From contig OY730476.1 in the NCBI GenBank assembly GCA_963422735.1, positions 2,272,001 to 2,336,000 on the forward strand: a DNA stretch of 64,000 nt. The letters run 5' to 3'. This DNA comes from Candidatus Latescibacterota bacterium. Its GTDB lineage: Bacteria; Latescibacterota; UBA2968; UBA8231. A program made the position numbers and the translations under genes. Positions 1 through 64,000 of this stretch are shown in pieces. The notes below the pieces were generated by a model. It was not told where the DNA came from. It saw only the letters and a list, made by a program, of their open reading frames with translations, and ran no database searches. The number at the start of each line of letters is the position of its first letter. Position 1 is the stretch's first letter.

Positions 1-1
1 C

Positions 2-718
2 GAGGCCCCTGCGCCCTTCCGCTACGCGCTGTTTTTCGGCGCGGCTTGTTCGCTCATAGCCGTCGTGCCGCTGTTGTACGCATCCGGTCCGGGTCGCCGC
101 GAAAGAGCACCCGCACCGACCCGGTCGCCGGACGACAACGAGCCAGCAGCCTCGCCGTGGCGCGTCTTTGCCGCCATTGCCGCCTTGAGTGGTACGCGCG
201 GCTTCTCCATGGGGCTGACGTATCCGTTTTTCAACGTATTCTTCGAGGCCGAGTTGGGCGTCGGTCCGGCTGCAATCGGCGTGATTTTCTTCCTCAGCCA
301 ACTCGCCGGTCTGCCAGCGACCTTCGCCGCACCGGCACTGATGCGCCGCTTCGGGCCGACGCTGGCCATCCTCCCGGCCCGCACTGTGGGCGGTAGTGCA
401 CTCGGGATCATGGGGGCCTTTATCAGCCTGCCGTTGGCCGTGCCCATGTTCCTGCTCGTGCGCATCGGCGAAGTCATTGACAACCCGTCCGACCAGCACT
501 TCTCCACCCAAGTGCTGCCCCGGCGTTACTGGGCGCGGATCCAAGGTCTCCGCGTGTGCGGCTTCCAGCTTTTGAGCTTCCTCGGCAGCCTCGTAGGCGG
601 TACGCTCATCCTCGACTATGGCTACGGGGCCGCCTTTGGACTAGCCTGCGCGTCGCGGATTGCGAGCGGCCTGATCATGGCGGCTTTTTTCGGGCTGCGG
701 CCAACGCGCCCCTTATAG
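2..718 (+). CDS. MFS transporter, 5'-partial (runs off the window start)
   Basis: Frame is open from base 2 (EAPAPFRYALFFGAACSLIAVVPLLY...). Multiple hydrophobic helices; MFS-like 'LMRRFG' loop and 'RYWARIQG'. Confidence 0.75.
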   Translation, partial: EAPAPFRYALFFGAACSLIAVVPLLYASGPGRRERAPAPTRSPDDNEPAASPWRVFAAIAALSGTRGFSMGLTYPFFNVFFEAELGVGPAAIGVIFFLSQLAGLPATFAAPALMRRFGPTLAILPARTVGGSALGIMGAFISLPLAVPMFLLVRIGEVIDNPSDQHFSTQVLPRRYWARIQGLRVCGFQLLSFLGSLVGGTLILDYGYGAAFGLACASRIASGLIMAAFFGLRPTRPL

Positions 719-896
719 GAGCGCGCTATTGCCAATCTAATCACCCCAACTCGCTGGAGTGCTTCCCGACCGACGAATTTCCTGTTGACAAGGACGCTCA
801 GCCCTGATAGTGGTTAGTGATTAGTTCTCATATCTCGCCCGGGTTGGGGCCACTGGCCACTAACCTCTGATATAAAATTCCCCAAAGAGGTCCCCT

Positions 897-2864
897 ATGC
901 GACATGAGTTTGCTCTTGCATTAATGCTAAGCGGTCTGTCGGCGCGCTCATGGGCGGTAGATGAGTTTCGCCTCGGCGGCACAAAGCCGTGGGCGGCGTG
1001 GACCGGGCAGCAGCAAATGATGGACGACGCTACCGACCCGTCCGCACTCCAGCCGCGCGAGCTCAAACCCGGCGAAAACTTGCTCCCCCAATTAGGGCCT
1101 TGGTATCGCTGGCGATCCCCCGGAGAATCCACCTATCGCTTAGGCGATGTCCGCATCTGGCGCGGGATCAACTACCTCCGCCCACGCGCCGAGCCACGCG
1201 ACTTCGTCGATGGCGACCCCACAACCTTTTTCTCCGCCCAAAATTTTTCCGATCCCAACGAGTTCTATACTATCGATCTGGGCGTACCGGTACCAGTAGA
1301 GCGTTTCGCCTTCTACCCGCCGGAGGGCAAAGACGCCCTTACTCAAGAGCCGTACCGTCCCAACTTCGCCTTTAAAAAATACGAACTCTCGGGTAGCCTC
1401 GACGCGGTGGGGATAGAAGCAGAAGATGGAGTCGCCTACCGTCCGCTGGACATCGTGCTGGCCAGTGTAGATTTGAACATCGAGGCCGTAGTAAACATCG
1501 ATTTCCGTCTGCAGTACTTGCGTTTTTTTCGCATCTACTTTTTCCCCGACAAGAGTGGGCGGTTCTACTTCAGATTCGCCTTAGCCGAGTTTGAAGTGTC
1601 CGGCCGAGGATTCCCACCGCGGGCTGTGTGGACGTCGCAAGTAATCGATTTAGGCCAAGAGGTCAATATCGGGCGCGTACGCTTTGGCGCGAGTAAGTGG
1701 CGGCGCGAAGGCGACCAAATCGCAGCCGCGCCCGACGCGTCAACATCCGCGCAAGTAGAAATCAAGACCGGCCTAGATACCACCCCCACCGGCTACCACG
1801 GGTACGACGACATCGGCCAACTCGTGGAAGTAACGCAAAGCGCATACGAACGGCTCAAGCAGCGCATCTGGCCCTGGGATCCCCCGGCCGTGGGCTGGCG
1901 CGGCCCCATTTTCGACGACGCGGACAACTGGAGCTTTTGGTCGCCGCCGCTGCGCCATTCCGGCGAGTTGCCCCGAGTGCCGAGCGGGCGTTACCTACAA
2001 GTACGCCTGACGCTAACGACCGAAGCGCTGTGGGATTTTACGCGCTTGGATTCGCTGGCGATTGCGTATTCTCCGCTGCTGGCCGAGCGGGTGTTAGGCG
2101 AGGTAGCCGCGGCCGGCGACCTGCAGCCCATAGGCCATATCGCCGAGGTGCCGGCCGGGCAAACGATCGAGTTGGTCTGCGACCTGCGGGCCGAGTTCGC
2201 GGCGGAGCAAGCCGGTTTTGACGCGGTGCGCCTGACCCTGCCCGGGGCGGGTGCCCTGCTCGGCTTGGAGATGGGCGATCCCCTGCAGGCGGTGGCTGCC
2301 GACAGCACAGTCGCCGAACCCGAGGGTCTAGCGATCTACCTACCCGAACCCATCCGCGACGGGGGCGCGCAAACGCTGCGCTTGCACTTGGAAACCGTCA
2401 TGTACACGGCTTCGGGTGCTGTGCAAGCCGAGGTATTCACGCGCACTGGACAGAGCCTACCGCAGCAGGTGGAAGGGGGCGACGCCAGCGACGCCTTAGG
2501 CACAGATCAACTGCACATGGTCGCCATCGGGCGAGCATTGGATGAGGTATTGGGTGAGGTAGAGGTGCTGCCGACCGCGTTCACCCCGCAGGGCGACAGC
2601 ATCAACGACCACGTAGCGATCCAGTACACCTTGTTCCGCTTGCTAGCGGCCGCCGAGGTAGAGTTGGAAATCTACGCGCTCGACGGGCGCTCCACGTGGC
2701 GGCAAGCCCTCGGTGCACGGCTCAGCGGCCGCCATCAAGCGATGTGGAACGGGCGCGACGAGAAAGAACAACTCGTCGCACCCGGGATATACGTCGTGCA
2801 GGTGCGCGCCAAAACGGACCAAGGGCAATGGGCGCAGGAACGCAGCCTCGCAGTGGTCTATTAA
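897..2864 (+). CDS. Family A exported protein (discoidin-like domain + C-terminal FlgD/CHU_C-like Ig domain)
   Basis: Signal peptide; motifs EFEVSGRGF, IKTGLD, NWSFWSPP, GFD, FTPQGDSIND, WNGRD...PGIY; ends AVVY. Confidence 0.85.
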   Translation: MRHEFALALMLSGLSARSWAVDEFRLGGTKPWAAWTGQQQMMDDATDPSALQPRELKPGENLLPQLGPWYRWRSPGESTYRLGDVRIWRGINYLRPRAEPRDFVDGDPTTFFSAQNFSDPNEFYTIDLGVPVPVERFAFYPPEGKDALTQEPYRPNFAFKKYELSGSLDAVGIEAEDGVAYRPLDIVLASVDLNIEAVVNIDFRLQYLRFFRIYFFPDKSGRFYFRFALAEFEVSGRGFPPRAVWTSQVIDLGQEVNIGRVRFGASKWRREGDQIAAAPDASTSAQVEIKTGLDTTPTGYHGYDDIGQLVEVTQSAYERLKQRIWPWDPPAVGWRGPIFDDADNWSFWSPPLRHSGELPRVPSGRYLQVRLTLTTEALWDFTRLDSLAIAYSPLLAERVLGEVAAAGDLQPIGHIAEVPAGQTIELVCDLRAEFAAEQAGFDAVRLTLPGAGALLGLEMGDPLQAVAADSTVAEPEGLAIYLPEPIRDGGAQTLRLHLETVMYTASGAVQAEVFTRTGQSLPQQVEGGDASDALGTDQLHMVAIGRALDEVLGEVEVLPTAFTPQGDSINDHVAIQYTLFRLLAAAEVELEIYALDGRSTWRQALGARLSGRHQAMWNGRDEKEQLVAPGIYVVQVRAKTDQGQWAQERSLAVVY

Positions 2865-2890
2865 AAAAGCCCCTGAAAAATCAGGGGCTT
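2863..2890 (-). terminator. Rho-independent terminator downstream of tRNA-Val (possibly bidirectional)
   Basis: Perfect stem aagcccctga-aaaa-tcaggggctt, with a T-run on the minus strand. Confidence 0.75.
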
Positions 2891-2896
2891 AGAAGA

Positions 2897-2973
2897 TGGT
2901 GGGCGATCCCAGACTCGAACTGGGGACATCCTGCTTGTAAGGCAGGCGCTCTGACCAACTGAGCTAACCGCCC
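2897..2973 (-). tRNA. tRNA-Val(TAC)
   Basis: Reverse complement GGGCGGTTAGCTCAGTTGGTCAGAGCGCCTGCCTTACAAGCAGGATGTCCCCAGTTCGAGTCTGGGATCGCCCACCA: cloverleaf, TAC anticodon, TTCGA T-loop, CCA end. Confidence 0.97.
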
Positions 2974-2981
2974 GGTCTCTA

Positions 2982-3010
2982 AGCATAGCCATTTCGGCCC
3001 TTGTCTGCAA
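2982..3010 (-). promoter_or_regulatory. Putative sigma70 promoter of tRNA-Val
   Basis: TTGCAG-17 nt-TATGCT on the minus strand, ending 8 nt upstream of the tRNA 5' end. Confidence 0.55.
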
Positions 3011-3026
3011 AGCGAGCACCGTCCAT

Positions 3027-4418
3027 TTACTGCTCATCAGCCGCGGCGATTTGTTCATACCGGGCCATGGCCGCCCCCGCTTCGGTGTGCAGGCCCTGTT
3101 CCCTGTAGGCCATAGCAATCCCGTAATACGCATCGGCATAGTCCGGGCGAATCCGCAGCGCGTGTCGGTAGCACTCCAGCGCCTGATGCGGTTGGCCATT
3201 GAGGAGCTGGGCACCCCCCAAATTGTTGTAGGCCAGCGCGTACGCCGTGTCGATGCGGACGGCGACTTCGTACATTGCAATGGCTTCTCCGGTATCTCCT
3301 AGGCGCAAATGCGCGTTGCCTAAATTGTTGTAGGCGGGCGCGTAATCCGGCCGCACGGCGAGACAGCTTCTCAGGGCGCTGATTGCCTCGGAGGGCATAT
3401 TCAGTTTGGCGTAAATCCCGGCCAAGGCGTAATGGGCCAGCGCGCCATCCGGCTCTCGCCGCAGTCGGTCTCTGAGCTGGGCTAGGCCTGCGGCATGGGG
3501 CTTCAGCTTTGCAAAGCGGCCCAAGTACTGTTGGGCTTCCTCGCGCCTTCCCTGTCTGGCATAGAGCGTACCGAGCCTGAAATACGTTTGCGCCCGCACC
3601 GGGTCCAGTGCGATGGCGCGCAGATAATGCGCCTCGGCCAACCCCTCGGTGCGCCGTCTCTCCCCGGCCAACCCCAAGCCTAAATGAGCTTGGGCCGCGC
3701 TCGGATCGAGCGCGAGGGCCGCGCCAAAAGCCGTCGCGGCCGCATCGATTTGGCCGGCTTTTAACAGGGCGTGGCCCAGCCCTATGTGCGCCCTCGGCCA
3801 GTCCGCTCGCAGCGCCACCGCCCGGTCAAACGCCGCGATAGCCTCTTGGTACTCGCCGAGGCGCTCGGCGTAGATCTGACCTAAGGCGTAAAATGCCAGA
3901 CCGTAATTAGCATCCATGCGGGTGGCCTGCCGCAGGGCTGTAACCGCCTCGTAGTAAGCCGTGAGCTTAACGTAGGCCAAACCGAGGTTATAGAACGCCC
4001 CGGCATTGTCGGGCTCGAGCGCCAGCGCCTGCCGATACAAATCGCGGCTGCGGACGTACTTCTCCTGTTCCAAGGCCAAACTGGCCAAGCTGCACAACGC
4101 ACCTACGTGCTCATCATCCAGCGAAAGCGCCCTGAGAAAATGGCTTTCGGCCTGTTCGTATAGTCCCTGTTTGCAGGAGATATTCCCCAGCCCGACCCAA
4201 GCGTCTGCAGTGAGCGGACGGATGCTTAGGGCCTGGCGGTAGTGGTGCTCGGCCCCTTGGTAGTCGCGCTCGCGCAAGAGCAAATCGGCCAGTTTCCAAT
4301 GGGCTTCGGCATCCTGCGGATGGCGGTGCAGCCACGCTTGGTAGCCGGTCTTGGTCGTGGGGAGACGCTCGCACGCGACCAGCGCGGCCAGCACTATCCC
4401 CAAGAGGACACCGTTCAT
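3027..4418 (-). CDS. Tetratricopeptide repeat lipoprotein
   Basis: Lipobox-like LVAC; many TPR motifs (AYNNLG, ALALDP). Confidence 0.9.
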   Translation of the reverse strand: MNGVLLGIVLAALVACERLPTTKTGYQAWLHRHPQDAEAHWKLADLLLRERDYQGAEHHYRQALSIRPLTADAWVGLGNISCKQGLYEQAESHFLRALSLDDEHVGALCSLASLALEQEKYVRSRDLYRQALALEPDNAGAFYNLGLAYVKLTAYYEAVTALRQATRMDANYGLAFYALGQIYAERLGEYQEAIAAFDRAVALRADWPRAHIGLGHALLKAGQIDAAATAFGAALALDPSAAQAHLGLGLAGERRRTEGLAEAHYLRAIALDPVRAQTYFRLGTLYARQGRREEAQQYLGRFAKLKPHAAGLAQLRDRLRREPDGALAHYALAGIYAKLNMPSEAISALRSCLAVRPDYAPAYNNLGNAHLRLGDTGEAIAMYEVAVRIDTAYALAYNNLGGAQLLNGQPHQALECYRHALRIRPDYADAYYGIAMAYREQGLHTEAGAAMARYEQIAAADEQ

Positions 4419-4425
4419 CGTCCTG

Positions 4426-7107
4426 TTAGCGCAGCCCAGCGAAGATGGTTACAAACGTGAGGAAATTGGTCTCATCGCCTTGTTGCAACGCCCGGCGTTG
4501 CCAGCGCACACCGATCTTGGTAGAAAGTGCGTAGCCCTGATACTCGGAGCTATTGGTGAACTGAGTGGCCAAGGTCAGGGTAGTGAAATCCTCGACAAAG
4601 GCCGGCGGCAGCGGATCTGGCTTTTGTCGTAGGTTCCTAAAGACCTCCCACTCGATCCCCGACTCCGAGACGACTTGGCCGGGTATGAGATCGTACGTAC
4701 CGATTAAGAAAAAAATCTCCGACAGCTCATTGCGTTGCAGTGCCAAGGGATCCGTCGGGACTTGACGGGCGTACTGCTGCTTCCACTTGGGCGAAATGGC
4801 GATCCCGGCGAACGGCTCGTAGAAGTACTCCGCTCTCAGTATTACACCTAAGAAACTCTCGTCGCGATTTTCCCGGGACTGATTCCTGTGCTGAAAATAA
4901 TGGTCCCATTTGACTTTACCAGACACGTTCAGCGGCCGCAGGCGATGGATGGCAAAATCTAGGTACGAAGTGTTGATCATCGCGTTCTGGGCTATCAGGC
5001 GGTCCTGCACATCCTGCAGGCTCCCTGCCGAAAAGGGAGACTGGACCCACTGAATCAGCGCGTCGGGAATATCGTCGCGGGCGAAGCGCAAAAATTCCAT
5101 AAAGCGAAACTTAAAACCGCGCAATGGTAGGTCTTCCTGCCAAGTGAAAAGCCCATAGCTCGTCTGGTTCCGCCGCGCACTACCGATCAACCACTCGCGT
5201 AGATGCCCAACCACGACCTTGGAACCGGGCTGCATCTCAGCCCCCAAGTAGAGGTTGTAGCCCCGGTGGTCGCGCTTGTAGGGATAATCGGGTTCGGTAT
5301 CGTTTTCGAGGCGGTCTATGACGGTATTATTGTTCATGTCGGTGCCGAAGAGAAATTCGGGCGGATCGACATTGTAGCGCAGAAAGGGTTCGACGTAATC
5401 GGGCTGCAAATTGTCGTTCTGGTTAAAGTCGTTAACCAAGTCGTTGTTCTCGTCGAGACCGGGGAACACCTCGACATCGGCGGCGCGGGTCGTCTGCTGC
5501 CCCGGCACAAAACCACCCCCGGTAACGCGCCGACGCCAGTCGGGAAAGCGGTCTTGGTCGTCGTTGTCGTCGACAAACTCATAGGTGAAGTTAAGCTCAT
5601 CCTCGTAGTCAATAAAACCGCGCTGGTCGGGAATTACCATGGATGTGCCGTAGTTCGGATCCATGGAGAAGATCTCGCCATAGGCGAACCAAGGATAGGT
5701 CAACCGCGAGGCGGTAACGTAAAAAGCTTCGGCGCGGTCGGACGCTAGGGCCTGCCTCTTGACGATATTCTGGTTGGGGAACTTGCGGTGGTGGCGGTTG
5801 ACGTTGAATTCGGAGCGGAGATTGAATCCGGCAAGCTCGGAGACTTCAAAAGTAAAACCCATGATTTCGTTGGCCGTAGGCAGGCCGTACTGGAAGCGGA
5901 CGACCTGCTGGTTGGAGCCATCGCTGATATTGCCGTTGCTCCGCTTGACCGGCCGGAAGACCGTCTCGCCCGTGAAATTGGTCTGCATATTGGAGGTTAC
6001 TTCTATGCGAAAATCATTGGCCACCACCAGTTCGATATCGATCTTGCGGGCTTCTTTGAAATCGCTGATCTGGTCCTTTACGCCCGGGACGAAATCGCGT
6101 TCGACATCGTAACTGAGCCTCAGCACGTCGCCGCCGTTGGCCTCGAGCAAGCCCTGACGCCGCGTCCCTCCGTCAATCGAAGGTTTTATTTCTGGGTGCT
6201 CGACCTCGTCGATGAATATCCGTGCGCGGAACAGCAGCGCACCTCCGGTGTTGTCTTCGGGCGAATCGTCGCTGAGGCGGACGACGATGCGGCGGACGTT
6301 TTCCGCATTCAGGCGCCCTCCTAAGACACCCTTGAGGGAATTCTCCTCGACGCTCAAGCGGCTGTTCCCGTGGTTGGCATTGACGTACGTCAAGCCCAGC
6401 GTGGCGAAATCGCCGACTTGGGCGACTCCTCGCAATCCATACAAATTGGTGAAGACCGTCTCTCTGGCTTCGGAGATCTCGCTGTCGAGACGCTGGACAG
6501 CCGGATTGTCGATGCGCGAGGTAATGAAGGTCAAGGCGTATTTGTCGGACTGCATATCCCACTGAATACCGTCGAAGAGAGGTTTCGAGAAGGTCAGTGG
6601 CGTAAGCGTGGTCCGTAGCTGTTCGCCGACGGTCAACGCGGTGTAGAATTGCCCTTTGGAAGCCGAGGATATCAGGACTCGGTTGAACCAACTATTGAAT
6701 CGGGGATTTTTGAAAATGCTGCTGCCGAAATCGAGCGGGTGTTCCTGGCGCCAGTCGTAGATGCGCCAACCACGAGTGATATAGTTGCCGTACAGGTCGT
6801 AATAGCGATCGCCTTCCAAGAAGAGATTGACGTAGCGCTGGTAGTTGTCCCGGGCGTAGTTAGTGTACTCGTAGGTCTTCCATCCATAGAGATAAAGCAG
6901 CGTCTGGGGCACGTACCATTTCCGCATAACCGGATTTAGTGACTCAAAATCGACGGGCGTTCCCGTCGCTCTATACGGATTGAAGAACCCGCTCTGCAAA
7001 TCGGCCTTGAGTTTTAGTGGCAAGAGGGCGAGAAAGGCAAAGGACCAAATGGCTTTATTCATCGCGCTAGTTTCCCATCTCGATAGCGGCTTTGCATCGT
7101 GCATCAA
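4426..7107 (-). CDS. Family B large exported / putative outer-membrane protein with Asp-rich Ca-binding block
   Basis: Signal peptide (alternative start ATG 7062); RTTLTPLTF, DDSPED, YGLPT, VDDNDDQDRFPD, FPGLDENND, PDYPYKRDHRG; beta-strand C-terminus IFAGLR. Confidence 0.85.
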   Translation of the reverse strand: MMHDAKPLSRWETSAMNKAIWSFAFLALLPLKLKADLQSGFFNPYRATGTPVDFESLNPVMRKWYVPQTLLYLYGWKTYEYTNYARDNYQRYVNLFLEGDRYYDLYGNYITRGWRIYDWRQEHPLDFGSSIFKNPRFNSWFNRVLISSASKGQFYTALTVGEQLRTTLTPLTFSKPLFDGIQWDMQSDKYALTFITSRIDNPAVQRLDSEISEARETVFTNLYGLRGVAQVGDFATLGLTYVNANHGNSRLSVEENSLKGVLGGRLNAENVRRIVVRLSDDSPEDNTGGALLFRARIFIDEVEHPEIKPSIDGGTRRQGLLEANGGDVLRLSYDVERDFVPGVKDQISDFKEARKIDIELVVANDFRIEVTSNMQTNFTGETVFRPVKRSNGNISDGSNQQVVRFQYGLPTANEIMGFTFEVSELAGFNLRSEFNVNRHHRKFPNQNIVKRQALASDRAEAFYVTASRLTYPWFAYGEIFSMDPNYGTSMVIPDQRGFIDYEDELNFTYEFVDDNDDQDRFPDWRRRVTGGGFVPGQQTTRAADVEVFPGLDENNDLVNDFNQNDNLQPDYVEPFLRYNVDPPEFLFGTDMNNNTVIDRLENDTEPDYPYKRDHRGYNLYLGAEMQPGSKVVVGHLREWLIGSARRNQTSYGLFTWQEDLPLRGFKFRFMEFLRFARDDIPDALIQWVQSPFSAGSLQDVQDRLIAQNAMINTSYLDFAIHRLRPLNVSGKVKWDHYFQHRNQSRENRDESFLGVILRAEYFYEPFAGIAISPKWKQQYARQVPTDPLALQRNELSEIFFLIGTYDLIPGQVVSESGIEWEVFRNLRQKPDPLPPAFVEDFTTLTLATQFTNSSEYQGYALSTKIGVRWQRRALQQGDETNFLTFVTIFAGLR

Positions 7108-7119
7108 TCCACTGCCCGA

Positions 7120-9453
7120 CTAATAGACCAGATGGACGACGCGCTGTCGTCGCTCCGTTCTAGTGTCGGTCTCTAGCTTGGCGTCCAGAATGTAGATACC
7201 GGGAGGTAACAATAGATCGTTCTCATCCCGACCATCCCACACATAGTGAGTCTGATCCACCTGCTCAGTGCTAGCGACTAAAGCACCACTCAAGTCGTAA
7301 ATCACAACCTTGGGTTGGGCAGAGGTTTTTACCACTAGCAGGCGTAACTCCAGTCTGTCGTTGATGCCGTCTCCGTTCGGCGTGACAATCGCCGGGATCA
7401 CCTCCAATGCGCGGATGCTGTGCTCCTCTTGGGCGATCTCGGGCACAAATACCGTCAAAGCCCCTTGGTCTTCCGGCTGGATCCCCTGGCGAATATCGGG
7501 CTGCGTCGTCGAGCTTACCCAAGCATCGAAAGTAGCAGCATCGGCCAAGAGGCGCAGCGGCAGATCGACTGCGATGCTGTCCCCGCGGACCTGTTCGGGC
7601 AAGTCGATCACTACCGAATCCCCTCTGGACTCCACCTTCAACGGTGCGATGCGGCGATCCCCTATCCGCAATTGTACCTCGCCTTCGAGGGGATTCGGCA
7701 AATCGAGCACTAGGCGGTTGAAACCCCGATCGGCAGGTCTAGTGCGACCTCCGAGGCGGAAGGTAAAAACAGTCCGCGAATCGAGGGCCGCTTCGCGTGG
7801 GGAAACGCTGGCGAAAACCCCACCGCCGATGAGCGGATCGTCGAAGTCGAGGGCGATCTCGCGCAGCGTCGGTGCCGCCTGCGGATCTTCGGTCTGCAGG
7901 CGCACCTCCACTTGGACAAATTTCCTCGGCGTGGGCGAGCGGAAGACTTCCCCTGACTCCTTGTAGGCCGAACTCCACGCACTCCAGTCGGCACCGGCTT
8001 TCGCCACTTTTACTTCGGGCAATTTCTGGCTAGCCGGCAGTTTGTCCCAGCGTCCTTTGGGAACTTCTCGACCGTTTTTGTCGTAATAGAATATCTCTTC
8101 GTCCAACGCATTGCCGGTGCGCGTGCGAATTTCTATGCGTGTCCCGGCCGTTGTCTCCGCCTCCCAGCGCAGCCGGCGCAGGCTTTTGGCACCTACCAGA
8201 TCGATGAAATTAGAGGTCATCACCACTGCAGCCGGATAGCCTTCGCCGTAGAGGAAAACCTCGAATAAATGGAAAGCGGTTTCTCTGTTGGTGGGGGCCT
8301 CGTGGTGATAGAACAGATAGCGCACCTTGCGGGTGGGAAAGCGGAAATCGAAGTTGCGGTTTCTCGTGCCCGCGCTGCTCAGCGTTTCGTTATTGACGAA
8401 GCTGAGCAACTGGTAATCGACGGGACTCTGGAGCCGGTCTTCCCCCTCGGTGGGGATCGGCGTACCATCCGAGGTCAACAGTTCAAAACCGGACTGATTC
8501 CTGTACGAATTCACCCCCATCGTAGCAAATCCCGGCGGCGGCTCCACCATCGTTAGCTGATCGATCCAGAAAGTGGCTCCCAGATCCCATTCAAACCAAT
8601 CGCCTTTATCGCGCCAGTCGAGGTCGCCCCGCGAGGTCAGGGTCCACCACGTGGCTGCAGTTCCATCCATGATATTGGCGATGGTGCGCGGGTCGCGCCC
8701 GGTCCTTATGTCGCCTCCCCGCTCGATAGTCCCCGGCGCAATATTGTCGCCTATGGCCTCAACCTCGATGGCTGCCAGCGCCGCATTTAGGCTCTTGGCA
8801 TGGGCGACGACGCGGACGTACTGGATGGACATATACTCCAAGGAATCGCTGGACATGGTGGCCAAATGATTTCCGGTGGCGTTTCCCAATTCCGGCGTCG
8901 CAAGGTCGTATTCTATCACCGTCTCTCGGCTGGGCTGAGTCGTACCGCCCACCCGGTCGTAGCGAAAAACATCCTGGCCCGTGAGAAAAGGCGTTCCCTC
9001 GGTGACGAAAACGGAAAACTCCCGCAATGGCCGCGCCCCATCAGTATCGGGAAAGGTCAGCCGTATCTTTTTGGCTTGGACGAGGCGGCCCAAATCGATC
9101 TCGATCCACCAATCGTCGAGCGGGGCCTCTTGGCCAGGTTGCCACCAAGTGGTGGCAGCGCCATCGAGAATATGGGCAGCTTGGTCAATGTGGGTCCCCG
9201 CACTGCGGATCCCTCCCTGCACCTCTTTTCCCTTGGCGTTTGGGTGGAAAAACTCAGCCGCGTCGGCGACGGCGTCTATATTGCGCCGAAAGCGTCTGAG
9301 GGCCACGCTACCATCTGCTGCCAACGACAGCACTCCTTGTGGAAAAGTCCATTGCCGCCACTGGTCTTGGCTGTTTATGAGCAGCGTTCCGGCTTCCGTT
9401 TCCCCAACTGGGAAGAGTGCCAACAGCATCAGCAGGTATGTCCGTTTCAACAT
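7120..9453 (-). CDS. Family A exported protein, long form with two discoidin-like domains
   Basis: Signal peptide; two 'W(W/F)E.DLG' discoidin-like motifs; RTRTG, WSAWS, VTPNGDGIND, WDGRD...PGIY; ends HLVY. Confidence 0.85.
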   Translation of the reverse strand: MLKRTYLLMLLALFPVGETEAGTLLINSQDQWRQWTFPQGVLSLAADGSVALRRFRRNIDAVADAAEFFHPNAKGKEVQGGIRSAGTHIDQAAHILDGAATTWWQPGQEAPLDDWWIEIDLGRLVQAKKIRLTFPDTDGARPLREFSVFVTEGTPFLTGQDVFRYDRVGGTTQPSRETVIEYDLATPELGNATGNHLATMSSDSLEYMSIQYVRVVAHAKSLNAALAAIEVEAIGDNIAPGTIERGGDIRTGRDPRTIANIMDGTAATWWTLTSRGDLDWRDKGDWFEWDLGATFWIDQLTMVEPPPGFATMGVNSYRNQSGFELLTSDGTPIPTEGEDRLQSPVDYQLLSFVNNETLSSAGTRNRNFDFRFPTRKVRYLFYHHEAPTNRETAFHLFEVFLYGEGYPAAVVMTSNFIDLVGAKSLRRLRWEAETTAGTRIEIRTRTGNALDEEIFYYDKNGREVPKGRWDKLPASQKLPEVKVAKAGADWSAWSSAYKESGEVFRSPTPRKFVQVEVRLQTEDPQAAPTLREIALDFDDPLIGGGVFASVSPREAALDSRTVFTFRLGGRTRPADRGFNRLVLDLPNPLEGEVQLRIGDRRIAPLKVESRGDSVVIDLPEQVRGDSIAVDLPLRLLADAATFDAWVSSTTQPDIRQGIQPEDQGALTVFVPEIAQEEHSIRALEVIPAIVTPNGDGINDRLELRLLVVKTSAQPKVVIYDLSGALVASTEQVDQTHYVWDGRDENDLLLPPGIYILDAKLETDTRTERRQRVVHLVY

Positions 9454-9468
9454 GCTACCCCCGGACCA

Positions 9469-11481
9469 TCAATACGCTACCGAGACCGAACGAAATTGCT
9501 CTGATGCTTCCTTGTCTGCATCTGCCTTTATGTGCAGGAGGTATATGCCGGGGGGGACCAACTCCCCTTGGTCGTCGCGTCCGTTCCATTGCTCAGTATA
9601 AAAACCCTTGTTGAATTTCCCGCGCACCAAGACTCTGACCTGCTGGCCTGCAAGGGTATAGACGCCGATCTCGGTGGCGGTATCTTCGACGCCCAGTAGC
9701 GTGAATGCGATGTCGAGTTCGTCGTTGATGCGGTCGCCGTTGGGAGTCAGGACCGACGTCGCCAACGCGATCTCAGAGAGCGTTTCTAGGGAGGTACCCG
9801 TGGCGAAAACGCGGACATCGTTGCTATTGAGATCTGCACTCGCGTCGCCAGGATCAATAGACTGGGGCAGGTTTTCCCCCTCCAACTCCAACACCTCTCC
9901 GAGGAAGTGGGTAGTGAAGTCCAATAAGGCCGTGCGAAAGGTAAGCCGTAGGTGCTCCTCTCCATCGGCGCGCACCACTTTATGCGAGGGAAAATACACG
10001 GCTAAAACCCCGTCGGCGAAGCGGACGCTGTCGGGGGCTATCTCCTCGAGTGGCTGTCCGATTTCTAGCTTGACGAGCTCGGCCTCGGCTACGGTATTGA
10101 GTTTGATAGCATCAAAGCCTAGCTGGCCGTCGGTGCCGAAACTAGCTAAGAGATCGTAGATAAATGTCGTCTCTTGGCCAGCCGGCGCTTCGGGCACCCG
10201 GTCTTCTCCCCCGGCCAAACCCACCTCGCCGACGATGGCCTCCACGAGGAGCGGCGAGTACTCAATCGCTACGGATTGTACCTGGCCGAAGGTGTGGAAA
10301 TCCTCGGCTACCATATTGAACTGAAGCTGCATATAACGCCGTGCGTCCGGCGAACGGAGCAATTGGCCGGGAAGGTCGTAGGGCGTTGACCAGAAACTCC
10401 AGTTTTGCTCATCGAGCTTGATCGACGATTTGTCGCCGGGGCGGTCTCCCTGAACAAAGGGCGATTTCTCCAGTGCTTTATTGTAAACCGCTTCTTCTAC
10501 TTTCCGTTCCGTGCCTATATCGCTGATGATGTAATACGCCTTCGGAGTATCGTCCTTGCCGGTGCGGGTTTCCACTACCAAGCTAATCGGCGCATCCGGC
10601 GACGGAATGGGTTCTGGTTCGCCCGGCGTTTTGCGGAACTTTTCAAACTCCCAAAAAATGCGCCCGAAATTCACCGGTACTCCCAGGTCGATAACCGATG
10701 TGAGATAACTAGTATCCGGCGCAAAACCCTCGCCATACACCTCAACCTCGCTCAGCATGTACACCTGTTCAATCAGATTAAAGGAAATGCGCAAAAAACG
10801 CAGAGTCTGCGCGGGGAAGCCAACATCTATAACGCGGTCGGAGTTGACAAAGGTGCGGAACAGTACCTGCTCTAGGGTGCGAGGTCTGTCTTCTTCGCTG
10901 AGCAGGAGAAAATCCGCAGGTTCTCTGGCACCCGATATTTCATACGCCCGGGGAAAGCGTTGCTTTCTCAAGCCCCCGGATTCGTCCAGTCCGGTAGCCG
11001 GAGGATAGAATACCACGCGATTTACGGGAATGGGAAACGCAAAGTCAAAAGTATATATATCTTCCCGGCGACCCCCACCCACCCTAGACCAACGCAGCTT
11101 GGTCACCGTAGCGAGATCGCCGTCAATGACCTGAAAGGGTGCCGTGTGGTAGAGGGGCAGAATACTGGTCCAGAAACGAGGCGTTACCCCCAGTTCAAAA
11201 TCGTCCCTTTTGGGCTGCTTGCCTAGCTGCCAAGTGCTGCCCAGAATCGTAGTATATTCACCGCTCTCCGTGCGGGGACCGGCGATGATATTCTGATGCG
11301 GCAAAAGTTCGAGGGGCTGTAGGGCACCATTGACCGAGACCGTCTCCAAGCCGACGGCGCGCTCACCGAGTTCGTCCCAAGGGACCCCGCCCTGTCCGAG
11401 AACCAAAGTGTGGGTCTCGGCCCGCAGCGGCTCGACGCCGCTCAACAAGACCGCAGCAACGGCAATGAAAGTAATTTTCAT
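9469..11481 (-). CDS. Family A exported protein
   Basis: Signal peptide; EVEVYGEGF, TRTGKD, NWSFWSTPY, LTPNGDRIND, WNGRD...PPGIY; ends SVAY. Confidence 0.85.
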   Translation of the reverse strand: MKITFIAVAAVLLSGVEPLRAETHTLVLGQGGVPWDELGERAVGLETVSVNGALQPLELLPHQNIIAGPRTESGEYTTILGSTWQLGKQPKRDDFELGVTPRFWTSILPLYHTAPFQVIDGDLATVTKLRWSRVGGGRREDIYTFDFAFPIPVNRVVFYPPATGLDESGGLRKQRFPRAYEISGAREPADFLLLSEEDRPRTLEQVLFRTFVNSDRVIDVGFPAQTLRFLRISFNLIEQVYMLSEVEVYGEGFAPDTSYLTSVIDLGVPVNFGRIFWEFEKFRKTPGEPEPIPSPDAPISLVVETRTGKDDTPKAYYIISDIGTERKVEEAVYNKALEKSPFVQGDRPGDKSSIKLDEQNWSFWSTPYDLPGQLLRSPDARRYMQLQFNMVAEDFHTFGQVQSVAIEYSPLLVEAIVGEVGLAGGEDRVPEAPAGQETTFIYDLLASFGTDGQLGFDAIKLNTVAEAELVKLEIGQPLEEIAPDSVRFADGVLAVYFPSHKVVRADGEEHLRLTFRTALLDFTTHFLGEVLELEGENLPQSIDPGDASADLNSNDVRVFATGTSLETLSEIALATSVLTPNGDRINDELDIAFTLLGVEDTATEIGVYTLAGQQVRVLVRGKFNKGFYTEQWNGRDDQGELVPPGIYLLHIKADADKEASEQFRSVSVAY

Positions 11482-11719
11482 TCGTCCGAACTCTGGGTTG
11501 CAACCTCATGTTTTAGACGGGATCGCTTGTCTCGCCCTTTGGGCGAGGTGAATCAGCAAGTGGGTGGCTTATATTGAGATGTAAGCGACAGAAGATACGG
11601 CAGAACAACGGCTATATAAACCCCTTGCCGCCGGGCGAGAAACCGCTTGGCACTGTTGATCTCCTGCCCTAGAATTAAAATTTGCGCCAATGGCCGACGC
11701 GGATTAGCGAGAACACGAC

Positions 11720-13276
11720 ATGACTAATGCTACGCACACCCTGCTGCTCCCCAACCAAGTTGACGAGGCCCTCGCCGCGCACTTTGCCGCGCTCGGCGTC
11801 GGCACGATATCGGCCTACAAGCTCTGGTGCCACCGGCACGGCCTGAGCACGGCACTGGACAAAACACCGCAAGAGTGGGCCGAGGAGCGGGCACTTTTCG
11901 CCGCGTTGCAGCCATCGGTAGATCCAACAGCCAGCAAGGAGCACGACCCGCGTCGCGCTGCGCTGATCGGCCGGCTCTTCAACGGTGAGCTAGAGGGAGA
12001 AAAGCTCAACGATCTGCTCTCTCGGTTGCGCGTCGAACGCAACGCGCTGGCCGGCGTCCCAGACGCCCAAAAGGCCCTAGGGCGGCTGGTGCTGCACGTC
12101 GAAAAGTACGGCCACTTGCTGCGGCCCATGCCCGTGCTCAAGCGCCTCGGTGCCAACCGCACCAACACCTATATCGCCGCCTTGGGGCAACTGGCGCAGC
12201 ACCATCGCGACTGGCTGCGGCCGGTGGAGGAGTGGCGGCCCGACACGACCAAGGAGCGACCCCAGTTCCGGGCACTGGCGCGGCATCTGCTCGCCCGCTA
12301 CGAGGTCCCCGCGCCCATGGACACCGCTTGGCTCCAAGGACACACTGCGGAAGCCTATCAGCAGCAGGAGTGGTTCAAGCACGTAGCAGGCGGCCAAAAC
12401 TTGCGCACCGCGGGTGTGCCGATGAAGGTCACCAAGCGCATGGCGCATATCTTCATGCAGACCGACCATCCGCACCATACCCTGCTCCAAGCGCTGCGCA
12501 TGGCCCAAGTGGAGGCGCTCGGCGGCGACTCCCACGTATCTTGGTACGTGGCCGCCACGCCGCTGGGCGATTCGTTGGAAAACGAGGACTTCTGGATTTC
12601 GGTCGTCCACTTCTACGTCAACAACTACCCCATGCTACACCGCAGCTACTTCCTGCCGGTCTACGACTACATCCGCCACCAGAAGTACCTGCCCCAGCAG
12701 ATCACGCGGCCCGATGGCACCCAAGTCGAAGGGCCGCCGCCGCAGCCCAACTTCTGCATGAAAGGCCGCAGTGCTGCCAAATTGCTCCACCAAGTGGATC
12801 AATGGCATGAGACGTTGTCGGGAGAAGAAGATGTACCGCTCAAGACGTGGGCGGCTACGGGTTTGGCTGGTTTCCGCCTCGAAGAATACGACGCGCAACT
12901 CAAGTACAACCTCGTCTGGACCCTGTACGAACTCTGCACCTCGCAGCAGCTTCAGACCGAAGGCCGCATCATGGGCCACTGCGTCTTTTCTTACACCGAG
13001 CGATGCCTTGCTGGCGACACTTCGATCTGGTCGCTGCGGGCACTCAACGCCGATGCCGAAGAGGCCCTCGAAAAGCGCGTCCTCACCATCGCCGTTGACA
13101 ACCGCCAGCGGGCCATTACCCAAGCCCGAGGCAAGTTCAACATGGCACTCAATCAGCGGGAGCGGCTGGAGAAGAGACGCCGAGCCGGTTCTCTATACGT
13201 GCATTTGTTGCGCGAGTCGGCGCGGATTTTGCGCTTGTGGACCGATAAGGTGGGATTGGTGCAGAAGAGCACGTGA
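11720..13276 (+). CDS. PcfJ-like domain protein
   Basis: C-terminal 'EL...QLQTEGRIMGHCVFSYTERC..G..SIWSLR...LTIAV....ITQARGKFN' matches the PcfJ-like motif. Confidence 0.8.
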   Translation: MTNATHTLLLPNQVDEALAAHFAALGVGTISAYKLWCHRHGLSTALDKTPQEWAEERALFAALQPSVDPTASKEHDPRRAALIGRLFNGELEGEKLNDLLSRLRVERNALAGVPDAQKALGRLVLHVEKYGHLLRPMPVLKRLGANRTNTYIAALGQLAQHHRDWLRPVEEWRPDTTKERPQFRALARHLLARYEVPAPMDTAWLQGHTAEAYQQQEWFKHVAGGQNLRTAGVPMKVTKRMAHIFMQTDHPHHTLLQALRMAQVEALGGDSHVSWYVAATPLGDSLENEDFWISVVHFYVNNYPMLHRSYFLPVYDYIRHQKYLPQQITRPDGTQVEGPPPQPNFCMKGRSAAKLLHQVDQWHETLSGEEDVPLKTWAATGLAGFRLEEYDAQLKYNLVWTLYELCTSQQLQTEGRIMGHCVFSYTERCLAGDTSIWSLRALNADAEEALEKRVLTIAVDNRQRAITQARGKFNMALNQRERLEKRRRAGSLYVHLLRESARILRLWTDKVGLVQKST

Positions 13277-13855
13277 TCGTATTACAGTTTGAAGAAAAGC
13301 GTACCCATCATCGACAGCCAAGTGGTAATAGCCAAGCCGATAACCAAGTTAAATTTGCTGTTGAACTCGCGGCGTATTTCGCGGATTTCGGACTTAAGTT
13401 CGGTCTCTAGACCGTCGATCTTGGACTCGATTTTGGTATTGTTTCCGCGCACATCCGTCTCAATGAGGCTTAGGCGATGGTCGATCTGCTGCAAAACATC
13501 GCGAGTGGTGAGTCGGGAGAGGATTGTGGGTTGGACATGGTGAGCATCCTTTGGTATTCGAGCAAAGATAATCGGCTACATGGCTAATGCAAAATGCAGA
13601 CCAGTCGTTGCACTCTGAGCGACGGCGTTTTGTTAGATGCACGGTGTAGTATGGGAGGAACAGTCGTGTTGCGATTGCGCTACAGCTTATGTGCATAGCC
13701 CGACGTGGCAATTACCGAGGTATAGGTGCATGCCGACGGCACGGTTGAGCAGCGCTTTTTGCCCTGTAAGACCTAAGTATTGGCCATCGCGCACTTCGGC
13801 AGTGATTACTTGGATTTTGCGCTTGTGGACGATAAGGTGAGGCTGGTACAGAAGA
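13224..13855 (+). repeat. Imperfect 45-bp direct repeat (13224-13268 and 13812-13855) duplicating the 3' end of the PcfJ gene
   Basis: ggattttgcgcttgtggaccgataaggtgggattggtgcagaaga vs ggattttgcgcttgtggac-gataaggtgaggctggtacagaaga (4 mismatches, 1 indel). Confidence 0.8.
13282..13538 (-). pseudogene. Small coiled-coil + C-terminal TM protein (DUF1640/CCDC90-like), frameshifted near the 5' end
   Basis: RBS AAAGGA + ATG at 13538 (MSNPQSSPD) is out of frame by one base with LTTRDVLQQIDHRLS...FNLVIGLAITTWLSMMGTLFFKL. Confidence 0.6.
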
Positions 13856-13885
13856 TCCCGTAGGGACCCTACGGACAAGACGCGA

Positions 13886-14410
13886 TTAACGGGTACCCAC
13901 TGAAAGCAGCGATTTGACCTGTCCCCAGGTCTGGGCTTCGACGCTCGTAGCGGAAGGGGAGGCTGGCCGCCATTCGGGAAAATTTCCGCCCAAGCCATTG
14001 GTCAGTTCGACCAAGTTGCTCCCATCTGTATCAATAGTCCAAATCTCAAACGGGCCGCCTATATCGGGGCTAGAAGCGAAGGCTATTCTCATGCCGTCGG
14101 ATGACCAAGTCGGGTTTATATCATAGTTGGGGCTGTCGGTCAGGCGAGTGGGCGTACGCTCGTCTCCACTGTTATCAACAATATAGATGTCAGTCTGGTC
14201 CTCATCCCCCCGGATGAACATGTTTTTAGTTCCGTCTGGAGAAGGCGTCCTTATTGTTCGGGCGATAGCCCCCTCCTTCCGGTCCGCAGGTAGGGGACCA
14301 CTTCCGTCTTCTATCCCTATAACAAACGACTCAGTGCCCGCTTGCCCCCAGCCATCAACTGTCAACCCCAGCGTTGCCAAGCAGACGATTAGTAGAGACC
14401 GATAGCCCAT
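13886..14410 (-). CDS. Secreted TolB-like (PD40 repeat) protein with C-terminal TWGxVK motif
   Basis: Signal peptide; SPDG and PTWSSDGMRIAF PD40 repeats; ends TSVEAQTWGQVKSLLSVGTR. Confidence 0.75.
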   Translation of the reverse strand: MGYRSLLIVCLATLGLTVDGWGQAGTESFVIGIEDGSGPLPADRKEGAIARTIRTPSPDGTKNMFIRGDEDQTDIYIVDNSGDERTPTRLTDSPNYDINPTWSSDGMRIAFASSPDIGGPFEIWTIDTDGSNLVELTNGLGGNFPEWRPASPSATSVEAQTWGQVKSLLSVGTR

Positions 14411-14550
14411 AACGTGGCTCCCTTTAAATTTGCGAATTGGGCAAAGTGTGGCTAGACACTATGACTAAAACCTGATGACTTACAAGTACGGCGTACGCAA
14501 GGCATCTTCAACCGGTGAAGGGGATTTCAGTCCCGTCGGCAGTCGTCTCT

Positions 14551-16455
14551 TCAATAGAACACGCTGAGCGTCCTAGCTAGCACCTCTTCCCCCGACTCGG
14601 CCTCGGCCGCGATGCGCACTATATAAGCCCCTGGAGGTACCAGATTGCCGATCGCATCGCGGCCGTCCCAGGTTTGTTCGTAGGCTCCGGCGGACAAGGC
14701 GTCAAAAAAAAGCTGACGCACCCGGCGTCCAGCCAGATCGTAGATGCCGATGGAGAAATCGACCTCCTGCACCAAACGCAAGACTTGAAAAGTAATGCGA
14801 CTCTCTTCGTTGACGCCGTCCCCATTGGGGGTACACACCGCCGGTACGACCTGCATAGTGGATAAAATCCCACCCTCTGCGGCATTGGAGAAAAAGACCC
14901 GGCTAGTGTTGGTGCCAACACTCGGACTGGCATCGCCGGCAGCGACGGGCTGGGGTAAACGACCTCCAGAGTCGATTAGGTGGCTCGCCAAGTTAGTAGC
15001 ATAGACCAGAATAGCCGTGCGAAAAGTAACGCGCAGCGGCTTGTTGTTGTTCGGCCCGATCCGGTTCGATGGGAAGGACAGCATCAGCCCACTCGCATTC
15101 GCGTGGACGCTGTCGGGCACCACCTCGACGAGCGGCTCACCCATCTCGAATTTGAGCAACGTCGGTTCGCTCTGGGTTGCGATGTGCAAGCCATCGAACC
15201 CCATCTGCGCGTCGCTGCTAAATTCTGCCCGAATGTCATAGGTAAAAAGAGTATCTCGACCTGCTGGCACCGCAACTATACCCCCTGGGGGGAACGGGTC
15301 TGCGACAACGGCGACCTCGCCTACGGCGCGGTCGGCCAGAGGCAGTGAGTAGCTAACAGCCAAGCTGTCTATCTGGATGAGATCGGTAGAGGTGCCCCGA
15401 AAAAAAAGCTGGAAATCAAAATACCTTCTTGGGCCAGGCAGTTCGAGGGGATAGGTAAAAATACCTGTCGAATCAATGCGGATCGGATTCTTCCAGGTCC
15501 AGCTTTCGGCATCGTTGAGGATGGAACCGCGAAAATCCTCCGCCAGCTTGGCATAGGCGTCTGCGGTCGTGGGTTGCTCTGAACCCGTTTCGCGATCGAC
15601 GATTTCAAAATGGACTAGGGGAGTCTCATCAGTGCCGTTGCGCAGGGTCAGGTCCACGGACGCCGCGGCTGTCGCTGTCGGGAGCAGGACGCCGTCTGGC
15701 TGTCGGCGCAACTTGGTGGTTTTGACGGAGAGCGTGCCGAGAATCGCTGCTGTGGGCAATTCAATAAGCTTGGAAATATAAGTGCCTTTGGGCACGAAAC
15801 CTGTGCCAAAGGCTTCGATTTCCGCTATTTCAAATGGATTGGGCGAAAGAATGCGCAGCCTGATAAAACGGATTAGCTGCACTGGAAAGTCGATTGTCGC
15901 TCTCGGCTCGGTCTGCAAATCAACGCGTTTCAAGACCTGATAGCGCGGCTCTCCTTGCTGGGTATAGTCGCGGCCATCACTCACAGAAAGTTCAAAGGCC
16001 CTAGGAAAGTCGTCGGGAAAGGATGGGCTGGGAAAGTAGATCAGACGATTGGCCGGAAAAGAAGCCCCTAAGTCCAAAAAAAAGATGCGACCAGTCTGAT
16101 CGGTGCCCAGCCCTTTGAATCGGCCGCCGGAAGAAGTCTGGTCATCGCCATCGACTAGGACGGCGGCAGAGCCTTCGATGGCGGCGTTGTCCCAGATGTG
16201 GGCACTGCCTTCGGTGACAAAGTCCAACGTAGGCGAGTCGCTCCAATCGAGTGTGCGGAGGATATTGTCGGTTTCTGCCAAGCCGATAGGACGGATCAAA
16301 GCCGGGTTCTGCAGATCTACTCCTCCTGCGACCGCGGCCTGAGAATCCCAAGAAAGCCCATCCCCACCGACTCTATAGCTTTCAACCTGTGCTCCGAGCG
16401 GCGCATTCAGCCAACATACTCCGCATAAAACGAGGCTGCCTGTGAGCAGTCTCAT
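14551..16455 (-). CDS. Family A exported protein
   Basis: ATGA overlap with the upstream gene; signal peptide; LDLGASFPANR, EIEAFGTGF, CTPNGDGVNE, WDGRD...PPGAY; ends SVFY. Confidence 0.85.
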   Translation of the reverse strand: MRLLTGSLVLCGVCWLNAPLGAQVESYRVGGDGLSWDSQAAVAGGVDLQNPALIRPIGLAETDNILRTLDWSDSPTLDFVTEGSAHIWDNAAIEGSAAVLVDGDDQTSSGGRFKGLGTDQTGRIFFLDLGASFPANRLIYFPSPSFPDDFPRAFELSVSDGRDYTQQGEPRYQVLKRVDLQTEPRATIDFPVQLIRFIRLRILSPNPFEIAEIEAFGTGFVPKGTYISKLIELPTAAILGTLSVKTTKLRRQPDGVLLPTATAAASVDLTLRNGTDETPLVHFEIVDRETGSEQPTTADAYAKLAEDFRGSILNDAESWTWKNPIRIDSTGIFTYPLELPGPRRYFDFQLFFRGTSTDLIQIDSLAVSYSLPLADRAVGEVAVVADPFPPGGIVAVPAGRDTLFTYDIRAEFSSDAQMGFDGLHIATQSEPTLLKFEMGEPLVEVVPDSVHANASGLMLSFPSNRIGPNNNKPLRVTFRTAILVYATNLASHLIDSGGRLPQPVAAGDASPSVGTNTSRVFFSNAAEGGILSTMQVVPAVCTPNGDGVNEESRITFQVLRLVQEVDFSIGIYDLAGRRVRQLFFDALSAGAYEQTWDGRDAIGNLVPPGAYIVRIAAEAESGEEVLARTLSVFY

Positions 16456-17198
16456 TCCTGCGCCCAATCTGCCGGAGGCTGATACCCCCTGAATACCTCG
16501 CGCTGAAAATGGTACGCCAGATCTATGGTCTCGACGGGCTGCTGCCTGAAGTCGAAGCGAATTGCCACGTCGCTGAGGTGAACGGTAAACTCATTGATAT
16601 CGTGGGGTAACGCGGGAAATACCACAAACCCCTCAACTTCTTGGCCACTGAAAATGTCTTCGTCTGGATATATGGTGCGGGTCAGAATCTCTCTCCGCTC
16701 CCGAAAGACACTGTAGGCATTGCCCGCATACCCGGGAATCATGGAACCATAGAATTCGAGGATATCCGTTCTGTTGAGAGGATCGTACTCGCGGCCGGCC
16801 TGTTGGGAGACCAGCGTTATTCGGGTGGGGTCCAGATGTACCTTGGGATACTCGTAGTTTTTCACCTGGACCGAAAAGACGGTGTACTTTGGTGGCGTGT
16901 AGGTATCGCCTAGCGGCTTCCAATTGCCAAAGGTATATGGATTCTTGGAGTTGGCACCCGCCGCAGAGTAGTCGGCAAATTGACGGTTCAGCTCTTCGTC
17001 CGCCATGGGGCGCAGAGAGATTTCGAGGCGGTTGAAAACGGCGGTAATGGTCCCGTCGTCCTCAACCGAGGCATAGGCTTCCTGGCGATTTTCGGGCGCG
17101 GGTGCGATCAGCCCGGGGAAATAGCGACCACAACCAACCAGCACCAGCAGAACCAAGGCACCCAAGCATGGACTCATCGCAAAGCGCTTCCCAGACAT
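16452..17198 (-). CDS. Conserved hypothetical lipoprotein (family C)
   Basis: Lipobox LVGC; NPYTFGNW, TVFSVQVKNYEYPKVHLDP; paralog at 46567-47306. Start uncertain (17198 or 17177). Confidence 0.75.
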   Translation of the reverse strand: MSGKRFAMSPCLGALVLLVLVGCGRYFPGLIAPAPENRQEAYASVEDDGTITAVFNRLEISLRPMADEELNRQFADYSAAGANSKNPYTFGNWKPLGDTYTPPKYTVFSVQVKNYEYPKVHLDPTRITLVSQQAGREYDPLNRTDILEFYGSMIPGYAGNAYSVFRERREILTRTIYPDEDIFSGQEVEGFVVFPALPHDINEFTVHLSDVAIRFDFRQQPVETIDLAYHFQREVFRGYQPPADWAQE

Positions 17199-17268
17199 CC
17201 TACAAAATGCAAAAGCGGGAAGTAGAGATATGTACACCTCTCCTCCCCGCTGCTGAAATGGGAAAATT

Positions 17269-18177
17269 TTACTCGTCGAAAGTCGCCTTGATTTTTCCCC
17301 AAGTACTGCCTTCGACTGCGGTGCCGACATCGCTGCCCCGGGTGTACTCATCTACGGTCAACAGAGTAAAGTCAGAGGCGAAATCCTGATCTCTATGCGC
17401 CCCATTGACGTCTCCGGTTACTAGCTGATGCGTCCGGGCCGCGCCTTCAGCAGGCGTCGTATCGGCCTCGTTGAGCTGGTAGGTGAGACCAACCGTCATG
17501 CCCGGCTGCAAGATCACTCGGTCTGTAGAGGCCTCGTCGTTTTCCAAGTTGACCCACAGCGGCATGGCGAACTCATAGCCTAGGGTGACATTAGTCGATC
17601 CGTGCGTAGCACCAGGAGGGCTAAGACCGACATCGGCCTCAATATAGGCCGTAGCCCACTGCTTAGCCGGATCGGCGTCTTTGCGTAGCCAAGTCGTCCC
17701 GTTGCCGTAGGGCGTCGAATACCCGCCGGGAACCTGCGCGTGCATGGTCCACTGCTGCGCGTTCACTTGGTTCGGATCGCGGTACGGACCGCCGCTATGG
17801 TCGCCATCGGTAATAATTTCGAGATCGTCCTCAAACCACCCGTTTTCTGGATCCGTTTCGGCCGCGTGCAGAGAATCGTCCGTCACCCGCACAAAGCCCA
17901 AGATGCGGTTGTCAGGTGGCTGCGTCCAAGCCGTCCTTATGGAAACATCGATATCGCTCTTGTCTGGAATCACCTGTTGTACGACCTCGCCCATTTCGTC
18001 GGGAGTGATGATGAAATTAGGGTCGTACCAAGTCCAATCTCCGTCCTCGCCATCGGCGACGTACGTCACATCCGCTGGCCATTCCAAAGCGAAATATCCA
18101 AAACCATTGGCACTGCTGTGTGCAAAGCACGCGCTCGCAGCCAACAGCAAAACGCCAGAAACAGCAAATATCCTCAT
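17269..18177 (-). CDS. Secreted CBM9/DOMON-like protein with C-terminal TWGKIK motif
   Basis: RBS AAAGGAG; signal peptide; DG.D.DW, VRVTDD, DDLEI..DGDHSGG, YEF; ends TAVEGSTWGKIKATFDE. Confidence 0.75.
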   Translation of the reverse strand: MRIFAVSGVLLLAASACFAHSSANGFGYFALEWPADVTYVADGEDGDWTWYDPNFIITPDEMGEVVQQVIPDKSDIDVSIRTAWTQPPDNRILGFVRVTDDSLHAAETDPENGWFEDDLEIITDGDHSGGPYRDPNQVNAQQWTMHAQVPGGYSTPYGNGTTWLRKDADPAKQWATAYIEADVGLSPPGATHGSTNVTLGYEFAMPLWVNLENDEASTDRVILQPGMTVGLTYQLNEADTTPAEGAARTHQLVTGDVNGAHRDQDFASDFTLLTVDEYTRGSDVGTAVEGSTWGKIKATFDE

Positions 18178-18295
18178 AGTTCATCTCCTTTAAATTAGGT
18201 TGGAGTTAGCTGTTTTGTTTGTCGGATATGTCTTTCTACTAACGATTAAAAACCTCCTTTTTGAAGAGTTATAACATACGCCTCTTTGCCCGTTC

Positions 18296-18324
18296 AAGCT
18301 ATTTAGTAGCATAGTGCATGTCAA
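18296..18324 (-). promoter_or_regulatory. Putative sigma70 promoter for the 18177-13886 gene run
   Basis: TTGACA-17 nt-TAGCTT on the minus strand. Confidence 0.5.
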
Positions 18325-18329
18325 CTTTC

Positions 18330-19637
18330 ATGGCGATTGACCTATGGAGGCTGTACACCATGCTTAAGTGTGTGCAGAGCGGCTTGCTGGCTGCAGCCTG
18401 CTCTTTGCCTGCAGCATTCAACGACGGGGCTGGCGTCCCCGCAACCGCTCCTTCATAATGAACTGTACGCCGGCCAGATCCAAGACTGCGATTCCTTCAA
18501 CCCATTTCTCCCCGGCAGCGTCTCCAGCACCGGACACAACTTCCTCTACGAACCGCTCTACTTCTACAACCCCTATAGCAAAGAACAAAACCTCATACCT
18601 TGGTTCACCGAAGTGACCATACACCTCAGAGATGGAGTAAAATGGAGCGACGGTACGCCCGACTTGTTGAATAAAGAACGCCCCCGTCCTCAACTCCTCA
18701 GTGGCCATGGAGCTATGGGTTGCAGAGGCCAAGGTCGTAGATGATCTACAGGTAAAGATCGCGCTGAAATCGCCGAATCCGCGCTTTGTATTCGAGTATT
18801 TGACCAACAATTTCGGCAACGGCATACCCATGGTCCCCAAGCATATCTGGGAGGGCAAAGACGCGAGAACCTTTGCCAACCTTGATCTTCAGCGCGGCTG
18901 GCCCGTAGTCAGCGGCCCCTACCGGCTCGTTCGTTCCGAGCCTCAGCAGCGGATCTGGGATCTGCGGCAGAATTGGTAGGCGGCTGAGACGGGCTTTCGC
19001 CGACTCCCCCGAGTAGAACGCCTGATCTATCTGCCCACATTGGACGAAGACAAAAGGATGCAACCGGTCGACATGCACGACCCAACCAAGCCCGCAGAGA
19101 TCATGCAGCACCGGGGTTGGGTCTTAAAAAAGGGCCTTTGGACCAAGGGAGGCGCACCGTTCAAGATTACCATCGACCTGCATCCGGATCTTCACGACAT
19201 CGTCCCCGTGTTGGTCGGACAGCTACGCCGCGCCGGCTTCGATGCTAGTCTCAGAATGGCTTCTGATTATTACACCCGCATGACAGTGGGAGACGCCCGG
19301 TCCTTTCTGATCGGCAACGCAGGCAGCGTGCGCGACCCGTACTTCACCCTCAGACTCTATCACAGCCGCTACGTGCAACCAACCGGTACGGCCGCTATCT
19401 ACTTCTGGCGTTGGCAAAATGCCCGCTTCGATCAGATCGTCGATCGAATGGCCGGTACAGCCCCCGACGATCCGCGACTACTCGAACACTTTCGCCAAGC
19501 TATGGAAATCTGGCTGCGCGAGCTGCCCTCCACTCCACTGCTCCAGTGGTACCACAGAATCCCCCACAACGAAACCTACTGGCAGAATTGACCCACGGCG
19601 GAGACGCGCACCTACTGGGCGCACACTTGGCTGCTGG
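18330..19637 (+). pseudogene. Decayed family 5 (peptide/oligosaccharide) ABC substrate-binding protein
   Basis: Fragments in several frames (LYEPLYFYNP, LRDGVKWSDG, PMVPKHIW, PVVSGPY, EIWLRELP..PL, NETYW) with stops, frameshifts and deletions; ends at an IS4 remnant. Confidence 0.8.
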
Positions 19638-20099
19638 CTAAGTACGTGGGCTCTATCGCTGGGCGTGTTTCAGTTGCTGTCGTGCTTGGTGTATGCTCTG
19701 CGTGAGTGGGTCCAGTCCGCGGCGACAGAGGCTTATGGCTGATCGTCGATGTTTTTTGCGTTGGAAGGGTTGGCTGTGATGGAGGTGCTCGCCGACCCGC
19801 GGTGCCCGCATCAGGTGCAAGCGTTGGGGGTGGTCAGATGGAGTCCTTTGGCCTTGAAAACCCCAACCGCCGTTTCAACGACCTGCGCTGGCCATACAGA
19901 TTGAGTCCCTGCTTGCGGTTGGTTGGGTTGTAGCAGGCGGGCTTCGCCCTCGGCTTGATCCGATCGATAGGGTGGTGCGTGAGGGCTTTTTGTAGCATAT
20001 GTATAAACATGGTGCAGTTCCTGTATGTAGGGTTTGGGCGATTACGAATAAACCTAACTCGCGGCTGCACTGCCTCTTAGATCAATGTAGTGTACTTAA
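19638..20099 (-). mobile_element. Internally deleted IS4-family remnant (MITE-like)
   Basis: Ends ctaagtac.../...gtacttaa; minus-strand relics of the YREK motif (LYGQRR.VETAVGVFKAKGLHL) and KKHRRSAISLCRRGLD; 20002-20099 is similar to 50122-50230. Confidence 0.65.
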
Positions 20100-20106
20100 A
20101 GAGCAA

Positions 20107-21216
20107 CTATCGGCTAGCATACGGATCGGCCGCGTCGCGCATCCCATCGCCCACCACGTTGAAGGCCAAGACCGAGACGACTACGAAAAGCCCGGGCAGC
20201 AAAAGCCACGGCGCCATGGCCACGGCCTGAAAGTTCTGCGCCTTTTGCAGCAGCACCCCCCAGCTAACCACGGGTGCCCGCAGCCCAATCCCCAAAAAAC
20301 TCAGCGCGGTCTCGCCGAGAATCATGCTCGGCACCGCTAAGGTGGCCGACGTGATCACGTGGCTGAGGAACGACGGCAGCAGGTGCTTGAAAATGATCTT
20401 CAACTCGTTGGTGCCCGACAGGCGAGCGGCGACCACGAAATCCTCTTCGCGCAGCGACAGAAAGCGGCCGCGCACCACCCGCGCCAACCCGGTCCAACCC
20501 ATCAGCGAGAGGATGATGGTGACGCCAAAGTAAATCCGCAGCGGTGCCCAGTGCGCCGGCAGCGCCGCGCTCAACGCCATCCACAGCGGTAGCTGCGGGA
20601 CGGCCATCAGGACCTCGATCATCCGCTGCACCACCACATCAACCCAGCCGCTGTAATAACCAGCCAGTCCCCCGAGCAGAATGCCGATGAGGAAGGTCAG
20701 GGCCACGCCGATTAGCCCAATGGTAAGCGAAATGCGCGCGCCGTGTATAATTCGGCTGAACAGATCGCGGCCCAAGTCGTCGGAGCCAAAGAGGAACAAC
20801 GGCCCGGTGCCCGCGCTGAACAAGTGCAAGTCCGCGTTGAAAAGCCCCCAAAACTCGTAGGCCGGGCCGCGTACGAGAAAGCGGACCGGATATATAGCCT
20901 CGGTATCGACGAGATACTCGCGTTGCCACGGGCCGGCAGCCGTGTCTTGCCGCACGCCGTGGACAAAGGGCCGCCAGTGAAAGCGCCCCTCGCCGTCGAA
21001 AAAGCGGATCGACTGCGGCGGGCAGAGGACATATTGCGCGTGGCGCTGGTCGGGCCGGTAGGGCGAGATAAATTCGCACAGGGCCGCGAGGCCATAGAGC
21101 GCGATCAGGACCGCGCTGCCGGCTAGGGCCAGCCGATGGCGGCGGAAGCGCATCCACATCAACCGCCACTGCGAGGCGTCGGCTAGTTGGGTTGCGGGGC
21201 GAGCTTCATCACTCAT
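20107..21216 (-). CDS. oppC: Oligopeptide ABC transporter permease (OppC/DppC-like)
   Basis: RFRRHRLA, FGSDDLGRDLFSR..GARISL, EAA-loop 'EEDFVVAARLSG', KHLLP. Confidence 0.9.
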   Translation of the reverse strand: MSDEARPATQLADASQWRLMWMRFRRHRLALAGSAVLIALYGLAALCEFISPYRPDQRHAQYVLCPPQSIRFFDGEGRFHWRPFVHGVRQDTAAGPWQREYLVDTEAIYPVRFLVRGPAYEFWGLFNADLHLFSAGTGPLFLFGSDDLGRDLFSRIIHGARISLTIGLIGVALTFLIGILLGGLAGYYSGWVDVVVQRMIEVLMAVPQLPLWMALSAALPAHWAPLRIYFGVTIILSLMGWTGLARVVRGRFLSLREEDFVVAARLSGTNELKIIFKHLLPSFLSHVITSATLAVPSMILGETALSFLGIGLRAPVVSWGVLLQKAQNFQAVAMAPWLLLPGLFVVVSVLAFNVVGDGMRDAADPYASR

Positions 21217-22192
21217 AACGGATGCGTGGGTCGGCAATGGCCAAGAGAATATCCGACAGCAGGGTGCCTATCACCGTCAGGACGCTGAGTATGAGGAGAA
21301 AACTGCCCGCCAAATACATGTCTTGGTTGCGGAGGGATTCGAGCAGCAAGGGGCCGGTCGTCGGCAGGCTCAATACCACGCTGGTGATGGCCGAGCCGGA
21401 AATCAGGTGCGGCAGCATCCAGCCGACCGTGCTGATAAAGGGATTGATGGCAATGCGCAACGGGTACTTAATCACCAAGCGGACTGGGCCAAGGCCCTTG
21501 GCCAGTGCCGTCGTGACGTAGGGCTTGCCCAGCTCGTCGAGGAGATTGGCCCGCATGACCCGCATCAGCCCGGCCATCCCGGCCGTGCCGATAACCACGG
21601 CCGGGATCCACAGATGCCCGAGCAAGTCGGCGAACTTGGCCAAGCTCCACGGCGCACTCGCGTATTCTGGAGAAAACAACCCGCCCACGGCGATCCCAAA
21701 CCACTCGTATCCCAAGTACATCAAAACCAGCGCGAGCAGGAAGTTGGGAGTCGCCAAGCCGACGAAGGCCGCGAGGGTCGCCGCGTAGTCGAGCACTGAG
21801 TACTGGCGCAGGGCCGAATAGACGCCCACCGGGAAGGCCACCAGCCAAGTCAACAAGGTCGCGGTCGAGGTGATCAGCAAGGTGTAGCCAAGCCGCTCCC
21901 AGATCAGGCTGTTGACCGACTGGCCGTACATTACCGAATAGCCCATATCGCCTTGTAGGAAGCCACCCATCCACTTGCAGTATTGGATAAACATCGGGTC
22001 GTCGAGGTGATAGCGGGCGCGCAGGGCAGCGATTTGTTCCTCGGATATGTCTTGGCCCTCGGCCTGTAGCTCTTGCAGGCGCGACGTGATGATGTCCCCG
22101 GGCGGCAACTGGATGACGACGAAGACCAGCACCGAGACGGCTAGCAGCGTGGGGATCATAATCAAGACGCGGCGGATTATGTAGTTGATCAT
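21209..22192 (-). CDS. oppB: Oligopeptide ABC transporter permease (OppB/DppB-like)
   Basis: YIIRR, PPGD, LDDP...QY..W, GDMGYS, YVTTALAKGL. Confidence 0.9.
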   Translation of the reverse strand: MINYIIRRVLIMIPTLLAVSVLVFVVIQLPPGDIITSRLQELQAEGQDISEEQIAALRARYHLDDPMFIQYCKWMGGFLQGDMGYSVMYGQSVNSLIWERLGYTLLITSTATLLTWLVAFPVGVYSALRQYSVLDYAATLAAFVGLATPNFLLALVLMYLGYEWFGIAVGGLFSPEYASAPWSLAKFADLLGHLWIPAVVIGTAGMAGLMRVMRANLLDELGKPYVTTALAKGLGPVRLVIKYPLRIAINPFISTVGWMLPHLISGSAITSVVLSLPTTGPLLLESLRNQDMYLAGSFLLILSVLTVIGTLLSDILLAIADPRIRYE

Positions 22193-22200
22193 GATTGTTT

Positions 22201-22245
22201 GTGGTCAGTGGTCAGTGGTCAGTGGTTAGTGGTTAGTGGTTAGTG
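22201..22245 (+). repeat. Heptamer tandem repeat (GTGGTCA)3(GTGGTTA)3
   Basis: Directly visible; related degenerate copies at about 808-825 and 35984-36019. Confidence 0.85.
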
Positions 22246-22269
22246 TGGGGTGGTGGGACTGATCGCTAA

Positions 22270-24255
22270 TCACTGATCACTGGCCCCTGCTAGATACCAA
22301 GTCTCTGGATAGTAGGGCCAAGACCAGCGCGAGTCCCACCCCCAATAGCCTTGGCGCGGGACATTGCGCAGCCGGTTGCTAACGATGACGGGATGTGGCC
22401 CTAGGCCGATGACGCCGAGCACCCACAGGTTTTCGGCTTGGCTCTGGAGAATTTTCTTGCCCATGGCGATGCGCTCTTGGAGATCCGATGTGCGGCGGAG
22501 CACCTCCCACCAGGCGATCAGGTCTCGGACCTTGCCGGGTGGCATCCAGCCGCGTACTCCGTCCGACCGGTACCACCGCGACCACTCCGGCCACTGAGTC
22601 ACCTCCTGCCCCACGTGCATGGGCACGTACCAAAAAGGCTCAATGGGAAAGAGGATGTCGGCGTTGCGATCGGCGTGCCAGATGCTCATGTCCATAACCC
22701 CGCCTCGGGTGCGGATACCTTGCAGTGCGCCGCTTATTTGCTTGCGGTTGATGTGCAGCCCCACTTCTCGCCAGTGGGCGGTCACCAAGTCCACGGTGAC
22801 TTGCTTGGGCGTCTCCCCGAGCGTGTACTCCAGCGTGATTTCGAGAGGGCGACCATCGGGATGGTCGCGCTGGCCGTCGCCGTTGCAGTCTATCAGTCCC
22901 ATCTCGTCAAGCAGGGCGCGGGCGCGTTGCGGATCGTGCTTGGCCCAAGCCGCGGCAAAGGCCGGCTCAAAGTAGCGACTCGAAGATACGACCGTCAACT
23001 GGCGCGGGATCCCTTGCCCGTAATAGGCGATGTTGTTGATCTCGGCGCGGTCAATGGCCAGCGAGAGGGCGCGGCGAAAACGCACGTCCTGAAAAATCCG
23101 CCTGAGCCGCTCGTTGGGGTGGGTCATATTGACCATGAGGGCCACGTCCGAGCCGTAGGGACGGGGCCAGAGGTAGGTCGCATAGCCGTTGTCCTGCTCG
23201 AAGCGCTTAAACAGCGGGATGTCGGCGGTCTTAAACTGCCGCCCGGCAAAATCGACCTGCCCGGTGGCGGCCTTGGCCGCCATGATCTCGGGGCTGTCAA
23301 CCCGCTGGACTTCGAGATAGTCGATATAGGGCAGTTGATGGCCGGCTGGATCTACTTTGGGGTAATAAGGGTTGCGGCGGTAGCGGACGCGCGTCGAAGT
23401 CTTGCTGACCACCACATAAGCGGTCTGCACCGGCTTGTGGAAGACCATTAGGTCGCGCGTGTTGACAACGGCTTGAAAGTAGGTGCGCCAGTCTTGCAGG
23501 CCGAGATCTGCTGCTTCGCGCTCTAGTTGATCCGCGTCGGTAAAGTCGGGATGATAGCGGCGCATAAAGTGCGCCGGTGCCGACAGGTGCGAGCTGTTGT
23601 GGGCGAGGTGCTTGACAAAGAGGGGCACCGGCTGAGGAAAGTGGTAGCTAAAGAGGTGGAGGCCGTGCTTTTCGATGCGGGCACCCTTAAAGCGGGGCGA
23701 CACCACGGGCGTGAGGCTTTTGTTCATGTGTACGCGATCGAACCAAAAGACAAAGTCGTCGGCCGTCACCGGGTGGCCGTCGGACCACTTGTGACCGGGC
23801 CGGAGGGCGACTGTCAGGGTCTGCGCGTCGTTGTGGTATTCGACTCGCTCGGCAAAGTTGGGCAGGGTTAGCTGGAGTTGCGGGCCCGGGCGCAGGGTTC
23901 CTTCGGGCACATTGAGGAGTTGTTCGCCGGCGAGGAAGAGCCGAGCGGTGCCCCCGTAGGTTCCAATCCCGTCGAGTGGCTCGACGACAATCGGGTCGTC
24001 GGGGAGCCGCTCTGCCACCGGCGGCAACTCGCCGGCGGCCACAAGTTCGTCGAGCATGGGCGACTGGCGGAAGATCGTCAAACCGACTTCCGAGGCCGTG
24101 CGCGGCGGGTGGAACCAGCTTTCTGGCCACGCAGTGCGAGGTATGTCGCCTTCGGCCGCTGGGCGCATAGCTTGACTTTCCCGGCCGCATCCTGCCAAGG
24201 CCACTAGCACTAGCAGGAACCCGGCCTGCGTTGAGTTCACGAGCGTCATATACAT
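22270..24255 (-). CDS. ABC transporter substrate-binding lipoprotein, family 5
   Basis: Lipobox LAGC; ELPPVAERLP, KWSDGHPVTADD, RNPYYPKVD..G.QLPYID, FRRALSLAIDR. Confidence 0.92.
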   Translation of the reverse strand: MYMTLVNSTQAGFLLVLVALAGCGRESQAMRPAAEGDIPRTAWPESWFHPPRTASEVGLTIFRQSPMLDELVAAGELPPVAERLPDDPIVVEPLDGIGTYGGTARLFLAGEQLLNVPEGTLRPGPQLQLTLPNFAERVEYHNDAQTLTVALRPGHKWSDGHPVTADDFVFWFDRVHMNKSLTPVVSPRFKGARIEKHGLHLFSYHFPQPVPLFVKHLAHNSSHLSAPAHFMRRYHPDFTDADQLEREAADLGLQDWRTYFQAVVNTRDLMVFHKPVQTAYVVVSKTSTRVRYRRNPYYPKVDPAGHQLPYIDYLEVQRVDSPEIMAAKAATGQVDFAGRQFKTADIPLFKRFEQDNGYATYLWPRPYGSDVALMVNMTHPNERLRRIFQDVRFRRALSLAIDRAEINNIAYYGQGIPRQLTVVSSSRYFEPAFAAAWAKHDPQRARALLDEMGLIDCNGDGQRDHPDGRPLEITLEYTLGETPKQVTVDLVTAHWREVGLHINRKQISGALQGIRTRGGVMDMSIWHADRNADILFPIEPFWYVPMHVGQEVTQWPEWSRWYRSDGVRGWMPPGKVRDLIAWWEVLRRTSDLQERIAMGKKILQSQAENLWVLGVIGLGPHPVIVSNRLRNVPRQGYWGWDSRWSWPYYPETWYLAGASDQ

Positions 24256-24358
24256 TTAGATGGGGAAGAGCAAAACTAAAAGTCTAAAGCGACCGTGCCC
24301 ATTGCGCCAGAGGGCGCGGCAACCTACCTTAGGCACCAATACGTGAGGAGATGCCGAT

Positions 24359-24697
24359 ATGAAACTGCTAATGTGCATAGTGAGACCCAATGCGCTAGAC
24401 GCGATCAAAGAGGCGTTGAGCGCGTTGGGCATCCAAGGCATAACAGTCAGCGAAGTTAAGGGTTTTGGCCGCCAGAAGGGTCATAAGGAGATATACCGCG
24501 GTGCCGAGTACGTCGTCGATTTTACTCCCAAACTCAAGGTCGAAGTAGTGGTGCGGAAAGACCTTGCCGAGCAGTGCTTGGATGCTGTGCGCGAGGCCGC
24601 GCAGACCGGCCACATCGGCGATGGCAAAATTTTCATGCTGTCGGTGGATGAGGTAGTGCGGATCCGCACCGGGGAGACCGGCGACGCGGCTGTCTAG
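24359..24697 (+). CDS. glnB: P-II family nitrogen regulator
   Basis: GITVSEVKGFGRQKG, T-loop YRGAEY, TG.IGDGKIF, RIRTGE; no amtB adjacent. Confidence 0.95.
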   Translation: MKLLMCIVRPNALDAIKEALSALGIQGITVSEVKGFGRQKGHKEIYRGAEYVVDFTPKLKVEVVVRKDLAEQCLDAVREAAQTGHIGDGKIFMLSVDEVVRIRTGETGDAAV

Positions 24698-24770
24698 CGG
24701 GCGAGACACCCCCTAGAGCAACCACAAGGGCCGGGGGTCAACAACTAGAGAAACAACAATCAACCCCGAC

Positions 24771-24807
24771 GCGGGCGAGGGAGCTATGTCCCTCGCCCGC
24801 TTTTTTT
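24771..24807 (+). terminator. Rho-independent terminator after the P-II gene
   Basis: gcgggcgaggga...tccctcgcccgc followed by T7. Confidence 0.85.
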
Positions 24808-24819
24808 GTAAAAAATACA

Positions 24820-25152
24820 CTCTACGTTCGACGGTACTGGCCCGGAGACTTGGTCGCTTTCGACATCACCGATCCCGATGCGCCACGCGAGATCGGATAC
24901 TGGTCTTTTAATGCTCGCACTGCTATAAAAATAATCGACGGCTGGTGTACCGCGCGGAACAGAATGGGTTGTCTGTATATCGGCTGACCCCTTATCACAT
25001 CGTATGAGCGCGTGTATTATTGGCAAGCACCTTCGCCTTCTTTTCGTAGTGATTGGAAACGGCTCCATCTCGTCCGCGATCATTTCTACACCCTAATCGG
25101 GCGTTCGCTCATGGTGTTTTCGCCGGAGCCAATCAAAGGAGGCCGGCTATGA
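24820..25152 (+). pseudogene. 3' remnant of an LVIVD-repeat protein
   Basis: LYVRRYWPGDLVAFDITDPDAPREIGYW...GLSVYRL...SLMVFSPEPIKGGRL* with frameshifts; its TGA overlaps the next ATG. Confidence 0.55.
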
Positions 25153-25978
25153 GTGCCTTGTACGCGTTGTTGTGAAAAAAGGGCCGCGAAATCCTGCCCA
25201 AGGTGCTAGGAATAGTCGCGCTCGCCGCGGTGATCTATCTGATGCTGATGCGGCACGATACTGGTTTCAATATCACCTACACAGAGTTATCCGTAGGGCT
25301 GATCACGGTTGGTCTGGCGGGGATGGCGATTGTGCTGGCCATGGACGCCATCGCCCTCGAGCGCAGTACCGGCACCCTGTCCTTTCTCCTAGACAAGTCG
25401 GTGGCGGGCATGAGCTGATGTCCAAACATGGAAGCACTGGTGCCATGTACAGATGCGCGGCAATCGCGCCTATATCGGTGCGCGAATTGGTGGTCCTCGA
25501 TGTGGCCGATGCGTACGCTTTGCGTGAGGCCGGAGAGTCCTTTCAGCCGCGTACTTACTGAGGGCCTAGGTTGGACAGGCTCTACGTTGAGTGCTTCTGG
25601 CCGCACGAGCGAGTCGAGTTCGATATCACCGATCCCGACTCACTGCGCGAAGTAGGATACCTGCCGTTGTCTCAGAGCGATAGGCAGGTTGCTGCCGATG
25701 GAGTAGCCTACGGCCTAGTAGGCCATTCAGACGTCGAGGTGAGAGCGTGGACTATCGCCGACGGGGCACTCATCGAGGGCGATCCCTTGGTTGTACCTAA
25801 AGAGCCCGATAGGGATCCTTGGAGCTTCAACGCCCTATCCGTTCTTTACGCGACTAAGCGCGGTGCGCTGCTGGCGTACCGTTTAAGACTAAGGGAGGCC
25901 GTGGGGACGACGGAATTCTTCTGGACGCAATGTAGTGTTAGACGGCGTTGCTCGGCAATTTTCGAGGGAGGCCAATGA
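25149..25978 (+). pseudogene. Decayed ABC-2-type permease domain + LVIVD-repeat gene
   Basis: RBS AAAGGAGG + MSALYALL*KKGREILPK...ALERSTGTLSFLLDK* (premature TGA), then LYVECFWPHERVEFDITDPDSLREVGYL. Confidence 0.55.
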
Positions 25979-25980
25979 AG

Positions 25981-26010
25981 AGGGGTCGGGATTGCTCCCG
26001 GCCCTTTTTT
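25981..26010 (+). terminator. Putative Rho-independent terminator
   Basis: aggggtcggga-ttgc-tcccggccct followed by a T-run. Confidence 0.6.
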
Positions 26011-26054
26011 GCGCTATCATCAAAATCTCTCCTGAACAACGAAAGCCAACGCAC

Positions 26055-26804
26055 ATGACCACAGCAGTATTTGCCGAGCGCACCGCCTTAGTAACCGGCG
26101 GCAGTCGCGGCATCGGCCGAGCCATCGCTCGGATGCTGGCCCAGCACGGGGCCAGGGTCGCCATCAACTACCAACACAACGCCGAGGCCGCGCAGGAGAT
26201 CTTGGCGCAGGTCAAGTCATGCGGCACCGAGGGAATGATCGTTCAGGCCGACGTGTCGCAGCAGGCAGAAGTCGAGCAAATGGTCACCCAAGTGCGCGCG
26301 GCATTCGGGCCGATCGAGCTGCTGGTCAACAACGCCGGAATCGCCTTCACCCAAGAGCATGGCGAGTTCGGCTTTGCCGAGTGGGAAAGGATGTTTGCGG
26401 TCAACGTCCACGGGCCTTTTTTGACCACCTGGGCCGTCAAGGACGAGATGATCGTGCAGCGCTTTGGACGGATCGTCAATATCTCCTCACTGGCCGCTTG
26501 GCTCCTCAAGCCGAACATGATCCACTACGCCACGACGAAGGCGGCCGTCATCGCCTTCACCCGGCAGTGCGCTCAAGCACTCGCCGAGCACAATGTGCGG
26601 ATCAACTGCCTAGCGCCGGGATTGACGGATACTGAACTGGCGCGCACGGCCAACCCCGGCCAAGTTGCCCAGCTAATCGCCAGCACCCCAATGGGACGGA
26701 TGGCCGATCCGGCAGAAATGGCGTCAGTGGTCCGCTTTTTATTGTCCGAAGAGTCCAGTTTTATCACCAGGCAGACGATTACCGCCTGCGGTGGACGGTC
26801 GTAG
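26055..26804 (+). CDS. SDR family NAD(P)-dependent oxidoreductase (FabG-like)
   Basis: TGGSRGIG, NNAG, IVNISS, YATTK catalytic motif. Confidence 0.92.
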   Translation: MTTAVFAERTALVTGGSRGIGRAIARMLAQHGARVAINYQHNAEAAQEILAQVKSCGTEGMIVQADVSQQAEVEQMVTQVRAAFGPIELLVNNAGIAFTQEHGEFGFAEWERMFAVNVHGPFLTTWAVKDEMIVQRFGRIVNISSLAAWLLKPNMIHYATTKAAVIAFTRQCAQALAEHNVRINCLAPGLTDTELARTANPGQVAQLIASTPMGRMADPAEMASVVRFLLSEESSFITRQTITACGGRS

Positions 26805-26815
26805 GTAGAAAGGCT

Positions 26816-28186
26816 ATGGCGATGCACAGCGAAATATACGCGGCCTACGGGGCGGCGCGCCCCCGGTCTCAGGAGTACTTTGCCCGCGCTTGTAAAGTGC
26901 TCGGCGGCAAGGCTGGGCACGACCTGCGCTACGCGACGCCGGTGCCGCTCTACATCGAGCGGGGGGCCGGCGGCCGCAAGTGGGATGTCGATGGCAACGA
27001 GTACATCGACTTCCTGCTCGGCAACGGGGCCCTGCTCTTGGGGCACGCGCCCGCCGAAGTTGTAGCGGCCATTGCCGAGGCCGTGGGGCGAGGGACGCAC
27101 TTTGGCAACGACCATCCACTGCACATCGAGTGGGCCGAGCGCATACAGGCGCTTGTCCCCTCGGCCGAGCGCGTGCGCTTAGTCAATTCGGGGACGGAGG
27201 CGACCCTGCTGGCGCTGCGCTTGGCGCGGGCGTTTACCGGTCGCCGCAAGATCCTGCGCTTTGCCGGCCACTTCCACGGGTGGCACGACGACGTGATGAG
27301 CGGCGTTCAGCCGCCCTTTGACGCAGAGGGCTCATTGGGCATTCCGCCGCAGGTGCGCGAGCATGTGGTCTGCGTACCAGCGGGGGATGCGGACCACGTC
27401 GCCCGCGTCCTCGACACAGAGGGCGATATTGCAGCGGCTATTATCGAGCCGTCGGGGGGATCGTGGGGCCGAGTACCCTTGGCACCGGAGTTTTTGCGCG
27501 ATCTACAAGCAATGACTAGCGCGCACGGGGTGGTGCTGATTTTCGACGAGGTGGTCACCGGCTTTCGCTTCAGTCCGGGCGGTGCCCAAGTGCTCTACGG
27601 GCTGCGGCCGGACCTGTCTTGTTTTGCCAAGGTGGTCGCTGGCGGTATGCCCGGCGGGGCCGTGGTGGGACGGGCGGACATTATGGAGCTTTTCGACGTG
27701 ACGGATGATGCCCGCCCGCGCGTGACGCATCAAGGGACTTTTAACGGAGCACCGCTTTCGGCCGCGGCTGGGATTGCCGTGCTCGAGCGCGTGGCCACGG
27801 GCGAGCCGATAGACCAAGCCAACGCTCGCGCCGCTGAGCTGCGCACCACTTGGGACGAAGTATTGGAGCACCGAGGCATCGCCGGGTACGTATACGGGGT
27901 GTGTTCGACCTTCCACGTCTATTTTGAAACCGATCGCCAGCGCGTACAAAACGCCCACAGCCGGGCGGATTTGTACGCGACTGGGGCCGAGCGGCTCAAG
28001 GGGATGCCGGGGAAGTTGATCGAAGAGTACCAGCGCAATCTGCGCTTTTATGGGGTCGATAACATGAGCTCCACCGGCGGCGTACTCTCGGCGGCGCACA
28101 CGACCCAAGATGTCGAAGAGGCGACCGCGGCGTTTGCCCAGACGGTTGATTCACTCCTAGCACAGGGGCTGATTCTGACGTCGTAG
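26816..28186 (+). CDS. Class III aminotransferase (glutamate-1-semialdehyde aminomutase-like)
   Basis: WDVDGNEYID, NSGTEAT, FHGWHD, LIFDEVVTGFR, AKVVAGGMP, GTFNG. Confidence 0.9.
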   Translation: MAMHSEIYAAYGAARPRSQEYFARACKVLGGKAGHDLRYATPVPLYIERGAGGRKWDVDGNEYIDFLLGNGALLLGHAPAEVVAAIAEAVGRGTHFGNDHPLHIEWAERIQALVPSAERVRLVNSGTEATLLALRLARAFTGRRKILRFAGHFHGWHDDVMSGVQPPFDAEGSLGIPPQVREHVVCVPAGDADHVARVLDTEGDIAAAIIEPSGGSWGRVPLAPEFLRDLQAMTSAHGVVLIFDEVVTGFRFSPGGAQVLYGLRPDLSCFAKVVAGGMPGGAVVGRADIMELFDVTDDARPRVTHQGTFNGAPLSAAAGIAVLERVATGEPIDQANARAAELRTTWDEVLEHRGIAGYVYGVCSTFHVYFETDRQRVQNAHSRADLYATGAERLKGMPGKLIEEYQRNLRFYGVDNMSSTGGVLSAAHTTQDVEEATAAFAQTVDSLLAQGLILTS

Positions 28187-28265
28187 CACCGTGGCCTTGC
28201 CGTGCGGCGCGGTCGGCTGTAGTTTTTTGTTACATTCCCTTCACATTCTGCCGCGAGGTACGTCT

Positions 28266-29741
28266 ATGGCCGAAGTTGTTCGCCACAACTGTGGTTTGAC
28301 CGTAGCCCACTCTCTGCACGACGCCTACCGCTTTATTCATTCGTTACAGCATCGGGGCCGCGAGGCGGCCGGCATCGCCGCAGTAGGTGACGGCCGCATT
28401 GACGTGATCAAGTGGAAGGGAGGGGTCTCGCGCTTCGACGTAACTGACCTCCACAAAATTTTCCTCAGCCCCAACTACCACACCTACATGGCCCACGTGC
28501 GCTACGCCACTCGCGGCTCGAAGGACAAAATCCTCGAGGAGGCGCATCCGCACGTCATTGGCGGCACGGTCGAACACCGCGACAACCACATTCTGATCTG
28601 GGACTGCGACATGGCGGCCGTCCACAACGGCCAAATTGACCGGATCTTCTTCGAGGACTCGGCTCCCTTGCACCTGTATTCGAGCTGCGATACCGAGGCT
28701 GTGCTCTACCTCTACCGCGAGCGCGGTGGGCACAACTTCCTCAAGGAAGTGCCCGGTGCCTATACCTTGGCCATTGCCGACAAGCGCGAGCGCGACGTGA
28801 TCGCAATACGCGATCGCACCGGGATCAAACCTGGGGTCCTCGGCTGGAAGGACGGCAAGTACGTGATGGCCTCAGAGGACATCGCCTTCCGCAAAAACGG
28901 TGGCGAATACGTCGAGGATTTGGAGCCAGGAGCGATCTACTATCTCACGCCCGAAGGGAACTACAGCAAGGAAGTCGTGGTCGCGACCAACCTCGCCTAT
29001 TGCTTTTTTGAATGGAACTACATCACCGACCTCGACTCGATCATCAATGGCGTCAGCGTGCGCCGCATTCGCGAATCGCTCGGGGAAGTGCTCAGCGAGG
29101 AGTTTCAGCCGCCTGACGTCGATTTGGTTACGTACCTGCCGCGCTGTCCCGAGGTAGCGGCCCGCGCCTACGCCAAGCAGGCGGAACTGCCCTTTGAACC
29201 CGTGTTTTACAAGATGCGCGGCGAGCGCTCGTTCCAAGGTTCGACCGCTGGCGAGCGCAAAGAGTCAATCGACCAGAACCTGCACCTTTTGCCCGGGATG
29301 GCGCAGAAGCTCAAGGGCAAGGCCGTGATCCTGATTGACGACAGCATCATCCGCGGCAACAACTCCAAACGCGCCTGCGACCTGCTCTACAAAGAGGCCG
29401 GCGTCAAGCAGGCTTATTTGGTGAGTTACACGCCGCCGATTGGCATTATCGGCGACGATGGCGTGCCGAGAGGATGCACCTTTGGGGTGGATATGCCGCC
29501 GGATCCACCGCCGGGCGACGAGTTTATCGCACGTGGGCGCACGGCCGAGGCCATCGGCGAGGTCATGGGGATGCCAGTGATTTACTTGTCGTGGCAGGGG
29601 ATGCTAGACGCCTTTGCGCGCGCTGGCCTGCCCGAGCGCGACTTGTGTACGTACTGCATTGGCGGGCGCACGCCCTTTGAAGCGGCCGGTTCGCTAATCC
29701 AAATCGGCGATAGGCCGCAGCTCGACTTGTGGCGGGCTTGA
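28266..29741 (+). CDS. purF: Amidophosphoribosyltransferase (divergent)
   Basis: Short propeptide then CG; LQHRGREAAG, HVRYATRG, HNGQI, DTE, RDRTGIKP, CFFEWNY, DDSIIRG, C.FGVDM, CTYC. Confidence 0.8.
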   Translation: MAEVVRHNCGLTVAHSLHDAYRFIHSLQHRGREAAGIAAVGDGRIDVIKWKGGVSRFDVTDLHKIFLSPNYHTYMAHVRYATRGSKDKILEEAHPHVIGGTVEHRDNHILIWDCDMAAVHNGQIDRIFFEDSAPLHLYSSCDTEAVLYLYRERGGHNFLKEVPGAYTLAIADKRERDVIAIRDRTGIKPGVLGWKDGKYVMASEDIAFRKNGGEYVEDLEPGAIYYLTPEGNYSKEVVVATNLAYCFFEWNYITDLDSIINGVSVRRIRESLGEVLSEEFQPPDVDLVTYLPRCPEVAARAYAKQAELPFEPVFYKMRGERSFQGSTAGERKESIDQNLHLLPGMAQKLKGKAVILIDDSIIRGNNSKRACDLLYKEAGVKQAYLVSYTPPIGIIGDDGVPRGCTFGVDMPPDPPPGDEFIARGRTAEAIGEVMGMPVIYLSWQGMLDAFARAGLPERDLCTYCIGGRTPFEAAGSLIQIGDRPQLDLWRA

Positions 29742-29753
29742 AGGTCTGGTCTG

Positions 29754-30668
29754 CTATTCGGCTCCTAGCATTTCGACCCAGTTTTCGGGGTCGTCGGTCT
29801 TAATTCCGGTGAACAATTCCAACTCTTGCTCCATCCACAAGGTGTTGCCCGGCATCAGCTCGCTCAGAGGGCCGACGTTTTCAATCTCGCCAAAGCGCGG
29901 CTTGCCGTCGAAAACCGCGGCCGTGGAGTTGAACATAGTCGCGGTGCCGCCGTCTTCGGGGTATTCGGCGTTAGATGCGTGGGCGACCGTAGATTTGAGC
30001 GCGTTTCCACTCCATATAAAGGCGATCCAACCGGCGTCGCTATTGGTACCGACCTTTTGCCAGCCGTTTTGCGGCTCGACCCGATAGTCGAGCGCGAGCG
30101 CACGGGGGCCTAGGTGGATGCCGATTTCGTTGGGGTCAGTGCTCGGCCAGAACAGCAAGCTGCGGCGGCCCGTGCTGCGCCAGGGCACGACGCCGACACC
30201 CGCATCGGGTCGGATGACGTTAAGGGCCCAACAGGCTACGCGGCGCTTTTCGGCGCGCATGTTTTTGAAGCCGTGGCGGATCTGGAGCACGGGGCGCTCG
30301 CTGTCGAGCGCGACCTCCATGATAAGCTGTAAGCCCGAGCTGTCGTCTGGGGCGGCGGTGAGGCGCACGGAGCGCGCGCCGGTCATCTCAGCGGTGGCTG
30401 GTTGCAAGGCCGGCATCCCGGATTCGGGGATTTGGGTCGGCTCGAAGAACCATGAACGGACGCCGACGTATTCGTATTCTCGGGAGACATGGAGGGGGTT
30501 TTCACCGCCTTTGAGGCGGAAGGCGAGGACCCGTGGATAGGGCGCGGCGATGGCAAAAGCCTCGGCGCGGTCGTTTTCGAGCCAGAAGCCGGCGAAGCCT
30601 TCGTATTGGTCGGTTTGGGCGGCTAGGGGCAGGGCGGTCAAGAGTAAAAAATAGCAAGCGATGTGCAT
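29754..30668 (-). CDS. Secreted hypothetical protein (DUF4380-like)
   Basis: Signal peptide; 'PRVLAFRLKGGENPL', 'YPEDG', 'GEIENVGPL'. Confidence 0.6.
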   Translation of the reverse strand: MHIACYFLLLTALPLAAQTDQYEGFAGFWLENDRAEAFAIAAPYPRVLAFRLKGGENPLHVSREYEYVGVRSWFFEPTQIPESGMPALQPATAEMTGARSVRLTAAPDDSSGLQLIMEVALDSERPVLQIRHGFKNMRAEKRRVACWALNVIRPDAGVGVVPWRSTGRRSLLFWPSTDPNEIGIHLGPRALALDYRVEPQNGWQKVGTNSDAGWIAFIWSGNALKSTVAHASNAEYPEDGGTATMFNSTAAVFDGKPRFGEIENVGPLSELMPGNTLWMEQELELFTGIKTDDPENWVEMLGAE

Positions 30669-30750
30669 AGGCGTTGTCTCCGGTCAATTAATTTTGCATG
30701 ATAGGCCCTGAGAGTTGCACTGTCAAACGCGAATCCGAGGAGTAGAAGCG

Positions 30751-31482
30751 ATGATAGTCGAAGAAGTACGGCTGTGGAAATTGACTCGCCGCCACGTGCG
30801 CGAGCGGCTGGAACAGGGCCTGATCAAGGGGGCGATTCTGCCCACCGGCAGCACGGAGCAGCACAACGAGCACTTGGCAATGGAGCACGACACCGCCAGC
30901 GCGGCGCATGTCGCGCACCAAGCGGCCTTGCAGCTATATCCGCAAGTGGTGGTGGCCACGCCCCTGTCGGTGGGCATATCCGAGCACTGGATGGAGTTCC
31001 CCGGCACCTTGAGCCTGCGGCCAGAGACCTTCTTTGCCGTGGCCTACGATGTGTGCGAGTCGCTCAAGCGGCACGGGATTGAGCACGTCCTGATATGCAA
31101 TGGCCACGCCGGCAACGGCCCCTTGGGCGGCCAAGTCGAAGAGTTCAGCAAGCGGCTGGATATGGATGTGCAGTTTTATTCGTATTGGGCGGCGTATTCG
31201 CAGGAGCTGGTCGCCCAAGTGCTGGAGTCCGGGGACTGCCCGGCGCACGCGGCCGAGTTTGAGACCTCGTTTGCCATGGCGGCGTTTCCCGAGAATGTGC
31301 AGTGGAAAGGGGTTGATTACGAGGGAGCCAATCTCCAGATACAGAGCGAAAGCTACGCGCCGCGCGATCCAATATACTTTGAGGCGGGCCGCGACTTGGC
31401 CACGCCCAAGAAAGGCCGGGTGATGGCCGATGTGGCTATTGACTGGGTCGCCGCTAAGATGCGGGAGATGATCGGCGCTTAG
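30751..31482 (+). CDS. Creatininase family protein
   Basis: LPTGSTEQH..HL...D, GISEHW..FPGT, NGHAGN, HAAEFETS. Confidence 0.9.
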   Translation: MIVEEVRLWKLTRRHVRERLEQGLIKGAILPTGSTEQHNEHLAMEHDTASAAHVAHQAALQLYPQVVVATPLSVGISEHWMEFPGTLSLRPETFFAVAYDVCESLKRHGIEHVLICNGHAGNGPLGGQVEEFSKRLDMDVQFYSYWAAYSQELVAQVLESGDCPAHAAEFETSFAMAAFPENVQWKGVDYEGANLQIQSESYAPRDPIYFEAGRDLATPKKGRVMADVAIDWVAAKMREMIGA

Positions 31483-31533
31483 GGAAGGAATGGGTGTCCG
31501 GGCCAATGGGCGTTGCTGTAGCAAGGAGAGCGT

Positions 31534-31803
31534 ATGAAGAAAGGGGCTTCTAGAAAACTCACCAGTGAGCAGGAGGTGGAGATTGAATCACTTGCGCCCC
31601 TTCCCGACGAGAAAATCGATGCGAGCGACATATCCGAGCTTCTGGATTGGTCCGATGCCAGACGAGAGCAGCAGATCACGCTGAGGCTGGATGCCGATGT
31701 GGTGGCATGGTTCAGGGCAAACGCCCCAGACGGACGGGGATATCAGACCGAGATCAATCGCGTACTTCGCGAGCACACCAAGTTGACTCTGAGGCAAACG
31801 TAA
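31534..31803 (+). CDS. brnA: BrnA-family antitoxin (orphan)
   Basis: IDASDI.EL, ITLRLDADVVAWFR, GYQTEINRVLR. Confidence 0.85.
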   Translation: MKKGASRKLTSEQEVEIESLAPLPDEKIDASDISELLDWSDARREQQITLRLDADVVAWFRANAPDGRGYQTEINRVLREHTKLTLRQT

Positions 31804-31950
31804 GTGCAGTGTTGACGACCGCTTGGCGCCTTGATCTCTGACCCCGGTTCACATCCTCGACCGAGATTGCAGACGCCAGCACCAGCTCCCTTGACGAAGA
31901 TATTTGCCGCATGGTGCTGTTAGATATGACCTCAACCCAATAGGTGTACT

Positions 31951-32166
31951 ATGAGGGAGCTTACGGAGCGGGTTGCTAAGCTCGAAGGCGCGTATAACCA
32001 TCTGGCTACCAAAGCCGATATTGCCGAACTCAAAGCCGATTTAGGCAAGGATTTTACTGGTCAGTTATAGGAAGTCAAAAAGAGCTTGAACCGATTACAA
32101 GGGGGCATAGCGATATTGGGTATTATGGTGATTATCCTTCAATTGTGGATCAAGTTTACTAGCTAA
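31951..32166 (+). pseudogene. Small DUF1640-like coiled-coil + TM protein with in-frame TAG
   Basis: MRELTERVAKLEGAYNHLATKADIAELKADLGKDFTGQL*EVKKSLNRLQGGIAILGIMVIILQLWIKFTS*; TAG at 32068-32070. Confidence 0.65.
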
Positions 32167-32280
32167 AAATTCCATACCTAAGCTAGAATTACAAAAGACG
32201 CCTTCGGCCCTAATTGGTCGCCTCCACGCCGTAAGTCTGATTCAGTGGCTCGGTGTGCGCTGGATCAACCGCTCAACACA

Positions 32281-32311
32281 AACGCCCTGCTCCCAAAGGA
32301 AGCAGGGCGTT
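32281..32311 (-). terminator. Putative terminator hairpin
   Basis: aacgccctgct-cccaaagga-agcagggcgtt, downstream of 32341..33243. Confidence 0.65.
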
Positions 32312-32340
32312 TCCATACCCTGAAGAAGCTGTCGTAGCTC

Positions 32341-33243
32341 TTAGTAAGCGGCCTTGATCTGGCCCCAACTCACGTCCTCAACGGCGGTCATAGACGCCAG
32401 CGAGGGCTCCATCTCGGCCAGCACCACGTCGTTGGTAGCCGTGCAGCAGCTTTCCGGCGACATAGTCCAGAACCCCTGATAGCTTTCAAGCGCACACTCG
32501 GTGCAGGGCTCGTCGAAGTCGCCCACGGTCACGGACGTGTGGATGATCTCATTTTCCGCGAGGTCGAAAACCACAGCTTGATCGGGGGTAGCCGACGCGT
32601 CGTTGGGCAGCGAGGTGATCGGCGTGAGGGCCAATTCGTAATAATAAGTGCTCTCGCCGAACTGCTCGCCGTCGTAGCTCCAGCCAAAGTCCACCCATTC
32701 GCTGCCATCTACCAGCCACTCAAGTGCGCTCACCGGGCGGTAGAACTGATAGGCCCCTTCCACCGGCGGCACAGCCCACTTGTAACTGAAGTTGTTGGCC
32801 GGCTCGCCTTCGAGGTTGTGCTCCTCGGTCGGCGTGTGGTCCGGGTTGACCTCTACTTCCCAAGCGTCGTCCTGCCAAAAGGCCGAGGGGTTCTCGCGGT
32901 CCAGGTTGTGAACATTGTCGAACACCTCAGTCATGTAGTAAAGCTTGTTCGCGCTGTCATTCCAGCCGATGAGATGGCGGATGTTAATGTCGCTGACATC
33001 AATCTCGCCGCGGCCCACGGGCTGGATGTCGGCCACCGGCGAGTAGAGGCGGTCGTTGCGGATCGTGTACGGATCAATCGGCACGACATCCCAATCCGAC
33101 AGGTCACCGTCCATGGTGGGGACGAGATTGTCGGGGAACTGCACGGCGAAGTAGAGCTCGCCGGGAGGCGCGTGGCCAAAGGACGTACCGCACAAGCCCA
33201 TGACCAAAGCTGTGGCTAAGATGAATTTGGTCCGCTCTTGCAT
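32341..33243 (-). CDS. Secreted CBM9/DOMON-like protein with C-terminal SWGQIK motif
   Basis: RBS AAGGAGG; signal peptide; DGDLSDW, GWND..NKLY, WQDDAWEV; ends TAVEDVSWGQIKAAY; paralog of 17269..18177. Confidence 0.75.
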   Translation of the reverse strand: MQERTKFILATALVMGLCGTSFGHAPPGELYFAVQFPDNLVPTMDGDLSDWDVVPIDPYTIRNDRLYSPVADIQPVGRGEIDVSDINIRHLIGWNDSANKLYYMTEVFDNVHNLDRENPSAFWQDDAWEVEVNPDHTPTEEHNLEGEPANNFSYKWAVPPVEGAYQFYRPVSALEWLVDGSEWVDFGWSYDGEQFGESTYYYELALTPITSLPNDASATPDQAVVFDLAENEIIHTSVTVGDFDEPCTECALESYQGFWTMSPESCCTATNDVVLAEMEPSLASMTAVEDVSWGQIKAAY

Positions 33244-33359
33244 AGCGAAAAACCCTCCTTAGGAGAAATGAGAAATGCTGTATAATAAATGTGTACAAAA
33301 ATACAGCGCGCTCGGCACGCGCTTAATGTCCCAATGAATAAGCAACTCAACGCCGTTTG

Positions 33360-35480
33360 TCAATAAGCGACCGAGAGGATGCCAGCGCGTTCCTCTTTCG
33401 CTTCTAATTGCAGCCGCCAGATATAGGTCCCCGGCGGTACGAGCTGCCCAGCGGCGTCGCGGCCGTCCCAGCGATGGACGAATTCTCCGCTGCGAGTGGT
33501 GATAGGTGGCAGCTCGACTACGAGCTGGCTGGCGAGATTGTAGATCGCTAGTCGCACCGGGCGGCTAGCCGTGACTTCGCGCAACTTGTAGGCGATTTCC
33601 AAGGTCTCGTTCAGTCCGTCGCCATTCGGCGTGAGCGGGTTGGAAGTCACTGCAATATCGACGAGGAGCCGGCCGCCGACGGGCGTGTTGACGGCGAGGG
33701 CGTCGCCCGAAAAGCGAAAGGTGGCGTTGCCCGGCCGAATTTGCTGTTTGATTTGGTCGGGGTCGTTGCTATCAAAGGCCCAGCCCGAAAATTCAGTGCC
33801 AAAGCGCAAGACCGGCACCACAAAGCGCACTTCGAGTTGTTTGAAGCTGTCGTCTTCGCCTCGCAGGCGAGGGAAGGACACCACGAAGCGGTCGGCTTGG
33901 ATATCTGGGACAAAGGCGTTTAAGTCGAGTTCGGTGCCGTCGCGTTTGACCGCAGAGACGGCTTGGACTTGGGCGTGGGTGAGGATCTCCAGCCGGTCAA
34001 ACCCGGTGTCATCGGCACTGAATTCCGGTCGGACGATGTACGTAAATTCTGTGGGCGCGAAGGAATTGACGGCAATAGGCCACACCTCGCCGAGGATTTC
34101 GCGGGCGGCCGGTGCATCGCCGAATTGGAGCGCGAATGAGCGAATGCGGGGCGCGGTGGTAAAGGTGGAAAACAGGCGAAAGGCAAACTGGATGTAGCGG
34201 CTCGGCCCGGGCGACAAAAGCGGCGTACCGTCGCGCCATGCCTCAGCCGGTGCGTCGCTGTCGCGCAAGCCCGCGGCAAAGTCGTAGGGCGGCGACCAGA
34301 AGCTCCAGTTGTCGGGGTCGTACACGGTGGGCAGGCGGCCGGACGGGTCGATCTTTTCGTAGGCGGCCAAGGTGATGGGGCGGATGTCGCCGTTAATGTT
34401 TTCGGCGAAGTAGAGGCTGGGATCGGAGGTGTCGCCAGTGCGGGTGCGGACCTCGATGCGAGTGCCCTTGGGCACGTCGGCGTCCCAGCGGATTTTGCTC
34501 CAGTTGATCGGCTGGCCAAAGTCGAGGATCTGGGAGACGAGGACGGTCTCCTCGACAAAGCCCTCGCCGTACACCTCGAATTCGGCGACCTCCCAGTCGC
34601 GCAAGGGAAAGGCTTGGGCCGTGATCCAGCGGATCGACTCGGTGGGAAAGCGCAGTTCGACTACTGGATCGAGATTTTCGCGGTTGGATTCGAGCACAGT
34701 GAGCTGGGGATCTTGGTTGCGGACCCAGTGCAGGCCGTAGAGATTGGCACTGACCTTGTCACAGGGGCTTTTGGCAAAGCGCGCACTATTGTCGCCGACG
34801 CGGATTTCATACCAAGCGAGAAAGTTGCTGGCAAAGCTATCTATGCCAAAGGTTTCCAAGGGTGGATGAGGCGCGGTGAATTCGTTGATGAGCAATAGGT
34901 CGTCCTCTTGGCCGAGGCGAGGAAAGAAGCGGATGCGGTTGACGGGCACGGCCGCACGAAAATCTATGACCACGGAGTTTTTCCAGCCTTCGCCAGTAAC
35001 CCCTGCGATGATCGTGCCGCCGCTGAAGATGCCTTGGCCTGGGGTGAAGCGGCGAAAGTGGGCGGTAGTCACATCGCCATCGAATTGCTTCTTGACTACG
35101 GGAGTATGGTTGTCGACGGCACCACAGCCATCGGTGGTCTGAGCCTCGCCGCCGATATAGGGCAGGGGAATCTTGATGGTCGAAGAATTGGGATCGGTCA
35201 GGGTCAAGTTGACCGATGGGTCGATGAAGCGCGGCCTTATAGAGTTGTCGGCAAAGTTGATGAGGGTGTCGGCGGCTACGCCGTGGGGCGTGACGCCCAC
35301 GGGTTCGGTGCTTACAAGCTGGCCTTCGGAATCAAAGAGCCAGTACTCGCCAGCCCCTTCTTCAGACAGCAGGCTGGGCCAAGGGTTACCGTCGGTTCCC
35401 CCGATGCGAAATTCCCCGCGGCTATGCGCCGGCGCAATCGACAAAACGAGCAGGAAACACGAAACAATGATGCGCTGCAT
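33360..35480 (-). CDS. Family A exported protein
   Basis: Signal peptide; EFEVYGEGF, RTRTGD, NWSFWSPPY, SPGPSRYIQ, LTPNGDGLNE, WDGRD...PPGTY; ends SVAY. Confidence 0.85.
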   Translation of the reverse strand: MQRIIVSCFLLVLSIAPAHSRGEFRIGGTDGNPWPSLLSEEGAGEYWLFDSEGQLVSTEPVGVTPHGVAADTLINFADNSIRPRFIDPSVNLTLTDPNSSTIKIPLPYIGGEAQTTDGCGAVDNHTPVVKKQFDGDVTTAHFRRFTPGQGIFSGGTIIAGVTGEGWKNSVVIDFRAAVPVNRIRFFPRLGQEDDLLLINEFTAPHPPLETFGIDSFASNFLAWYEIRVGDNSARFAKSPCDKVSANLYGLHWVRNQDPQLTVLESNRENLDPVVELRFPTESIRWITAQAFPLRDWEVAEFEVYGEGFVEETVLVSQILDFGQPINWSKIRWDADVPKGTRIEVRTRTGDTSDPSLYFAENINGDIRPITLAAYEKIDPSGRLPTVYDPDNWSFWSPPYDFAAGLRDSDAPAEAWRDGTPLLSPGPSRYIQFAFRLFSTFTTAPRIRSFALQFGDAPAAREILGEVWPIAVNSFAPTEFTYIVRPEFSADDTGFDRLEILTHAQVQAVSAVKRDGTELDLNAFVPDIQADRFVVSFPRLRGEDDSFKQLEVRFVVPVLRFGTEFSGWAFDSNDPDQIKQQIRPGNATFRFSGDALAVNTPVGGRLLVDIAVTSNPLTPNGDGLNETLEIAYKLREVTASRPVRLAIYNLASQLVVELPPITTRSGEFVHRWDGRDAAGQLVPPGTYIWRLQLEAKEERAGILSVAY

Positions 35481-35723
35481 GGGTTTCTTCCTTGAGATAT
35501 CGGTAATATAAAGAAAGAAGAGGGCGGTTTAGCAAGCTTGGATATGCACATGGCGGGCCGCGTACAACTTGATTTATGCTTGCTCTTTGGTTGTTTTATG
35601 CGGCAAGCAGAGCGGCTGCCGTGCCTTCCGCGCTGGCTCCCCGTAGGCACGATGTTTCCTGAGTAGCCACCTCCACGCGCCGGGGTCTTGTATCTTGGCC
35701 CACACCCGAAGGAGATCGAGACC

Positions 35724-35978
35724 ATGAGCGAACACTCCGAACTTCGGCAAGGCCGAGTCGAAGGCATCCTTGAGCAGGTCGCCGCCCGACTGGAGAGCAT
35801 GGAAGCCACGCACCGGCAAGAGCTATCCAATTTGCGGCAAGACATGCGGCAGGACATGGCAACCATCCACCACCGCCTTGAGACTATTGAGATCAACCAC
35901 CGCCGAGACTTCCGCTTGTTGGGCGTGATGAGCGCACAAATCGTCCTTGCGCTGAAGCGGTGGCAATTCGCCGGCTAA
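35724..35978 (+). CDS. Small coiled-coil protein with hydrophobic C-terminus (DUF1640-like)
   Basis: RBS AAGGAG; GRVEGILEQV...LRQDMRQDM...RDFRLLGVMSAQIVLAL. Confidence 0.55.
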   Translation: MSEHSELRQGRVEGILEQVAARLESMEATHRQELSNLRQDMRQDMATIHHRLETIEINHRRDFRLLGVMSAQIVLALKRWQFAG

Positions 35979-36029
35979 ACACCCCCACTAACCATTAGCC
36001 ACTGACTCCTGACCACTGAGGAAATTCTT

Positions 36030-38114
36030 ATGCAAGCGCATTGTGTCGCCGCTAGCCTCGTCTTAGTGCTCTGGCTGCCGCGCGGCAGTTTGGCTCTCGA
36101 CGCGGTCTCGATTGGGGAGGGCGGCGACTTGGACTGGCGGGGCGAAGGCGAGGCGGCCGTCATTGCCATTGACGCTGAGCACCGCTCGCCCTTAAACCCC
36201 AACAACCTGCTGGTGGGCAACGCGCCCGGCGACTTAATCGAATTCGCACGCGACGATTTTCCCCACAGTATCCTGCCCCTGCGCATTGCCGAGGGGGAGA
36301 ACGTGGCCGTCGGCACCATTGAGCGCGGCGGCGACATCGAGTCTCCCAATGTCTTCGACTTCAGCGGCACGTTTAAGCCGCTCGACTTGGAGATGATGCT
36401 AAAGGAATTGCTCTCGGACGAGCCGGGCGGCGAGTTGTTGGCCTTTGAGCGCAAGAATCAGAACTCCCTCGGCATCCTAGTCCTGCTCAATTTAGGGGCG
36501 CGCTTCGGGGTGGAGCGGATACGCATCTATCCGCGCAACACGGTCGTGTCCTCGCCCTCGACCCCCTTCCAAAACGACTACCTGCGGGCGTATGAGTTGT
36601 TTACCAACGACGGCCTGAACCTGACCGGCGAGAACACGCCCATTTGGGATCCGCTGATCGCTGAGACCGACAACCAAGTCGCGGTTATCGACGTACCGCT
36701 CGACCCGCCGCGCTACGTCCAGCACCTGCGCTTGCGGGCGACGTCGCCGGTGGACTTTGAGATCGACGAGATCGAGATTTTCGGCAAGGGCTTCCTGTCG
36801 CGGGCCCAGTACGTGTCGGACATTTTCGACGCTGGGCAACCAGCCGTGTGGGGCACGCTGCGCTGGGTGGAAGAGGTGTTGGGCGATCCACGCTTCTCCA
36901 GCGCGCAGATCCGCACGCGCACGGGCACGGACACCTCGCCCTTTGTGTACACCCGCCGGTTGCGCGGCAAGCAAGACGCCGAGGATATTCCTTTTTCGCT
37001 GGAAAACCCCGGGGAGGAGATGGGCCTAGCCGAGTACCGGATCTTTCCCCAAAAGGCCGGTCAGACCCCCATTACCGACGCTGCGGGCCGCGAGTGGATG
37101 GCCGGGGCCGTAACCGACGACCTGATCAATTGGAGTCCTTTTAGCACACCTTATCCGGCGGACGCGGCCAACGGCCCGGGCCTGCCCATTGTTTCGCCCA
37201 GCCCGCGTCGCTACATGCAGTTCGAGGTAACTTTTAATAGCAGCGACCTAGAGGCGGCGCGAGTGATCAAGTCGCTGAGCTTCGACCTGTTGACGCCGCC
37301 GTTTGCCGACACCTTGGTCGGCGAGGTCTTTCCGCGCGAGGTAGAGGTATCTGAGGAAGTGTCCTTTACCTTTGCCGTGCGCGCCGCCATGGGCACGGAC
37401 GGCCTACGCGGCTTCGACGCCATTGAGATCGACACGCCGACGCGAGTGTCGAGCATCGACGCAGTGCAGATTATCAATGGCGATGGCGCGGTCGTGGCCG
37501 AGCACCAGAACCTCAACGCGGCCAGCGGGGACTTCGCCATTGCCGAGGTTGCCGACGACCGCTTTTCCGTGCGCTTCCCCGCGGTGACCGACGACCAGAC
37601 GCAGGTGCATATTCGCTTCCAGACCAACGTGCTGACGTACAGCACTAACTTCACTGCTGCGGTGCGGCTCACCACCGATCCGGGTGCCGCCCAAGTCATC
37701 GACCCGGGCAATGTGACCTTTTTGGGCGCAGGGGACGAGGGCGCCTTTTCCGGCACCACGGTACTCAGCCCGTCCGTATTGATCGAGGGGCAGCTATTGG
37801 ACCAAGTGGAGGCTGCGCCCAATCCCTTTACCCCCAATGGCGACGGCATCAACGACGAGGCGATCATCCACTACAACCTGCTGTCGCTGAGTACCTCGCG
37901 GCCGGTTGAGGTCGCGCTCTACGACTTGAGCGGTCGGCGCGTGCGCATCCTCTTCGCCGGCGAAGAGGCCAACGGCCGCTACACAGACAAAGTGTGGGAC
38001 GGTCGCGACGATCAAGGCCAAGCAGTTCCTCCGGGCCTGTACGTGGCCCGCATCTTTGTCTCCGGGGATTCGGGCGACGCCGAGCAGAGCCGCGTCGTGG
38101 CCGTCGCGTACTAA
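36030..38114 (+). CDS. Family A exported protein
   Basis: Signal peptide; EIEIFGKGF, RTRTGTD, NWSPFSTPY, SPSPRRYMQ, FTPNGDGIND, WDGRD...PPGLY; ends AVAY. Confidence 0.85.
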   Translation: MQAHCVAASLVLVLWLPRGSLALDAVSIGEGGDLDWRGEGEAAVIAIDAEHRSPLNPNNLLVGNAPGDLIEFARDDFPHSILPLRIAEGENVAVGTIERGGDIESPNVFDFSGTFKPLDLEMMLKELLSDEPGGELLAFERKNQNSLGILVLLNLGARFGVERIRIYPRNTVVSSPSTPFQNDYLRAYELFTNDGLNLTGENTPIWDPLIAETDNQVAVIDVPLDPPRYVQHLRLRATSPVDFEIDEIEIFGKGFLSRAQYVSDIFDAGQPAVWGTLRWVEEVLGDPRFSSAQIRTRTGTDTSPFVYTRRLRGKQDAEDIPFSLENPGEEMGLAEYRIFPQKAGQTPITDAAGREWMAGAVTDDLINWSPFSTPYPADAANGPGLPIVSPSPRRYMQFEVTFNSSDLEAARVIKSLSFDLLTPPFADTLVGEVFPREVEVSEEVSFTFAVRAAMGTDGLRGFDAIEIDTPTRVSSIDAVQIINGDGAVVAEHQNLNAASGDFAIAEVADDRFSVRFPAVTDDQTQVHIRFQTNVLTYSTNFTAAVRLTTDPGAAQVIDPGNVTFLGAGDEGAFSGTTVLSPSVLIEGQLLDQVEAAPNPFTPNGDGINDEAIIHYNLLSLSTSRPVEVALYDLSGRRVRILFAGEEANGRYTDKVWDGRDDQGQAVPPGLYVARIFVSGDSGDAEQSRVVAVAY

Positions 38115-38318
38115 GAAGCTGCCTGAAAACCCCTCGCGGCCGGTCACGCCTGCTCCACCCTGCCTTTAGGCGGGACAGGCGCGGTGAAGTGCGCGGCTGC
38201 GAAAGCAAGAGCCGCATTCAGGTGATTTGATAGATCAGGGCGCAAGACCCAAAAAAAAGAACAGCCCGAAAACTGCCCAGCGGCTCGCGTTATGCATCGA
38301 GAAGTCGCTTTCTGCGGA

Positions 38319-40532
38319 TCAACCCCCGAAAATTTGTTCGATCTGGGCTTCCATTTCCCGGCGCCCCACCTTTTCCATGCGGTAGGCGCGTTGGCTGCGG
38401 CTAAAGGCCGCGAATTGGGCGTCCGCGTCGGCTTGGCGTCCGGTGCGTTGGTAGAGGTGCCCGAGGAACAGATGGGCTTGATAGTCGCGGGGAGCGATCT
38501 GGAGCAAATGCTCAAACAGGGGCACGGCCTCTGCATAGCGCCCTTGGCGGGCGTAGAGCATACCCAAGCTCCAATGGGGATGCGCGGCCTTGGGGTCAAG
38601 CGCAATAGCGCGGCGCAAGAGTTTTTCGGCCTCCTCTAGCTGGCCCGTTTGCCCGAGAGCCATGCCCGTTCCTTGTCCGAGTTGGATGAGCAGGTCGGCA
38701 AGGCGGGTCGGGTACTCGGGGGTGTGCGGCTCGCGCCGCACGAGCTGCTCAAACTCGGCGATGGCCTCGCGGTTTTGCCCCTGCTCCGCGTACAGGCGGG
38801 CCAGTTGATAGCGCACGAGCGTCGAGTCTGGGTTCAGTTTGAGCGTACGGCTATAAGATTGGGCAGCGCGCTGGGGTTGGCCTGTTATCAAGAGGGCGTA
38901 GCCGAGGCCGCCGTGCGCGGCCGCCCAGTTGGGACGCGCCGCTGTGACCTCGGAGTACGCGGCCGCGGCCTCGTCGTAGCGCCGAGCGAGTAGCGCGGTG
39001 TGGCCAAGGAGAAAGCGCACGTTCGCGTCGTTGGGCTGCGTTTTAAGGTAGTGCCTATAGAGGTCAATAGCCTTGCCGTAGCGCTTGGCCTCGCCGTGGA
39101 GCGCGGCGAGCGCGAGGAGTGGCTCGGCGAAGTTGGGGTCGCGGGCAATGGCGCGGCGGTAGTGGCGGGCGGCGTGGGCCGGCATGTCCCGTTCCTCGTA
39201 GGCGTAGCCGAGATAGTAATGCTCGTGGGCATTGCCTTCTTGGTCCATCGCGCCCGTGGCCGCATTGCAAAAGACTAGGAGGGCGGCAAAGGCGGAGAGA
39301 GCGGGCCAAGGCCGGTGCCACAGGGTACACACCCCACAAGCCGCAAACAGCAGCAGCACCGGGACAGCCGGCAGGCGATAGCGCCCGGTAACAAAAAACA
39401 GGACTACGGAAAGCGCGTAGCAAGCCACAAAGAGCGCGAGCAAGCGCCCCTCGGGATGCCCGGAGGAACGCAGAAAGGCAAAAAGCCCCACTAGGGCCAG
39501 CGGGGTGACCAAGCCGAAGGGAAACGCCAGCCCCTTTTTCCACAGCAGGATCGACAAGAGCGAAGAGTCGTTGCGGGCGAAGTAGAGGTCGCGGTTGCGC
39601 GGGATTTCGTCGCCGCGCAGGAACAGGTAGCCCTTGTAGGCCAACAAGCCCAAAAAATCGAGCGGCTCGGAAGTTATGTATTGCCAAGATTGGGCAAAGA
39701 AATAGCGCGACTTGGCCGAAGGCTGCTCAATGCCGGCGCGGCGCTCGGGCATTTCCACCAGCTCGGCCCAAGCCCGTCCCGGGCGAATGCGGGTCGTTTG
39801 CGCGTAGTCGGCGTTGTTGCCGATGTAAAAGTTGATGCCCGCGTTGTGCGAGATGAGCACTAGATCGCCGCCGACCGCCCAGTTGCGATACGCGACCGGC
39901 GCAATGACTAGCGCACAGCCCAAAAGCAGGAGAGCCGGCGGGCGGAGCCGCCGCTGCCGCCAGTAGAGATAGCCCAACAGCACGGGCGCGAAGAGCAGCA
40001 CATTGGCCACGGCAAGTGCGGACAGGCCCAGTAGCAAGCCGGCTGCCAACGCACGCGCCCAGCCGCCCGCGCCGCCCGCGAGCAACAGCACGAGCAAGTT
40101 GAGGCAACAAGCCAGCAGGGTTGGCAGCAACTCGCCGCCAAAGTAGATGAGGGGACCGTACAACGCCGCGGCAAAACCCGCGCCTAGGCCGACTCCCGTG
40201 CCAAAGACCCGGTGTCCCAATAGGCAGATGAGGACGCAGACGAACGCGCCGATGACGGCTTGGATGAGTCGCAGCAGGTAGAGGTCGTCCCCGGCGAGGG
40301 CAAAGAGGACGCCGATGAGCACGGGGTAGAGCGGCGGTTGCCAGAAGGGCGCGGGCTGACCCGCAAAGGAGACGTCGCTTAGGTAGCGCGCTTCCTCGGT
40401 ATAGGTGCGGGCATCGACGACGGGGGCGGTGAAAAGCGGGCTATCGCGTATTTCGTGGAGGTAGTAAAGGCGCGCTGAGAGAGCGAGCGCGAAGACGGCC
40501 ACAACCCCCATGAACATCCAGCGTCTAGCCAT
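38319..40532 (-). CDS. GT-C (PMT/ArnT-like) membrane glycosyltransferase fused to C-terminal TPRs
   Basis: D..TY...A, FWQPPLYP, many TM helices, NFYIGNN, RYRLP, followed by about 8 TPRs. Confidence 0.8.
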   Translation of the reverse strand: MARRWMFMGVVAVFALALSARLYYLHEIRDSPLFTAPVVDARTYTEEARYLSDVSFAGQPAPFWQPPLYPVLIGVLFALAGDDLYLLRLIQAVIGAFVCVLICLLGHRVFGTGVGLGAGFAAALYGPLIYFGGELLPTLLACCLNLLVLLLAGGAGGWARALAAGLLLGLSALAVANVLLFAPVLLGYLYWRQRRLRPPALLLLGCALVIAPVAYRNWAVGGDLVLISHNAGINFYIGNNADYAQTTRIRPGRAWAELVEMPERRAGIEQPSAKSRYFFAQSWQYITSEPLDFLGLLAYKGYLFLRGDEIPRNRDLYFARNDSSLLSILLWKKGLAFPFGLVTPLALVGLFAFLRSSGHPEGRLLALFVACYALSVVLFFVTGRYRLPAVPVLLLFAACGVCTLWHRPWPALSAFAALLVFCNAATGAMDQEGNAHEHYYLGYAYEERDMPAHAARHYRRAIARDPNFAEPLLALAALHGEAKRYGKAIDLYRHYLKTQPNDANVRFLLGHTALLARRYDEAAAAYSEVTAARPNWAAAHGGLGYALLITGQPQRAAQSYSRTLKLNPDSTLVRYQLARLYAEQGQNREAIAEFEQLVRREPHTPEYPTRLADLLIQLGQGTGMALGQTGQLEEAEKLLRRAIALDPKAAHPHWSLGMLYARQGRYAEAVPLFEHLLQIAPRDYQAHLFLGHLYQRTGRQADADAQFAAFSRSQRAYRMEKVGRREMEAQIEQIFGG

Positions 40533-40633
40533 ATAGCAATCCTACATCATTCATAAGATGATCCGCAGATGGACTCAGACAGACGCAGAATAGTAGGAAC
40601 AAGACGATCTACCGCTGCCGGATTGCTATATCA

Positions 40634-43294
40634 CTACAAGCCCGCGTAGATAGAAATAAAGATCTGGTTAATAATCACGGCGTCCTCGCCTCGGGGCTGG
40701 CGGCGGTCGATTTTCATGCCCGCATGAGTCGTGACCTTGTAGCCGAGATAATCGGAGATATTGGCCAACTGCAAGGCCCAGACTAGGCCGTTGAAGTCGT
40801 TGGAATCGCGCTTCATGTCGTTGAGGAAGGTCATCTCCAGCCCGCTGAGCAGGGTCGTGTGGCTGAGCAGGGGAAAGCCGAGGACGAAGCCGCCAATCTC
40901 GGCCAGCTCGGTGCGCTCGTCGGCCGAAATTAGGTCGCGGCTCTGGCGGCGATACTCGCTCTTCCAGCGCGGCTCCATCCACAGGTGCCCAAAGTCGAAG
41001 CGGTAGCTGATTTTGTTGATTAAGCCCAAGAAAAAGTCGCGCTCGCGCAGGCCCAACAGCGCGCGCTCATTGGTGCTGAGCCGCTGGTAATACAGGTCGT
41101 ATTTGAGGTAATTGGCCGTCAGCAGGCCGCGTAGCTCGTAGTCGTGGCCGATCCACAGGCTGTTGATCCAAGCGTCGCGAGCAATGAGGGGATCCTCGAC
41201 TTTGGTCGGTTCGCCGGTGCGGATATTGGCGTTGGGCAGCCACTGCAAGAGGTCGTCGGGAATGTCGTCGGTGGTGGATTTGAGCATCTCAAAGACGCGG
41301 AAGCGACCCCAAGCAGGAGTGTGGTGGTCGAGAGTCAGCAGAGCGTAGTTGGAGTGGTTTTTCTGGTTGGAAGAAATGAGGCCCTCGCGCAAGACGCCGA
41401 CCATCAGCCGCACCTCCGGGGTGAGGTGGATGCCGCCGTAGGCATTGTACCCGCGGTGATCTTTCTTGTAGGGGTAGTCTGGCAGTTCGTCGTTTTCAAA
41501 GCGATCGACCCACAGGTTGTTATTCAGGTCGATGCCGAAGAGGAATTCGGGCCGATCGACGTTGTGGCGCAGGAACGGCTCCTCGTAGTCCGGGATGAGG
41601 TTGCTCAAGAAGCGGTTGTCGTTCTGGTTGAAATCCGAGATGAAGTCGTTGTTCTCGTCCCAGCCGGGGAAGACGCTCGGGTCGCCGATCTGCCAATCCT
41701 TGCGCACAGTATCGGGAAATTCGTCTTGGTCGTCGTTGTCCTCAACCAACTCGACGACGTGGATGCGTTCGTCCTCGTAGTCGATAAAGCCATCGCCTTG
41801 GGCGGTGAACGTGCGGGTGGAGTAGCGAGGATCCATGCTATATGCCTCGCCGAAGAAGAAAAAGGGAAACGCGACCCGCGAGAGGTTCATCATCCACGCA
41901 GCGGCGGCGCGGTCGCCGCGGATACCCGAGAAGGTGGTGTGGGTCTTGGCGACCACATTGGGATACTTGGTGTAGTTGTAGCTGAGGTCGTACTCGCCGT
42001 AGAAGTCGAAGCCGAGGACTTTTTGCAACTCTAATGTTCCTCCCCAGATCTGGGTGGAGGTCGGCAGGCCGTAATCGAAGCTGACGATCTGCAAATTGGT
42101 GTTGTCTTGGACGTTGCCCTCGGCTTGGGAGACGAGCAAGAGCACGGACTCACCACTGGCGTTAAGCTGATTGTTGGAGGTGACCCACACCTGATAGTCG
42201 TTGCCCAACACGAGGCGGAACTCGATCTTTTTAATCTCTTCTTTGGTGCCCGAGGCGCGGTTGACAAAGGCCGGGCTGTCAAAGTCGTAGCGCAGGCGGA
42301 TTTCCTCGACGCCGTTGGCCGAAAGGAAGCCCTCTCCCACGAGGCCGCCCTCGATGATCGGCTCAAAGCGAATGGCTTTGCCGTTGTCTTGGGTTCCGTC
42401 GAGATAGGTGATGACGATGTCCGAACCGGCGCTGAAGAAGGCCGCGCCGCCGACGCCGTCCTCCGGGCTGTCGTCGCGCAAGACGATCTCAATGATCGAG
42501 ACGGTCTGGTTCTGATCGACCGATAGCTCGCCGGTGAAGGGATTGCCGGTAAAGCCGTCGATGAGGGTGTTGGACTGATGGGCGTTGACCATGGTCAGCC
42601 CTATGGTGGCGAAGTCGCCCACCTGCGCGGTGGTGCGGCTGCCGAACATGGATGTGGCGTTGGTAACTAAGCTCTCTTGATCGTTGGTTGACGTGCCGCC
42701 GGGTCGGCTGATGCGCGAGTAGATCAGGCTGCCTTGATATTTGTCGGCGGCGTAGTCGAATTGGATGCCGTCCCAGCGCGGCTTGGAGAAGGTCATCGGC
42801 GTCAGGGTCGAGCGGATCTTGGTTCCGGCCGTCAGGGCATAGTGGTGCTGGCCCTTGGAGTCGGCCGAGATGACCAAGCCGCTAAACCAACCCTCGAAAT
42901 TTCTGGACTTCAGCACGGAAGAGCCAAACTGCCGGGGCTGGGTCTGCGCGTTGTTGAAAACCAACCAACCCCGGGTGATGAGGTTGCCGTAGAGGTCGTA
43001 GTAGTAATCGCCCTCGCGGATGGCGCTGACGTAGCGCTGGTAGTGATCGCGGGCGTAGTTGGAGTATTCCCACTGTCGCCACTGGTACTCGTTAAAAAGC
43101 TCCTGTGGCACATACCACCTGCGCTTGGCCGGGTCGAGGGCACCGAACAGGACGCCGGGCCCCTGTGGCTCAAAGGAAACCACCCCGCCTCTTTTGACCG
43201 TGCCGATGCGAGGGCCATAAGACTGGGCCTCAGCAGCAGTGCTGCCTAGCCACAGAATGGCTATTGCCGTCCAGAATATCCATCTCCGGTTCAC
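40634..43294 (-). CDS. Family B large exported / putative outer-membrane protein
   Basis: RBS AAGGAGG + GTG 43294; signal peptide; IRSTLTPMTF, DDSPED, YGLPT, VEDNDDQDEFPD, FPGWDENND, PDYPYKKDHRG; ends IYAGL. Confidence 0.85.
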   Translation of the reverse strand: MNRRWIFWTAIAILWLGSTAAEAQSYGPRIGTVKRGGVVSFEPQGPGVLFGALDPAKRRWYVPQELFNEYQWRQWEYSNYARDHYQRYVSAIREGDYYYDLYGNLITRGWLVFNNAQTQPRQFGSSVLKSRNFEGWFSGLVISADSKGQHHYALTAGTKIRSTLTPMTFSKPRWDGIQFDYAADKYQGSLIYSRISRPGGTSTNDQESLVTNATSMFGSRTTAQVGDFATIGLTMVNAHQSNTLIDGFTGNPFTGELSVDQNQTVSIIEIVLRDDSPEDGVGGAAFFSAGSDIVITYLDGTQDNGKAIRFEPIIEGGLVGEGFLSANGVEEIRLRYDFDSPAFVNRASGTKEEIKKIEFRLVLGNDYQVWVTSNNQLNASGESVLLLVSQAEGNVQDNTNLQIVSFDYGLPTSTQIWGGTLELQKVLGFDFYGEYDLSYNYTKYPNVVAKTHTTFSGIRGDRAAAAWMMNLSRVAFPFFFFGEAYSMDPRYSTRTFTAQGDGFIDYEDERIHVVELVEDNDDQDEFPDTVRKDWQIGDPSVFPGWDENNDFISDFNQNDNRFLSNLIPDYEEPFLRHNVDRPEFLFGIDLNNNLWVDRFENDELPDYPYKKDHRGYNAYGGIHLTPEVRLMVGVLREGLISSNQKNHSNYALLTLDHHTPAWGRFRVFEMLKSTTDDIPDDLLQWLPNANIRTGEPTKVEDPLIARDAWINSLWIGHDYELRGLLTANYLKYDLYYQRLSTNERALLGLRERDFFLGLINKISYRFDFGHLWMEPRWKSEYRRQSRDLISADERTELAEIGGFVLGFPLLSHTTLLSGLEMTFLNDMKRDSNDFNGLVWALQLANISDYLGYKVTTHAGMKIDRRQPRGEDAVIINQIFISIYAGL

Positions 43295-43614
43295 CTGCAG
43301 TCCCTCCTTAGTGGATGCACATGGTGCGTCAATGATAATCGGCTCTGTGCGTTCCAGCAATAACTGACTAATGGTGCTAGTGATTTACAAGCTGAATTCA
43401 GCGGTGGTCAACTTGACAATCCTCGGTCGCTGAGGAGGATCAACTGCTCTCCCCATCGGCGAGTCATCGGGTGAAAGACCGTATCGTGGACATGGGGACG
43501 CTCCTAAGTTTAGAGCCTATACGGAAATCATCCTAAACGGTCGGCAATTCGAAAAATGATAAGAACAGAAGCTAACTGTTAATGCTTGGTAATGGGGAAA
43601 GCGAGACAGGTTTA

Positions 43615-43900
43615 GGCACTCGAACAGGCGGCCCTGCTGAGCGGGGCTAGCTTACCTGCGGGCCGACAGCTTAGTGGCCGCTGCTGCCGCTTTTAGAAGT
43701 GCGGCCCGGCGCACGCCTTGGGATCAATCTGGCCCAGTTGTACGCAAGCAAGGGACAGCATGAACAAGCCGTCAAAGAGCAGGCGCTGTTTGAGCGTTTA
43801 AGTCTGGTGCAGAATCGGGTGGATCTCTATGAGAAAAAGGTCGGCGGCTGGCAGGACAGCACTAGAGGAAGGCTACACTTGGGGACGCTGCAAAGTTCTT
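43615..43900 (+). pseudogene. TPR gene fragment
   Basis: GLAYLRAD...; INLAQLYASKGQHEQAVKEQALFERL resembles the middle of TPR protein 3027..4418; no proper start. Confidence 0.45.
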
Positions 43901-44005
43901 GCGACTCTACCGCTTTCCACAATGCAGCGGCCGTGGCACGTGCATTCAGATGGTATGGGCTTCTGTGGGTGTTTGCAGAGGAGCTGTTCGCGATCCGATT
44001 CCAAA

Positions 44006-44422
44006 CTATTTTTTTCGAAGGTCTTCCGTAGCCAACGGTATTTTTTCAATCCCCACGCGCTTGGCCACCTCTAAGAGATCCAGTAGGTACTTATGCGGGG
44101 TCTCCCGATCGGTCCGCACTACCAGCGTCAGACTCCGGGTGCCTTCTTTTTCTCGCAAAAGGACCTGCTCCAGATTGTCCAATGTCACGAGCTGGCGGTT
44201 GATCTCCATGCGGCCGTCCTGTGTGATCGTCGCCACCAGTTTCTTCTCTTCGATAATCTGCGCCTGTTGCGCTTCGGGTAATGCGACTTGGAGGCTGTAG
44301 GGTTGCTTAAACACCGTGGTTACCATAAAGAAGATCAGCAGCAAAAAGACGCAGTCGATCAACGGCGTCATATTCAATTCTTGTTCTTCGTACAGAGATT
44401 TGCGCCTAGGCATCGGACTCAT
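44006..44422 (-). CDS. exbD: Biopolymer transporter ExbD/TolR
   Basis: LNMTPLIDCVFLLLIFFMVTT motif. Confidence 0.92.
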   Translation of the reverse strand: MSPMPRRKSLYEEQELNMTPLIDCVFLLLIFFMVTTVFKQPYSLQVALPEAQQAQIIEEKKLVATITQDGRMEINRQLVTLDNLEQVLLREKEGTRSLTLVVRTDRETPHKYLLDLLEVAKRVGIEKIPLATEDLRKK

Positions 44423-44835
44423 TCCTCCTGTTCCCGCACAAAAGCGATGCCCTCAACCCCGACTTCTTTGGCTTCATCCACCACAAACACTACGTGTTTC
44501 TGGGCGCACTCGCCGTCTGCCTGAATGATGATATTCTCATTGTTGGCCTCTTCCATGGCCGTGACCAGCCGAGCCGCCAATACCGCCGGTGCCACGTCCT
44601 CACCCTTGATTTGAATCTCGCCATCGCGGTCCAGCAAGACGTTGATATCTTTCTTCTTTTTTTCCGTCGCTTCGCTTTCGGCCGGCATGTCCACTTCCAG
44701 CCCTTTGGTGTGTAGAAACACCGTGGTTACCATGAAGAAGATTAGCAGCAAAAAGACGCAGTCAATCAGCGGAGTCATGTCCGGGCCGCCTTCTGCGAGA
44801 AAGCTCTCGGACCGATGTTTTCGGTGTCTGGCCAT
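44419..44835 (-). CDS. exbD: Biopolymer transporter ExbD/TolR
   Basis: DMTPLIDCVFLLLIFFMVTT motif; IIIQAD. Confidence 0.92.
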   Translation of the reverse strand: MARHRKHRSESFLAEGGPDMTPLIDCVFLLLIFFMVTTVFLHTKGLEVDMPAESEATEKKKKDINVLLDRDGEIQIKGEDVAPAVLAARLVTAMEEANNENIIIQADGECAQKHVVFVVDEAKEVGVEGIAFVREQEE

Positions 44836-44859
44836 GGGGTTAACTCCTCCCAGCAGGAG

Positions 44860-45606
44860 CTAGTCTGTCGTGCCGTATTGTTGGCGCTGTCCCGCAGTGA
44901 TCAGAGCATTGGCAAAGGCATGCCCGTACATCTCGGCTTCTTCCAGTAAATGGTCTGCTTTGCGTGCCAGATAGCGGTACAATACAATCGTTGGGATGGC
45001 GACGATCAACCCCGAAGCGGTAGTGACCAACGCTTGGGAAATACCGCCAGCAACCACTTTCGGATCCCCTGCACCAGCTATGGCGATAGACTCAAAGGCG
45101 ATGATCATCCCCATAATGGTGCCAAGCAAGCCTAACAAAGGGCTTATATTGCCGATGGTATTCAAAATCGCCAGATTTTTGCCCAGATAGGCCCGGGCGG
45201 CTCCCTCCGTCTGCATGATCAGCTCTTCTTTGAGATCGGCCAGTTCCCGTTGCATCACCATAAACCGGCCCACTTGGCCCCCGCCGCTGGCGTCCGCTAG
45301 ACGAATGATCTCCTCGTTTGTCTCTTTGAATTCCCGCTGTTCGATCATCAGCGTATCGTATCGTTTCAACAGCGAAGCAAATACATAATTGAGCAGGCCC
45401 TTGCCTTGGTTGCACTCTTCCACGACCGCCTGTTCCCCGCCGTTGTGCAGCGCGTTTTCGAGCCGGTCTAGCTCACTTTGGGCTTCTTCCGGCGTGGGTA
45501 ATTGCTTGAAGATCCACAGGCGTTCAATCGAATAGGCAATGGCCAGAATAGCACAGCCGATTAGGGGCACCATCATCGGTCCGCCACTTTGAATTATTTC
45601 CCACAT
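44860..45606 (-). CDS. exbB: MotA/TolQ/ExbB proton channel family protein
   Basis: GG..M.PL, SPLLGLLGTIMGMI.AF, GGISQALVTTASGLIVAIP. Confidence 0.92.
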   Translation of the reverse strand: MWEIIQSGGPMMVPLIGCAILAIAYSIERLWIFKQLPTPEEAQSELDRLENALHNGGEQAVVEECNQGKGLLNYVFASLLKRYDTLMIEQREFKETNEEIIRLADASGGGQVGRFMVMQRELADLKEELIMQTEGAARAYLGKNLAILNTIGNISPLLGLLGTIMGMIIAFESIAIAGAGDPKVVAGGISQALVTTASGLIVAIPTIVLYRYLARKADHLLEEAEMYGHAFANALITAGQRQQYGTTD

Positions 45607-45637
45607 GCTACTGCTCCTTGTTGGCGAGAGAAGAGGT

Positions 45638-46558
45638 CTAGTCGTCTTCTTTGGCGTTTCTAGATAACCGCTGTCCTATGCGCAAACCGGTATCGATGAC
45701 ACCGAATCTCTCAACGACCTCGGCCTTGCACAAGTGCGGCCCGATAATCTGATACACCCTGACTAGAGCGATTCGAACTTCTTTATCATATAGCGGCAGG
45801 ACATCGCCGTACTCGACGCGATCCAAGACACCGATGCCCAGATATACTTCGTCGGCCTCGACCGCTAGGACTTGGGCCTGCTCGCCGGAAAGGTCGATGG
45901 GGGGGCGCTCCGTCAGACTCGTAATCATTTGGCTGCTGAGGTCTCTGAAAGCGACATCAACGAGTTTGCCAAAGGCCAATTCAAAAAAACGCTCGGAACC
46001 GAAGTCAACCTTGAAGAGTTCGCGGAATTCCCGATCCTGTTTGCGCGGCCGTCCGAACAGATCCAAGCCGAACGGCTTTTCCGTGGAGTCTCTGAGCGTT
46101 TCAAAGGTCTCGACTATTTCTCCGGTCGCTACTCTGATTAGCTGCACTTGGCTGAGGTGGATCACTGAATTGTAGGATTTATAGCCGATCAGATTGGGGT
46201 TTCCCACTGTCGTACGACGCATGCCCAATTTCTCCACGACGCCGGTAATGACCACATCGGCATCCAAGAACTGCCCCAGCCGCACGGCCCAGTCAATGCC
46301 CTGGTATTTTTCGAACTGTTTGTTCAGTTGAACGGCCTTGACCTCTTTTGTAGGAATGACAAAGACCGCATCGTCTGCGTCCAGATATCGACCTAGCAAA
46401 TCGGGCACATCCCTAGACAAGTACCATTTCCCCTGAAAACCGGCTCGGTCCTCAAAATCGAGCAGGGCAAGGCGCAGGGTCGGCAGCGGCCCCTCGGTCG
46501 CGACCGCCATGTCGGCACCTGCCCAGGTGCAAAAGAATAAAATGGTTAGCGAACGCAA
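45638..46558 (-). CDS. CsgG/FlgT-like exported protein
   Basis: LALLDFED...G, LGQFLDADVVITG, LIRVATGEIV (CsgG/TolB-N-like); C-terminal VYLGIG....V..GD FlgT_C-like. Confidence 0.65.
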   Translation of the reverse strand: MRSLTILFFCTWAGADMAVATEGPLPTLRLALLDFEDRAGFQGKWYLSRDVPDLLGRYLDADDAVFVIPTKEVKAVQLNKQFEKYQGIDWAVRLGQFLDADVVITGVVEKLGMRRTTVGNPNLIGYKSYNSVIHLSQVQLIRVATGEIVETFETLRDSTEKPFGLDLFGRPRKQDREFRELFKVDFGSERFFELAFGKLVDVAFRDLSSQMITSLTERPPIDLSGEQAQVLAVEADEVYLGIGVLDRVEYGDVLPLYDKEVRIALVRVYQIIGPHLCKAEVVERFGVIDTGLRIGQRLSRNAKEDD

Positions 46559-46566
46559 TGGGCCGC

Positions 46567-47306
46567 CTACCTGTCCGCTGCCTCCGCTTGCCGCACTTCC
46601 TCGATTGCGATCTTTTGCTCGAACTCGAGGGCGATATCCACGGTTTCCAGCGGCTGCCCGGAGGTGTCGAATTTCAGGACAAAATTTTTGAGCACCAGGC
46701 GGACCTGGCGCACTTTCTCGTTCAGTGGCTCGAAGGCGATGATCCCCGAAAATTTCTCTCCTTTGAACACTTTTTGGTTTTCCATGTAGGCCGTACTACG
46801 CGCATTGCCCATGCACAGGTCAATGCGATAAAACTTGTTGCCGCTCTGCCCCCGAATGGCCCGGTAGTAGCACTCAAAACTTTTGTACGGCGAAAAAGAC
46901 GGCAGACCATAGGAATGGACCTCGCCCTGACCGGTATAGAGCAACGCTTTGATCGGATCGAGCAGGACTTTGGCGTAGATATCGTTGATAACCGTAACGC
47001 GAAAAACCGTAAGACGCTTGGGTCTGTAACTCAACAGCGGATCAATCCAATTGCCGTAGGTGTACTCCCCTTTGCGCGAATCCTCGGGCAACAGTGCATT
47101 CAGTTGATCGTCCGTCATAGGTTCGACCTTGACGCGCAGTCCTCTATGGCATACGCGACCGACCCGTCTTCACCCACGATATACTGTTCCTTCCCGCCTT
47201 GGGAAGTACGGGGTATCAGCTCATTTTTGTACAGAATAGTCGGCGGAATGAGAAAACTACAGCCGGACGCGAATGACATTAGGATAATTCCCAAGTGCAT
47301 GGCCAT
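46567..47306 (-). pseudogene. Family C lipoprotein, frameshifted near 47140
   Basis: MAMHLGIILMSFASGC...EDGSVAYAIE joins LRVKVEPMTDDQLN...YTYGNW...TVFRVTV.N..YAKVLLDP only after adding one base; paralog of 16452..17198. Confidence 0.7.
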
Positions 47307-47314
47307 TACCTCTC

Positions 47315-48016
47315 TTATTGGCCCCGCTGGCTGAAGAAATCGATTTGCTGCTGGGCAATACATCCTTCCTGCGTCAGGGCAAAAATAACGGCGCTGATGC
47401 CAAATCGCAGCTGTGGCTCATTGCCGTAATTGCCTACCCAAGTATGGACATATCCCTCGTCGGAGTACATGGCTACTATGCGATCGCCTAGGAAAACCCC
47501 CTCTAGGTAATACGATTGCTCGGCGATGACTAAGTGATCAAGGCTACGCTGTTCGGAAAAGGTGGGAATCTCCAGTTCAGAACCGGCCGGCGGGCCGTCA
47601 AAATCGTAAAAGGTATGGTAGATCGGATGGTTGTTGGAAGTGGGCCGCAATTGGCCTTGCGCCCCCAAGGCACCGCGAAAGGTGCATCGCAAAGATGCTT
47701 CTCCCTGACTGAATTCTGTGGTGGGATTGGCATTATCGGCTAAGATGAACCCGCCTTGCCGCAAGTATTCTCCCAGGTTCTCTAGTTCGCGTTCCGTCAG
47801 TTCAAAAGCCTCAGTAGAGGTGATGTACACAAAAGGTGTGCGAAACAGTTCTTGGGAATCGAGAAATAAATGCACATCTACTCTGGCCGAGATGCCCGTC
47901 TGTTCATTGAGGGCGTCGACTAGATTGGGGATGGCCTTAGCGGTGCTGTCAAACGTTGGCTCCAGGTCATTTGCCCAGGCCGTGCCCAGATAGACGAGTA
48001 AGGACATATTTGTCAT
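47315..48016 (-). CDS. DUF4159 domain protein (possibly N-terminally truncated)
   Basis: PFVYIT...FELT..E.ENLGEYLRQGGF..ADN, HPIYHTFYDF, LEGVFLGDR, N/S..IFALTQ. Confidence 0.75.
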   Translation of the reverse strand: MTNMSLLVYLGTAWANDLEPTFDSTAKAIPNLVDALNEQTGISARVDVHLFLDSQELFRTPFVYITSTEAFELTERELENLGEYLRQGGFILADNANPTTEFSQGEASLRCTFRGALGAQGQLRPTSNNHPIYHTFYDFDGPPAGSELEIPTFSEQRSLDHLVIAEQSYYLEGVFLGDRIVAMYSDEGYVHTWVGNYGNEPQLRFGISAVIFALTQEGCIAQQQIDFFSQRGQ

Positions 48017-48019
48017 GAG

Positions 48020-49175
48020 TCAATCTCCACTCAACCGGTACACCACATTACCTGTCATACCGGTAAAATAATCTATAATCAGCCAGCACCCCATACAGGC
48101 AAACTGGCCGATGACCAAGCCGATAAAAAATGGCTTGCCTCGGTCGTAGATGTACCCCAAGGCCGTCACCCCGCTCGCCCCCAGCGTCTCGACCCCGAAT
48201 CCGGACACCATGAAATTCCCCGGGTTCATGGGTGCCCGCGTGGTAAAGAACCCCCCTTCCGTCACCATCCGGGTCAGTCCCAGAAAGAGCACAAACGCGA
48301 TGAACAGAACCATGCCTGTCACCCACAGTGCTAGACCCGACATCCACAGCCACCACATCATAAACCCGTTGCCACCCAGGACCAGGAAGACCGCGGTCCG
48401 GTACGACATCACCTCGTCCGTATCTTGCACCGACGCGTCATCCCTGAACGCCTTGCGCACCACCACCCTCAGATGGGAGCGGCCCATCCATAGACCGAAG
48501 AGCACGAAGACAATCATGGCCCCGATATTCTGATGCGCCAGGATAGGCACCGTAACCCACTCCATATGTTCGGTGCTGGAAACCCCCAGAAGGTTGAACG
48601 ACCCTTCCTGAAGCTTGGCCAGCAGGTTAAAACCAGATCCCCAGAGAGATGTCCCGACTCAAAAAATAAGTAAAACCGATGGTTGTAAAGTAGAGACCGG
48701 GTCGAAGTAGAGTGCTGCTGCGGAAAATTGGCAGGAGCGTATAGAGTTCGATCTTCGGAAAGACAGGATAATAGGCGTGCAGGGCCGTGATACTGCCAAT
48801 GGTGAAGGGAATGCCCACTCCAAACTAGAATAAGGCCGAGCGCAAGAGTGGCGGCAGCAAGCGTCCCTTTTCTTGCGCGATCAGGGCTAGGGAGGGCTGC
48901 ATCAGCGGGTAGAGCAAGCGCTCGTGCGTCATCCACTGGCGGCGCAGGATTACCATAGAAGCGATCATGACTAGGTAGAGTGCCAGCAGAAAGGGCAGCC
49001 ACGCCAGTAAAGACGGTAACCAAGCCTTCCAAGGGATGCCACCCGCCCCCTGCGGATTGCCCTCGTAGAAGTTCTTGATGGCCTGCTGATCCTGCACGAT
49101 CAACCAGTCCGGGGTGTAGTGCATAAACAGCTCCGCCCAGCCATTCTCCGGACTGGCATAATACTGGGCACCGCT
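48020..49175 (-). pseudogene. Decayed multi-pass membrane protein (DUF6785/DUF6784-like)
   Basis: Fragments YYASPENGW, FYEG....IPW..W, LRRQW...ERL.YPL, IGFTYF, DEVMSYR, PFFIGL across frames; 5' part replaced by IS982. Confidence 0.6.
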
Positions 49176-49790
49176 ACGTACGTATCCGCGCCCGTGCCAA
49201 GGAGCCTGCACGGCATCTCGTTTATCGACTCGACACCGTTGGCCGTATGCAATCCCCATCGTAATCATCAGCACCGACTCTTTGCCGGGCGGGCGCAACG
49301 GGGCAAAAGCTCGACCGGCTGGTTTTTCGGTTTCAAGCTGCCTCGGGTGTTCAATGATCGAGGCCAATTGCTCAACCTGGCATTAACCCCAGAAAACGTC
49401 AATGATCGGAAACCCGTACTCGGTCTGGTGCGAGACCTGTTTGGCAATCCCTGCTTTCGCAGGGACAACGAGGCTGCATTTCCAAAAAGTTGGGCAACCC
49501 ATTGAGAAAGCTATTCGACCTACTGTTGATTACCAAGCTCCGATCCAACATGAAAAATCAACGCCTGCCGATCTCAGACAAACTCCTGCTGCACAAACGA
49601 TCCTTGATCGAAACCATCATCGATCAACTCAAAAGTATCTCCCCAATTGAACACACCATACATCGCAGCCTGGTCAACTTCAGGGTCAATCTCCTATGTG
49701 GGTTGATTGCCTATTGCCACCAACCTAAAAAACCAGCTCTAAAGATCGATGGACGACTCCAAATCGAGGCCGCTTAACCCGAACTCACGT
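49176..49790 (+). mobile_element. IS982-family transposase remnant (3' half, frameshifted) with right end
   Basis: GISFIDSTPLAVC, RGKSSTGWFFGFKL, N.NDRKPV, KRSLIETIIDQLK, HRS..NF.VN; terminal ttaacccgaactcacgt. Confidence 0.85.
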
Positions 49791-50230
49791 TAATCCTAAA
49801 TACAACAGGTTTAGATCGGTGCGACCGAACTGCCAATGGATCCTATCCAAGACCAACACCTGTTGTTGGCTGGGTCGAACCAGCTTCGATACTACGATCA
49901 ACTGGGTAAACACCACCGGGGATACCTCGCTGCTGAAAAAACGCTGTACGCGTCGATACTGACTTTCAATTTGGGTCCTGCCCGACAGGCTACACGCCAT
50001 TTTCTTCATACTTGATGGAGCGAACGTTAGATCAGCGCACACCAAGCGGCTGACTAGGTCAATACGGTGGTGGGTGAGGGGTATCTTCCCTTATTGTGAG
50101 GGCCTTTTAATTTATTGTACTTATAAGCATGGTGCTGCTCTTGTATGTAGGGTTTATTTGCAATCTTGGCGATTACAAATAAACCTAAATCGGGGCTGCA
50201 CCACAACTTAGATTACTGTCGTGTACTTAG
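49791..50230 (-). mobile_element. IS4-family remnant (left end + N-terminal transposase fragment)
   Basis: SQYRRVQRFF, LVLDR..W.FG...LNLL.LG; terminal ctgtcgtgtacttag; truncated by IS982. Confidence 0.75.
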
Positions 50231-50250
50231 GTCGTTTCCCTCAAATTTGT

Positions 50251-50279
50251 TTGACATCTACTTCTCGAGAGCGTAACTT
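50251..50279 (+). promoter_or_regulatory. Putative sigma70 promoter of the A-B-B-B-TPR operon
   Basis: TTGACA-17 nt-TAACTT. Confidence 0.6.
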
Positions 50280-50383
50280 AGCGCCCTCATCGAGAGGATG
50301 CAGATGCATTATTGCGGGCGATATTGTCGCGATTAAAGTCCGCGTCCGTCTGTATTTTACCCGAAAAAACGAGGCAGTCCAAC

Positions 50384-52513
50384 GTGGGCATAACACAAGC
50401 GAAGAGTTTAAAGTGGCTCGTAGTCGGAGCGGCCTTGTTGATGCTACCAGGACATCTCGCCGCGCAAGAACGCACTACCATCAGTAATTTTCCCGCTACT
50501 TCCTATTATCTGGGCTACACTGAATTCGCCGCCAATACAGATGGCGAGATTCGCATTGCCGCCGGCGGTAAGTACGCCCTGTACCTCAATGGCGATCTGG
50601 TGGGCACTGACGACGATCCGACGACCGTGGAGATGTGGGATGCTTCTTTTAAGCGGCGGGCCAATACCATTGCGGTGGCGGTGGAGTACAGCGGTACGCG
50701 GCCCGAATACGGTTTTTTCTTGGCGATCGATGCAGAGGACGCGCAGTTCGTCAGTTCGCCCACGGATCGCATAACGCCGTGGTTCTGGACGGGTTTCCCG
50801 CTGCCCAACGAAGAAGGAGCCGATTGGACCGAGATCAAGCAGAACAAACTGGCCCAACACGAGGAGGACGGTCTGGAGGTGAGGTGGTTGCCCTCCCAAG
50901 CCGGCAGCCTCGACCCGAGCGATTTCGCCGAATTTGCCGACCTCGACCTGACGCGGGCCCAGAGTCTAGCCGGTTTTCCCGGCGATATGGATCCCAGCAG
51001 GGGCGGTTTGCAGCTACGCTCGCTAGAGGGCGAGAATCTCGCCTTCAACACCTTCTCGGACGAACCCAAGCTCGTTGATGGAAACGTCAACACCCCGGTG
51101 ACGTTCCGCAAAGGGGTCAGCGCCCTGCTGCAGAACGTCGAGATCGATATGGGCCGCCTCTTCCCGGTCAACCGGGTGCGAGTGCTCACCCAGCCGCCGT
51201 CGCGGCTGACCTGGGAGGAACACTCTTTGCGCGGGTACAGCATCTTGGTGAGCAAGGATGGGGTCAGCTTCCTCGATGTGGCGGCGCGCAACCAGATCGC
51301 CGAATTCCAAGAGACCGAGGTCTTATTTCCCACCACGCCGGTGCGCTTTGTACGCCTAGTGGTGACCGAGTTTGCCAACCGCAACTCAAACCCCCGGGTA
51401 GGCGAGATCGAAGTCTTCGGCGAAGGCGTGGTTGAGCAGGGGACGTACCTGTCGCCGCCGCTAGATTTTGGCCTAGAGGACAAAAAGGACTTCGGGCGAG
51501 TGCGCTGGTACGGGGATATCCCGCCCAGAGCCGAGATGGATCTGCGCTTCCGCAGTGGCAGCAACGGGGAGACTTGGAGCGATTGGTCGCCCTGGAGCCG
51601 GGAGCGGGAGATTCTGCCCAATGTTCCCGAACCGCGGCGCTTCTTCCAGTACCAGGTGCGCATGTCGACCGGCGAACTGGCCAGCGGTCCGCGCCTCGAC
51701 AGCCTAGAGGTGTCTTTCAATACGGGCAATTTGGCTGCAGCCGAGGCCCTGGCCGCAGTGGTACCGCTGGAAGTGCCCATTGGCGTAGATACGACCTTCA
51801 CTTATTCGCTCGTGCTCCGCTTTGGCGATGACGACGCGGGAGTGTCGCGTCTGGCCATCCTGACGCCGTGGCCGGCGCGCTTGGACATGGACGGCATAGA
51901 GGGGGTAGACAGAGCCGCCCTTGACGCGGCCAATACTTACGCGACTAACGATTCCCTGATCATAGCCTTTGACCCGCCCATCGGCACCGACGCCGATCTA
52001 CTCATTCCCTTCACCACCCGCATGCTGGCTGCTACCCACAATTTCCAGGGACTGGTTTTCGCCCCTGAGTCCACTTCGCCCTTTTTGGTGCAGCCGCTCG
52101 AGGGCGTTGATCCCGACACTGAACGCGAATATTCGCTGACCGCGGTGACTACTGACTTCAAATTGCCCATTCTCGCCGATGTCGAGGCCCATCCTAGGGT
52201 ATTCACCCCCAACGGCGATGGAATCAATGACGAGGTGGTGCTGGGCTTCACCCTGGCACGCGTCAAGGGGGGCCGAGTCGACATCGAATTGTATGATTTG
52301 GGCGGTAGGTTGGTGCGCACCTTACCCGGCCAGTCGTTGGACGCCGGTCTGTACGCCCCGATCAGGAGTGGGGGGAGGCCGTTGCCGGGCTGCTGGGATG
52401 GACACTCGGACAGCGGGGAATTGTTGCCGCCAGGGCTGTATCTCTATCGCGTCATCGTCGATCTGGACCCCGACGATGAAATTGTCACCGGAGTGGTGGG
52501 ATTGGCCTATTAG
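50384..52513 (+). CDS. Family A exported protein with extra N-terminal beta-sandwich domain
   Basis: Likely GTG start 50384 (ORF track starts 50312); signal peptide; YALYLNG..VG...NTIAVAV; IDMGRLFPVNRV, EIEVFGEG, WSDWSPW, FTPNGDGIND, WDG...PPGLY; ends GLAY. Confidence 0.85.
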   Translation: MGITQAKSLKWLVVGAALLMLPGHLAAQERTTISNFPATSYYLGYTEFAANTDGEIRIAAGGKYALYLNGDLVGTDDDPTTVEMWDASFKRRANTIAVAVEYSGTRPEYGFFLAIDAEDAQFVSSPTDRITPWFWTGFPLPNEEGADWTEIKQNKLAQHEEDGLEVRWLPSQAGSLDPSDFAEFADLDLTRAQSLAGFPGDMDPSRGGLQLRSLEGENLAFNTFSDEPKLVDGNVNTPVTFRKGVSALLQNVEIDMGRLFPVNRVRVLTQPPSRLTWEEHSLRGYSILVSKDGVSFLDVAARNQIAEFQETEVLFPTTPVRFVRLVVTEFANRNSNPRVGEIEVFGEGVVEQGTYLSPPLDFGLEDKKDFGRVRWYGDIPPRAEMDLRFRSGSNGETWSDWSPWSREREILPNVPEPRRFFQYQVRMSTGELASGPRLDSLEVSFNTGNLAAAEALAAVVPLEVPIGVDTTFTYSLVLRFGDDDAGVSRLAILTPWPARLDMDGIEGVDRAALDAANTYATNDSLIIAFDPPIGTDADLLIPFTTRMLAATHNFQGLVFAPESTSPFLVQPLEGVDPDTEREYSLTAVTTDFKLPILADVEAHPRVFTPNGDGINDEVVLGFTLARVKGGRVDIELYDLGGRLVRTLPGQSLDAGLYAPIRSGGRPLPGCWDGHSDSGELLPPGLYLYRVIVDLDPDDEIVTGVVGLAY

Positions 52514-52569
52514 CGGATGTGTTTGGTACAACAGCTATTGGTGCCGCAACTGAGAGATTTGTCGAGCCT

Positions 52570-55224
52570 ATGCGCGCTTTCTCTGTCTTTCTGCTCTGTC
52601 TGATTCTGACCGCCGAGGAGGCTCGCGGTCAGTTCCTGTCGCGGGATTTTCGCTCGCTATGGGCCAACGAGGTATTTGAGAACTACGGCGGGGCCGGGTA
52701 CCGGAACTACGACTTCGAGGAGGAGAACCGCCGCTTTGACCTCTTTGGCGATTTGCTCATCGACGGCGTCGATATCCTCGAATTCAGCGAAGTGCGCCGC
52801 GACGCGCTTGGAGTCAGGGGCAGCTTTGAATCGCGCAGCGGTCGGTACGACGGCTTTTTCAACAAGCTCGTCATGGCCGAAGAGGGCTTTGGCCGCTGGT
52901 CGACGCGCCTGATCATCGGCGACCACGTGCGGACATATTTCACGCCCATGACCCTGAACCTGCCCCGCTTCAACGGCATCCGCTGGGACGGCTCGTCGCG
53001 CAAGAGCAGCTTTAGCGTGGTCGCCGCCCACCTGACCAACCCCCTCGAATTTCGCACTGGTGCCTTGGGCCCCGACGACGCCGTACAGAATTTCCGCGCT
53101 TTCGGCACTTCGCTTTTTGGCGGACATTGGCAGAGCCGCATAGGCGATTTTCTGCGCTTGGGCACGACCTTTGTCAATACGCACCGCTTTGATTCGGAAG
53201 CTTCGGACAAGATCAACGGCTTGAAAGGCGCGGTCCCCGGGCTGGTCCAGGGCGGCTTGAAAACCGTATTTGTCTTCTTTGCCGACGACGCGCCCAACGA
53301 TTCTTTCGAAGGGGCAGAGATCCACCAAGTGGTCATGCGAGCCGACGGCGTCCTAGTCGAGCCGCTGCGGGTGGGGCGTATCGACAAGCTCATCGACAAG
53401 CTCACCATAACGCCGGACCTGACCAGCACGATCCAGATCAAGCCCAACGAAATCGACTATCTGCGGCGCAACCAGTCCTGGCTGCAACCCGTGGTTGAGG
53501 CCAGCAATCGGCCCTTTTTCTCCGCCGTGTTGGAAGACATAGCCCGAGAGGTGCTCCCGCCCACCCGAGGTGCGCCGCTGCGGGCCAGTGGTGCCGATGT
53601 GGTCTTTTACCAATTCGCTGTGCCGGATACGGTCTCTGACATCGAATTTGAGGCCCTCCTAGCCGACGACTACAGCGTTGATGTGGTCGGTGCCGTGCAG
53701 GTGCCCTTCTTGGCCTCGGGCGAGGAAGACTTCTACTACGATTGGCACCACGCTCTGCGGGCGGAGGGTCATCCGAGCAATAGGTCGAATCTGAGCCAGG
53801 TGCGCTTCGGCTACGGTTTTCCTACGGGTTTGAGCATTATGGGTCTGGATTTCGATGTCCAGATCCTTGGCTTTGAGATCAAGGGCGAATTTGCCCGCAG
53901 CACGAACTACCTCAAAATGCCCACAGACCGGGGCAAGCGCCGGGAGCGCGACTCTTCGGTCTTTTACTTCAATGTGCTCAAGTCCCTGCACGACCGGGTC
54001 GACGCCGGCGGCGAGTGGTTCGACATTCCGGAAGACTACAATACGGAATTCCCCATATTCCAGAGTTCGGGCGTGGGGCCGACTGTGGGCGGCAGGCTGT
54101 ACCAGCCTTTTGCCCTGGTCGAGGACAACGACGATCTCGACGATTGGCCCGACGAGTTGGAGCACAACGATCCCTTTGATCCCTACTTCGATTCCCAAGG
54201 CGTGGGCCACGGCGTTTTTCCGGGCTTGGATCTCGACGGCGACGGCATTCTCGATTTTGCGGCCACGGGTTCGGACTCGTCTTTCCTGCAGTACCACGTG
54301 GAGTCACCCGACCTGTCCTTTGGCGACGACTTCAACAACAACGGCATGCCCGACCTCAGGGAGAACGACAATCTCGCGGACTATATGTACCCGCTCGACC
54401 ACCGCGGTTTCCACGCTTTTCTCAGGTATAATCCCACCTCACACGCCCAATTGCGCTTGGGCGCGTACCGGATGGAACAGCCCACCCTGGGGTTGGACAG
54501 CGACGCCGAATACATAGAGGGCCAGTACCAGCGCGACTGGCAGGATCTGGGTTATGTGTGCGCCAACCACCGGATCAAGTGGGTGAAAGACGGCATCCCC
54601 AATACGGTTTTCAACTTTGGCAGCCAGAGTTCGCTGCAGCAGGATCTGCTCGAGAACCGCGATGCAATCGACAATCTGACCTATGTCGAGTGGGGCCTAT
54701 GGACCGTGCCCGGGATGAACATCCGCACTATCGCCACCTTCAAGCATACCGATCTGAGCGACAGAGCTGCGGCCGATCCCCTGCTGGCAGCGCCGGGGAC
54801 CATTACACACTTTGCCATGGCCAACAAGATAGACTACACCTGGAACTGGAAGCGCTTTGAAATTGTGCCGCGCTTTAAGCACACGTACCGGCGCAGCAAA
54901 TTTCCCGATCGCCAGATCCCCGACAGACAGACGCGCCGGCTGATCCCGATTTTGCAAGTCGCCTACAGCATAACGCCCAATACCGTCCTCAAGACGGGCG
55001 TCCAGGGCGTCCCCTTGCTGCCCGAGCGCTCTATTGATCCGGCCAACCCCGAACGCGATTTCCGCAAAAACACCTATACTGGTTTTCTGCAGAACAGGAG
55101 CAATTACAGCGGCTATGACCTCACCATTCTCATGGGATTTTTTCGGACTTTTACCGAATTCTCCGGCTCGTTGCGTCCGTCGACGGGCTATATAGAGTAC
55201 TTTTTAAAGGTGTATATTGGTTGA
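52570..55224 (+). CDS. Family B large exported / putative outer-membrane protein
   Basis: Signal peptide from ATG 52570; IGDHVRTYFTPMTL, DDAPND, YGFPT, VEDNDDLDDWPD, FPGLDLDGDG, DYMYPLDHRG; ends KVYIG. Confidence 0.85.
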   Translation: MRAFSVFLLCLILTAEEARGQFLSRDFRSLWANEVFENYGGAGYRNYDFEEENRRFDLFGDLLIDGVDILEFSEVRRDALGVRGSFESRSGRYDGFFNKLVMAEEGFGRWSTRLIIGDHVRTYFTPMTLNLPRFNGIRWDGSSRKSSFSVVAAHLTNPLEFRTGALGPDDAVQNFRAFGTSLFGGHWQSRIGDFLRLGTTFVNTHRFDSEASDKINGLKGAVPGLVQGGLKTVFVFFADDAPNDSFEGAEIHQVVMRADGVLVEPLRVGRIDKLIDKLTITPDLTSTIQIKPNEIDYLRRNQSWLQPVVEASNRPFFSAVLEDIAREVLPPTRGAPLRASGADVVFYQFAVPDTVSDIEFEALLADDYSVDVVGAVQVPFLASGEEDFYYDWHHALRAEGHPSNRSNLSQVRFGYGFPTGLSIMGLDFDVQILGFEIKGEFARSTNYLKMPTDRGKRRERDSSVFYFNVLKSLHDRVDAGGEWFDIPEDYNTEFPIFQSSGVGPTVGGRLYQPFALVEDNDDLDDWPDELEHNDPFDPYFDSQGVGHGVFPGLDLDGDGILDFAATGSDSSFLQYHVESPDLSFGDDFNNNGMPDLRENDNLADYMYPLDHRGFHAFLRYNPTSHAQLRLGAYRMEQPTLGLDSDAEYIEGQYQRDWQDLGYVCANHRIKWVKDGIPNTVFNFGSQSSLQQDLLENRDAIDNLTYVEWGLWTVPGMNIRTIATFKHTDLSDRAAADPLLAAPGTITHFAMANKIDYTWNWKRFEIVPRFKHTYRRSKFPDRQIPDRQTRRLIPILQVAYSITPNTVLKTGVQGVPLLPERSIDPANPERDFRKNTYTGFLQNRSNYSGYDLTILMGFFRTFTEFSGSLRPSTGYIEYFLKVYIG

Positions 55225-55225
55225 T

Positions 55226-58018
55226 ATGCGCGGCGCGAACCGGCATCTAGCCTTCCTAGCCTTGGCCCTGGCGTACGGCGCGGCAGTGGATGCCCAGTTG
55301 ATCATCCGCAACACCGAGCCGTACCGCAACTATGCGTACGAGGGATACCGGCCGTATGAGAGTCTGGTATTCGGCCGCGATCGCACACCTCAGTTCGACA
55401 ATATGGGGCAGTTCGTGATGAACGGGGTCAATGTCTTTGAACTGCAGGAATTCCGCACCTTGCAGACCACGCCCGGAAGCATCATCGGCAAGGAGCGGCA
55501 GTACGGTGACTTTCTCAATCGCCTGGTCATTGCCAACGACTCGTACAAAGGCGTGGACACCCGCCTGATTGTCGGCGATCGCATCCGCACCAAATTCACT
55601 CCGCTGACCCTCGACTTGGCGGCTATGAACGGGCTCCGGGTGGACAGCAACCTCAAGGACGCCTCGCTGGTGCTGGCTGTATCGCGCGTCGATCGACCCA
55701 TTTTCGAGGCCATCAGAAATGCCGACTTCGTGGTCCACGGCCGCGAGGGTTCGCAGTTCAGGCCGTCGTGGAGTACCTATTTGCTGGGCGCCGACCTGCG
55801 CACCAAGCGGCCGGGCCTAGACCTGGGCGTGAGCTGGGTCAACCAGTACCGCACCGACAGTTTTAAGACTCTTGGCGAGAACAGCTTCAAAGGGACCCTG
55901 CCCACCACCGGGGCTCCCCCCCTATGGCTGGTGTTGCGCGTGGCCGACCAAGACCCCAACGACGCCATCGGCGTACGGGTCCGCAGGACGGCCGTCGCGC
56001 TCAACGGCCGCCGCTTGATGCACGTGCCCGGGCCCTACAACAAACTCGACACGGGCGCGTTGCGGCTCACGGTCACCGAACACCCGGACCGCACCATCAT
56101 TCCGCCGATTTTCCGCGATTCAAGCAACGACCTAGCCATCAACTTTCCACACGTCGAGCCGACCCCGCAGGGAGTTTATGAAACTCGGGGCGAGGGGTCG
56201 CTGCTGTTCTGGTTCGAGGTACCTTCCTCCTTTGTCGACGGGCTCGATACCCTCATCGTCAACAAAGCCGATATAGAGATCGATGTGGCCGGGGATTATC
56301 TGCTCGAATTGTCGGAGATATTCGATGGGGCCTCTTTCAACCCAGCAACATATTTCTACACCGCCGGGCAGGCGCGGGGCAAGCCCGACAACCTCGACAA
56401 TTTTCGCCGAGTGCGAGTGCGCTACGGCCGGGAGACCGGGCGCACCCTAGCTAGCGTACATGCCAATATAGACATCAAGGGGTACTCGCTGCGGACTGAG
56501 TACGTGCGCAATTTCTCGTACCGCGCCTATCCGGCCCTGCTGGGCACCTTGGGCCGGTACCAGCTCGATCAGAGCCAGGCTTGGTTCGCCGTACTGCGGC
56601 GCGATCTCGGGCGCTTCAGTTTGGGCGGCGAAGCCTTTAACATAGACGCAGAGTACACCACCCGCCTGTCCGTGCAGGATGATTCGTACCAGACCTATTT
56701 CCAGTTGATCAACAGCCCCTTCCAGTTCCCAACCAATTTCCAAGAGCCCAGACTGCCGGATTTCCTCGGCCCCAACCGGGCCGACGCCACCCGCACCCTC
56801 GAATTTGATACAGTGGACGACAACGACGACAAAGACCCCTTCCCCGACACCTTTTTCCTGCGTAAAACCACCAGTCTGGAGGGCGGACATTTCATCGAGG
56901 ATCCCGACGGCATCTTCCCTGGACTCGACGCCGATTTGAATGGCCGGCCCGATATCAACGAGAACAACAACCGCATCCCAGACTACTACGAAGCCTTCCT
57001 GCTCTACGAGGTCAATCCCGACGCGTACGACTACGGCGAAGATACCAATAACAACGGCGTCATCGACGATCGCGAAGACGATTTGAAGCCCGATTACCCG
57101 TACGACCAGGACCGACGAGGGCTGCACGGCTTTGGCAGCTACCGGCCGCGTTCGGGCATGAAAGTGACCTTGGGCTACCACCGGACTTGGGCGCCCTTTG
57201 ACGGCGACCAAGCCGAAGTGTACTACGGCCGCTACGAGTACGAACGCCGCCTGCCCTTCCTAGTTGAGATCTACGCCGTCGAGCGGCTCAAGAGGGTGCG
57301 GGACGGGATTGCGGACGAAGTCTTTGGCCTGGGGCGCGATCCCATATACTTCACCCCGGATATAATCCCCTTGCGCCTGCCCACCGAGGAGGAATTGCGC
57401 CATCCGCTGGGCACATCGCGGCTGCTGGTCGATCCACTGCTGATGCGCGATAGTTGGGTCAATACCTTCTATATACGCACCCTCTTCATCCGCGTACCCA
57501 ATCTCAATGTCGAGGTGAGCCTGAAGTCGGAAAATAACTTCCAGCACCGTACGCCCCTCCAGCCGGACAACCGCATCGCCGATCTGGCCACGGTCTTCAA
57601 GGCCGATTATCTGTGGATGCCGTGGAAGCAGTTGCGGGTGATGCTGCAGTTCAAGTGGTTGCGCCAGCGCCTCGGCGACGAGGGCCAGGTACTGCCGATT
57701 GAAGAGGACTTCGTCTATCCCATCTTGCGGATGGAGTACCCGATTTCGAACCGCACCGCCGTGAAGGTGGGTGCCCAGGGGTTGCCTTTCCTCAAGAGCC
57801 TGTACCGCAACAACGCGGCCCCGGGAGTGGATTTCGACGGGGAGGACTACGTGGCCTTGGTGACCAACAAATCCTCGTACACGGGCTACCAGATCAATGT
57901 CGAAGTGGGTTATCAGAAGAGCACACGCAAGTTCAAGGACCGGTCGCGCCACGACCAGGATATCGACTTTTCGCGCGTTTTCCTGCGCATGATCGCCGGC
58001 CTGAGCCCCCTGTTTTGA
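55226..58018 (+). CDS. Family B large exported / putative outer-membrane protein
   Basis: Signal peptide; VGDRIRTKFTPLTL, VDDNDDKDPFPD, FPGLDADLNG, PDYPYDQDRRG; ends MIAGLSPLF. Confidence 0.85.
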   Translation: MRGANRHLAFLALALAYGAAVDAQLIIRNTEPYRNYAYEGYRPYESLVFGRDRTPQFDNMGQFVMNGVNVFELQEFRTLQTTPGSIIGKERQYGDFLNRLVIANDSYKGVDTRLIVGDRIRTKFTPLTLDLAAMNGLRVDSNLKDASLVLAVSRVDRPIFEAIRNADFVVHGREGSQFRPSWSTYLLGADLRTKRPGLDLGVSWVNQYRTDSFKTLGENSFKGTLPTTGAPPLWLVLRVADQDPNDAIGVRVRRTAVALNGRRLMHVPGPYNKLDTGALRLTVTEHPDRTIIPPIFRDSSNDLAINFPHVEPTPQGVYETRGEGSLLFWFEVPSSFVDGLDTLIVNKADIEIDVAGDYLLELSEIFDGASFNPATYFYTAGQARGKPDNLDNFRRVRVRYGRETGRTLASVHANIDIKGYSLRTEYVRNFSYRAYPALLGTLGRYQLDQSQAWFAVLRRDLGRFSLGGEAFNIDAEYTTRLSVQDDSYQTYFQLINSPFQFPTNFQEPRLPDFLGPNRADATRTLEFDTVDDNDDKDPFPDTFFLRKTTSLEGGHFIEDPDGIFPGLDADLNGRPDINENNNRIPDYYEAFLLYEVNPDAYDYGEDTNNNGVIDDREDDLKPDYPYDQDRRGLHGFGSYRPRSGMKVTLGYHRTWAPFDGDQAEVYYGRYEYERRLPFLVEIYAVERLKRVRDGIADEVFGLGRDPIYFTPDIIPLRLPTEEELRHPLGTSRLLVDPLLMRDSWVNTFYIRTLFIRVPNLNVEVSLKSENNFQHRTPLQPDNRIADLATVFKADYLWMPWKQLRVMLQFKWLRQRLGDEGQVLPIEEDFVYPILRMEYPISNRTAVKVGAQGLPFLKSLYRNNAAPGVDFDGEDYVALVTNKSSYTGYQINVEVGYQKSTRKFKDRSRHDQDIDFSRVFLRMIAGLSPLF

Positions 58019-58019
58019 T

Positions 58020-61000
58020 ATGAAACGGCAAGTGATCATCGACATTGACCAATTGGCCAAGCTCGCCTGTGCGTGGCTGGGGGCGACCCTGCTGCTGGCC
58101 GGGGGTTTGGGGGCCCAGTCGGCAGCAGACACGCCGGAGCAGCCCACCTTGGGGCCGCAGCGGCTCATGCCCAACCAGAGCTTTGTGGGGCGCTACAGCG
58201 AGACGCTCTACCAGAATTACGGCTTTGCCGAATACCCCCGGCTACCGCCCTTTACCAATACGCTGCGGCCCTTTTACAGCGATTTAGGGGATTTCCTCAT
58301 CTACGGCTCGAATTCGGTCAACTGGCGGGAGCGCCGGGGATTGGGTGCCCAGCGCGGATTCTCCTCCATAGGCGAACGGGGGAGCCACGGTCAGGCCGGG
58401 GTCTCCTTTGAACGGCTGTTCAACAATGTCATCGTGGGTACGGACGGCACCGACGCTTGGCAGGCCAAGGTCATCTGGGCCAATGAGATCCGCACTAAGT
58501 TTACGCCCCTGACCTTCAAGATGGCCAATCTCGACGGTTTGCGATTCGACATGGGCACCGAGCGGGACAGTTTTTCGGCCCTGATTTCGAGAAACCGCCA
58601 CACGGGCGGCGGCGGGGTCATCCCCGGTGCTCTCATCGGCGGGGCGCACTACGAGCGCCAAGTGGGTTTTCTCCACTTTGGCGGCACTTTTGTCAACGCC
58701 CACCAATTCGAGCCGCTGATGTCGAGCAAAGACCTGTCCTTCAAAGGGGTTGCTGGGGCGGCCCAGAACGCCCCAGCTCTGCTGGCCATCCGCATTGCCG
58801 ACGACGCTCCCGGCCTAGGGGCGACTGGGGCGGTGCTGCACCGAGTGGACGTATATGTCAACGGCGAGTTGCTGCCGGCACTCGAGCCCTTTATCGTCCG
58901 CTTGGATACGCGTGGGGACGAGCGCCAGCCCTACAGCCAAGATCTGCTCCGTTCAGGCGAGCGCAAGCCCCTTCCCCGCACCGGCAACGACTACCAGTCG
59001 ATCAACCGGGGCGCCATCGCTAGCACGTACGACCCGTACATTAATTACGCGGCCTTTGACGCGGATGTCTATTACCGGGGCTACGAGTTCCCCTTCTGGA
59101 TCGGCCATCTCTACTACCGCGACTTCAAGTTGTTCGGCCCGGATTACGTGATCAACGCCGACCGCAAGGGCGAAGACCCCATCACCGTGCACGAGGAGTT
59201 CGCCCACGAAGTGGCCGAGCGCAGCGCGGAAAACCCCGACGGACAGTTTCTCGGTCTGTACACCCGGGCCGATCTGCCGCAAGCCTTTGACGGCCGGGAG
59301 TACGGTATTCTCTACGTCGATCTGGAGCCCTTTGGCGAGTGGATCGAGTCGGTTGACGTCGACCTGTTCATCTCGGGCGATTACCACGTCGAACTGTCGG
59401 AGATCGATATCGGGGGTATACAGCCCAACGAGCCCGAGTCGAATTACCGCGACAAGTACCGCTATGCCTCCTTCTTCCGCACGGTGGCGCGGGCCGACGG
59501 TACGCCATCGCCGCAGGAGCCGGTCGAGCGGGTGCGGGTCAAGGCCGGTACGCCCACAGGGGTGCGCCTGTACAGCGCCAATGTATACGGCGTGCTCAAA
59601 GGTTTTGAGATCAACGCCGAATTCGCCCGCAGCAACAGCTATTCCCAATACGTGAGCGGTCCTCCCGGGGTGCGGGTGCCCGGGGACGCGCTCAGCATCA
59701 ACGCCCTCGACCGCGAGGCGCGTCCCGGCAAGCGCGGCACTATCAGCGACAACGCCTTCTACGTCACGGTGAAGCGCGACTTTCCTCTGTGGGGCTTCGG
59801 CGGCGAATACTTTTCCATGGGGCCGCACTACAATACTGAGCTGCGCTCTTTTATCGGCCGCGACGAAGGTTGTTGTACGGGGAGTCTGATCACCCAAAAC
59901 GACGCCCTCATCCACCGGTTGGTCGAGGACAACGACGACAACGATCGCTTCCCCGATAGCTGGTACACCAACCACGCCAGTCCGGGCATGTTCTTCTTGG
60001 GCCAGTCCGACATTGACGGCATTTTCCCGGGCCTAGACGAGGACAACGACGGCTATCCAGACCAGAACAAGAACATCAACGGCACGCCGGACGATATCGA
60101 GCCCTTCCTCATGTACGATGTCGACGCCCAGGTCTACGACTACGACCTCGACATGAACCACAACGACTTCCTCGACGCGCGAGAGAACGACACCGACCCG
60201 GATTATCCGTACGATCCCGACTTGCGCGGGCTGCACGTGTACGGCCAGTTCAACCCAGTGCCCGGTCTGACTTGGTCAGTGGGCTTGATGAATGCCGAAC
60301 AGAATGCCGGCGGGGGGCCCAGCGACGTACTCTACACCCGCTTGACCTACTGGCGTACAGTACCGGCGGTGGGCCAGTTTTTTGCCGTTGCCTCGCTGGA
60401 GGAAGTGGAGGATGGCGTGGAGGATCCGCTGAGCGTGTACAGCGACCGGGTGCTGACCACGGCCGAACTATTCGAACTCGATTTCCCGGGCTTCCAGCGC
60501 AATATCCAGCTCGCCCCCTTTGTCGAAGAGGAGCGCGATGACCCACTGCTCTTCAAGGACAGCAGATACTTGCGCTTTTTCACTGACGCCCGTTGGAATG
60601 CGATCCCCCGGCTCAATATGCACAATAAAGTCAAGTACGAGATTAATGCCCAGCGCGAGGGCGAACTCTTCGATGGCACCTTCCAGGAGAGCGAGCGTCT
60701 GAGCCGCTGGGCCATGATGCACAAGGTTGACTACACTTGGCCGCTGGCCGATCAGTTGACCCTTTTCGCCGGTTTCAAATTCCGCTACCTCAAGGAGTGG
60801 CGACGCAGCCTGGAGTTGCCCACCTTGCACGAGCGCAATCTGATCCCGCTGACCAAGCTGGAGTACCGCCTGACCAGCCGAACCCGATTCCAGCTAGGCG
60901 TCCAGGGACTGGGGTCGCTTCTCCCCTATAGCGTGAACGATCTGGCCGACGCACGCCGGGACTTCGATCAGAGCGATATTGTGTTTATGCTGACCAACGA

Positions 61001-61148
61001 TTCAAAGTACTTCGGCTATCTGATCTCGACCAATATGGGTCTCCGCCGCCGCGTCAAGGAGTTCGACGATCTGGATGTGGCTGGCGAGGCCAATGTGGAA
61101 TTTATCGCCGCCTATATAAATGTGATTCTGGGATTTGAACACGAGTGA
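58020..61148 (+). CDS. Family B large exported / putative outer-membrane protein
   Basis: Signal peptide; EIRTKFTPLTF, DDAPG, VEDNDDNDRFPD, FPGLDEDNDG, PDYPYDPDLRG; ends VILGFEHE. Confidence 0.85.
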   Translation: MKRQVIIDIDQLAKLACAWLGATLLLAGGLGAQSAADTPEQPTLGPQRLMPNQSFVGRYSETLYQNYGFAEYPRLPPFTNTLRPFYSDLGDFLIYGSNSVNWRERRGLGAQRGFSSIGERGSHGQAGVSFERLFNNVIVGTDGTDAWQAKVIWANEIRTKFTPLTFKMANLDGLRFDMGTERDSFSALISRNRHTGGGGVIPGALIGGAHYERQVGFLHFGGTFVNAHQFEPLMSSKDLSFKGVAGAAQNAPALLAIRIADDAPGLGATGAVLHRVDVYVNGELLPALEPFIVRLDTRGDERQPYSQDLLRSGERKPLPRTGNDYQSINRGAIASTYDPYINYAAFDADVYYRGYEFPFWIGHLYYRDFKLFGPDYVINADRKGEDPITVHEEFAHEVAERSAENPDGQFLGLYTRADLPQAFDGREYGILYVDLEPFGEWIESVDVDLFISGDYHVELSEIDIGGIQPNEPESNYRDKYRYASFFRTVARADGTPSPQEPVERVRVKAGTPTGVRLYSANVYGVLKGFEINAEFARSNSYSQYVSGPPGVRVPGDALSINALDREARPGKRGTISDNAFYVTVKRDFPLWGFGGEYFSMGPHYNTELRSFIGRDEGCCTGSLITQNDALIHRLVEDNDDNDRFPDSWYTNHASPGMFFLGQSDIDGIFPGLDEDNDGYPDQNKNINGTPDDIEPFLMYDVDAQVYDYDLDMNHNDFLDARENDTDPDYPYDPDLRGLHVYGQFNPVPGLTWSVGLMNAEQNAGGGPSDVLYTRLTYWRTVPAVGQFFAVASLEEVEDGVEDPLSVYSDRVLTTAELFELDFPGFQRNIQLAPFVEEERDDPLLFKDSRYLRFFTDARWNAIPRLNMHNKVKYEINAQREGELFDGTFQESERLSRWAMMHKVDYTWPLADQLTLFAGFKFRYLKEWRRSLELPTLHERNLIPLTKLEYRLTSRTRFQLGVQGLGSLLPYSVNDLADARRDFDQSDIVFMLTNDSKYFGYLISTNMGLRRRVKEFDDLDVAGEANVEFIAAYINVILGFEHE

Positions 61149-61182
61149 TGAGCTTTTACTTTTCCACAGGAGGCGTCGGCAC

Positions 61183-63999
61183 ATGAATCTCGTCTTTGTC
61201 CTGGCTCTGGTCACGGTCCTCGGGACGCAGTTTGCCGCGCGCACCCCGAACCGGGACGATTTGGTGGCTTCCTTCCGCGACGCCCAGGCATTTTACGCCG
61301 AGGGCGCGTACGATCAGGCCATTGTCCGCTATGAGGAAGTCCTGCAGGTGCGCAGCCGCTTGCTCGATACACAGAATATCTCGGTGAGCGTGGGATCGGA
61401 GAGTTTTCCCGTGCTGGAAGCCGCCAATTACCAGATTGGCAATGCTTACAGCAAGCTCTTCACCGATTTTTCCCGCTTTGCCGGGGAGGCGCGCGATCCG
61501 GAGCGCCGAGGGGGCTTTCAGGCGCAGGCCGACAGCGCCTTTGCCCGCTCGGTGAGGGCCTTCCGCCAGGTCAGCGAAACGGCCGCCAACCAGGTGTTGC
61601 GCGTCCAAGCCTTTGGCCGGCTGGTCGATCTGTACTTTGAAGCCGGGCGCTACCTCGAGGTGATTGCGGCCGCCGACGCCATGATCGCGGCCTATCCGGG
61701 CGATCCGCGAGCCGTGGGCGGTTATTATAGCCGGGGCTGGGCCTTTTACGAAATGCAGAACTACACCCGGGCTATTGCCGCCTTCAAAGAGTTGCTCGAA
61801 CTCTATCCCACGGGTTACCAAGCCGACCGCAGCCTCTTTCAGATAGGTGAATCCTATCAGGAACAGGGCGAGTACTTACAGGCCATTGAACACTACCGCC
61901 GCCTAGTCAAAGGCCAGCGCATCGAGGAACTCACCGAAGAGCAACTCAATCAGATGCGGCGGGAGAAACTGGCCGGTCTGGTCGACGAAACCGCGCTGGA
62001 GCTGGCGGCCAAGGCCGAGATTCGCGTGGGCAATTGTTTCACCAATCTGGGGCGGTACGACGAGGGGCTGGCGGCCTATCGGCGGGTGATCGCCCTCTTT
62101 AGCACGGAGCGCCGTCTGGTCGAAGAGGCCTATTTGCGCATGGCCGATCTCTACCAAGAGCAGGGCGATCTGGCGATGGCCCTGCAGACGTACCGCGAGG
62201 CCATTGACCAATCGACCGATCGCACCCTGAGGGCTCGCATTCAATATGCCTTGGCCGAGCGCATCTTCGCCCGCGGCCAATATGAGCAGGCGATCCAGGA
62301 ATACCGCATCTATCTCCGGGGCTATGGCGATATTGCCGGTGGCGCGGGTTTTTCGCTCGAACGGGTGCGCTATCGCATCGGCAGCGCGTACCAGCAAATG
62401 GCCCAGGCGCGGCTGGGCGAGGACGACCGAGTCGGTGCCAGCGACTTGCTCAATCGGGCCATCGCCCAATACGATACCGTGCTGAGCAATGAGGGCTCAC
62501 CCTATGGCTTGGATGCTCGTTTCAACCGCGCCTTGGCGCACCAGTCGCAGGGCGGGCAGGAGGCTCTCGACCGGGCCCAGAGTACTTTTGAAGCCATTGT
62601 CGGGGAAGGGCACGACCGGGGCTATGTGCAGCGCGCCTTGGTGCAATTGGGCGAACTGTACTACGACCGCGGCGAATACGAGGCGTCGGCACAGCGGGCG
62701 CGGCAATTGTTGGACCGCTTCCCGGAAAGCGATTACGACGCCGACGCCTATATGCGCTTGGCCTTGGCTCGCCAAGCTTTGGGCGATCCAGACGGAGCCA
62801 TCCGGGCTTTTTTGGCCGTTGACCCAGAGTCGCCCCACTTTGCCCGAGCGCGGCTGGGAAGCGGCCACACCCTGGTGACCCAAGGCCAGTTAACCGAGGC
62901 CATTCCAGTACTAACAGCGGGTCTGGAGCGGGCCGACGATGGCCAGCGAGCTAGTTTCCACTATCTGATAGGACAGGCGCATATAGGCGAGGGGGCGTAC
63001 CAGCGGTCCATCGACCACTTTTCGCAGGCCCTCGAGCACATCCGGGGCGGCAGCAGACTGGAAGAAGCGTTGCGCTTCAGCCGAGGGAATACGGCCTTTG
63101 TGGTGGAAAACTACGCCCTGGCCGAGGAGGACTTCAGATGGATCATTGACCATGTCGAAGACCCAGAGAAAGTGCGCTCGGCGGAAAACGCTCTGTCCCG
63201 GTCCTACCTGAAGCAGGACCGGGGCGGCGAGGCCATACAGGTCCTCGACGATATGGTGCCTAATGCCGAGAGCCCGGAGGAGCAGGCCGAAATCTTGGGC
63301 CGCATGATGGATCTGTACTACGAGCGAGATGACTACGGGCAGACCGTCCGCTTTGCCCAGCGAGTACTCAGTTTGTCCTTTGCCGACGAATTGGGGCCCG
63401 GTCAGACCATCCTACTCAGGGAGCGTACGTACTTTGTTTTGGGGGATGCCCTGTCGCGTTTGGGCCGAGGAAATGAAGCGGTCGAGGTATTTGGCCGAGC
63501 CCTAGACCAGTATCCCGAATCGGAATTCGCCACGGATATGCGCTTGGCGATGGGCATCCACTACTTCGACTGGGACCAGCTCGACCGGGCCAAGGAGGTC
63601 TTTGGCGCCCTGCGCCAGGCTGACCTCGAGCCTAGTCAGGACCTACTGGTGCGTTTCTACTTGGCCAACGCGCACTACAGCATGCGCGAATTCGAGGATG
63701 CCCAGCGCGAGTTCCTCGGGCTGTTGAGCGATTACCCTCGGGTGCGCGAATTGCCGGATATGCTCTTTGGCGCGGCCGAAAGTTATTATCAGCTCGGGGA
63801 GTTCGCCGCCGCGCTCGGTCTGTACGACCGCATCCTCGCCGAGTTCCCCGCCGAGACAGCGGCGGACAACTCCCAGTACAACAAGGCTTGGTGCCTCATC
63901 GAGTTAAAGCGCGATGGAGAGGCCATGGAGGCTATGGCCGAATTGCTGCGCCGCTATCCCGAGAGCGAATTCGCCGCCTCGGCGCAGTTTACGCTGGGC
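61183..63999 (+). CDS. Very large exported TPR protein, 3'-partial (at least 939 aa; absent from the ORF track)
   Basis: RBS AGGAGG + ATG 61183 (MNLVFVLALVTVLG...). Frame spot-checked open to the window end, with BamD/CpoB-type TPRs (YPGDP, LYPTG..AD, FPES, YPES). Confidence 0.85.
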   Translation, partial: MNLVFVLALVTVLGTQFAARTPNRDDLVASFRDAQAFYAEGAYDQAIVRYEEVLQVRSRLLDTQNISVSVGSESFPVLEAANYQIGNAYSKLFTDFSRFAGEARDPERRGGFQAQADSAFARSVRAFRQVSETAANQVLRVQAFGRLVDLYFEAGRYLEVIAAADAMIAAYPGDPRAVGGYYSRGWAFYEMQNYTRAIAAFKELLELYPTGYQADRSLFQIGESYQEQGEYLQAIEHYRRLVKGQRIEELTEEQLNQMRREKLAGLVDETALELAAKAEIRVGNCFTNLGRYDEGLAAYRRVIALFSTERRLVEEAYLRMADLYQEQGDLAMALQTYREAIDQSTDRTLRARIQYALAERIFARGQYEQAIQEYRIYLRGYGDIAGGAGFSLERVRYRIGSAYQQMAQARLGEDDRVGASDLLNRAIAQYDTVLSNEGSPYGLDARFNRALAHQSQGGQEALDRAQSTFEAIVGEGHDRGYVQRALVQLGELYYDRGEYEASAQRARQLLDRFPESDYDADAYMRLALARQALGDPDGAIRAFLAVDPESPHFARARLGSGHTLVTQGQLTEAIPVLTAGLERADDGQRASFHYLIGQAHIGEGAYQRSIDHFSQALEHIRGGSRLEEALRFSRGNTAFVVENYALAEEDFRWIIDHVEDPEKVRSAENALSRSYLKQDRGGEAIQVLDDMVPNAESPEEQAEILGRMMDLYYERDDYGQTVRFAQRVLSLSFADELGPGQTILLRERTYFVLGDALSRLGRGNEAVEVFGRALDQYPESEFATDMRLAMGIHYFDWDQLDRAKEVFGALRQADLEPSQDLLVRFYLANAHYSMREFEDAQREFLGLLSDYPRVRELPDMLFGAAESYYQLGEFAAALGLYDRILAEFPAETAADNSQYNKAWCLIELKRDGEAMEAMAELLRRYPESEFAASAQFTLG

Positions 64000-64000
64000 G

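Follow-up and report, generated by a model that had tools for sequence, protein, structure and literature searches.

The stretch of Candidatus Latescibacterota DNA analyzed here (contig OY730476.1; 64,000 nucleotides, referred to as the window) carries seven genes of a family that we call A, five of a second family that we call B, three genes for TPR proteins and one ExbB-ExbD-ExbD set (Table 1). The three operons described in the original prediction are all present. Operon 1, on the minus strand, has the order A-A-B-TPR. Operon 2, also on the minus strand, consists of a B gene and a gene for a protein that joins a weak PMT_2 (GT-C-like) match to TPRs, and an A gene on the plus strand converges on it. 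Operon 3, on the plus strand, has the order A-B-B-B followed by a giant TPR gene that runs past the window end. The A genes listed in that prediction hold, but the list was incomplete and missed those at 897-2864, 14551-16467 and 33360-35480. The A paralogues are 25-35% identical, and the B proteins are paralogous as well, with 26-43% identity to the first of them. Metatranscriptome contigs from four libraries in two studies match 50.3-64.0 kb at ~96% identity and derive from a related strain; because these are contigs rather than reads and DNA carry-over is possible, they are no proof of transcription, starts or operons. Contig cover is absent at ~44.7-48.0 kb and 49.3-50.0 kb, which is likewise uninformative on transcription.

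Table 1. Genes and gene remnants of the A, B, TPR and motor loci in the window.
Feature	Position	Strand	Evidence
A paralogue; discoidin/CBM32-like domain and C-terminal FlgD_ig/CHU_C domain	897-2864	+	Pfam FlgD_ig 28.8 bits, CHU_C 24.2, F5_F8_type_C 20.3; aligns with other A
TPR protein, 463 aa, probable lipoprotein; last gene of operon 1	3027-4418	-	TPR_11 198.9 bits, many TPR families
B paralogue, 893 aa, predicted large outer-membrane β-barrel, unnamed family; operon 1	4426-7107	-	No Pfam/NCBIfam match; aligns with other four B
A paralogue, 777 aa; operon 1	7120-9453	-	CHU_C 38.6 bits, F5_F8_type_C_2 34 bits; TIGR04131 31 bits (cut-off 35)
A paralogue, 670 aa, modeled copy; operon 1	9469-11481	-	CHU_C 31.5 bits; AF2 pLDDT 84.9; CBM32 fold Z 13.0; CTD vs PorU CTD Z 12.5
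A-family gene without adjoining B	14551-16467	-	FlgD_ig 39.9 bits, CHU_C 25.1 bits; A by profile search
X family member	16452-17351	-	phmmer match to X query; no Pfam family
Y-like protein, 302 aa	17269-18177	-	18 relatives in genome; no Pfam family
Y protein, 300 aa, downstream of A gene	32341-33243	-	16/18 genome copies within 15 kb of B
A paralogue, 706 aa	33360-35480	-	CHU_C 37.8 bits
A paralogue, 694 aa, convergent on operon 2	36030-38114	+	CHU_C 29.2 bits, FlgD_ig 28.3 bits
Membrane protein, 737 aa; GT-C-like N-terminal half and C-terminal TPR; operon 2	38319-40532	-	PMT_2 27.0 bits (cut-off 26.1), residues 65-213; TPR families, residues 435-715
B paralogue, 908 aa; operon 2	40634-43360	-	No family match; 43% identity to operon 1 B
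ExbD/TolR paralogue 2	44006-44422	-	PF02472 104.5 bits
ExbD/TolR paralogue 1	44419-44835	-	PF02472 97.2 bits
ExbB/TolQ proton channel (predicted)	44860-45606	-	PF01618 100 bits; top NCBIfam TolQ 81.8 bits, under cut-off
306-aa protein, CsgG/LpoB/FlgT_C-like (lead only)	45638-46558	-	No Pfam/NCBIfam match; protein atlas feature score 0.94
X lipoprotein gene, frameshifted into 47115-47363 and 46567-47118	46567-47363	-	Two ORFs align to halves of full-length ~250-aa copies
DUF4159 gene without membrane anchor and linker, 233 aa	47315-48016	-	PF13709 91.1 bits
DUF6785 membrane-protein gene, broken into three ORFs	48020-49367	-	PF20581 matches on two fragments, different profile parts
Transposase gene (DDE_Tnp_1_3), split into two ORFs	49119-49777	+	PF13612 100 and 61.1 bits
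A paralogue, 733 aa; first gene of operon 3	50312-52513	+	F5_F8_type_C_2 25.9 bits, CHU_C 22.6 bits; C-terminus with TPNGDGINDE
B paralogue, 901 aa, modeled copy; operon 3	52519-55224	+	AF2 pLDDT 78.7, pTM 0.75; 24 strands of at least 8 residues
B paralogue, 933 aa; operon 3	55217-58018	+	Aligns with other B
B paralogue, 1042 aa; operon 3	58020-61148	+	Aligns with other B
Giant TPR protein, 1098 aa in genome; operon 3	61135-64000 (continues)	+	NCBIfam YbgF/CpoB 186 bits, BamD 125.5; PorW/SprE 106 (cut-off 250)

Our model portrays A as an all-β surface protein composed of a CBM32-like domain, Ig-like domains and a type IX secretion system (T9SS) C-terminal domain (CTD). The CHU_C profile PF13585 exceeds its 27-bit cut-off in four of the seven window proteins (38.6, 37.8, 31.5 and 29.2) and falls below it in the other three (25.1, 24.2 and 22.6), while the top TIGR04131 score among A proteins is 31 bits and never reaches the cut-off of 35. 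In the modeled copy from operon 1 the CTD (residues 563-670) superimposes on that of PorU (6za2_B; Z 12.5, rmsd 2.4, 97 residues aligned) and that of PorZ (5m11_A; Z 10.3, rmsd 2.6, 92 aligned). We take these two reference domains not to be type-B, and the match thus identifies a fold common to T9SS sorting domains and does not fix the type-B subtype. The CBM32 fold of the same protein matches 4a42_B (Z 13.0, rmsd 2.5, 123 aligned) and also a SusE-like protein (7m1a, Z 10.4). Two CTD classes coexist in the genome, since the motif [TS]P[ND]GDG.N[DE] is found in 58 of 82 A genes and in none of 36 other CTD proteins, and since A proteins end in VAY-like sequences and the others in LLR or LLK. The T9SS-fold CTD and the CBM32-like domain support the original view of A as secreted cargo resembling an adhesin, and the best reading is that A is a non-catalytic surface binding protein, exported by Sec and delivered as T9SS cargo.

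The B proteins match nothing in Pfam (E ≤ 0.01) or NCBIfam in any of the five window copies, the two hits of B sequence to solved structures are at chance level, and every named homologue is annotated as hypothetical. The original proposal that B is an outer-membrane barrel is borne out by the AF2 model of the copy at 52519-55224, which is predicted to form 24-26 strands (strand count and loop sidedness read from the DSSP string) and matches only generic outer-membrane barrels. Similarity to TonB-dependent transporters (TBDTs; Z 9-11) is not above that to porins, ushers, LptD, MtrB or SlpA, and the matches to PgaA (4y25, Z 12.2) and PelBC (9h80, Z 11.1) are no better than those to other barrels. 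Residues 1-14 and 30-69 have pLDDT below 50 and the first barrel strand begins near residue 84, so that no plug-sized domain precedes the barrel. Pfam gives no Plug or TonB_dep_Rec signal in B; the same model finds the 13 true TBDTs of the genome. The nearest named protein-atlas cluster (DUF6029, TBDT-like; 0.89) is a lead only, and in view of the missing Pfam match we did not adopt it. Conservation among the 34 paralogues in the genome is concentrated in an Asp-rich loop and the N-terminal extension. The loop carries DNDDxD in all 34 and is probably exposed at the surface and calcium-binding. In the extension Y53, N55, Y56, Y61, Y64, Y73, D74, G77 and G83 are each retained in at least 30 of the 34 copies, and they sit in the stretch that AF2 left unstructured. 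PF11751 (PorP/SprF) gives no signal in the window B proteins. B is a new outer-membrane barrel family and not a member of PorP/SprF.

A/B gene sets are repeated over more than 5% of this uncultured Latescibacterota genome: 34 B and ~80 A genes at 24 loci together make up 5.6% of its 4.95 Mb. An A gene lies directly upstream of 18 of the 26 B runs and within three genes of 22, and in other genomes A is within three genes upstream in 49 of 75 runs. B genes often stand in conserved runs of three. Among 121 sampled genomes B occurs in 72 and A in 71, and the two are distributed alike by family (40/40 genomes in one family, 0/29 and 0/13 in two others). The expectation that A and B co-occur and are syntenic is thus upheld, with both present in the same families of the phylum and close together in other genomes. 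The statement that a TPR gene comes after each B run describes the window (3/3) but not the genome (8 of 26 runs) or other genomes (46 of 80). A cognate pairing of CTD and barrel, as in Bacteroidota, also failed to emerge, since distances among 18 adjoining B genes do not track those of the neighboring A CTDs (Mantel r 0.07, p 0.23); the same B distances do follow those of the A bodies (r 0.61, p 0.0002).

Other families recur beside B. Of the 18 copies of family Y, 16 have a B gene no more than 15 kb away, and one paralogue has a weak CBM9_1 match (23.2 bits). DUF6785 genes are enriched there, with 14 of 36 copies within 15 kb, a distance that takes in 14.8% of the genome; enrichment of DUF6785, like that of PPIase and FG-GAP, was counted genome-wide, as these families had been defined from B neighborhoods. 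ABC permeases, binding proteins, a sodium:solute symporter and small-molecule catabolic enzymes are also found among the neighbors. A scan of 60 unlabeled neighbor genes returned neither a glycoside hydrolase nor a SusD-like gene, and a glycan substrate therefore has no enzyme backing.

The TPR protein of operon 1 has a lipobox-like N-terminus by eye (LAALVAC). Four of the eight TPR partners encoded directly after B have a hydrophobic, membrane-like N-terminus, again by eye, and the scan for a GT-C domain covered the window copy of these partners. The giant TPR protein exceeds the YbgF/CpoB cut-off by a wide margin (186 vs 90 bits), but this score is assembled from five stretches of a 119-position TPR model over a 955-aa protein and reflects repeat content rather than orthology. 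ExbB and two ExbD genes are adjacent on one strand and score far above their Pfam cut-offs, so that a predicted proton channel and its ExbD/TolR partners are encoded together as an ExbB/ExbD (TolQ/TolR) motor. This operon was described as divergent from operon 3, which is correct, but it also runs in the same direction as the B gene of operon 2, 645 bp upstream of that gene. It is partly decayed: the DUF4159 gene lacks its 5′ anchor part, the lipoprotein gene is frameshifted, and the split transposase gene adjoins a DUF6785 gene that is itself broken. Just beyond the window lies a longer copy of the DUF4159 gene, and the truncated gene duplicates its 3′ part in inverted orientation, at 71% identity. 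The 411-aa product of the longer copy combines a transmembrane helix and a linker rich in Pro, Lys and Arg with a DUF4159 head. In this copy, which neighbors operon 3, the helix contains no His by eye, and two other, near-identical copies carry S-L-A-L-H (S-x3-H). The 306-aa product was said to be FlgT-like, which survives only as a language-model lead (CsgG/LpoB/FlgT_C, 0.94); no Pfam family matches it, including those of FlgT, and we rejected that name.

The tie between motor and barrel operons that had been proposed holds up, as synteny, in this genome and in others. One operon here reads B-TPR-ExbB-ExbD-ExbD-X, and three of the five ExbB genes in the genome adjoin TPR, DUF4159 or X genes, although only two have a B gene at a distance of 15 kb or less. 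The B-TPR-motor order recurs in other genomes, including a MAG labeled Kryptoniota, and a locus with the order a(ctd)-A-B-B-B-giantTPR-DUF4159 (the first gene bearing a CTD) is conserved across many genomes.

Neither SprA nor TonB is recognizable in the window, as originally stated, but the genome contains both SprA and four TonB_C proteins, the latter alongside 13 ordinary TBDTs. The search for T9SS core genes that had been called for found SprA_N in a 2140-aa frame (84.3 bits), PorU (632 bits, cut-off 420) and, adjoining PorU, a PorV-like gene (152 bits, cut-off 250). SprA is present in 113 of the 121 sampled genomes, including the two families in which A and B are absent. PF11751 finds nothing in the genome but also nothing in 14 control genomes, and searches for GldL and GldM, similarly empty, were silent in the controls too. 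A GldK candidate was rejected as generic FGE-sulfatase similarity (at most 65 bits vs a cut-off of 350). With a SprA translocon, a PorU sortase and a PorV-like gene in hand, the simplest view is that A is cargo of the T9SS and that the module plays an accessory part in this pathway. The A/B module is not a new secretion system, contrary to what the original prediction put forward.

Domain content, folds, paralogy, copy numbers, synteny, co-occurrence and the T9SS core genes are direct results, and with these we envision the following scenario. A would be exported by Sec and would then cross the outer membrane through the T9SS translocon by means of its type-B-like CTD, to act on the cell surface in non-catalytic binding through its CBM32-like and Ig-like domains. 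B, encoded directly after A, would be the membrane partner that holds it, the role that PorP/SprF has for type-B cargo in Bacteroidota. Where a TPR gene comes after B, as it often does, its product could serve as a periplasmic partner, PorE-like or CpoB-like, and ExbB-ExbD-ExbD, together with a TonB-like arm ending in DUF4159 and lipoprotein X, may couple the proton-motive force to the B barrels, a few motors serving many of them. The module would likely serve to capture glycans or other nutrients and perhaps to take them up. Contact between A and B, the function assigned to the TPR protein, the motor coupling and the substrate are what we infer. Taken as a whole, B as the outer-membrane partner of A, with a TPR protein alongside and a Ton/Tol-like motor with its DUF4159-headed arm coupled to it, is a tentative reading to which we give slightly less than an even chance. 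PorP/SprF proteins are about one third the size of B, and this difference, with the conserved runs of three, makes B look more like a machine than an anchor and argues against a holding role. In the account available from PMC12618676, the type-B CTDs of Flavobacterium pair specifically with their shuttles, and the failure of B to track the CTDs counts against holding as well. The sub-cut-off TIGR04131 scores of A, the small share of B runs in this genome with a TPR gene directly after them (8 of 26), the two of five ExbB genes near B and the lack of a glycoside hydrolase among the 60 neighbors also weigh against the reading.

In a rather unlikely alternative B is primarily an energized import channel, a plug-less barrel distinct from TBDTs that the ExbBD-DUF4159 motor opens through its N-terminal extension, with A as the substrate-binding protein, akin to SusE/F-type SGBPs, and the loci as the Latescibacterota counterpart of PULs. 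B is SusC-like in size, copy number (34) and operon position, and the pattern of few motors and many barrels is Ton-like. The conserved N-terminal residues in a stretch without predicted structure, the co-diversification of B with the A body rather than the CTD, and the SusE-like match of the A CBM fold would also suit import, as would the transporter, catabolic and DUF6785 genes near B; neighbors in a compact genome may be coincidental, however, and none of the 60 scanned was a glycoside hydrolase. The lack of a Plug or TonB_dep_Rec signal and of a plug domain in the B model further detracts from this idea, as do the ordinary TBDTs and TonB_C proteins elsewhere in the genome. In its boldest form, which we consider equally improbable, B would be the outer-membrane target of non-TonB motor-driven transducers and thus part of a third class of proton-energized device beside TBDTs and Tol-Pal. 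An ExbBD-DUF4159 arm would gate or pull this barrel, plug-less and with ~24-26 strands, via its conserved N-terminal extension, and in Latescibacterota the device would have been multiplied into PUL-like nutrient capture with T9SS-delivered, non-lipoprotein binders.

Two further models fare worse. In one, A proteins are adhesins on B barrels that a proton motor moves or tensions via the giant TPR protein as a periplasmic scaffold, like SprB-SprF on the GldKN track or Myxococcus Agl-Glt. The Agl-Glt machinery has one ExbB and two ExbD proteins and giant TPR proteins, a layout shared with the loci described here, and the conserved a(ctd)-A-B-B-B-giantTPR-DUF4159 locus has a machine-like look. 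Furthermore, in the accessible portions of the respective reports, there is mechanical coupling between the SprF-type barrels of Bacteroidota and a track driven by a motor (PMC12635249) and gliding is proposed as one possible role for related transducers (Williams-Jones et al., PMC12204202). The link between SprF and GldK runs through twin C-terminal cysteines of SprF (PMC12635249, as far as that report is accessible); B has no conserved cysteines (11 of 34 paralogues have none at all), which excludes an SprF-type disulfide link. No GldK-type protein exceeds the cut-off, and 82 different short CBM32 proteins suit binding better than they suit a motility adhesin. We consider propulsion improbable. 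Least probable is export of an exopolysaccharide or glycoconjugate, with B and TPR as a porin-scaffold pair like AlgE-AlgK, PgaA, BcsC or PelBC and with A as lectins holding the polymer. The membrane-like N-termini of half of the eight post-B TPR partners, the PMT_2 score of the window copy (27.0, cut-off 26.1) and the barrel matches to PgaA and PelBC, no better than others, all point this way. The scanned loci, however, lack genes for a synthase or polymerase, such porins are far smaller than B, and the motor and the T9SS CTD of A are left unexplained.

The modules form a large unannotated gene set that is probably central to feeding or attachment in widespread uncultured bacteria. The pairing of a secreted, putatively sugar-binding surface protein with a large barrel, often close to a proton-driven motor, resembles a novel form of established surface-display machinery built on a previously unnamed family, B. 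SprA is near-universal in the phylum (113/121 sampled genomes), whereas PorP/SprF and GldKLMN were not detected, with silent controls for PorP/SprF, GldL and GldM; the modules may thus show how T9SS cargo is held outside Bacteroidota. In addition, one barrel family and T9SS cargo in the same operons are concrete partners to test for a motor cassette that is an orphan in the available part of its description (PMC12204202). Our literature search did not find Latescibacter together with "type IX secretion" or T9SS, and it found DUF4159 only in a Pfam database paper and DUF6785 in none; the 2015 Latescibacteria genome paper, in its accessible part, mentions only porins and ordinary TonB import.

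The closest known arrangement is the Bacteroidota trio of PorP/SprF, PorE and type-B cargo, with parallels in the accessible accounts of the P. gingivalis PorE-PorP-PG1035 complex (PMC9143113) and the F. johnsoniae Fjoh_3952-3951-3950 set (PMC12618676). As far as these sources describe it, the trio shares with our loci a cargo gene with a type-B-like CTD followed by a barrel gene and often a periplasmic TPR gene, T9SS core genes elsewhere in the genome and two coexisting CTD classes. The Latescibacterota module differs in that B has ~900 aa, ~24-26 predicted strands and no PF11751 signal, in that its CTDs do not co-vary with B, in its amplification to 34 B and ~80 A genes and in its link to ExbBD and DUF4159 genes; GldK is not above cut-off, and the zero for GldL and GldM is shared by the controls. 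SusC/SusD utilisomes are similar in having many paralogous loci that combine a barrel of ~900-1000 aa with surface binding proteins, few proton motors in common, and inner-membrane transporters and catabolic genes nearby. Unlike these systems, B has no Plug or TonB_dep_Rec match, its binders are T9SS cargo rather than lipoproteins, and the 60 neighbors scanned contain no SusD-like or glycoside hydrolase gene.

The motor itself is reminiscent of Tol-Pal (TolQ-TolR-TolA-TolB-Pal-CpoB): ExbB scores best against TolQ, the giant TPR protein passes the YbgF/CpoB cut-off, and the loci encode small lipoproteins and a membrane arm like TolA. It has two ExbD/TolR proteins, however, its loci contain no TolA domain III, Pal or OmpA-like domain, and its link to 34 barrels is without a Tol-Pal counterpart. 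It also resembles the cassette of TPR, tolQ, tolR and tolR with non-TonB "vWA" force transducers described by Williams-Jones et al. (2025, Mol Biol Evol 42:msaf138, PMC12204202), for which the available part of that paper gives no known function or outer-membrane partner. The order of TPR, ExbB/TolQ, two different ExbD/TolR proteins and a transducer with a transmembrane helix, a Pro-rich linker and a head unlike TonB or TolA is, to that extent, the same. The head in our loci is DUF4159, a name that occurs nowhere in PMC12204202, and of the SHLS/His transmembrane motif given in the available part of that paper the 411-aa copy lacks the His, whereas another copy has S-x3-H. A TPR-motor-transducer cassette is thus not undescribed as a class, having been sketched already in the part of that work available; what sets the Latescibacterota version apart from that description is its place in operons with one specific barrel family and T9SS cargo.

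The A/B system of this bacterium is real, strongly non-random and largely unannotated, and its two families, A (predicted secreted surface proteins with a CBM32-like domain and a T9SS-type C-terminal domain, CTD) and B (large predicted outer-membrane barrels), are co-encoded, co-amplified and co-inherited. An ORF listing and Pfam and NCBIfam scans of the window bore out the gene map of the original prediction, in which three operons (1, 2 and 3) combine A, B and TPR genes. The five window B proteins align over their full length, with 26-43% identity to the first B, as do the window A proteins, at 25-35% identity. Operon 3 extends past the window end; there it has two small ORFs, a gene for a 411-aa DUF4159 protein and a gene of the lipoprotein family X.

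Coordinates, strand and annotation of the A, B, TPR and motor genes in the window
Feature	Position	Strand	Remark
A, operon 1	9469-11481	minus	
A, operon 1	7120-9453	minus	
B, operon 1	4426-7107	minus	
TPR gene, operon 1	3027-4418	minus	
B, operon 2	40634-43360	minus	
737-aa protein, operon 2, 3' of B	38319-40532	minus	N-terminal half PMT_2 (27.0 bits against a cut-off of 26.1, barely over); C-terminal half TPR
A, convergent with operon 2	36030-38114		
A, operon 3	50312-52513	plus	
B, operon 3	52519-55224	plus	
B, operon 3	55217-58018	plus	
B, operon 3	58020-61148	plus	
Giant TPR gene, operon 3	from 61135, past window end	plus	1098 aa in the genome
Additional A-family gene	897-2864		
Additional A-family gene	33360-35480		
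Additional A-family gene	14551-16467		
ExbB	44860-45606		clear match
ExbD	44419-44835		clear match
ExbD	44006-44422		clear match

The window holds other genes besides. A lone 518-aa protein with a PcfJ-like domain (41.6 bits; 11720-13276, plus strand) lies between operon 1 and a group of Y, X and A genes, Y being a family of ~300-aa proteins. The region between the A/B operons at 19040-31482 encodes an Opp/Dpp-type ABC importer (SBP_bac_5 at 22270-24255, two permeases at 20107-22192), a separate 183-aa SBP_bac_5 fragment (19040-19591), and SDR, class-III aminotransferase, amidotransferase and creatininase genes. The A-B-B-B-TPR genes of operon 3 (50305-64000) are fully covered, at ~96% identity, by metatranscriptome contigs (four libraries, two studies). 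In three of the four runs the contigs end upstream at 50305-50364, near the A start; they derive from a related strain that may have a different upstream context.

A profile search of the ORFs of the whole genome, a single contig of 4,953,052 bp, identified 34 full-length B genes and 78 A genes at a model coverage of at least 70% (82 at 60% coverage in a non-overlapping gene set). Together they occupy 278,412 bp, or 5.6% of the genome, and are distributed over 24 loci with 26 B runs. A same-strand A gene stands immediately 5' of 18 of the 26 runs and at most three genes upstream of 22; a TPR gene lies directly 3' of B in 8 runs, and TPR genes make up 65 of 4046 genes genome-wide. Five further families are over-represented in the 14.8% of the genome that lies within 15 kb of a B gene: lipoprotein X (16 of 17 copies in this zone), Y (16 of 18), SurA-like double PPIases (18 of 24), FG-GAP/ASPIC proteins (18 of 39) and DUF6785 membrane proteins (14 of 36). 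Sixty unlabelled neighbours of B, scanned at 18 loci, included no glycoside hydrolase; among them are seven ABC permease components, two binding proteins, a sodium:solute symporter and small-molecule catabolic enzymes. These genes lend modest support to a role in nutrient uptake and none to a polysaccharide substrate.

The association extends to other genomes. When one genome per species was scanned, at least 71 loci with B relatives came up, mostly in Latescibacterota MAGs; some listed loci bear the label of Gemmatimonadota, Kryptoniota, Handelsmanbacteria or another phylum, and MAG labels can be wrong. Among the loci listed there are 82 B runs; of the 80 with a neighbouring gene, 46 have a TPR gene next downstream, and an A gene stands no more than three genes upstream in 49 of 75. 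The orders a(ctd)-A-B-B-B-TPR-DUF4159, A-B-TPR-ExbB-ExbD-ExbD-X and ExbD-ExbD-ExbB...A-A-B-B-TPR-DUF4159-X recur. A "core" locus, a(ctd)-A-B-B-B-giantTPR-(two small ORFs)-DUF4159, appears among the matches listed at the scanned loci L006-L016, L023 and L031 and at G000:C1:2439311-2450614 in the genome studied here (G000). The three B genes of the window's core locus are only 26-29% identical to one another, which suggests that they may be three old, distinct subunits.

Sampling of 121 genomes of the phylum gave a match to B in 72 and to A in 71, and B occurred without A in one genome, which is incomplete. The same families were positive for both: f1 carried each in 40 of 40 genomes, and f2 (0 of 29), f3 (0 of 13) and f4 (0 of 2) carried neither. 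Relatives in this sample are not independent, so we read the co-occurrence as a pattern by family and attach no statistic to it. Together with the proximity of A to B at the listed loci, it agrees with the expectation that the two would co-occur in synteny elsewhere. We found the T9SS translocon protein SprA in 113 of the 121 genomes; f2 (28 of 29) and f3 (13 of 13) are among the families that have it. The translocon is therefore a general feature of the phylum, which some members supplement with A/B. The 44 sampled genomes of f2, f3 and f4 belong to the same class, many are 95-100% complete, and in them SprA was seen and neither A nor B; they constitute a natural contrast group for what the A/B module adds.

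B had no match in Pfam or NCBIfam, and sequence search returned no relative of solved structure. Its 58 homologues in a collection of 5.8 billion proteins are all unnamed or "hypothetical" and mostly from Latescibacterota, and a profile search of 1.84 billion cluster representatives gave 1052 matches at E <= 0.001 and 353 at E <= 1e-30. An AlphaFold2 model of the B protein at 52519-55224 (35 sequences, pLDDT 78.7, pTM 0.75) consists of long antiparallel strands; because a count from the DSSP list gives 24 strands of at least 8 residues outside the inserts, we estimate a barrel of ~24-26 strands. Foldseek and a Foldseek-independent aligner matched this model to outer-membrane barrels only, of every class and with no family prominent (MtrB, Deinococcus SlpA, porins, TBDTs, LptD, ushers and Omp85 barrels; for SlpA, 7zgx_A, Z 14.7, rmsd 6.1, 374 aligned). 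The modelling supports the original assignment of B as an outer-membrane barrel, and the family is a new one.

Two long elements interrupt the predicted barrel, a beta-rich insert of ~200 residues (~226-425) and an Asp-rich stretch (~504-627). If the last strand ends in the periplasm, as it does in known outer-membrane proteins, counting back from it by eye, rather than by computation, would place the tight turns in the periplasm and both long elements outside. Conservation among this genome's 34 paralogues is highest in the Asp-rich stretch (mean top-residue fraction 0.59), with DNDDxD in all 34. Second in rank (0.53) is an N-terminal extension, residues 39-83, in which Tyr, Asn and Gly residues are kept in at least 30 of 34 copies; residues 30-69 have pLDDT below 50. 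Conserved yet unstructured in the model, this putatively periplasmic extension could be a natural docking site. The paralogues have no conserved cysteines, which rules out the SprF-GldK disulfide mechanism for B.

The modelled A protein (9469-11481; 40 sequences, pLDDT 84.9, pTM 0.78) is all-beta in AlphaFold2. Residues ~60-253 resemble CBM32/discoidin domains (4a42_B, Z 13.0, rmsd 2.5, 123 aligned, with many more CBM32 entries), the middle portion matches Ig-like domains of adhesins, and residues 563-670 match T9SS CTDs (PorU 6za2_B, Z 12.5, rmsd 2.4, 97 aligned; PorZ 5m11_A, Z 10.3). No catalytic domain was detected in A by the Pfam and NCBIfam scans. A sorting domain of T9SS type and a module of carbohydrate-binding type are consistent with the proposal that A is a secreted cargo or adhesin. 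The genome has two classes of sorting domain: [TS]P[ND]GDG.N[DE] is present in 58 of 82 A genes, which end VAY-like, and in 0 of 36 other CTD proteins, which mostly end LLR or LLK. We call the A domain type-B-like, and not a proven member, because CHU_C, the Pfam model of type-B CTDs, exceeded its cut-off in only 4 of 7 window A copies and TIGR04131 stayed below its own in every one (best 31 against 35 bits). The statement that the window has no T9SS core or TonB gene stands for the window; the genome does contain SprA (SprA_N 84 bits, in a 2140-aa frame), PorU (632 bits against a cut-off of 420), an adjoining PorV-like gene (152 bits, under the cut-off of 250), 4 TonB_C proteins and 13 ordinary TonB-dependent transporters. 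No GldK exceeded its cut-off in the genome; searches for PorP/SprF, GldL and GldM gave no match, but equally none in any control genome.

The ExbB-ExbD-ExbD genes are divergent from operon 3, as claimed; they are also co-directional with the operon 2 B gene, 645 bp upstream of it. This motor operon is partly decayed. Its DUF4159 gene (47315-48016) has no membrane anchor, and the DUF4159-X pair exists as two inverted copies flanking operon 3 (46567-48016, and 1990-3439 of locus L005 immediately beyond the window end) that share 71% identity over 1444 bp; the window copy is an inverted duplicate of the 3' part of the full-length copy, cut exactly where the DUF4159 domain begins, with its X gene frameshifted. 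At 48020-50045 a DUF6785 gene now consists of three ORFs and lies next to a transposase gene (DDE_Tnp_1_3) that is itself split; the sole other long match to the transposase region in the genome is 77% identical. The close relatives L006 and L007 have the same A-B-B-B-TPR operon with a different upstream gene context, among the matches listed. The 411-aa DUF4159 protein past the window end carries a TM helix and a Pro/Lys/Arg-rich linker. Three of the five ExbB genes of the genome adjoin TPR, DUF4159 or X genes. The remaining two are a short fragment and a member of a classical set with a TonB_C gene ~1.3 kb away. A single-strand operon elsewhere reads B-X-218-A-286-B-TPR(1090 aa)-ExbB-ExbD-ExbD-X-PPIase. 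Near a B locus (G000:C1:355243-364933) two DUF4159 genes (446 and 447 aa) stand 8 kb apart, their first 110 residues identical, including an S-x3-H motif in the TM helix. Williams-Jones et al. 2025 (PMC12204202) do not name DUF4159.

The operons of A and B repeatedly also contain TPR genes and a cassette for a Ton/Tol-like motor whose TonB-like protein has a DUF4159 head. In the reading that we favor, the T9SS would export A and B would retain it at the cell surface; the TPR protein would act with B in the periplasm, and the motor would act on B, perhaps via its N-terminal extension. Several observations count against this reading. B is much larger than an anchor would have to be, and the conserved triple B runs suggest a hetero-oligomeric machine. 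Among 18 adjacent A-B pairs, B distances correlate with those of the A body (Mantel r 0.61, p 0.0002) and not with those of the A CTD (r 0.07, p 0.23), the CTD and body distances themselves correlating at r 0.45. This result argues against B and the CTD locking together specifically, as they do in Flavobacterium; the pattern fits contact of the A body with B or simple co-duplication with CTD exchange.

To judge from the literature searches, the amplification of A and B and their link with T9SS cargo seem not to have been described before. The closest worked example is the P. gingivalis PorE-PorP-PG1035 complex with the F. johnsoniae SprF-SprB pair (PMC9143113); a second is the cargo-shuttle-PorE-like operon Fjoh_3952-3951-3950 (PMC12618676). 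SprF-type barrels of Bacteroidota are themselves described as coupled to a proton-motor-driven track (PMC12635249), and a motor link is therefore not foreign to such modules. We class the module described here with the T9SS type-B cargo modules, from which it departs in having a non-homologous and much larger predicted barrel and in being joined genetically to a Ton/Tol-like motor whose class has only lately been noticed.

Follow-up and report, generated by a model that had tools for sequence, protein, structure and literature searches.

A family of giant outer-membrane barrels encoded in repeated cassettes with lectin-like proteins in Latescibacterota

Five paralogous genes and their neighbours

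The stretch of DNA analysed here, a window of 64,000 nucleotides from a Latescibacterota genome, holds five paralogous open reading frames of 893–1042 amino acids (Table 1); an ORF check and an alignment bore out their places as given in a preliminary description. Copy 1 is the penultimate gene of its cassette, its signal peptide can be read in the sequence (MNKAIWSFAFLALLPLKLKA) and its translation probably starts at Met16. The starts assigned earlier to copies 3 and 4 are ATG codons within the longest frames and directly precede signal peptides, and are therefore probably the true starts. In a MAFFT alignment the copies showed 25–43% identity to copy 1 and shared 78 invariant columns, 28 of which fall within 105 residues of copy 1 (V512–G616). 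An ordered series of short motifs listed in the preliminary description was present in all copies and in the same order, except that GE.F....Y.T is exact in only four of five, copy 2 reading GEAY. The C-terminal ends IFAG, IYAG, VYIG, MIAG and VILG were found as described. A profile built from the five copies recovered each of them at E = 0, and this, together with many further copies in the genome and in sequence clusters, places the family relationship far beyond chance. Searches of Pfam, NCBIfam and PDB sequences with the five copies returned nothing over threshold, in keeping with the earlier remark that no named family could be recognized. DUF6029 (PF19494), suggested by a language model with a score of 0.89, gave no match at E ≤ 1 genome-wide or on the five copies. 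The five genes represent a family of outer-membrane barrels that has not been described before and whose members are very large; they come from an uncultured member of the Latescibacterota.

Table 1 Barrel genes, Asp/Asn-rich blocks and neighbouring genes in the window
Feature	Position	Strand	Length and remarks
Seventh lectin-like paralog	897-2864	+	
TPR protein	3027..4418	-	463 aa; directly downstream of copy 1
Barrel copy 1 (P0001)	4426..7107	-	893 aa, longest frame; profile E = 0
Asp/Asn-rich block, copy 1	5239..5649	-	
Lectin-like protein, T9SS-type C-terminal domain	7120..9453	-	777 aa; directly upstream of copy 1
Second lectin-like paralog, copy 1 cassette	9469..11481	-	670 aa
Third lectin-like paralog, copy 1 cassette	14551..16467	-	638 aa
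Two proteins opening copy 1 cassette	16452-17351 and 17269-18177	-	~300 aa
Lectin-like paralog near copy 2	33360-35480	-	
Lectin-like paralog near copy 2	36030-38114	+	
PMT_2 (GT-C-type) and TPR protein	38319..40532	-	737 aa; downstream of copy 2
Barrel copy 2 (P0002)	40634..43360	-	908 aa, longest frame; used for structure model
Asp/Asn-rich block, copy 2	41429-41821	-	
Lectin-like protein	50312..52513	+	733 aa; opens three-barrel module
Barrel copy 3 (P0003)	52519..55224	+	901 aa, longest frame; ATG at 52570; barrel 1 of three-barrel module
Asp/Asn-rich block, copy 3	54043-54429	+	
Barrel copy 4 (P0004)	55217..58018	+	933 aa, longest frame; ATG at 55226; barrel 2 of module
Asp/Asn-rich block, copy 4	56738-57142	+	
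Barrel copy 5 (P0005)	58020..61148	+	1042 aa; barrel 3 of module; longest insert domain
Asp/Asn-rich block, copy 5	59847-60251	+	
Long TPR protein with YfiO/BamD-like stretch	61135..63999	+	closes three-barrel module

Genomic context, which the preliminary description did not cover, holds most of the functional information. The lectin-like protein directly upstream of copy 1 has a CHU_C match of 38.6 bits and an F5/8 type C match. A PcfJ-like gene on the opposite strand splits the third lectin-like gene from the rest of this cassette, and the two proteins that open it had no family match; similar pairs recur upstream of cargo genes at other loci. No cargo gene adjoins copy 2, and the pairing of this copy with a PMT_2/TPR gene has a paralogous case at another barrel (L095). 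The TPR protein that closes the three-barrel module extends past the window and measures 1098 amino acids in the genome.

A repeated cassette of lectin-like cargo and barrels

The profile of the five copies identified 34 full-length barrel copies and 4 fragments in this genome, and 1090 clusters at E ≤ 0.001 among 1.84 billion representatives. Members of the family were found in the searched genomes of Latescibacterota as well as in related MAGs. Contigs from the RNA libraries of two studies hold pieces that are 90–99% alike, a weak sign of expression, given that DNA carry-over is possible. The genome has 84 cargo ORFs, counted as those whose match to the cargo model covers more than 350 of the 642 model positions. 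Across 121 genomes of the phylum, 66 had both families, 6 the barrel only, none the cargo only and 49 neither.

The genes recur in a set order, in which lectin-like proteins with T9SS-type tails (one to three) are followed by one to three barrels and then by TPR, PPIase or FG-GAP proteins; the stoichiometry of cargo to barrel genes varies between loci (1–3 to 1–3). In each of the 24 neighbourhood rows from this genome, one or more cargo paralogs lie within 9 kb. A cargo gene is the immediate upstream neighbour of 18 of the 34 barrels, and a further 8 barrels are second or third members of tandem sets. In other genomes, a full cargo gene lay immediately upstream on the same strand in 58 of 80 loci (6 were truncated at a contig edge and 16 were otherwise arranged) and within 8 kb in 72. 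Barrels and lectins have diversified together (Mantel r = 0.59 over 18 pairs; none of 2,000 permutations was as high), and the nearest neighbours of barrel and lectin agree in 12 of the 18 pairs. Copies 3, 4 and 5 represent a conserved three-barrel module with a fixed order and position-specific clades, each with a support of 100 (SH-like for position 1). A gene of ~1080 amino acids closes the module in 6 of 8 loci, including the window, the TPR identity of the other five being assumed.

CHU_C or FlgD_ig exceeded the Pfam cut-off in six of the seven cargo copies in the window (CHU_C in four), and a TPNGDGxND block opens the tail, which is a putative T9SS C-terminal tail of the uncleaved, type-B-like kind; the NCBIfam type-A and type-B CTD models fell below cut-off on all seven copies. 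The genome encodes SprA, over cut-off, and PorU (632 bits), which adjoins a PorV-like gene. GldK/L/M/N were not confirmed in the genome, and no gene genome-wide passed the cut-off for PorP/SprF, the best score being 18.3 bits against 22.3, in another gene. The model of the cargo protein upstream of copy 1 (pLDDT 85.7) matched tandem discoidin domains, CBM32 pairs, F-lectin, fucolectin and neuropilin b1b2, with S-layer chains among the weaker matches (ranks 42–50) and no enzyme fold among the matches.

Predicted fold and the Asp/Asn-rich loop

The earlier proposal of a large outer-membrane beta-barrel is supported by signal peptides, AlphaFold2 strands, Foldseek and VIA-align matches and the near-absence of cysteine. 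A Sec-type signal peptide starts each of the five copies, and the median cysteine count is 0 per protein. The AlphaFold2 model of copy 2 (mean pLDDT 71.3, pTM 0.66) has 23 long antiparallel strands and 1 short one over ~780 residues, a count taken solely from the DSSP string, and turns of 2–4 residues connect the strands on one side. Foldseek returned 44 matches at E ≤ 0.001, all of them outer-membrane barrels and none specific, the TonB-dependent transporters FepA and BtuB, of the 22-strand fold, among them at TM 0.16–0.25; the top VIA-align rows were also all outer-membrane barrels. Signal peptide, strands, turns and fold matches place the modelled protein in the outer-membrane beta-barrel fold class, with a predicted ~24 strands for the family. 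In the numbering of copy 2, an N-terminal stretch of ~80 residues is aromatic-rich, conserved and poorly modelled (pLDDT < 60, as in the Asp loop), a beta-rich domain of variable length is inserted in one long loop (residues 265–423), and the Asp/Asn-rich block forms a second (residues 510–634). From the parity of the tight turns, we infer that both long loops are on the cell-surface side.

The best structural match was the 24-strand usher FimD (Z 10.6 over 311 residues), with PapC at Z 8.2, and these ushers resemble our barrels in strand number and in having a beta-rich domain inserted in the barrel. The proteins might accordingly be dedicated export or assembly pores, usher-like or a private translocon, that move either a polymer or the beta-rich products of adjacent genes through the outer membrane and assemble them at the surface, a reading that would also suit neighbours rich in Ig/beta-sandwich folds and the PPIase chaperone genes downstream. 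We regard it as improbable. By VIA-align's own note, Z values of 8–10 are common for any large barrel; there was no usher match in Pfam; and turn parity puts the inserted domain on the outer, long-loop side after strand 7, whereas ushers, which also have periplasmic N and C domains, carry their plug between strands 6 and 7, facing the periplasm. PapD-type chaperone and pilin genes are absent, the neighbours carry T9SS-type tails, and with SprA, PorU and a PorV-like protein in the genome an export route is already present.

SlpA of Deinococcus (a 30-strand barrel, PF21620) is likewise very large and gave weak sequence and fold matches: Pfam SlpA_C on copies 3 and 5 (E 0.014 and 0.083), 8ae1 by Foldseek (2.7e-6) and 7zgx by VIA-align (Z 9.3). 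A structural envelope protein of this kind, perhaps trimeric, would anchor a surface layer, composed of the adjacent beta-rich proteins, to the outer membrane; the fixed order of three distinct barrels would suit a heterotrimer, and the S-layer chains among the cargo fold matches point the same way. We consider this improbable as well. The SlpA_C scores (14.3 and 11.7 bits, in two of five copies) are far under the 35-bit cut-off, the Foldseek TM-scores are 0.14–0.17, Pfam found no SLH or coiled-coil part in the five copies, and 34 diverged copies, each with its own lectins, are ill-suited to one structural layer.

The Asp/Asn-rich loop is nearly invariant and is the best-conserved part of the protein, with 31 of 125 columns conserved at ≥ 90% among 34 paralogs. 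Motifs of the form D-x-[DN]-x-[DN]-x3-[DE] occur two to four times per protein in all 34 copies. We take them to be of the general DxDxDG calcium-loop kind, as in thrombospondin type-3, FG-GAP and dockerin loops, which makes it plausible, perhaps likely, that the loop binds calcium. The label thrombospondin-type-3-like did not hold as family membership: Pfam TSP_3 matched none of the five whole proteins at E ≤ 1 and none of the five excised loops at E ≤ 10. FG-GAP matched the loop of copy 3 weakly. The block differs from all of these in its own fixed frame of V(E/D)DNDDxDxxPD, FPG(L/W)D and PDYPY.

A barrel of ~24 strands far exceeds the needs of an anchor, and the proteins could instead serve mainly as oligosaccharide uptake channels, like SusC without the TonB plug, with the lectins capturing nearby but otherwise held on the surface, and the Asp loop or N-terminus gating the pore. 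The lectin-like cargo without an enzyme fold would fit, as would the genes that follow the cassettes in four of seven scanned loci (L013, L018, L061 and L078), which encode SBP_bac_1 and permeases, GFO/IDH/MocA, xylose-isomerase-like, DHDPS and sulfatase proteins, and the peptide/oligosaccharide ABC system in the window (20107-24255). SusC/SusD pairs occur in many copies per genome, a multiplicity that the 34 barrels resemble, and the neighbouring PPIase and TPR genes would suit barrel assembly. However, no Plug (PF07715) or TonB-dependent-receptor domain was matched in any of the five copies, the 16 Plug-bearing receptors of the genome are all encoded elsewhere, and the DSSP string of the copy 2 model shows no plug. 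ExbB/ExbD genes lie upstream of copy 2 but are not kept next to the ortholog of this copy (69% identity) in a different genome, and the core cassettes of the window and of the loci scanned showed no glycoside hydrolase. We consider uptake as the main function unlikely.

Proposed role and comparison with known systems

We favour, at a probability of roughly 55%, a reading in which the barrel serves the neighbouring lectins as their cognate partner in the outer membrane, acting as a docking platform and possibly also as a channel. Docking is based on gene order, co-diversification and analogy, and it must be set against the fact that segmental duplication alone would yield co-diversifying neighbours. 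The barrel would form the membrane core of a cassette repeated many times over and would act together with the lectin-like products of the genes just upstream, the two probably making up devices for capture at the cell surface. The SprA/PorU/PorV-type T9SS of the genome would export the lectins, which would then dock on their cognate barrel, as SprB does on SprF, to give a glycan-capture complex on the surface. The barrel may also pass captured substrate to the periplasm by a SusC/SusD logic; genes for ABC sugar importers and for enzymes that modify sugars are frequent neighbours. Tandem sets of two or three barrels would be non-redundant subunits. A bolder and rather unlikely extension is that the cassettes capture and take up glycans at a Gram-negative surface in an independent way, a third one alongside TonB-dependent receptors and SusCD, combining T9SS-delivered tandem lectins with plug-less 24-strand barrels and no TonB. 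Here, uncleaved tails would dock, some loci would form obligate two- or three-barrel hetero-oligomers, and the calcium-loaded Asp/Asn loop would be the docking site or gate.

Latescibacterota are uncultured but widespread, and the two families together account for much of the coding capacity of this genome (34 barrels of ~900 amino acids and 84 cargo ORFs). If the docking reading is true, the cassettes are the surface equipment of the phylum for seizing polymers, and the rule of T9SS cargo plus cognate barrel is not confined to Bacteroidota but also covers a barrel from another size class. This family is a new large-barrel architecture with a fixed acidic loop, its conserved three-barrel module would be an unusual instance of barrels forming hetero-oligomers, and annotators gain a name for roughly a thousand clusters of 'hypothetical' proteins.

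Among known systems, the SusC/SusD/SusE/SusF loci of Bacteroidota are similar in that many paralogous loci pair a large barrel with beta-sandwich, CBM-like surface glycan-binding proteins, with sugar importers and sugar enzymes nearby. The partners here differ in being T9SS-tailed rather than lipoproteins, and the cassettes contain no SusD-like helical protein. The PorP/SprF systems of the Bacteroidota T9SS (SprB–SprF and PG1035–PorP) share a barrel gene immediately downstream of a gene whose surface-protein product ends in a T9SS tail of the uncleaved type, numerous cognate pairs in each genome and an often adjacent TPR-bearing gene. In one account, type-B CTD cargo is bound to an adjacent PorP-like barrel, often beside a TPR-bearing PorE-like gene, and the barrel is thought to hold the cargo on the surface (PMC9143113). 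The TPR neighbours in our cassettes lack an OmpA_C domain. The barrel has ~24 strands and ~900 amino acids compared with 14 strands and ~300 amino acids, two large predicted surface insertions, one of them the invariant Asp-rich block, and up to three distinct members per locus. Homology was also sought directly: PF11751 matched none of the five copies at E ≤ 1, and hhalign against the PorV-like, FadL-type protein of the genome gave a probability of 0.2%. SprF reportedly has twin cysteines at its C-tail (PMC12635249), whereas none of the 34 barrel copies has a cysteine in its last 30 residues. In the reading favoured here, the barrel is analogous to PorP/SprF or SusC and is a member of neither family.

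The barrel family and its predicted fold

Five long open reading frames (ORFs) were found in the window at the places that the preliminary description had assigned to them, and the starts proposed there at 52570 and 55226 proved to be ATG codons inside the longest frames, just ahead of clear signal peptides. Each of the five copies opened with a Sec-type signal peptide whose last residues were A-x-A/AQ, and a lipobox was absent from all of them. Aligned at full length, the copies were 25–43% identical to the first and shared 78 invariant columns. Of these, 28 fell within the 105 residues V512–G616 of copy 1, the Asp/Asn-rich block that the earlier description called invariant. The motifs listed for the family were all present in order, GE.F....Y.T being exact in only four of the five copies.

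The view that the proteins belong to no named family held up. Pfam at E ≤ 1 gave solely SlpA_C matches in two copies, which at 14.3 and 11.7 bits fell short of the 35-bit cut-off, NCBIfam gave no useful match to the five, and a profile of 54 members searched against PDB sequences found no solved relative (one chance row, E 0.67). DUF6029, a lead from the ESM Atlas (0.89), was ruled out, as its HMM matched neither the copies nor the genome. When 1.84 billion representatives were searched with the profile, 1,090 clusters matched at E ≤ 0.001 and 336 did so at the stricter E ≤ 1e-30; judged from these matches, the family is closed and mid-sized rather than an outlier of some huge one. The homologs among the matches listed were all annotated as hypothetical, and those with an organism name were from Candidatus Latescibacteria. 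Among the matches listed in a non-exhaustive literature search, nothing dealt with Latescibacteria and type IX secretion (T9SS) or with these barrels. Contigs 94–97% identical to copy 1 were filed as either "Gemmatimonadetes bacterium" (L001, L003, L015 and others) or "Candidatus Latescibacterota" (L002, L004), and one 3-kb contig (L047) under a Thermoplasmata archaeon. Such discordant names probably stem from mistakes in labelling or binning, and the apparent range of the barrel outside Latescibacterota is therefore to be taken with care.

We modelled copy 2 (908 aa) with AlphaFold2 from a 54-row alignment (mean pLDDT 71.3, pTM 0.66). The DSSP string of the model contained 23 strands of 8–25 residues and one short strand (162–165), with connections that alternated between turns of 2–4 residues on one side (205–207, 248–250, 449–450, 498–499, 646–649, 682–684, 744–745 and 872–873) and long loops on the other. 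Tight turns of outer-membrane proteins are usually periplasmic; by this rule, the model suggests 24 strands and periplasmic N and C termini, and would place a beta-rich insert (residues 265–423, pLDDT about 90) and the acidic loop (residues 510–634, pLDDT 40–60) on the cell-surface side. All 44 Foldseek matches at E ≤ 0.001 were outer-membrane barrels, among them FepA, SlpA, BtuB, FimD, MtrB and SusC, at TM-scores of just 0.09–0.25. As had been proposed, the protein is thus a large barrel by its predicted structure, but one without a specific family. A scan independent of Foldseek put FimD at the top, with Z 10.6 over 311 aligned residues, and SlpA next at Z 9.3; after these came porins, Tom40, LptD and SprA at Z of about 8. 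The tool deems such values common. Usher-like export, as by FimD, seems to us improbable and an SlpA-like structural role slightly more so, since both derive from generic fold matches of this kind.

Across 34 paralogs, 31 of the 125 columns in the acidic loop reached at least 90% conservation, and the mean for the loop was 0.62, against 0.42–0.52 for other regions; the insert ranged from 138 to 301 residues. Each barrel protein carried two to four D-x-[DN]-x-[DN]-x3-[DE] motifs. The label of a thrombospondin type 3 loop was not upheld, with no TSP_3 match in Pfam for any loop even at E ≤ 10. EF-hand and dockerin likewise found no Pfam match in the block, and one copy weakly matched FG-GAP.

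Lectin-like neighbours and the cassette

Searching the ORFs of the 4.95-Mb single-contig genome with the profile yielded 34 barrels of at least 870 aa and four fragments. The fragments, at G000:C1:946158-946733 of the window's own genome and three other places, are short, one has an in-frame TAG, and they are probably decayed copies. From the seven lectin-like ORFs neighbouring the barrels in the window we built a model of 642 positions; by the match table, 84 ORFs of the genome matched more than 350 of these. Among the seven, CHU_C passed the Pfam cut-off in four, FlgD_ig in five and either one in six, and F5/8-type-C matches were found too. The tail of these proteins starts with a "TPNGDGxND" block and ends in "...VAY"; the NCBIfam models of type-A and type-B C-terminal domains (CTDs) stayed below cut-off on the copies. 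For the 777-aa protein next to copy 1, structure prediction gave an all-beta chain of domains (pLDDT 85.7, pTM 0.73) with no enzyme fold. It matched fucolectin, neuropilin in its tandem discoidin domains, paired CBM32 modules and the Ig-like domains of macroglobulin.

All 24 neighbourhood rows of the window's own genome shared one layout on one strand: two proteins of about 250–300 aa that matched no family came first, lectin-like genes followed and barrels came next, each numbering one to three, and a downstream gene came last. This last gene (n = 23) encoded a TPR protein in ten cases, a PPIase with two rotamase domains in three, an FG-GAP/ASPIC, a DUF6785 and a DUF5683 protein in one each, and a protein without a match in seven. 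Farther downstream (40 proteins at seven loci), PPIase, TPR and FG-GAP/ASPIC genes followed in series, and beyond them genes for SBP_bac_1 and permeases, GFO/IDH/MocA, xylose-isomerase-like, DHDPS, sulfatase and gamma-glutamyltranspeptidase proteins. At 80 loci in other genomes, a complete lectin gene lay directly upstream of the barrel in 58 and a contig end cut off 6; the other 16 were arranged differently, and 11 of them followed another fixed pattern in which the lectins lie downstream. A lectin gene was within 8 kb of the barrel at 72 of the 80.

Barrel copies and other features of the window
Feature	Position	Strand	Remark
Barrel copy 1	4426-7107	-	
PcfJ-like gene, 518 aa	11720-13276	+	opposite strand inside copy 1 cassette
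Secreted ~300-aa proteins at cassette start	16452-18177, 32341-33243	-	one weak CBM9 match (E 0.0015); others none
SBP_bac_5 and two permeases (peptide/oligosaccharide ABC importer)	20107-24255	-	between two cassettes
Barrel copy 2	40634-43360	-	
ExbB and two ExbD genes	44006-45606	-	upstream of copy 2
DUF4159 protein	47315-48016	-	two genes farther up
DUF6785/DUF6784 parts, two or three short overlapping ORFs	48020-49367	-	successive parts matched
Barrel copy 3	52519-55224	+	
Barrel copy 4	55217-58018	+	
Barrel copy 5	58020-61148	+	

The secreted proteins that open the cassettes may constitute a third undescribed cassette family. The PcfJ-like ORF is not a recent insertion, because five or six of the nine orthologous loci whose upstream flank is available have a 518-aa ORF at the same position (L001, L002, L004, L006, L007, L012). 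Elsewhere in the genome, DUF6785 and DUF6784 are joined in a single protein of 646 aa encoded after a barrel (L094), and the copy in the window looks split or decayed. We dropped a functional link between ExbB-ExbD-ExbD and copy 2 and treat the adjacency as incidental: a 640-nt gap separates them, the stretch between them has no TonB gene, and ExbB/ExbD are absent beside the copy 2 ortholog in another genome (G055; 69% identical), the single clear ortholog context examined.

Linkage of barrels and lectins across genomes

Among 121 genomes of the phylum, 66 had both families, 6 the barrel alone, none the lectin alone and 49 neither. The barrel was scored at a threshold of 1e-10 and the lectin at 1e-40, and genomes that are related are non-independent. 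All 40 genomes of the GTDB family to which the window belongs contained the barrel, and it was absent from three other families (0 of 29, 0 of 13 and 0 of 2 genomes); the listed genomes of the first two are marked as the same class as the window's genome. At first look, a genome had up to 79 barrel candidates. Distances between barrels correlated with those between their upstream lectins (Mantel r = 0.59 for 18 pairs; 0 of 2,000 permutations as high), and nearest neighbours agreed in 12 of the 18 pairs. This points to co-diversification of barrel and lectin; block duplication would yield the same pattern.

Copies 3, 4 and 5 are preceded by one lectin gene and followed by a gene whose 1098-aa product is a TPR protein. 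This arrangement was found at eight loci of six genomes, the window included, with barrels of about 900, 935–975 and 1040–1068 aa; a closing gene of about 1080 aa was present at six of the eight, its TPR assignment coming from a Pfam scan of the window's copy alone. In a FastTree phylogeny of 41 barrels, with SH-like support only, each of the three positions formed one clade (support 100), and none of 500 label shuffles did as well. Branching within the three clades was congruent, and two-barrel loci were likewise split by position. Given such position-specific, congruent clades, the tandem barrels are old and non-redundant, and they may form a hetero-oligomer.

RNA-library contigs from two studies, and from one run merely guessed to be RNA, contained pieces 90–100% alike to barrel and lectin, and one (X18, 6737–7315) bridged the barrel–lectin junction. 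Such contigs cannot prove a transcript, their uncovered bins are uninformative and DNA carry-over is possible, so they hint only weakly that barrel and lectin are expressed. Over the acidic-block DNA at 5434–5601, the contigs stacked 3- to 10-fold and had numerous loose ends to either side, as expected if reads from many paralogs or relatives share that single conserved stretch.

Secretion and the proposed role of the barrel

The genome encodes SprA (a single frame of 2140 aa whose matches add up to 611 bits) and PorU (632 bits, above cut-off), which adjoins a PorV-like gene (152 bits, under the cut-off of 250). GldK gave partial, sub-threshold matches only, GldM had no match in this genome or in the control genomes, and no PorP/SprF gene exceeded the cut-off. 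An hhalign comparison of the barrel family with the PorV-like protein gave a probability of 0.2%.

Passages of a study of Bacteroidota (PMC9143113) describe type-B CTD proteins that remain bound to a cognate PorP-like barrel encoded beside them, and PorP-like genes that often adjoin TPR-bearing PorE-like genes. As the cassette repeats this grammar, the reading that we rate as most likely, at a probability of roughly 0.55, has the barrel acting at the cell surface as cognate partner to the neighbouring lectins. That it additionally conducts substrate is the first rival, in keeping with how large it is, with a cargo of lectins only and with sugar importers close by; we consider it unlikely, as the barrel has neither a plug nor a TonB signature. 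The 16 ordinary plug-bearing receptors of the genome are all outside the barrel family. If the barrel is the partner of the lectins, the invariant acidic loop could be the site of docking or of calcium binding common to them all, while each cassette would owe its specificity to the lectin domains and the variable insert. Compared with the PorP-like system, whose gene grammar the cassette repeats, the barrel here is three times larger and has no sequence relation to its counterpart.
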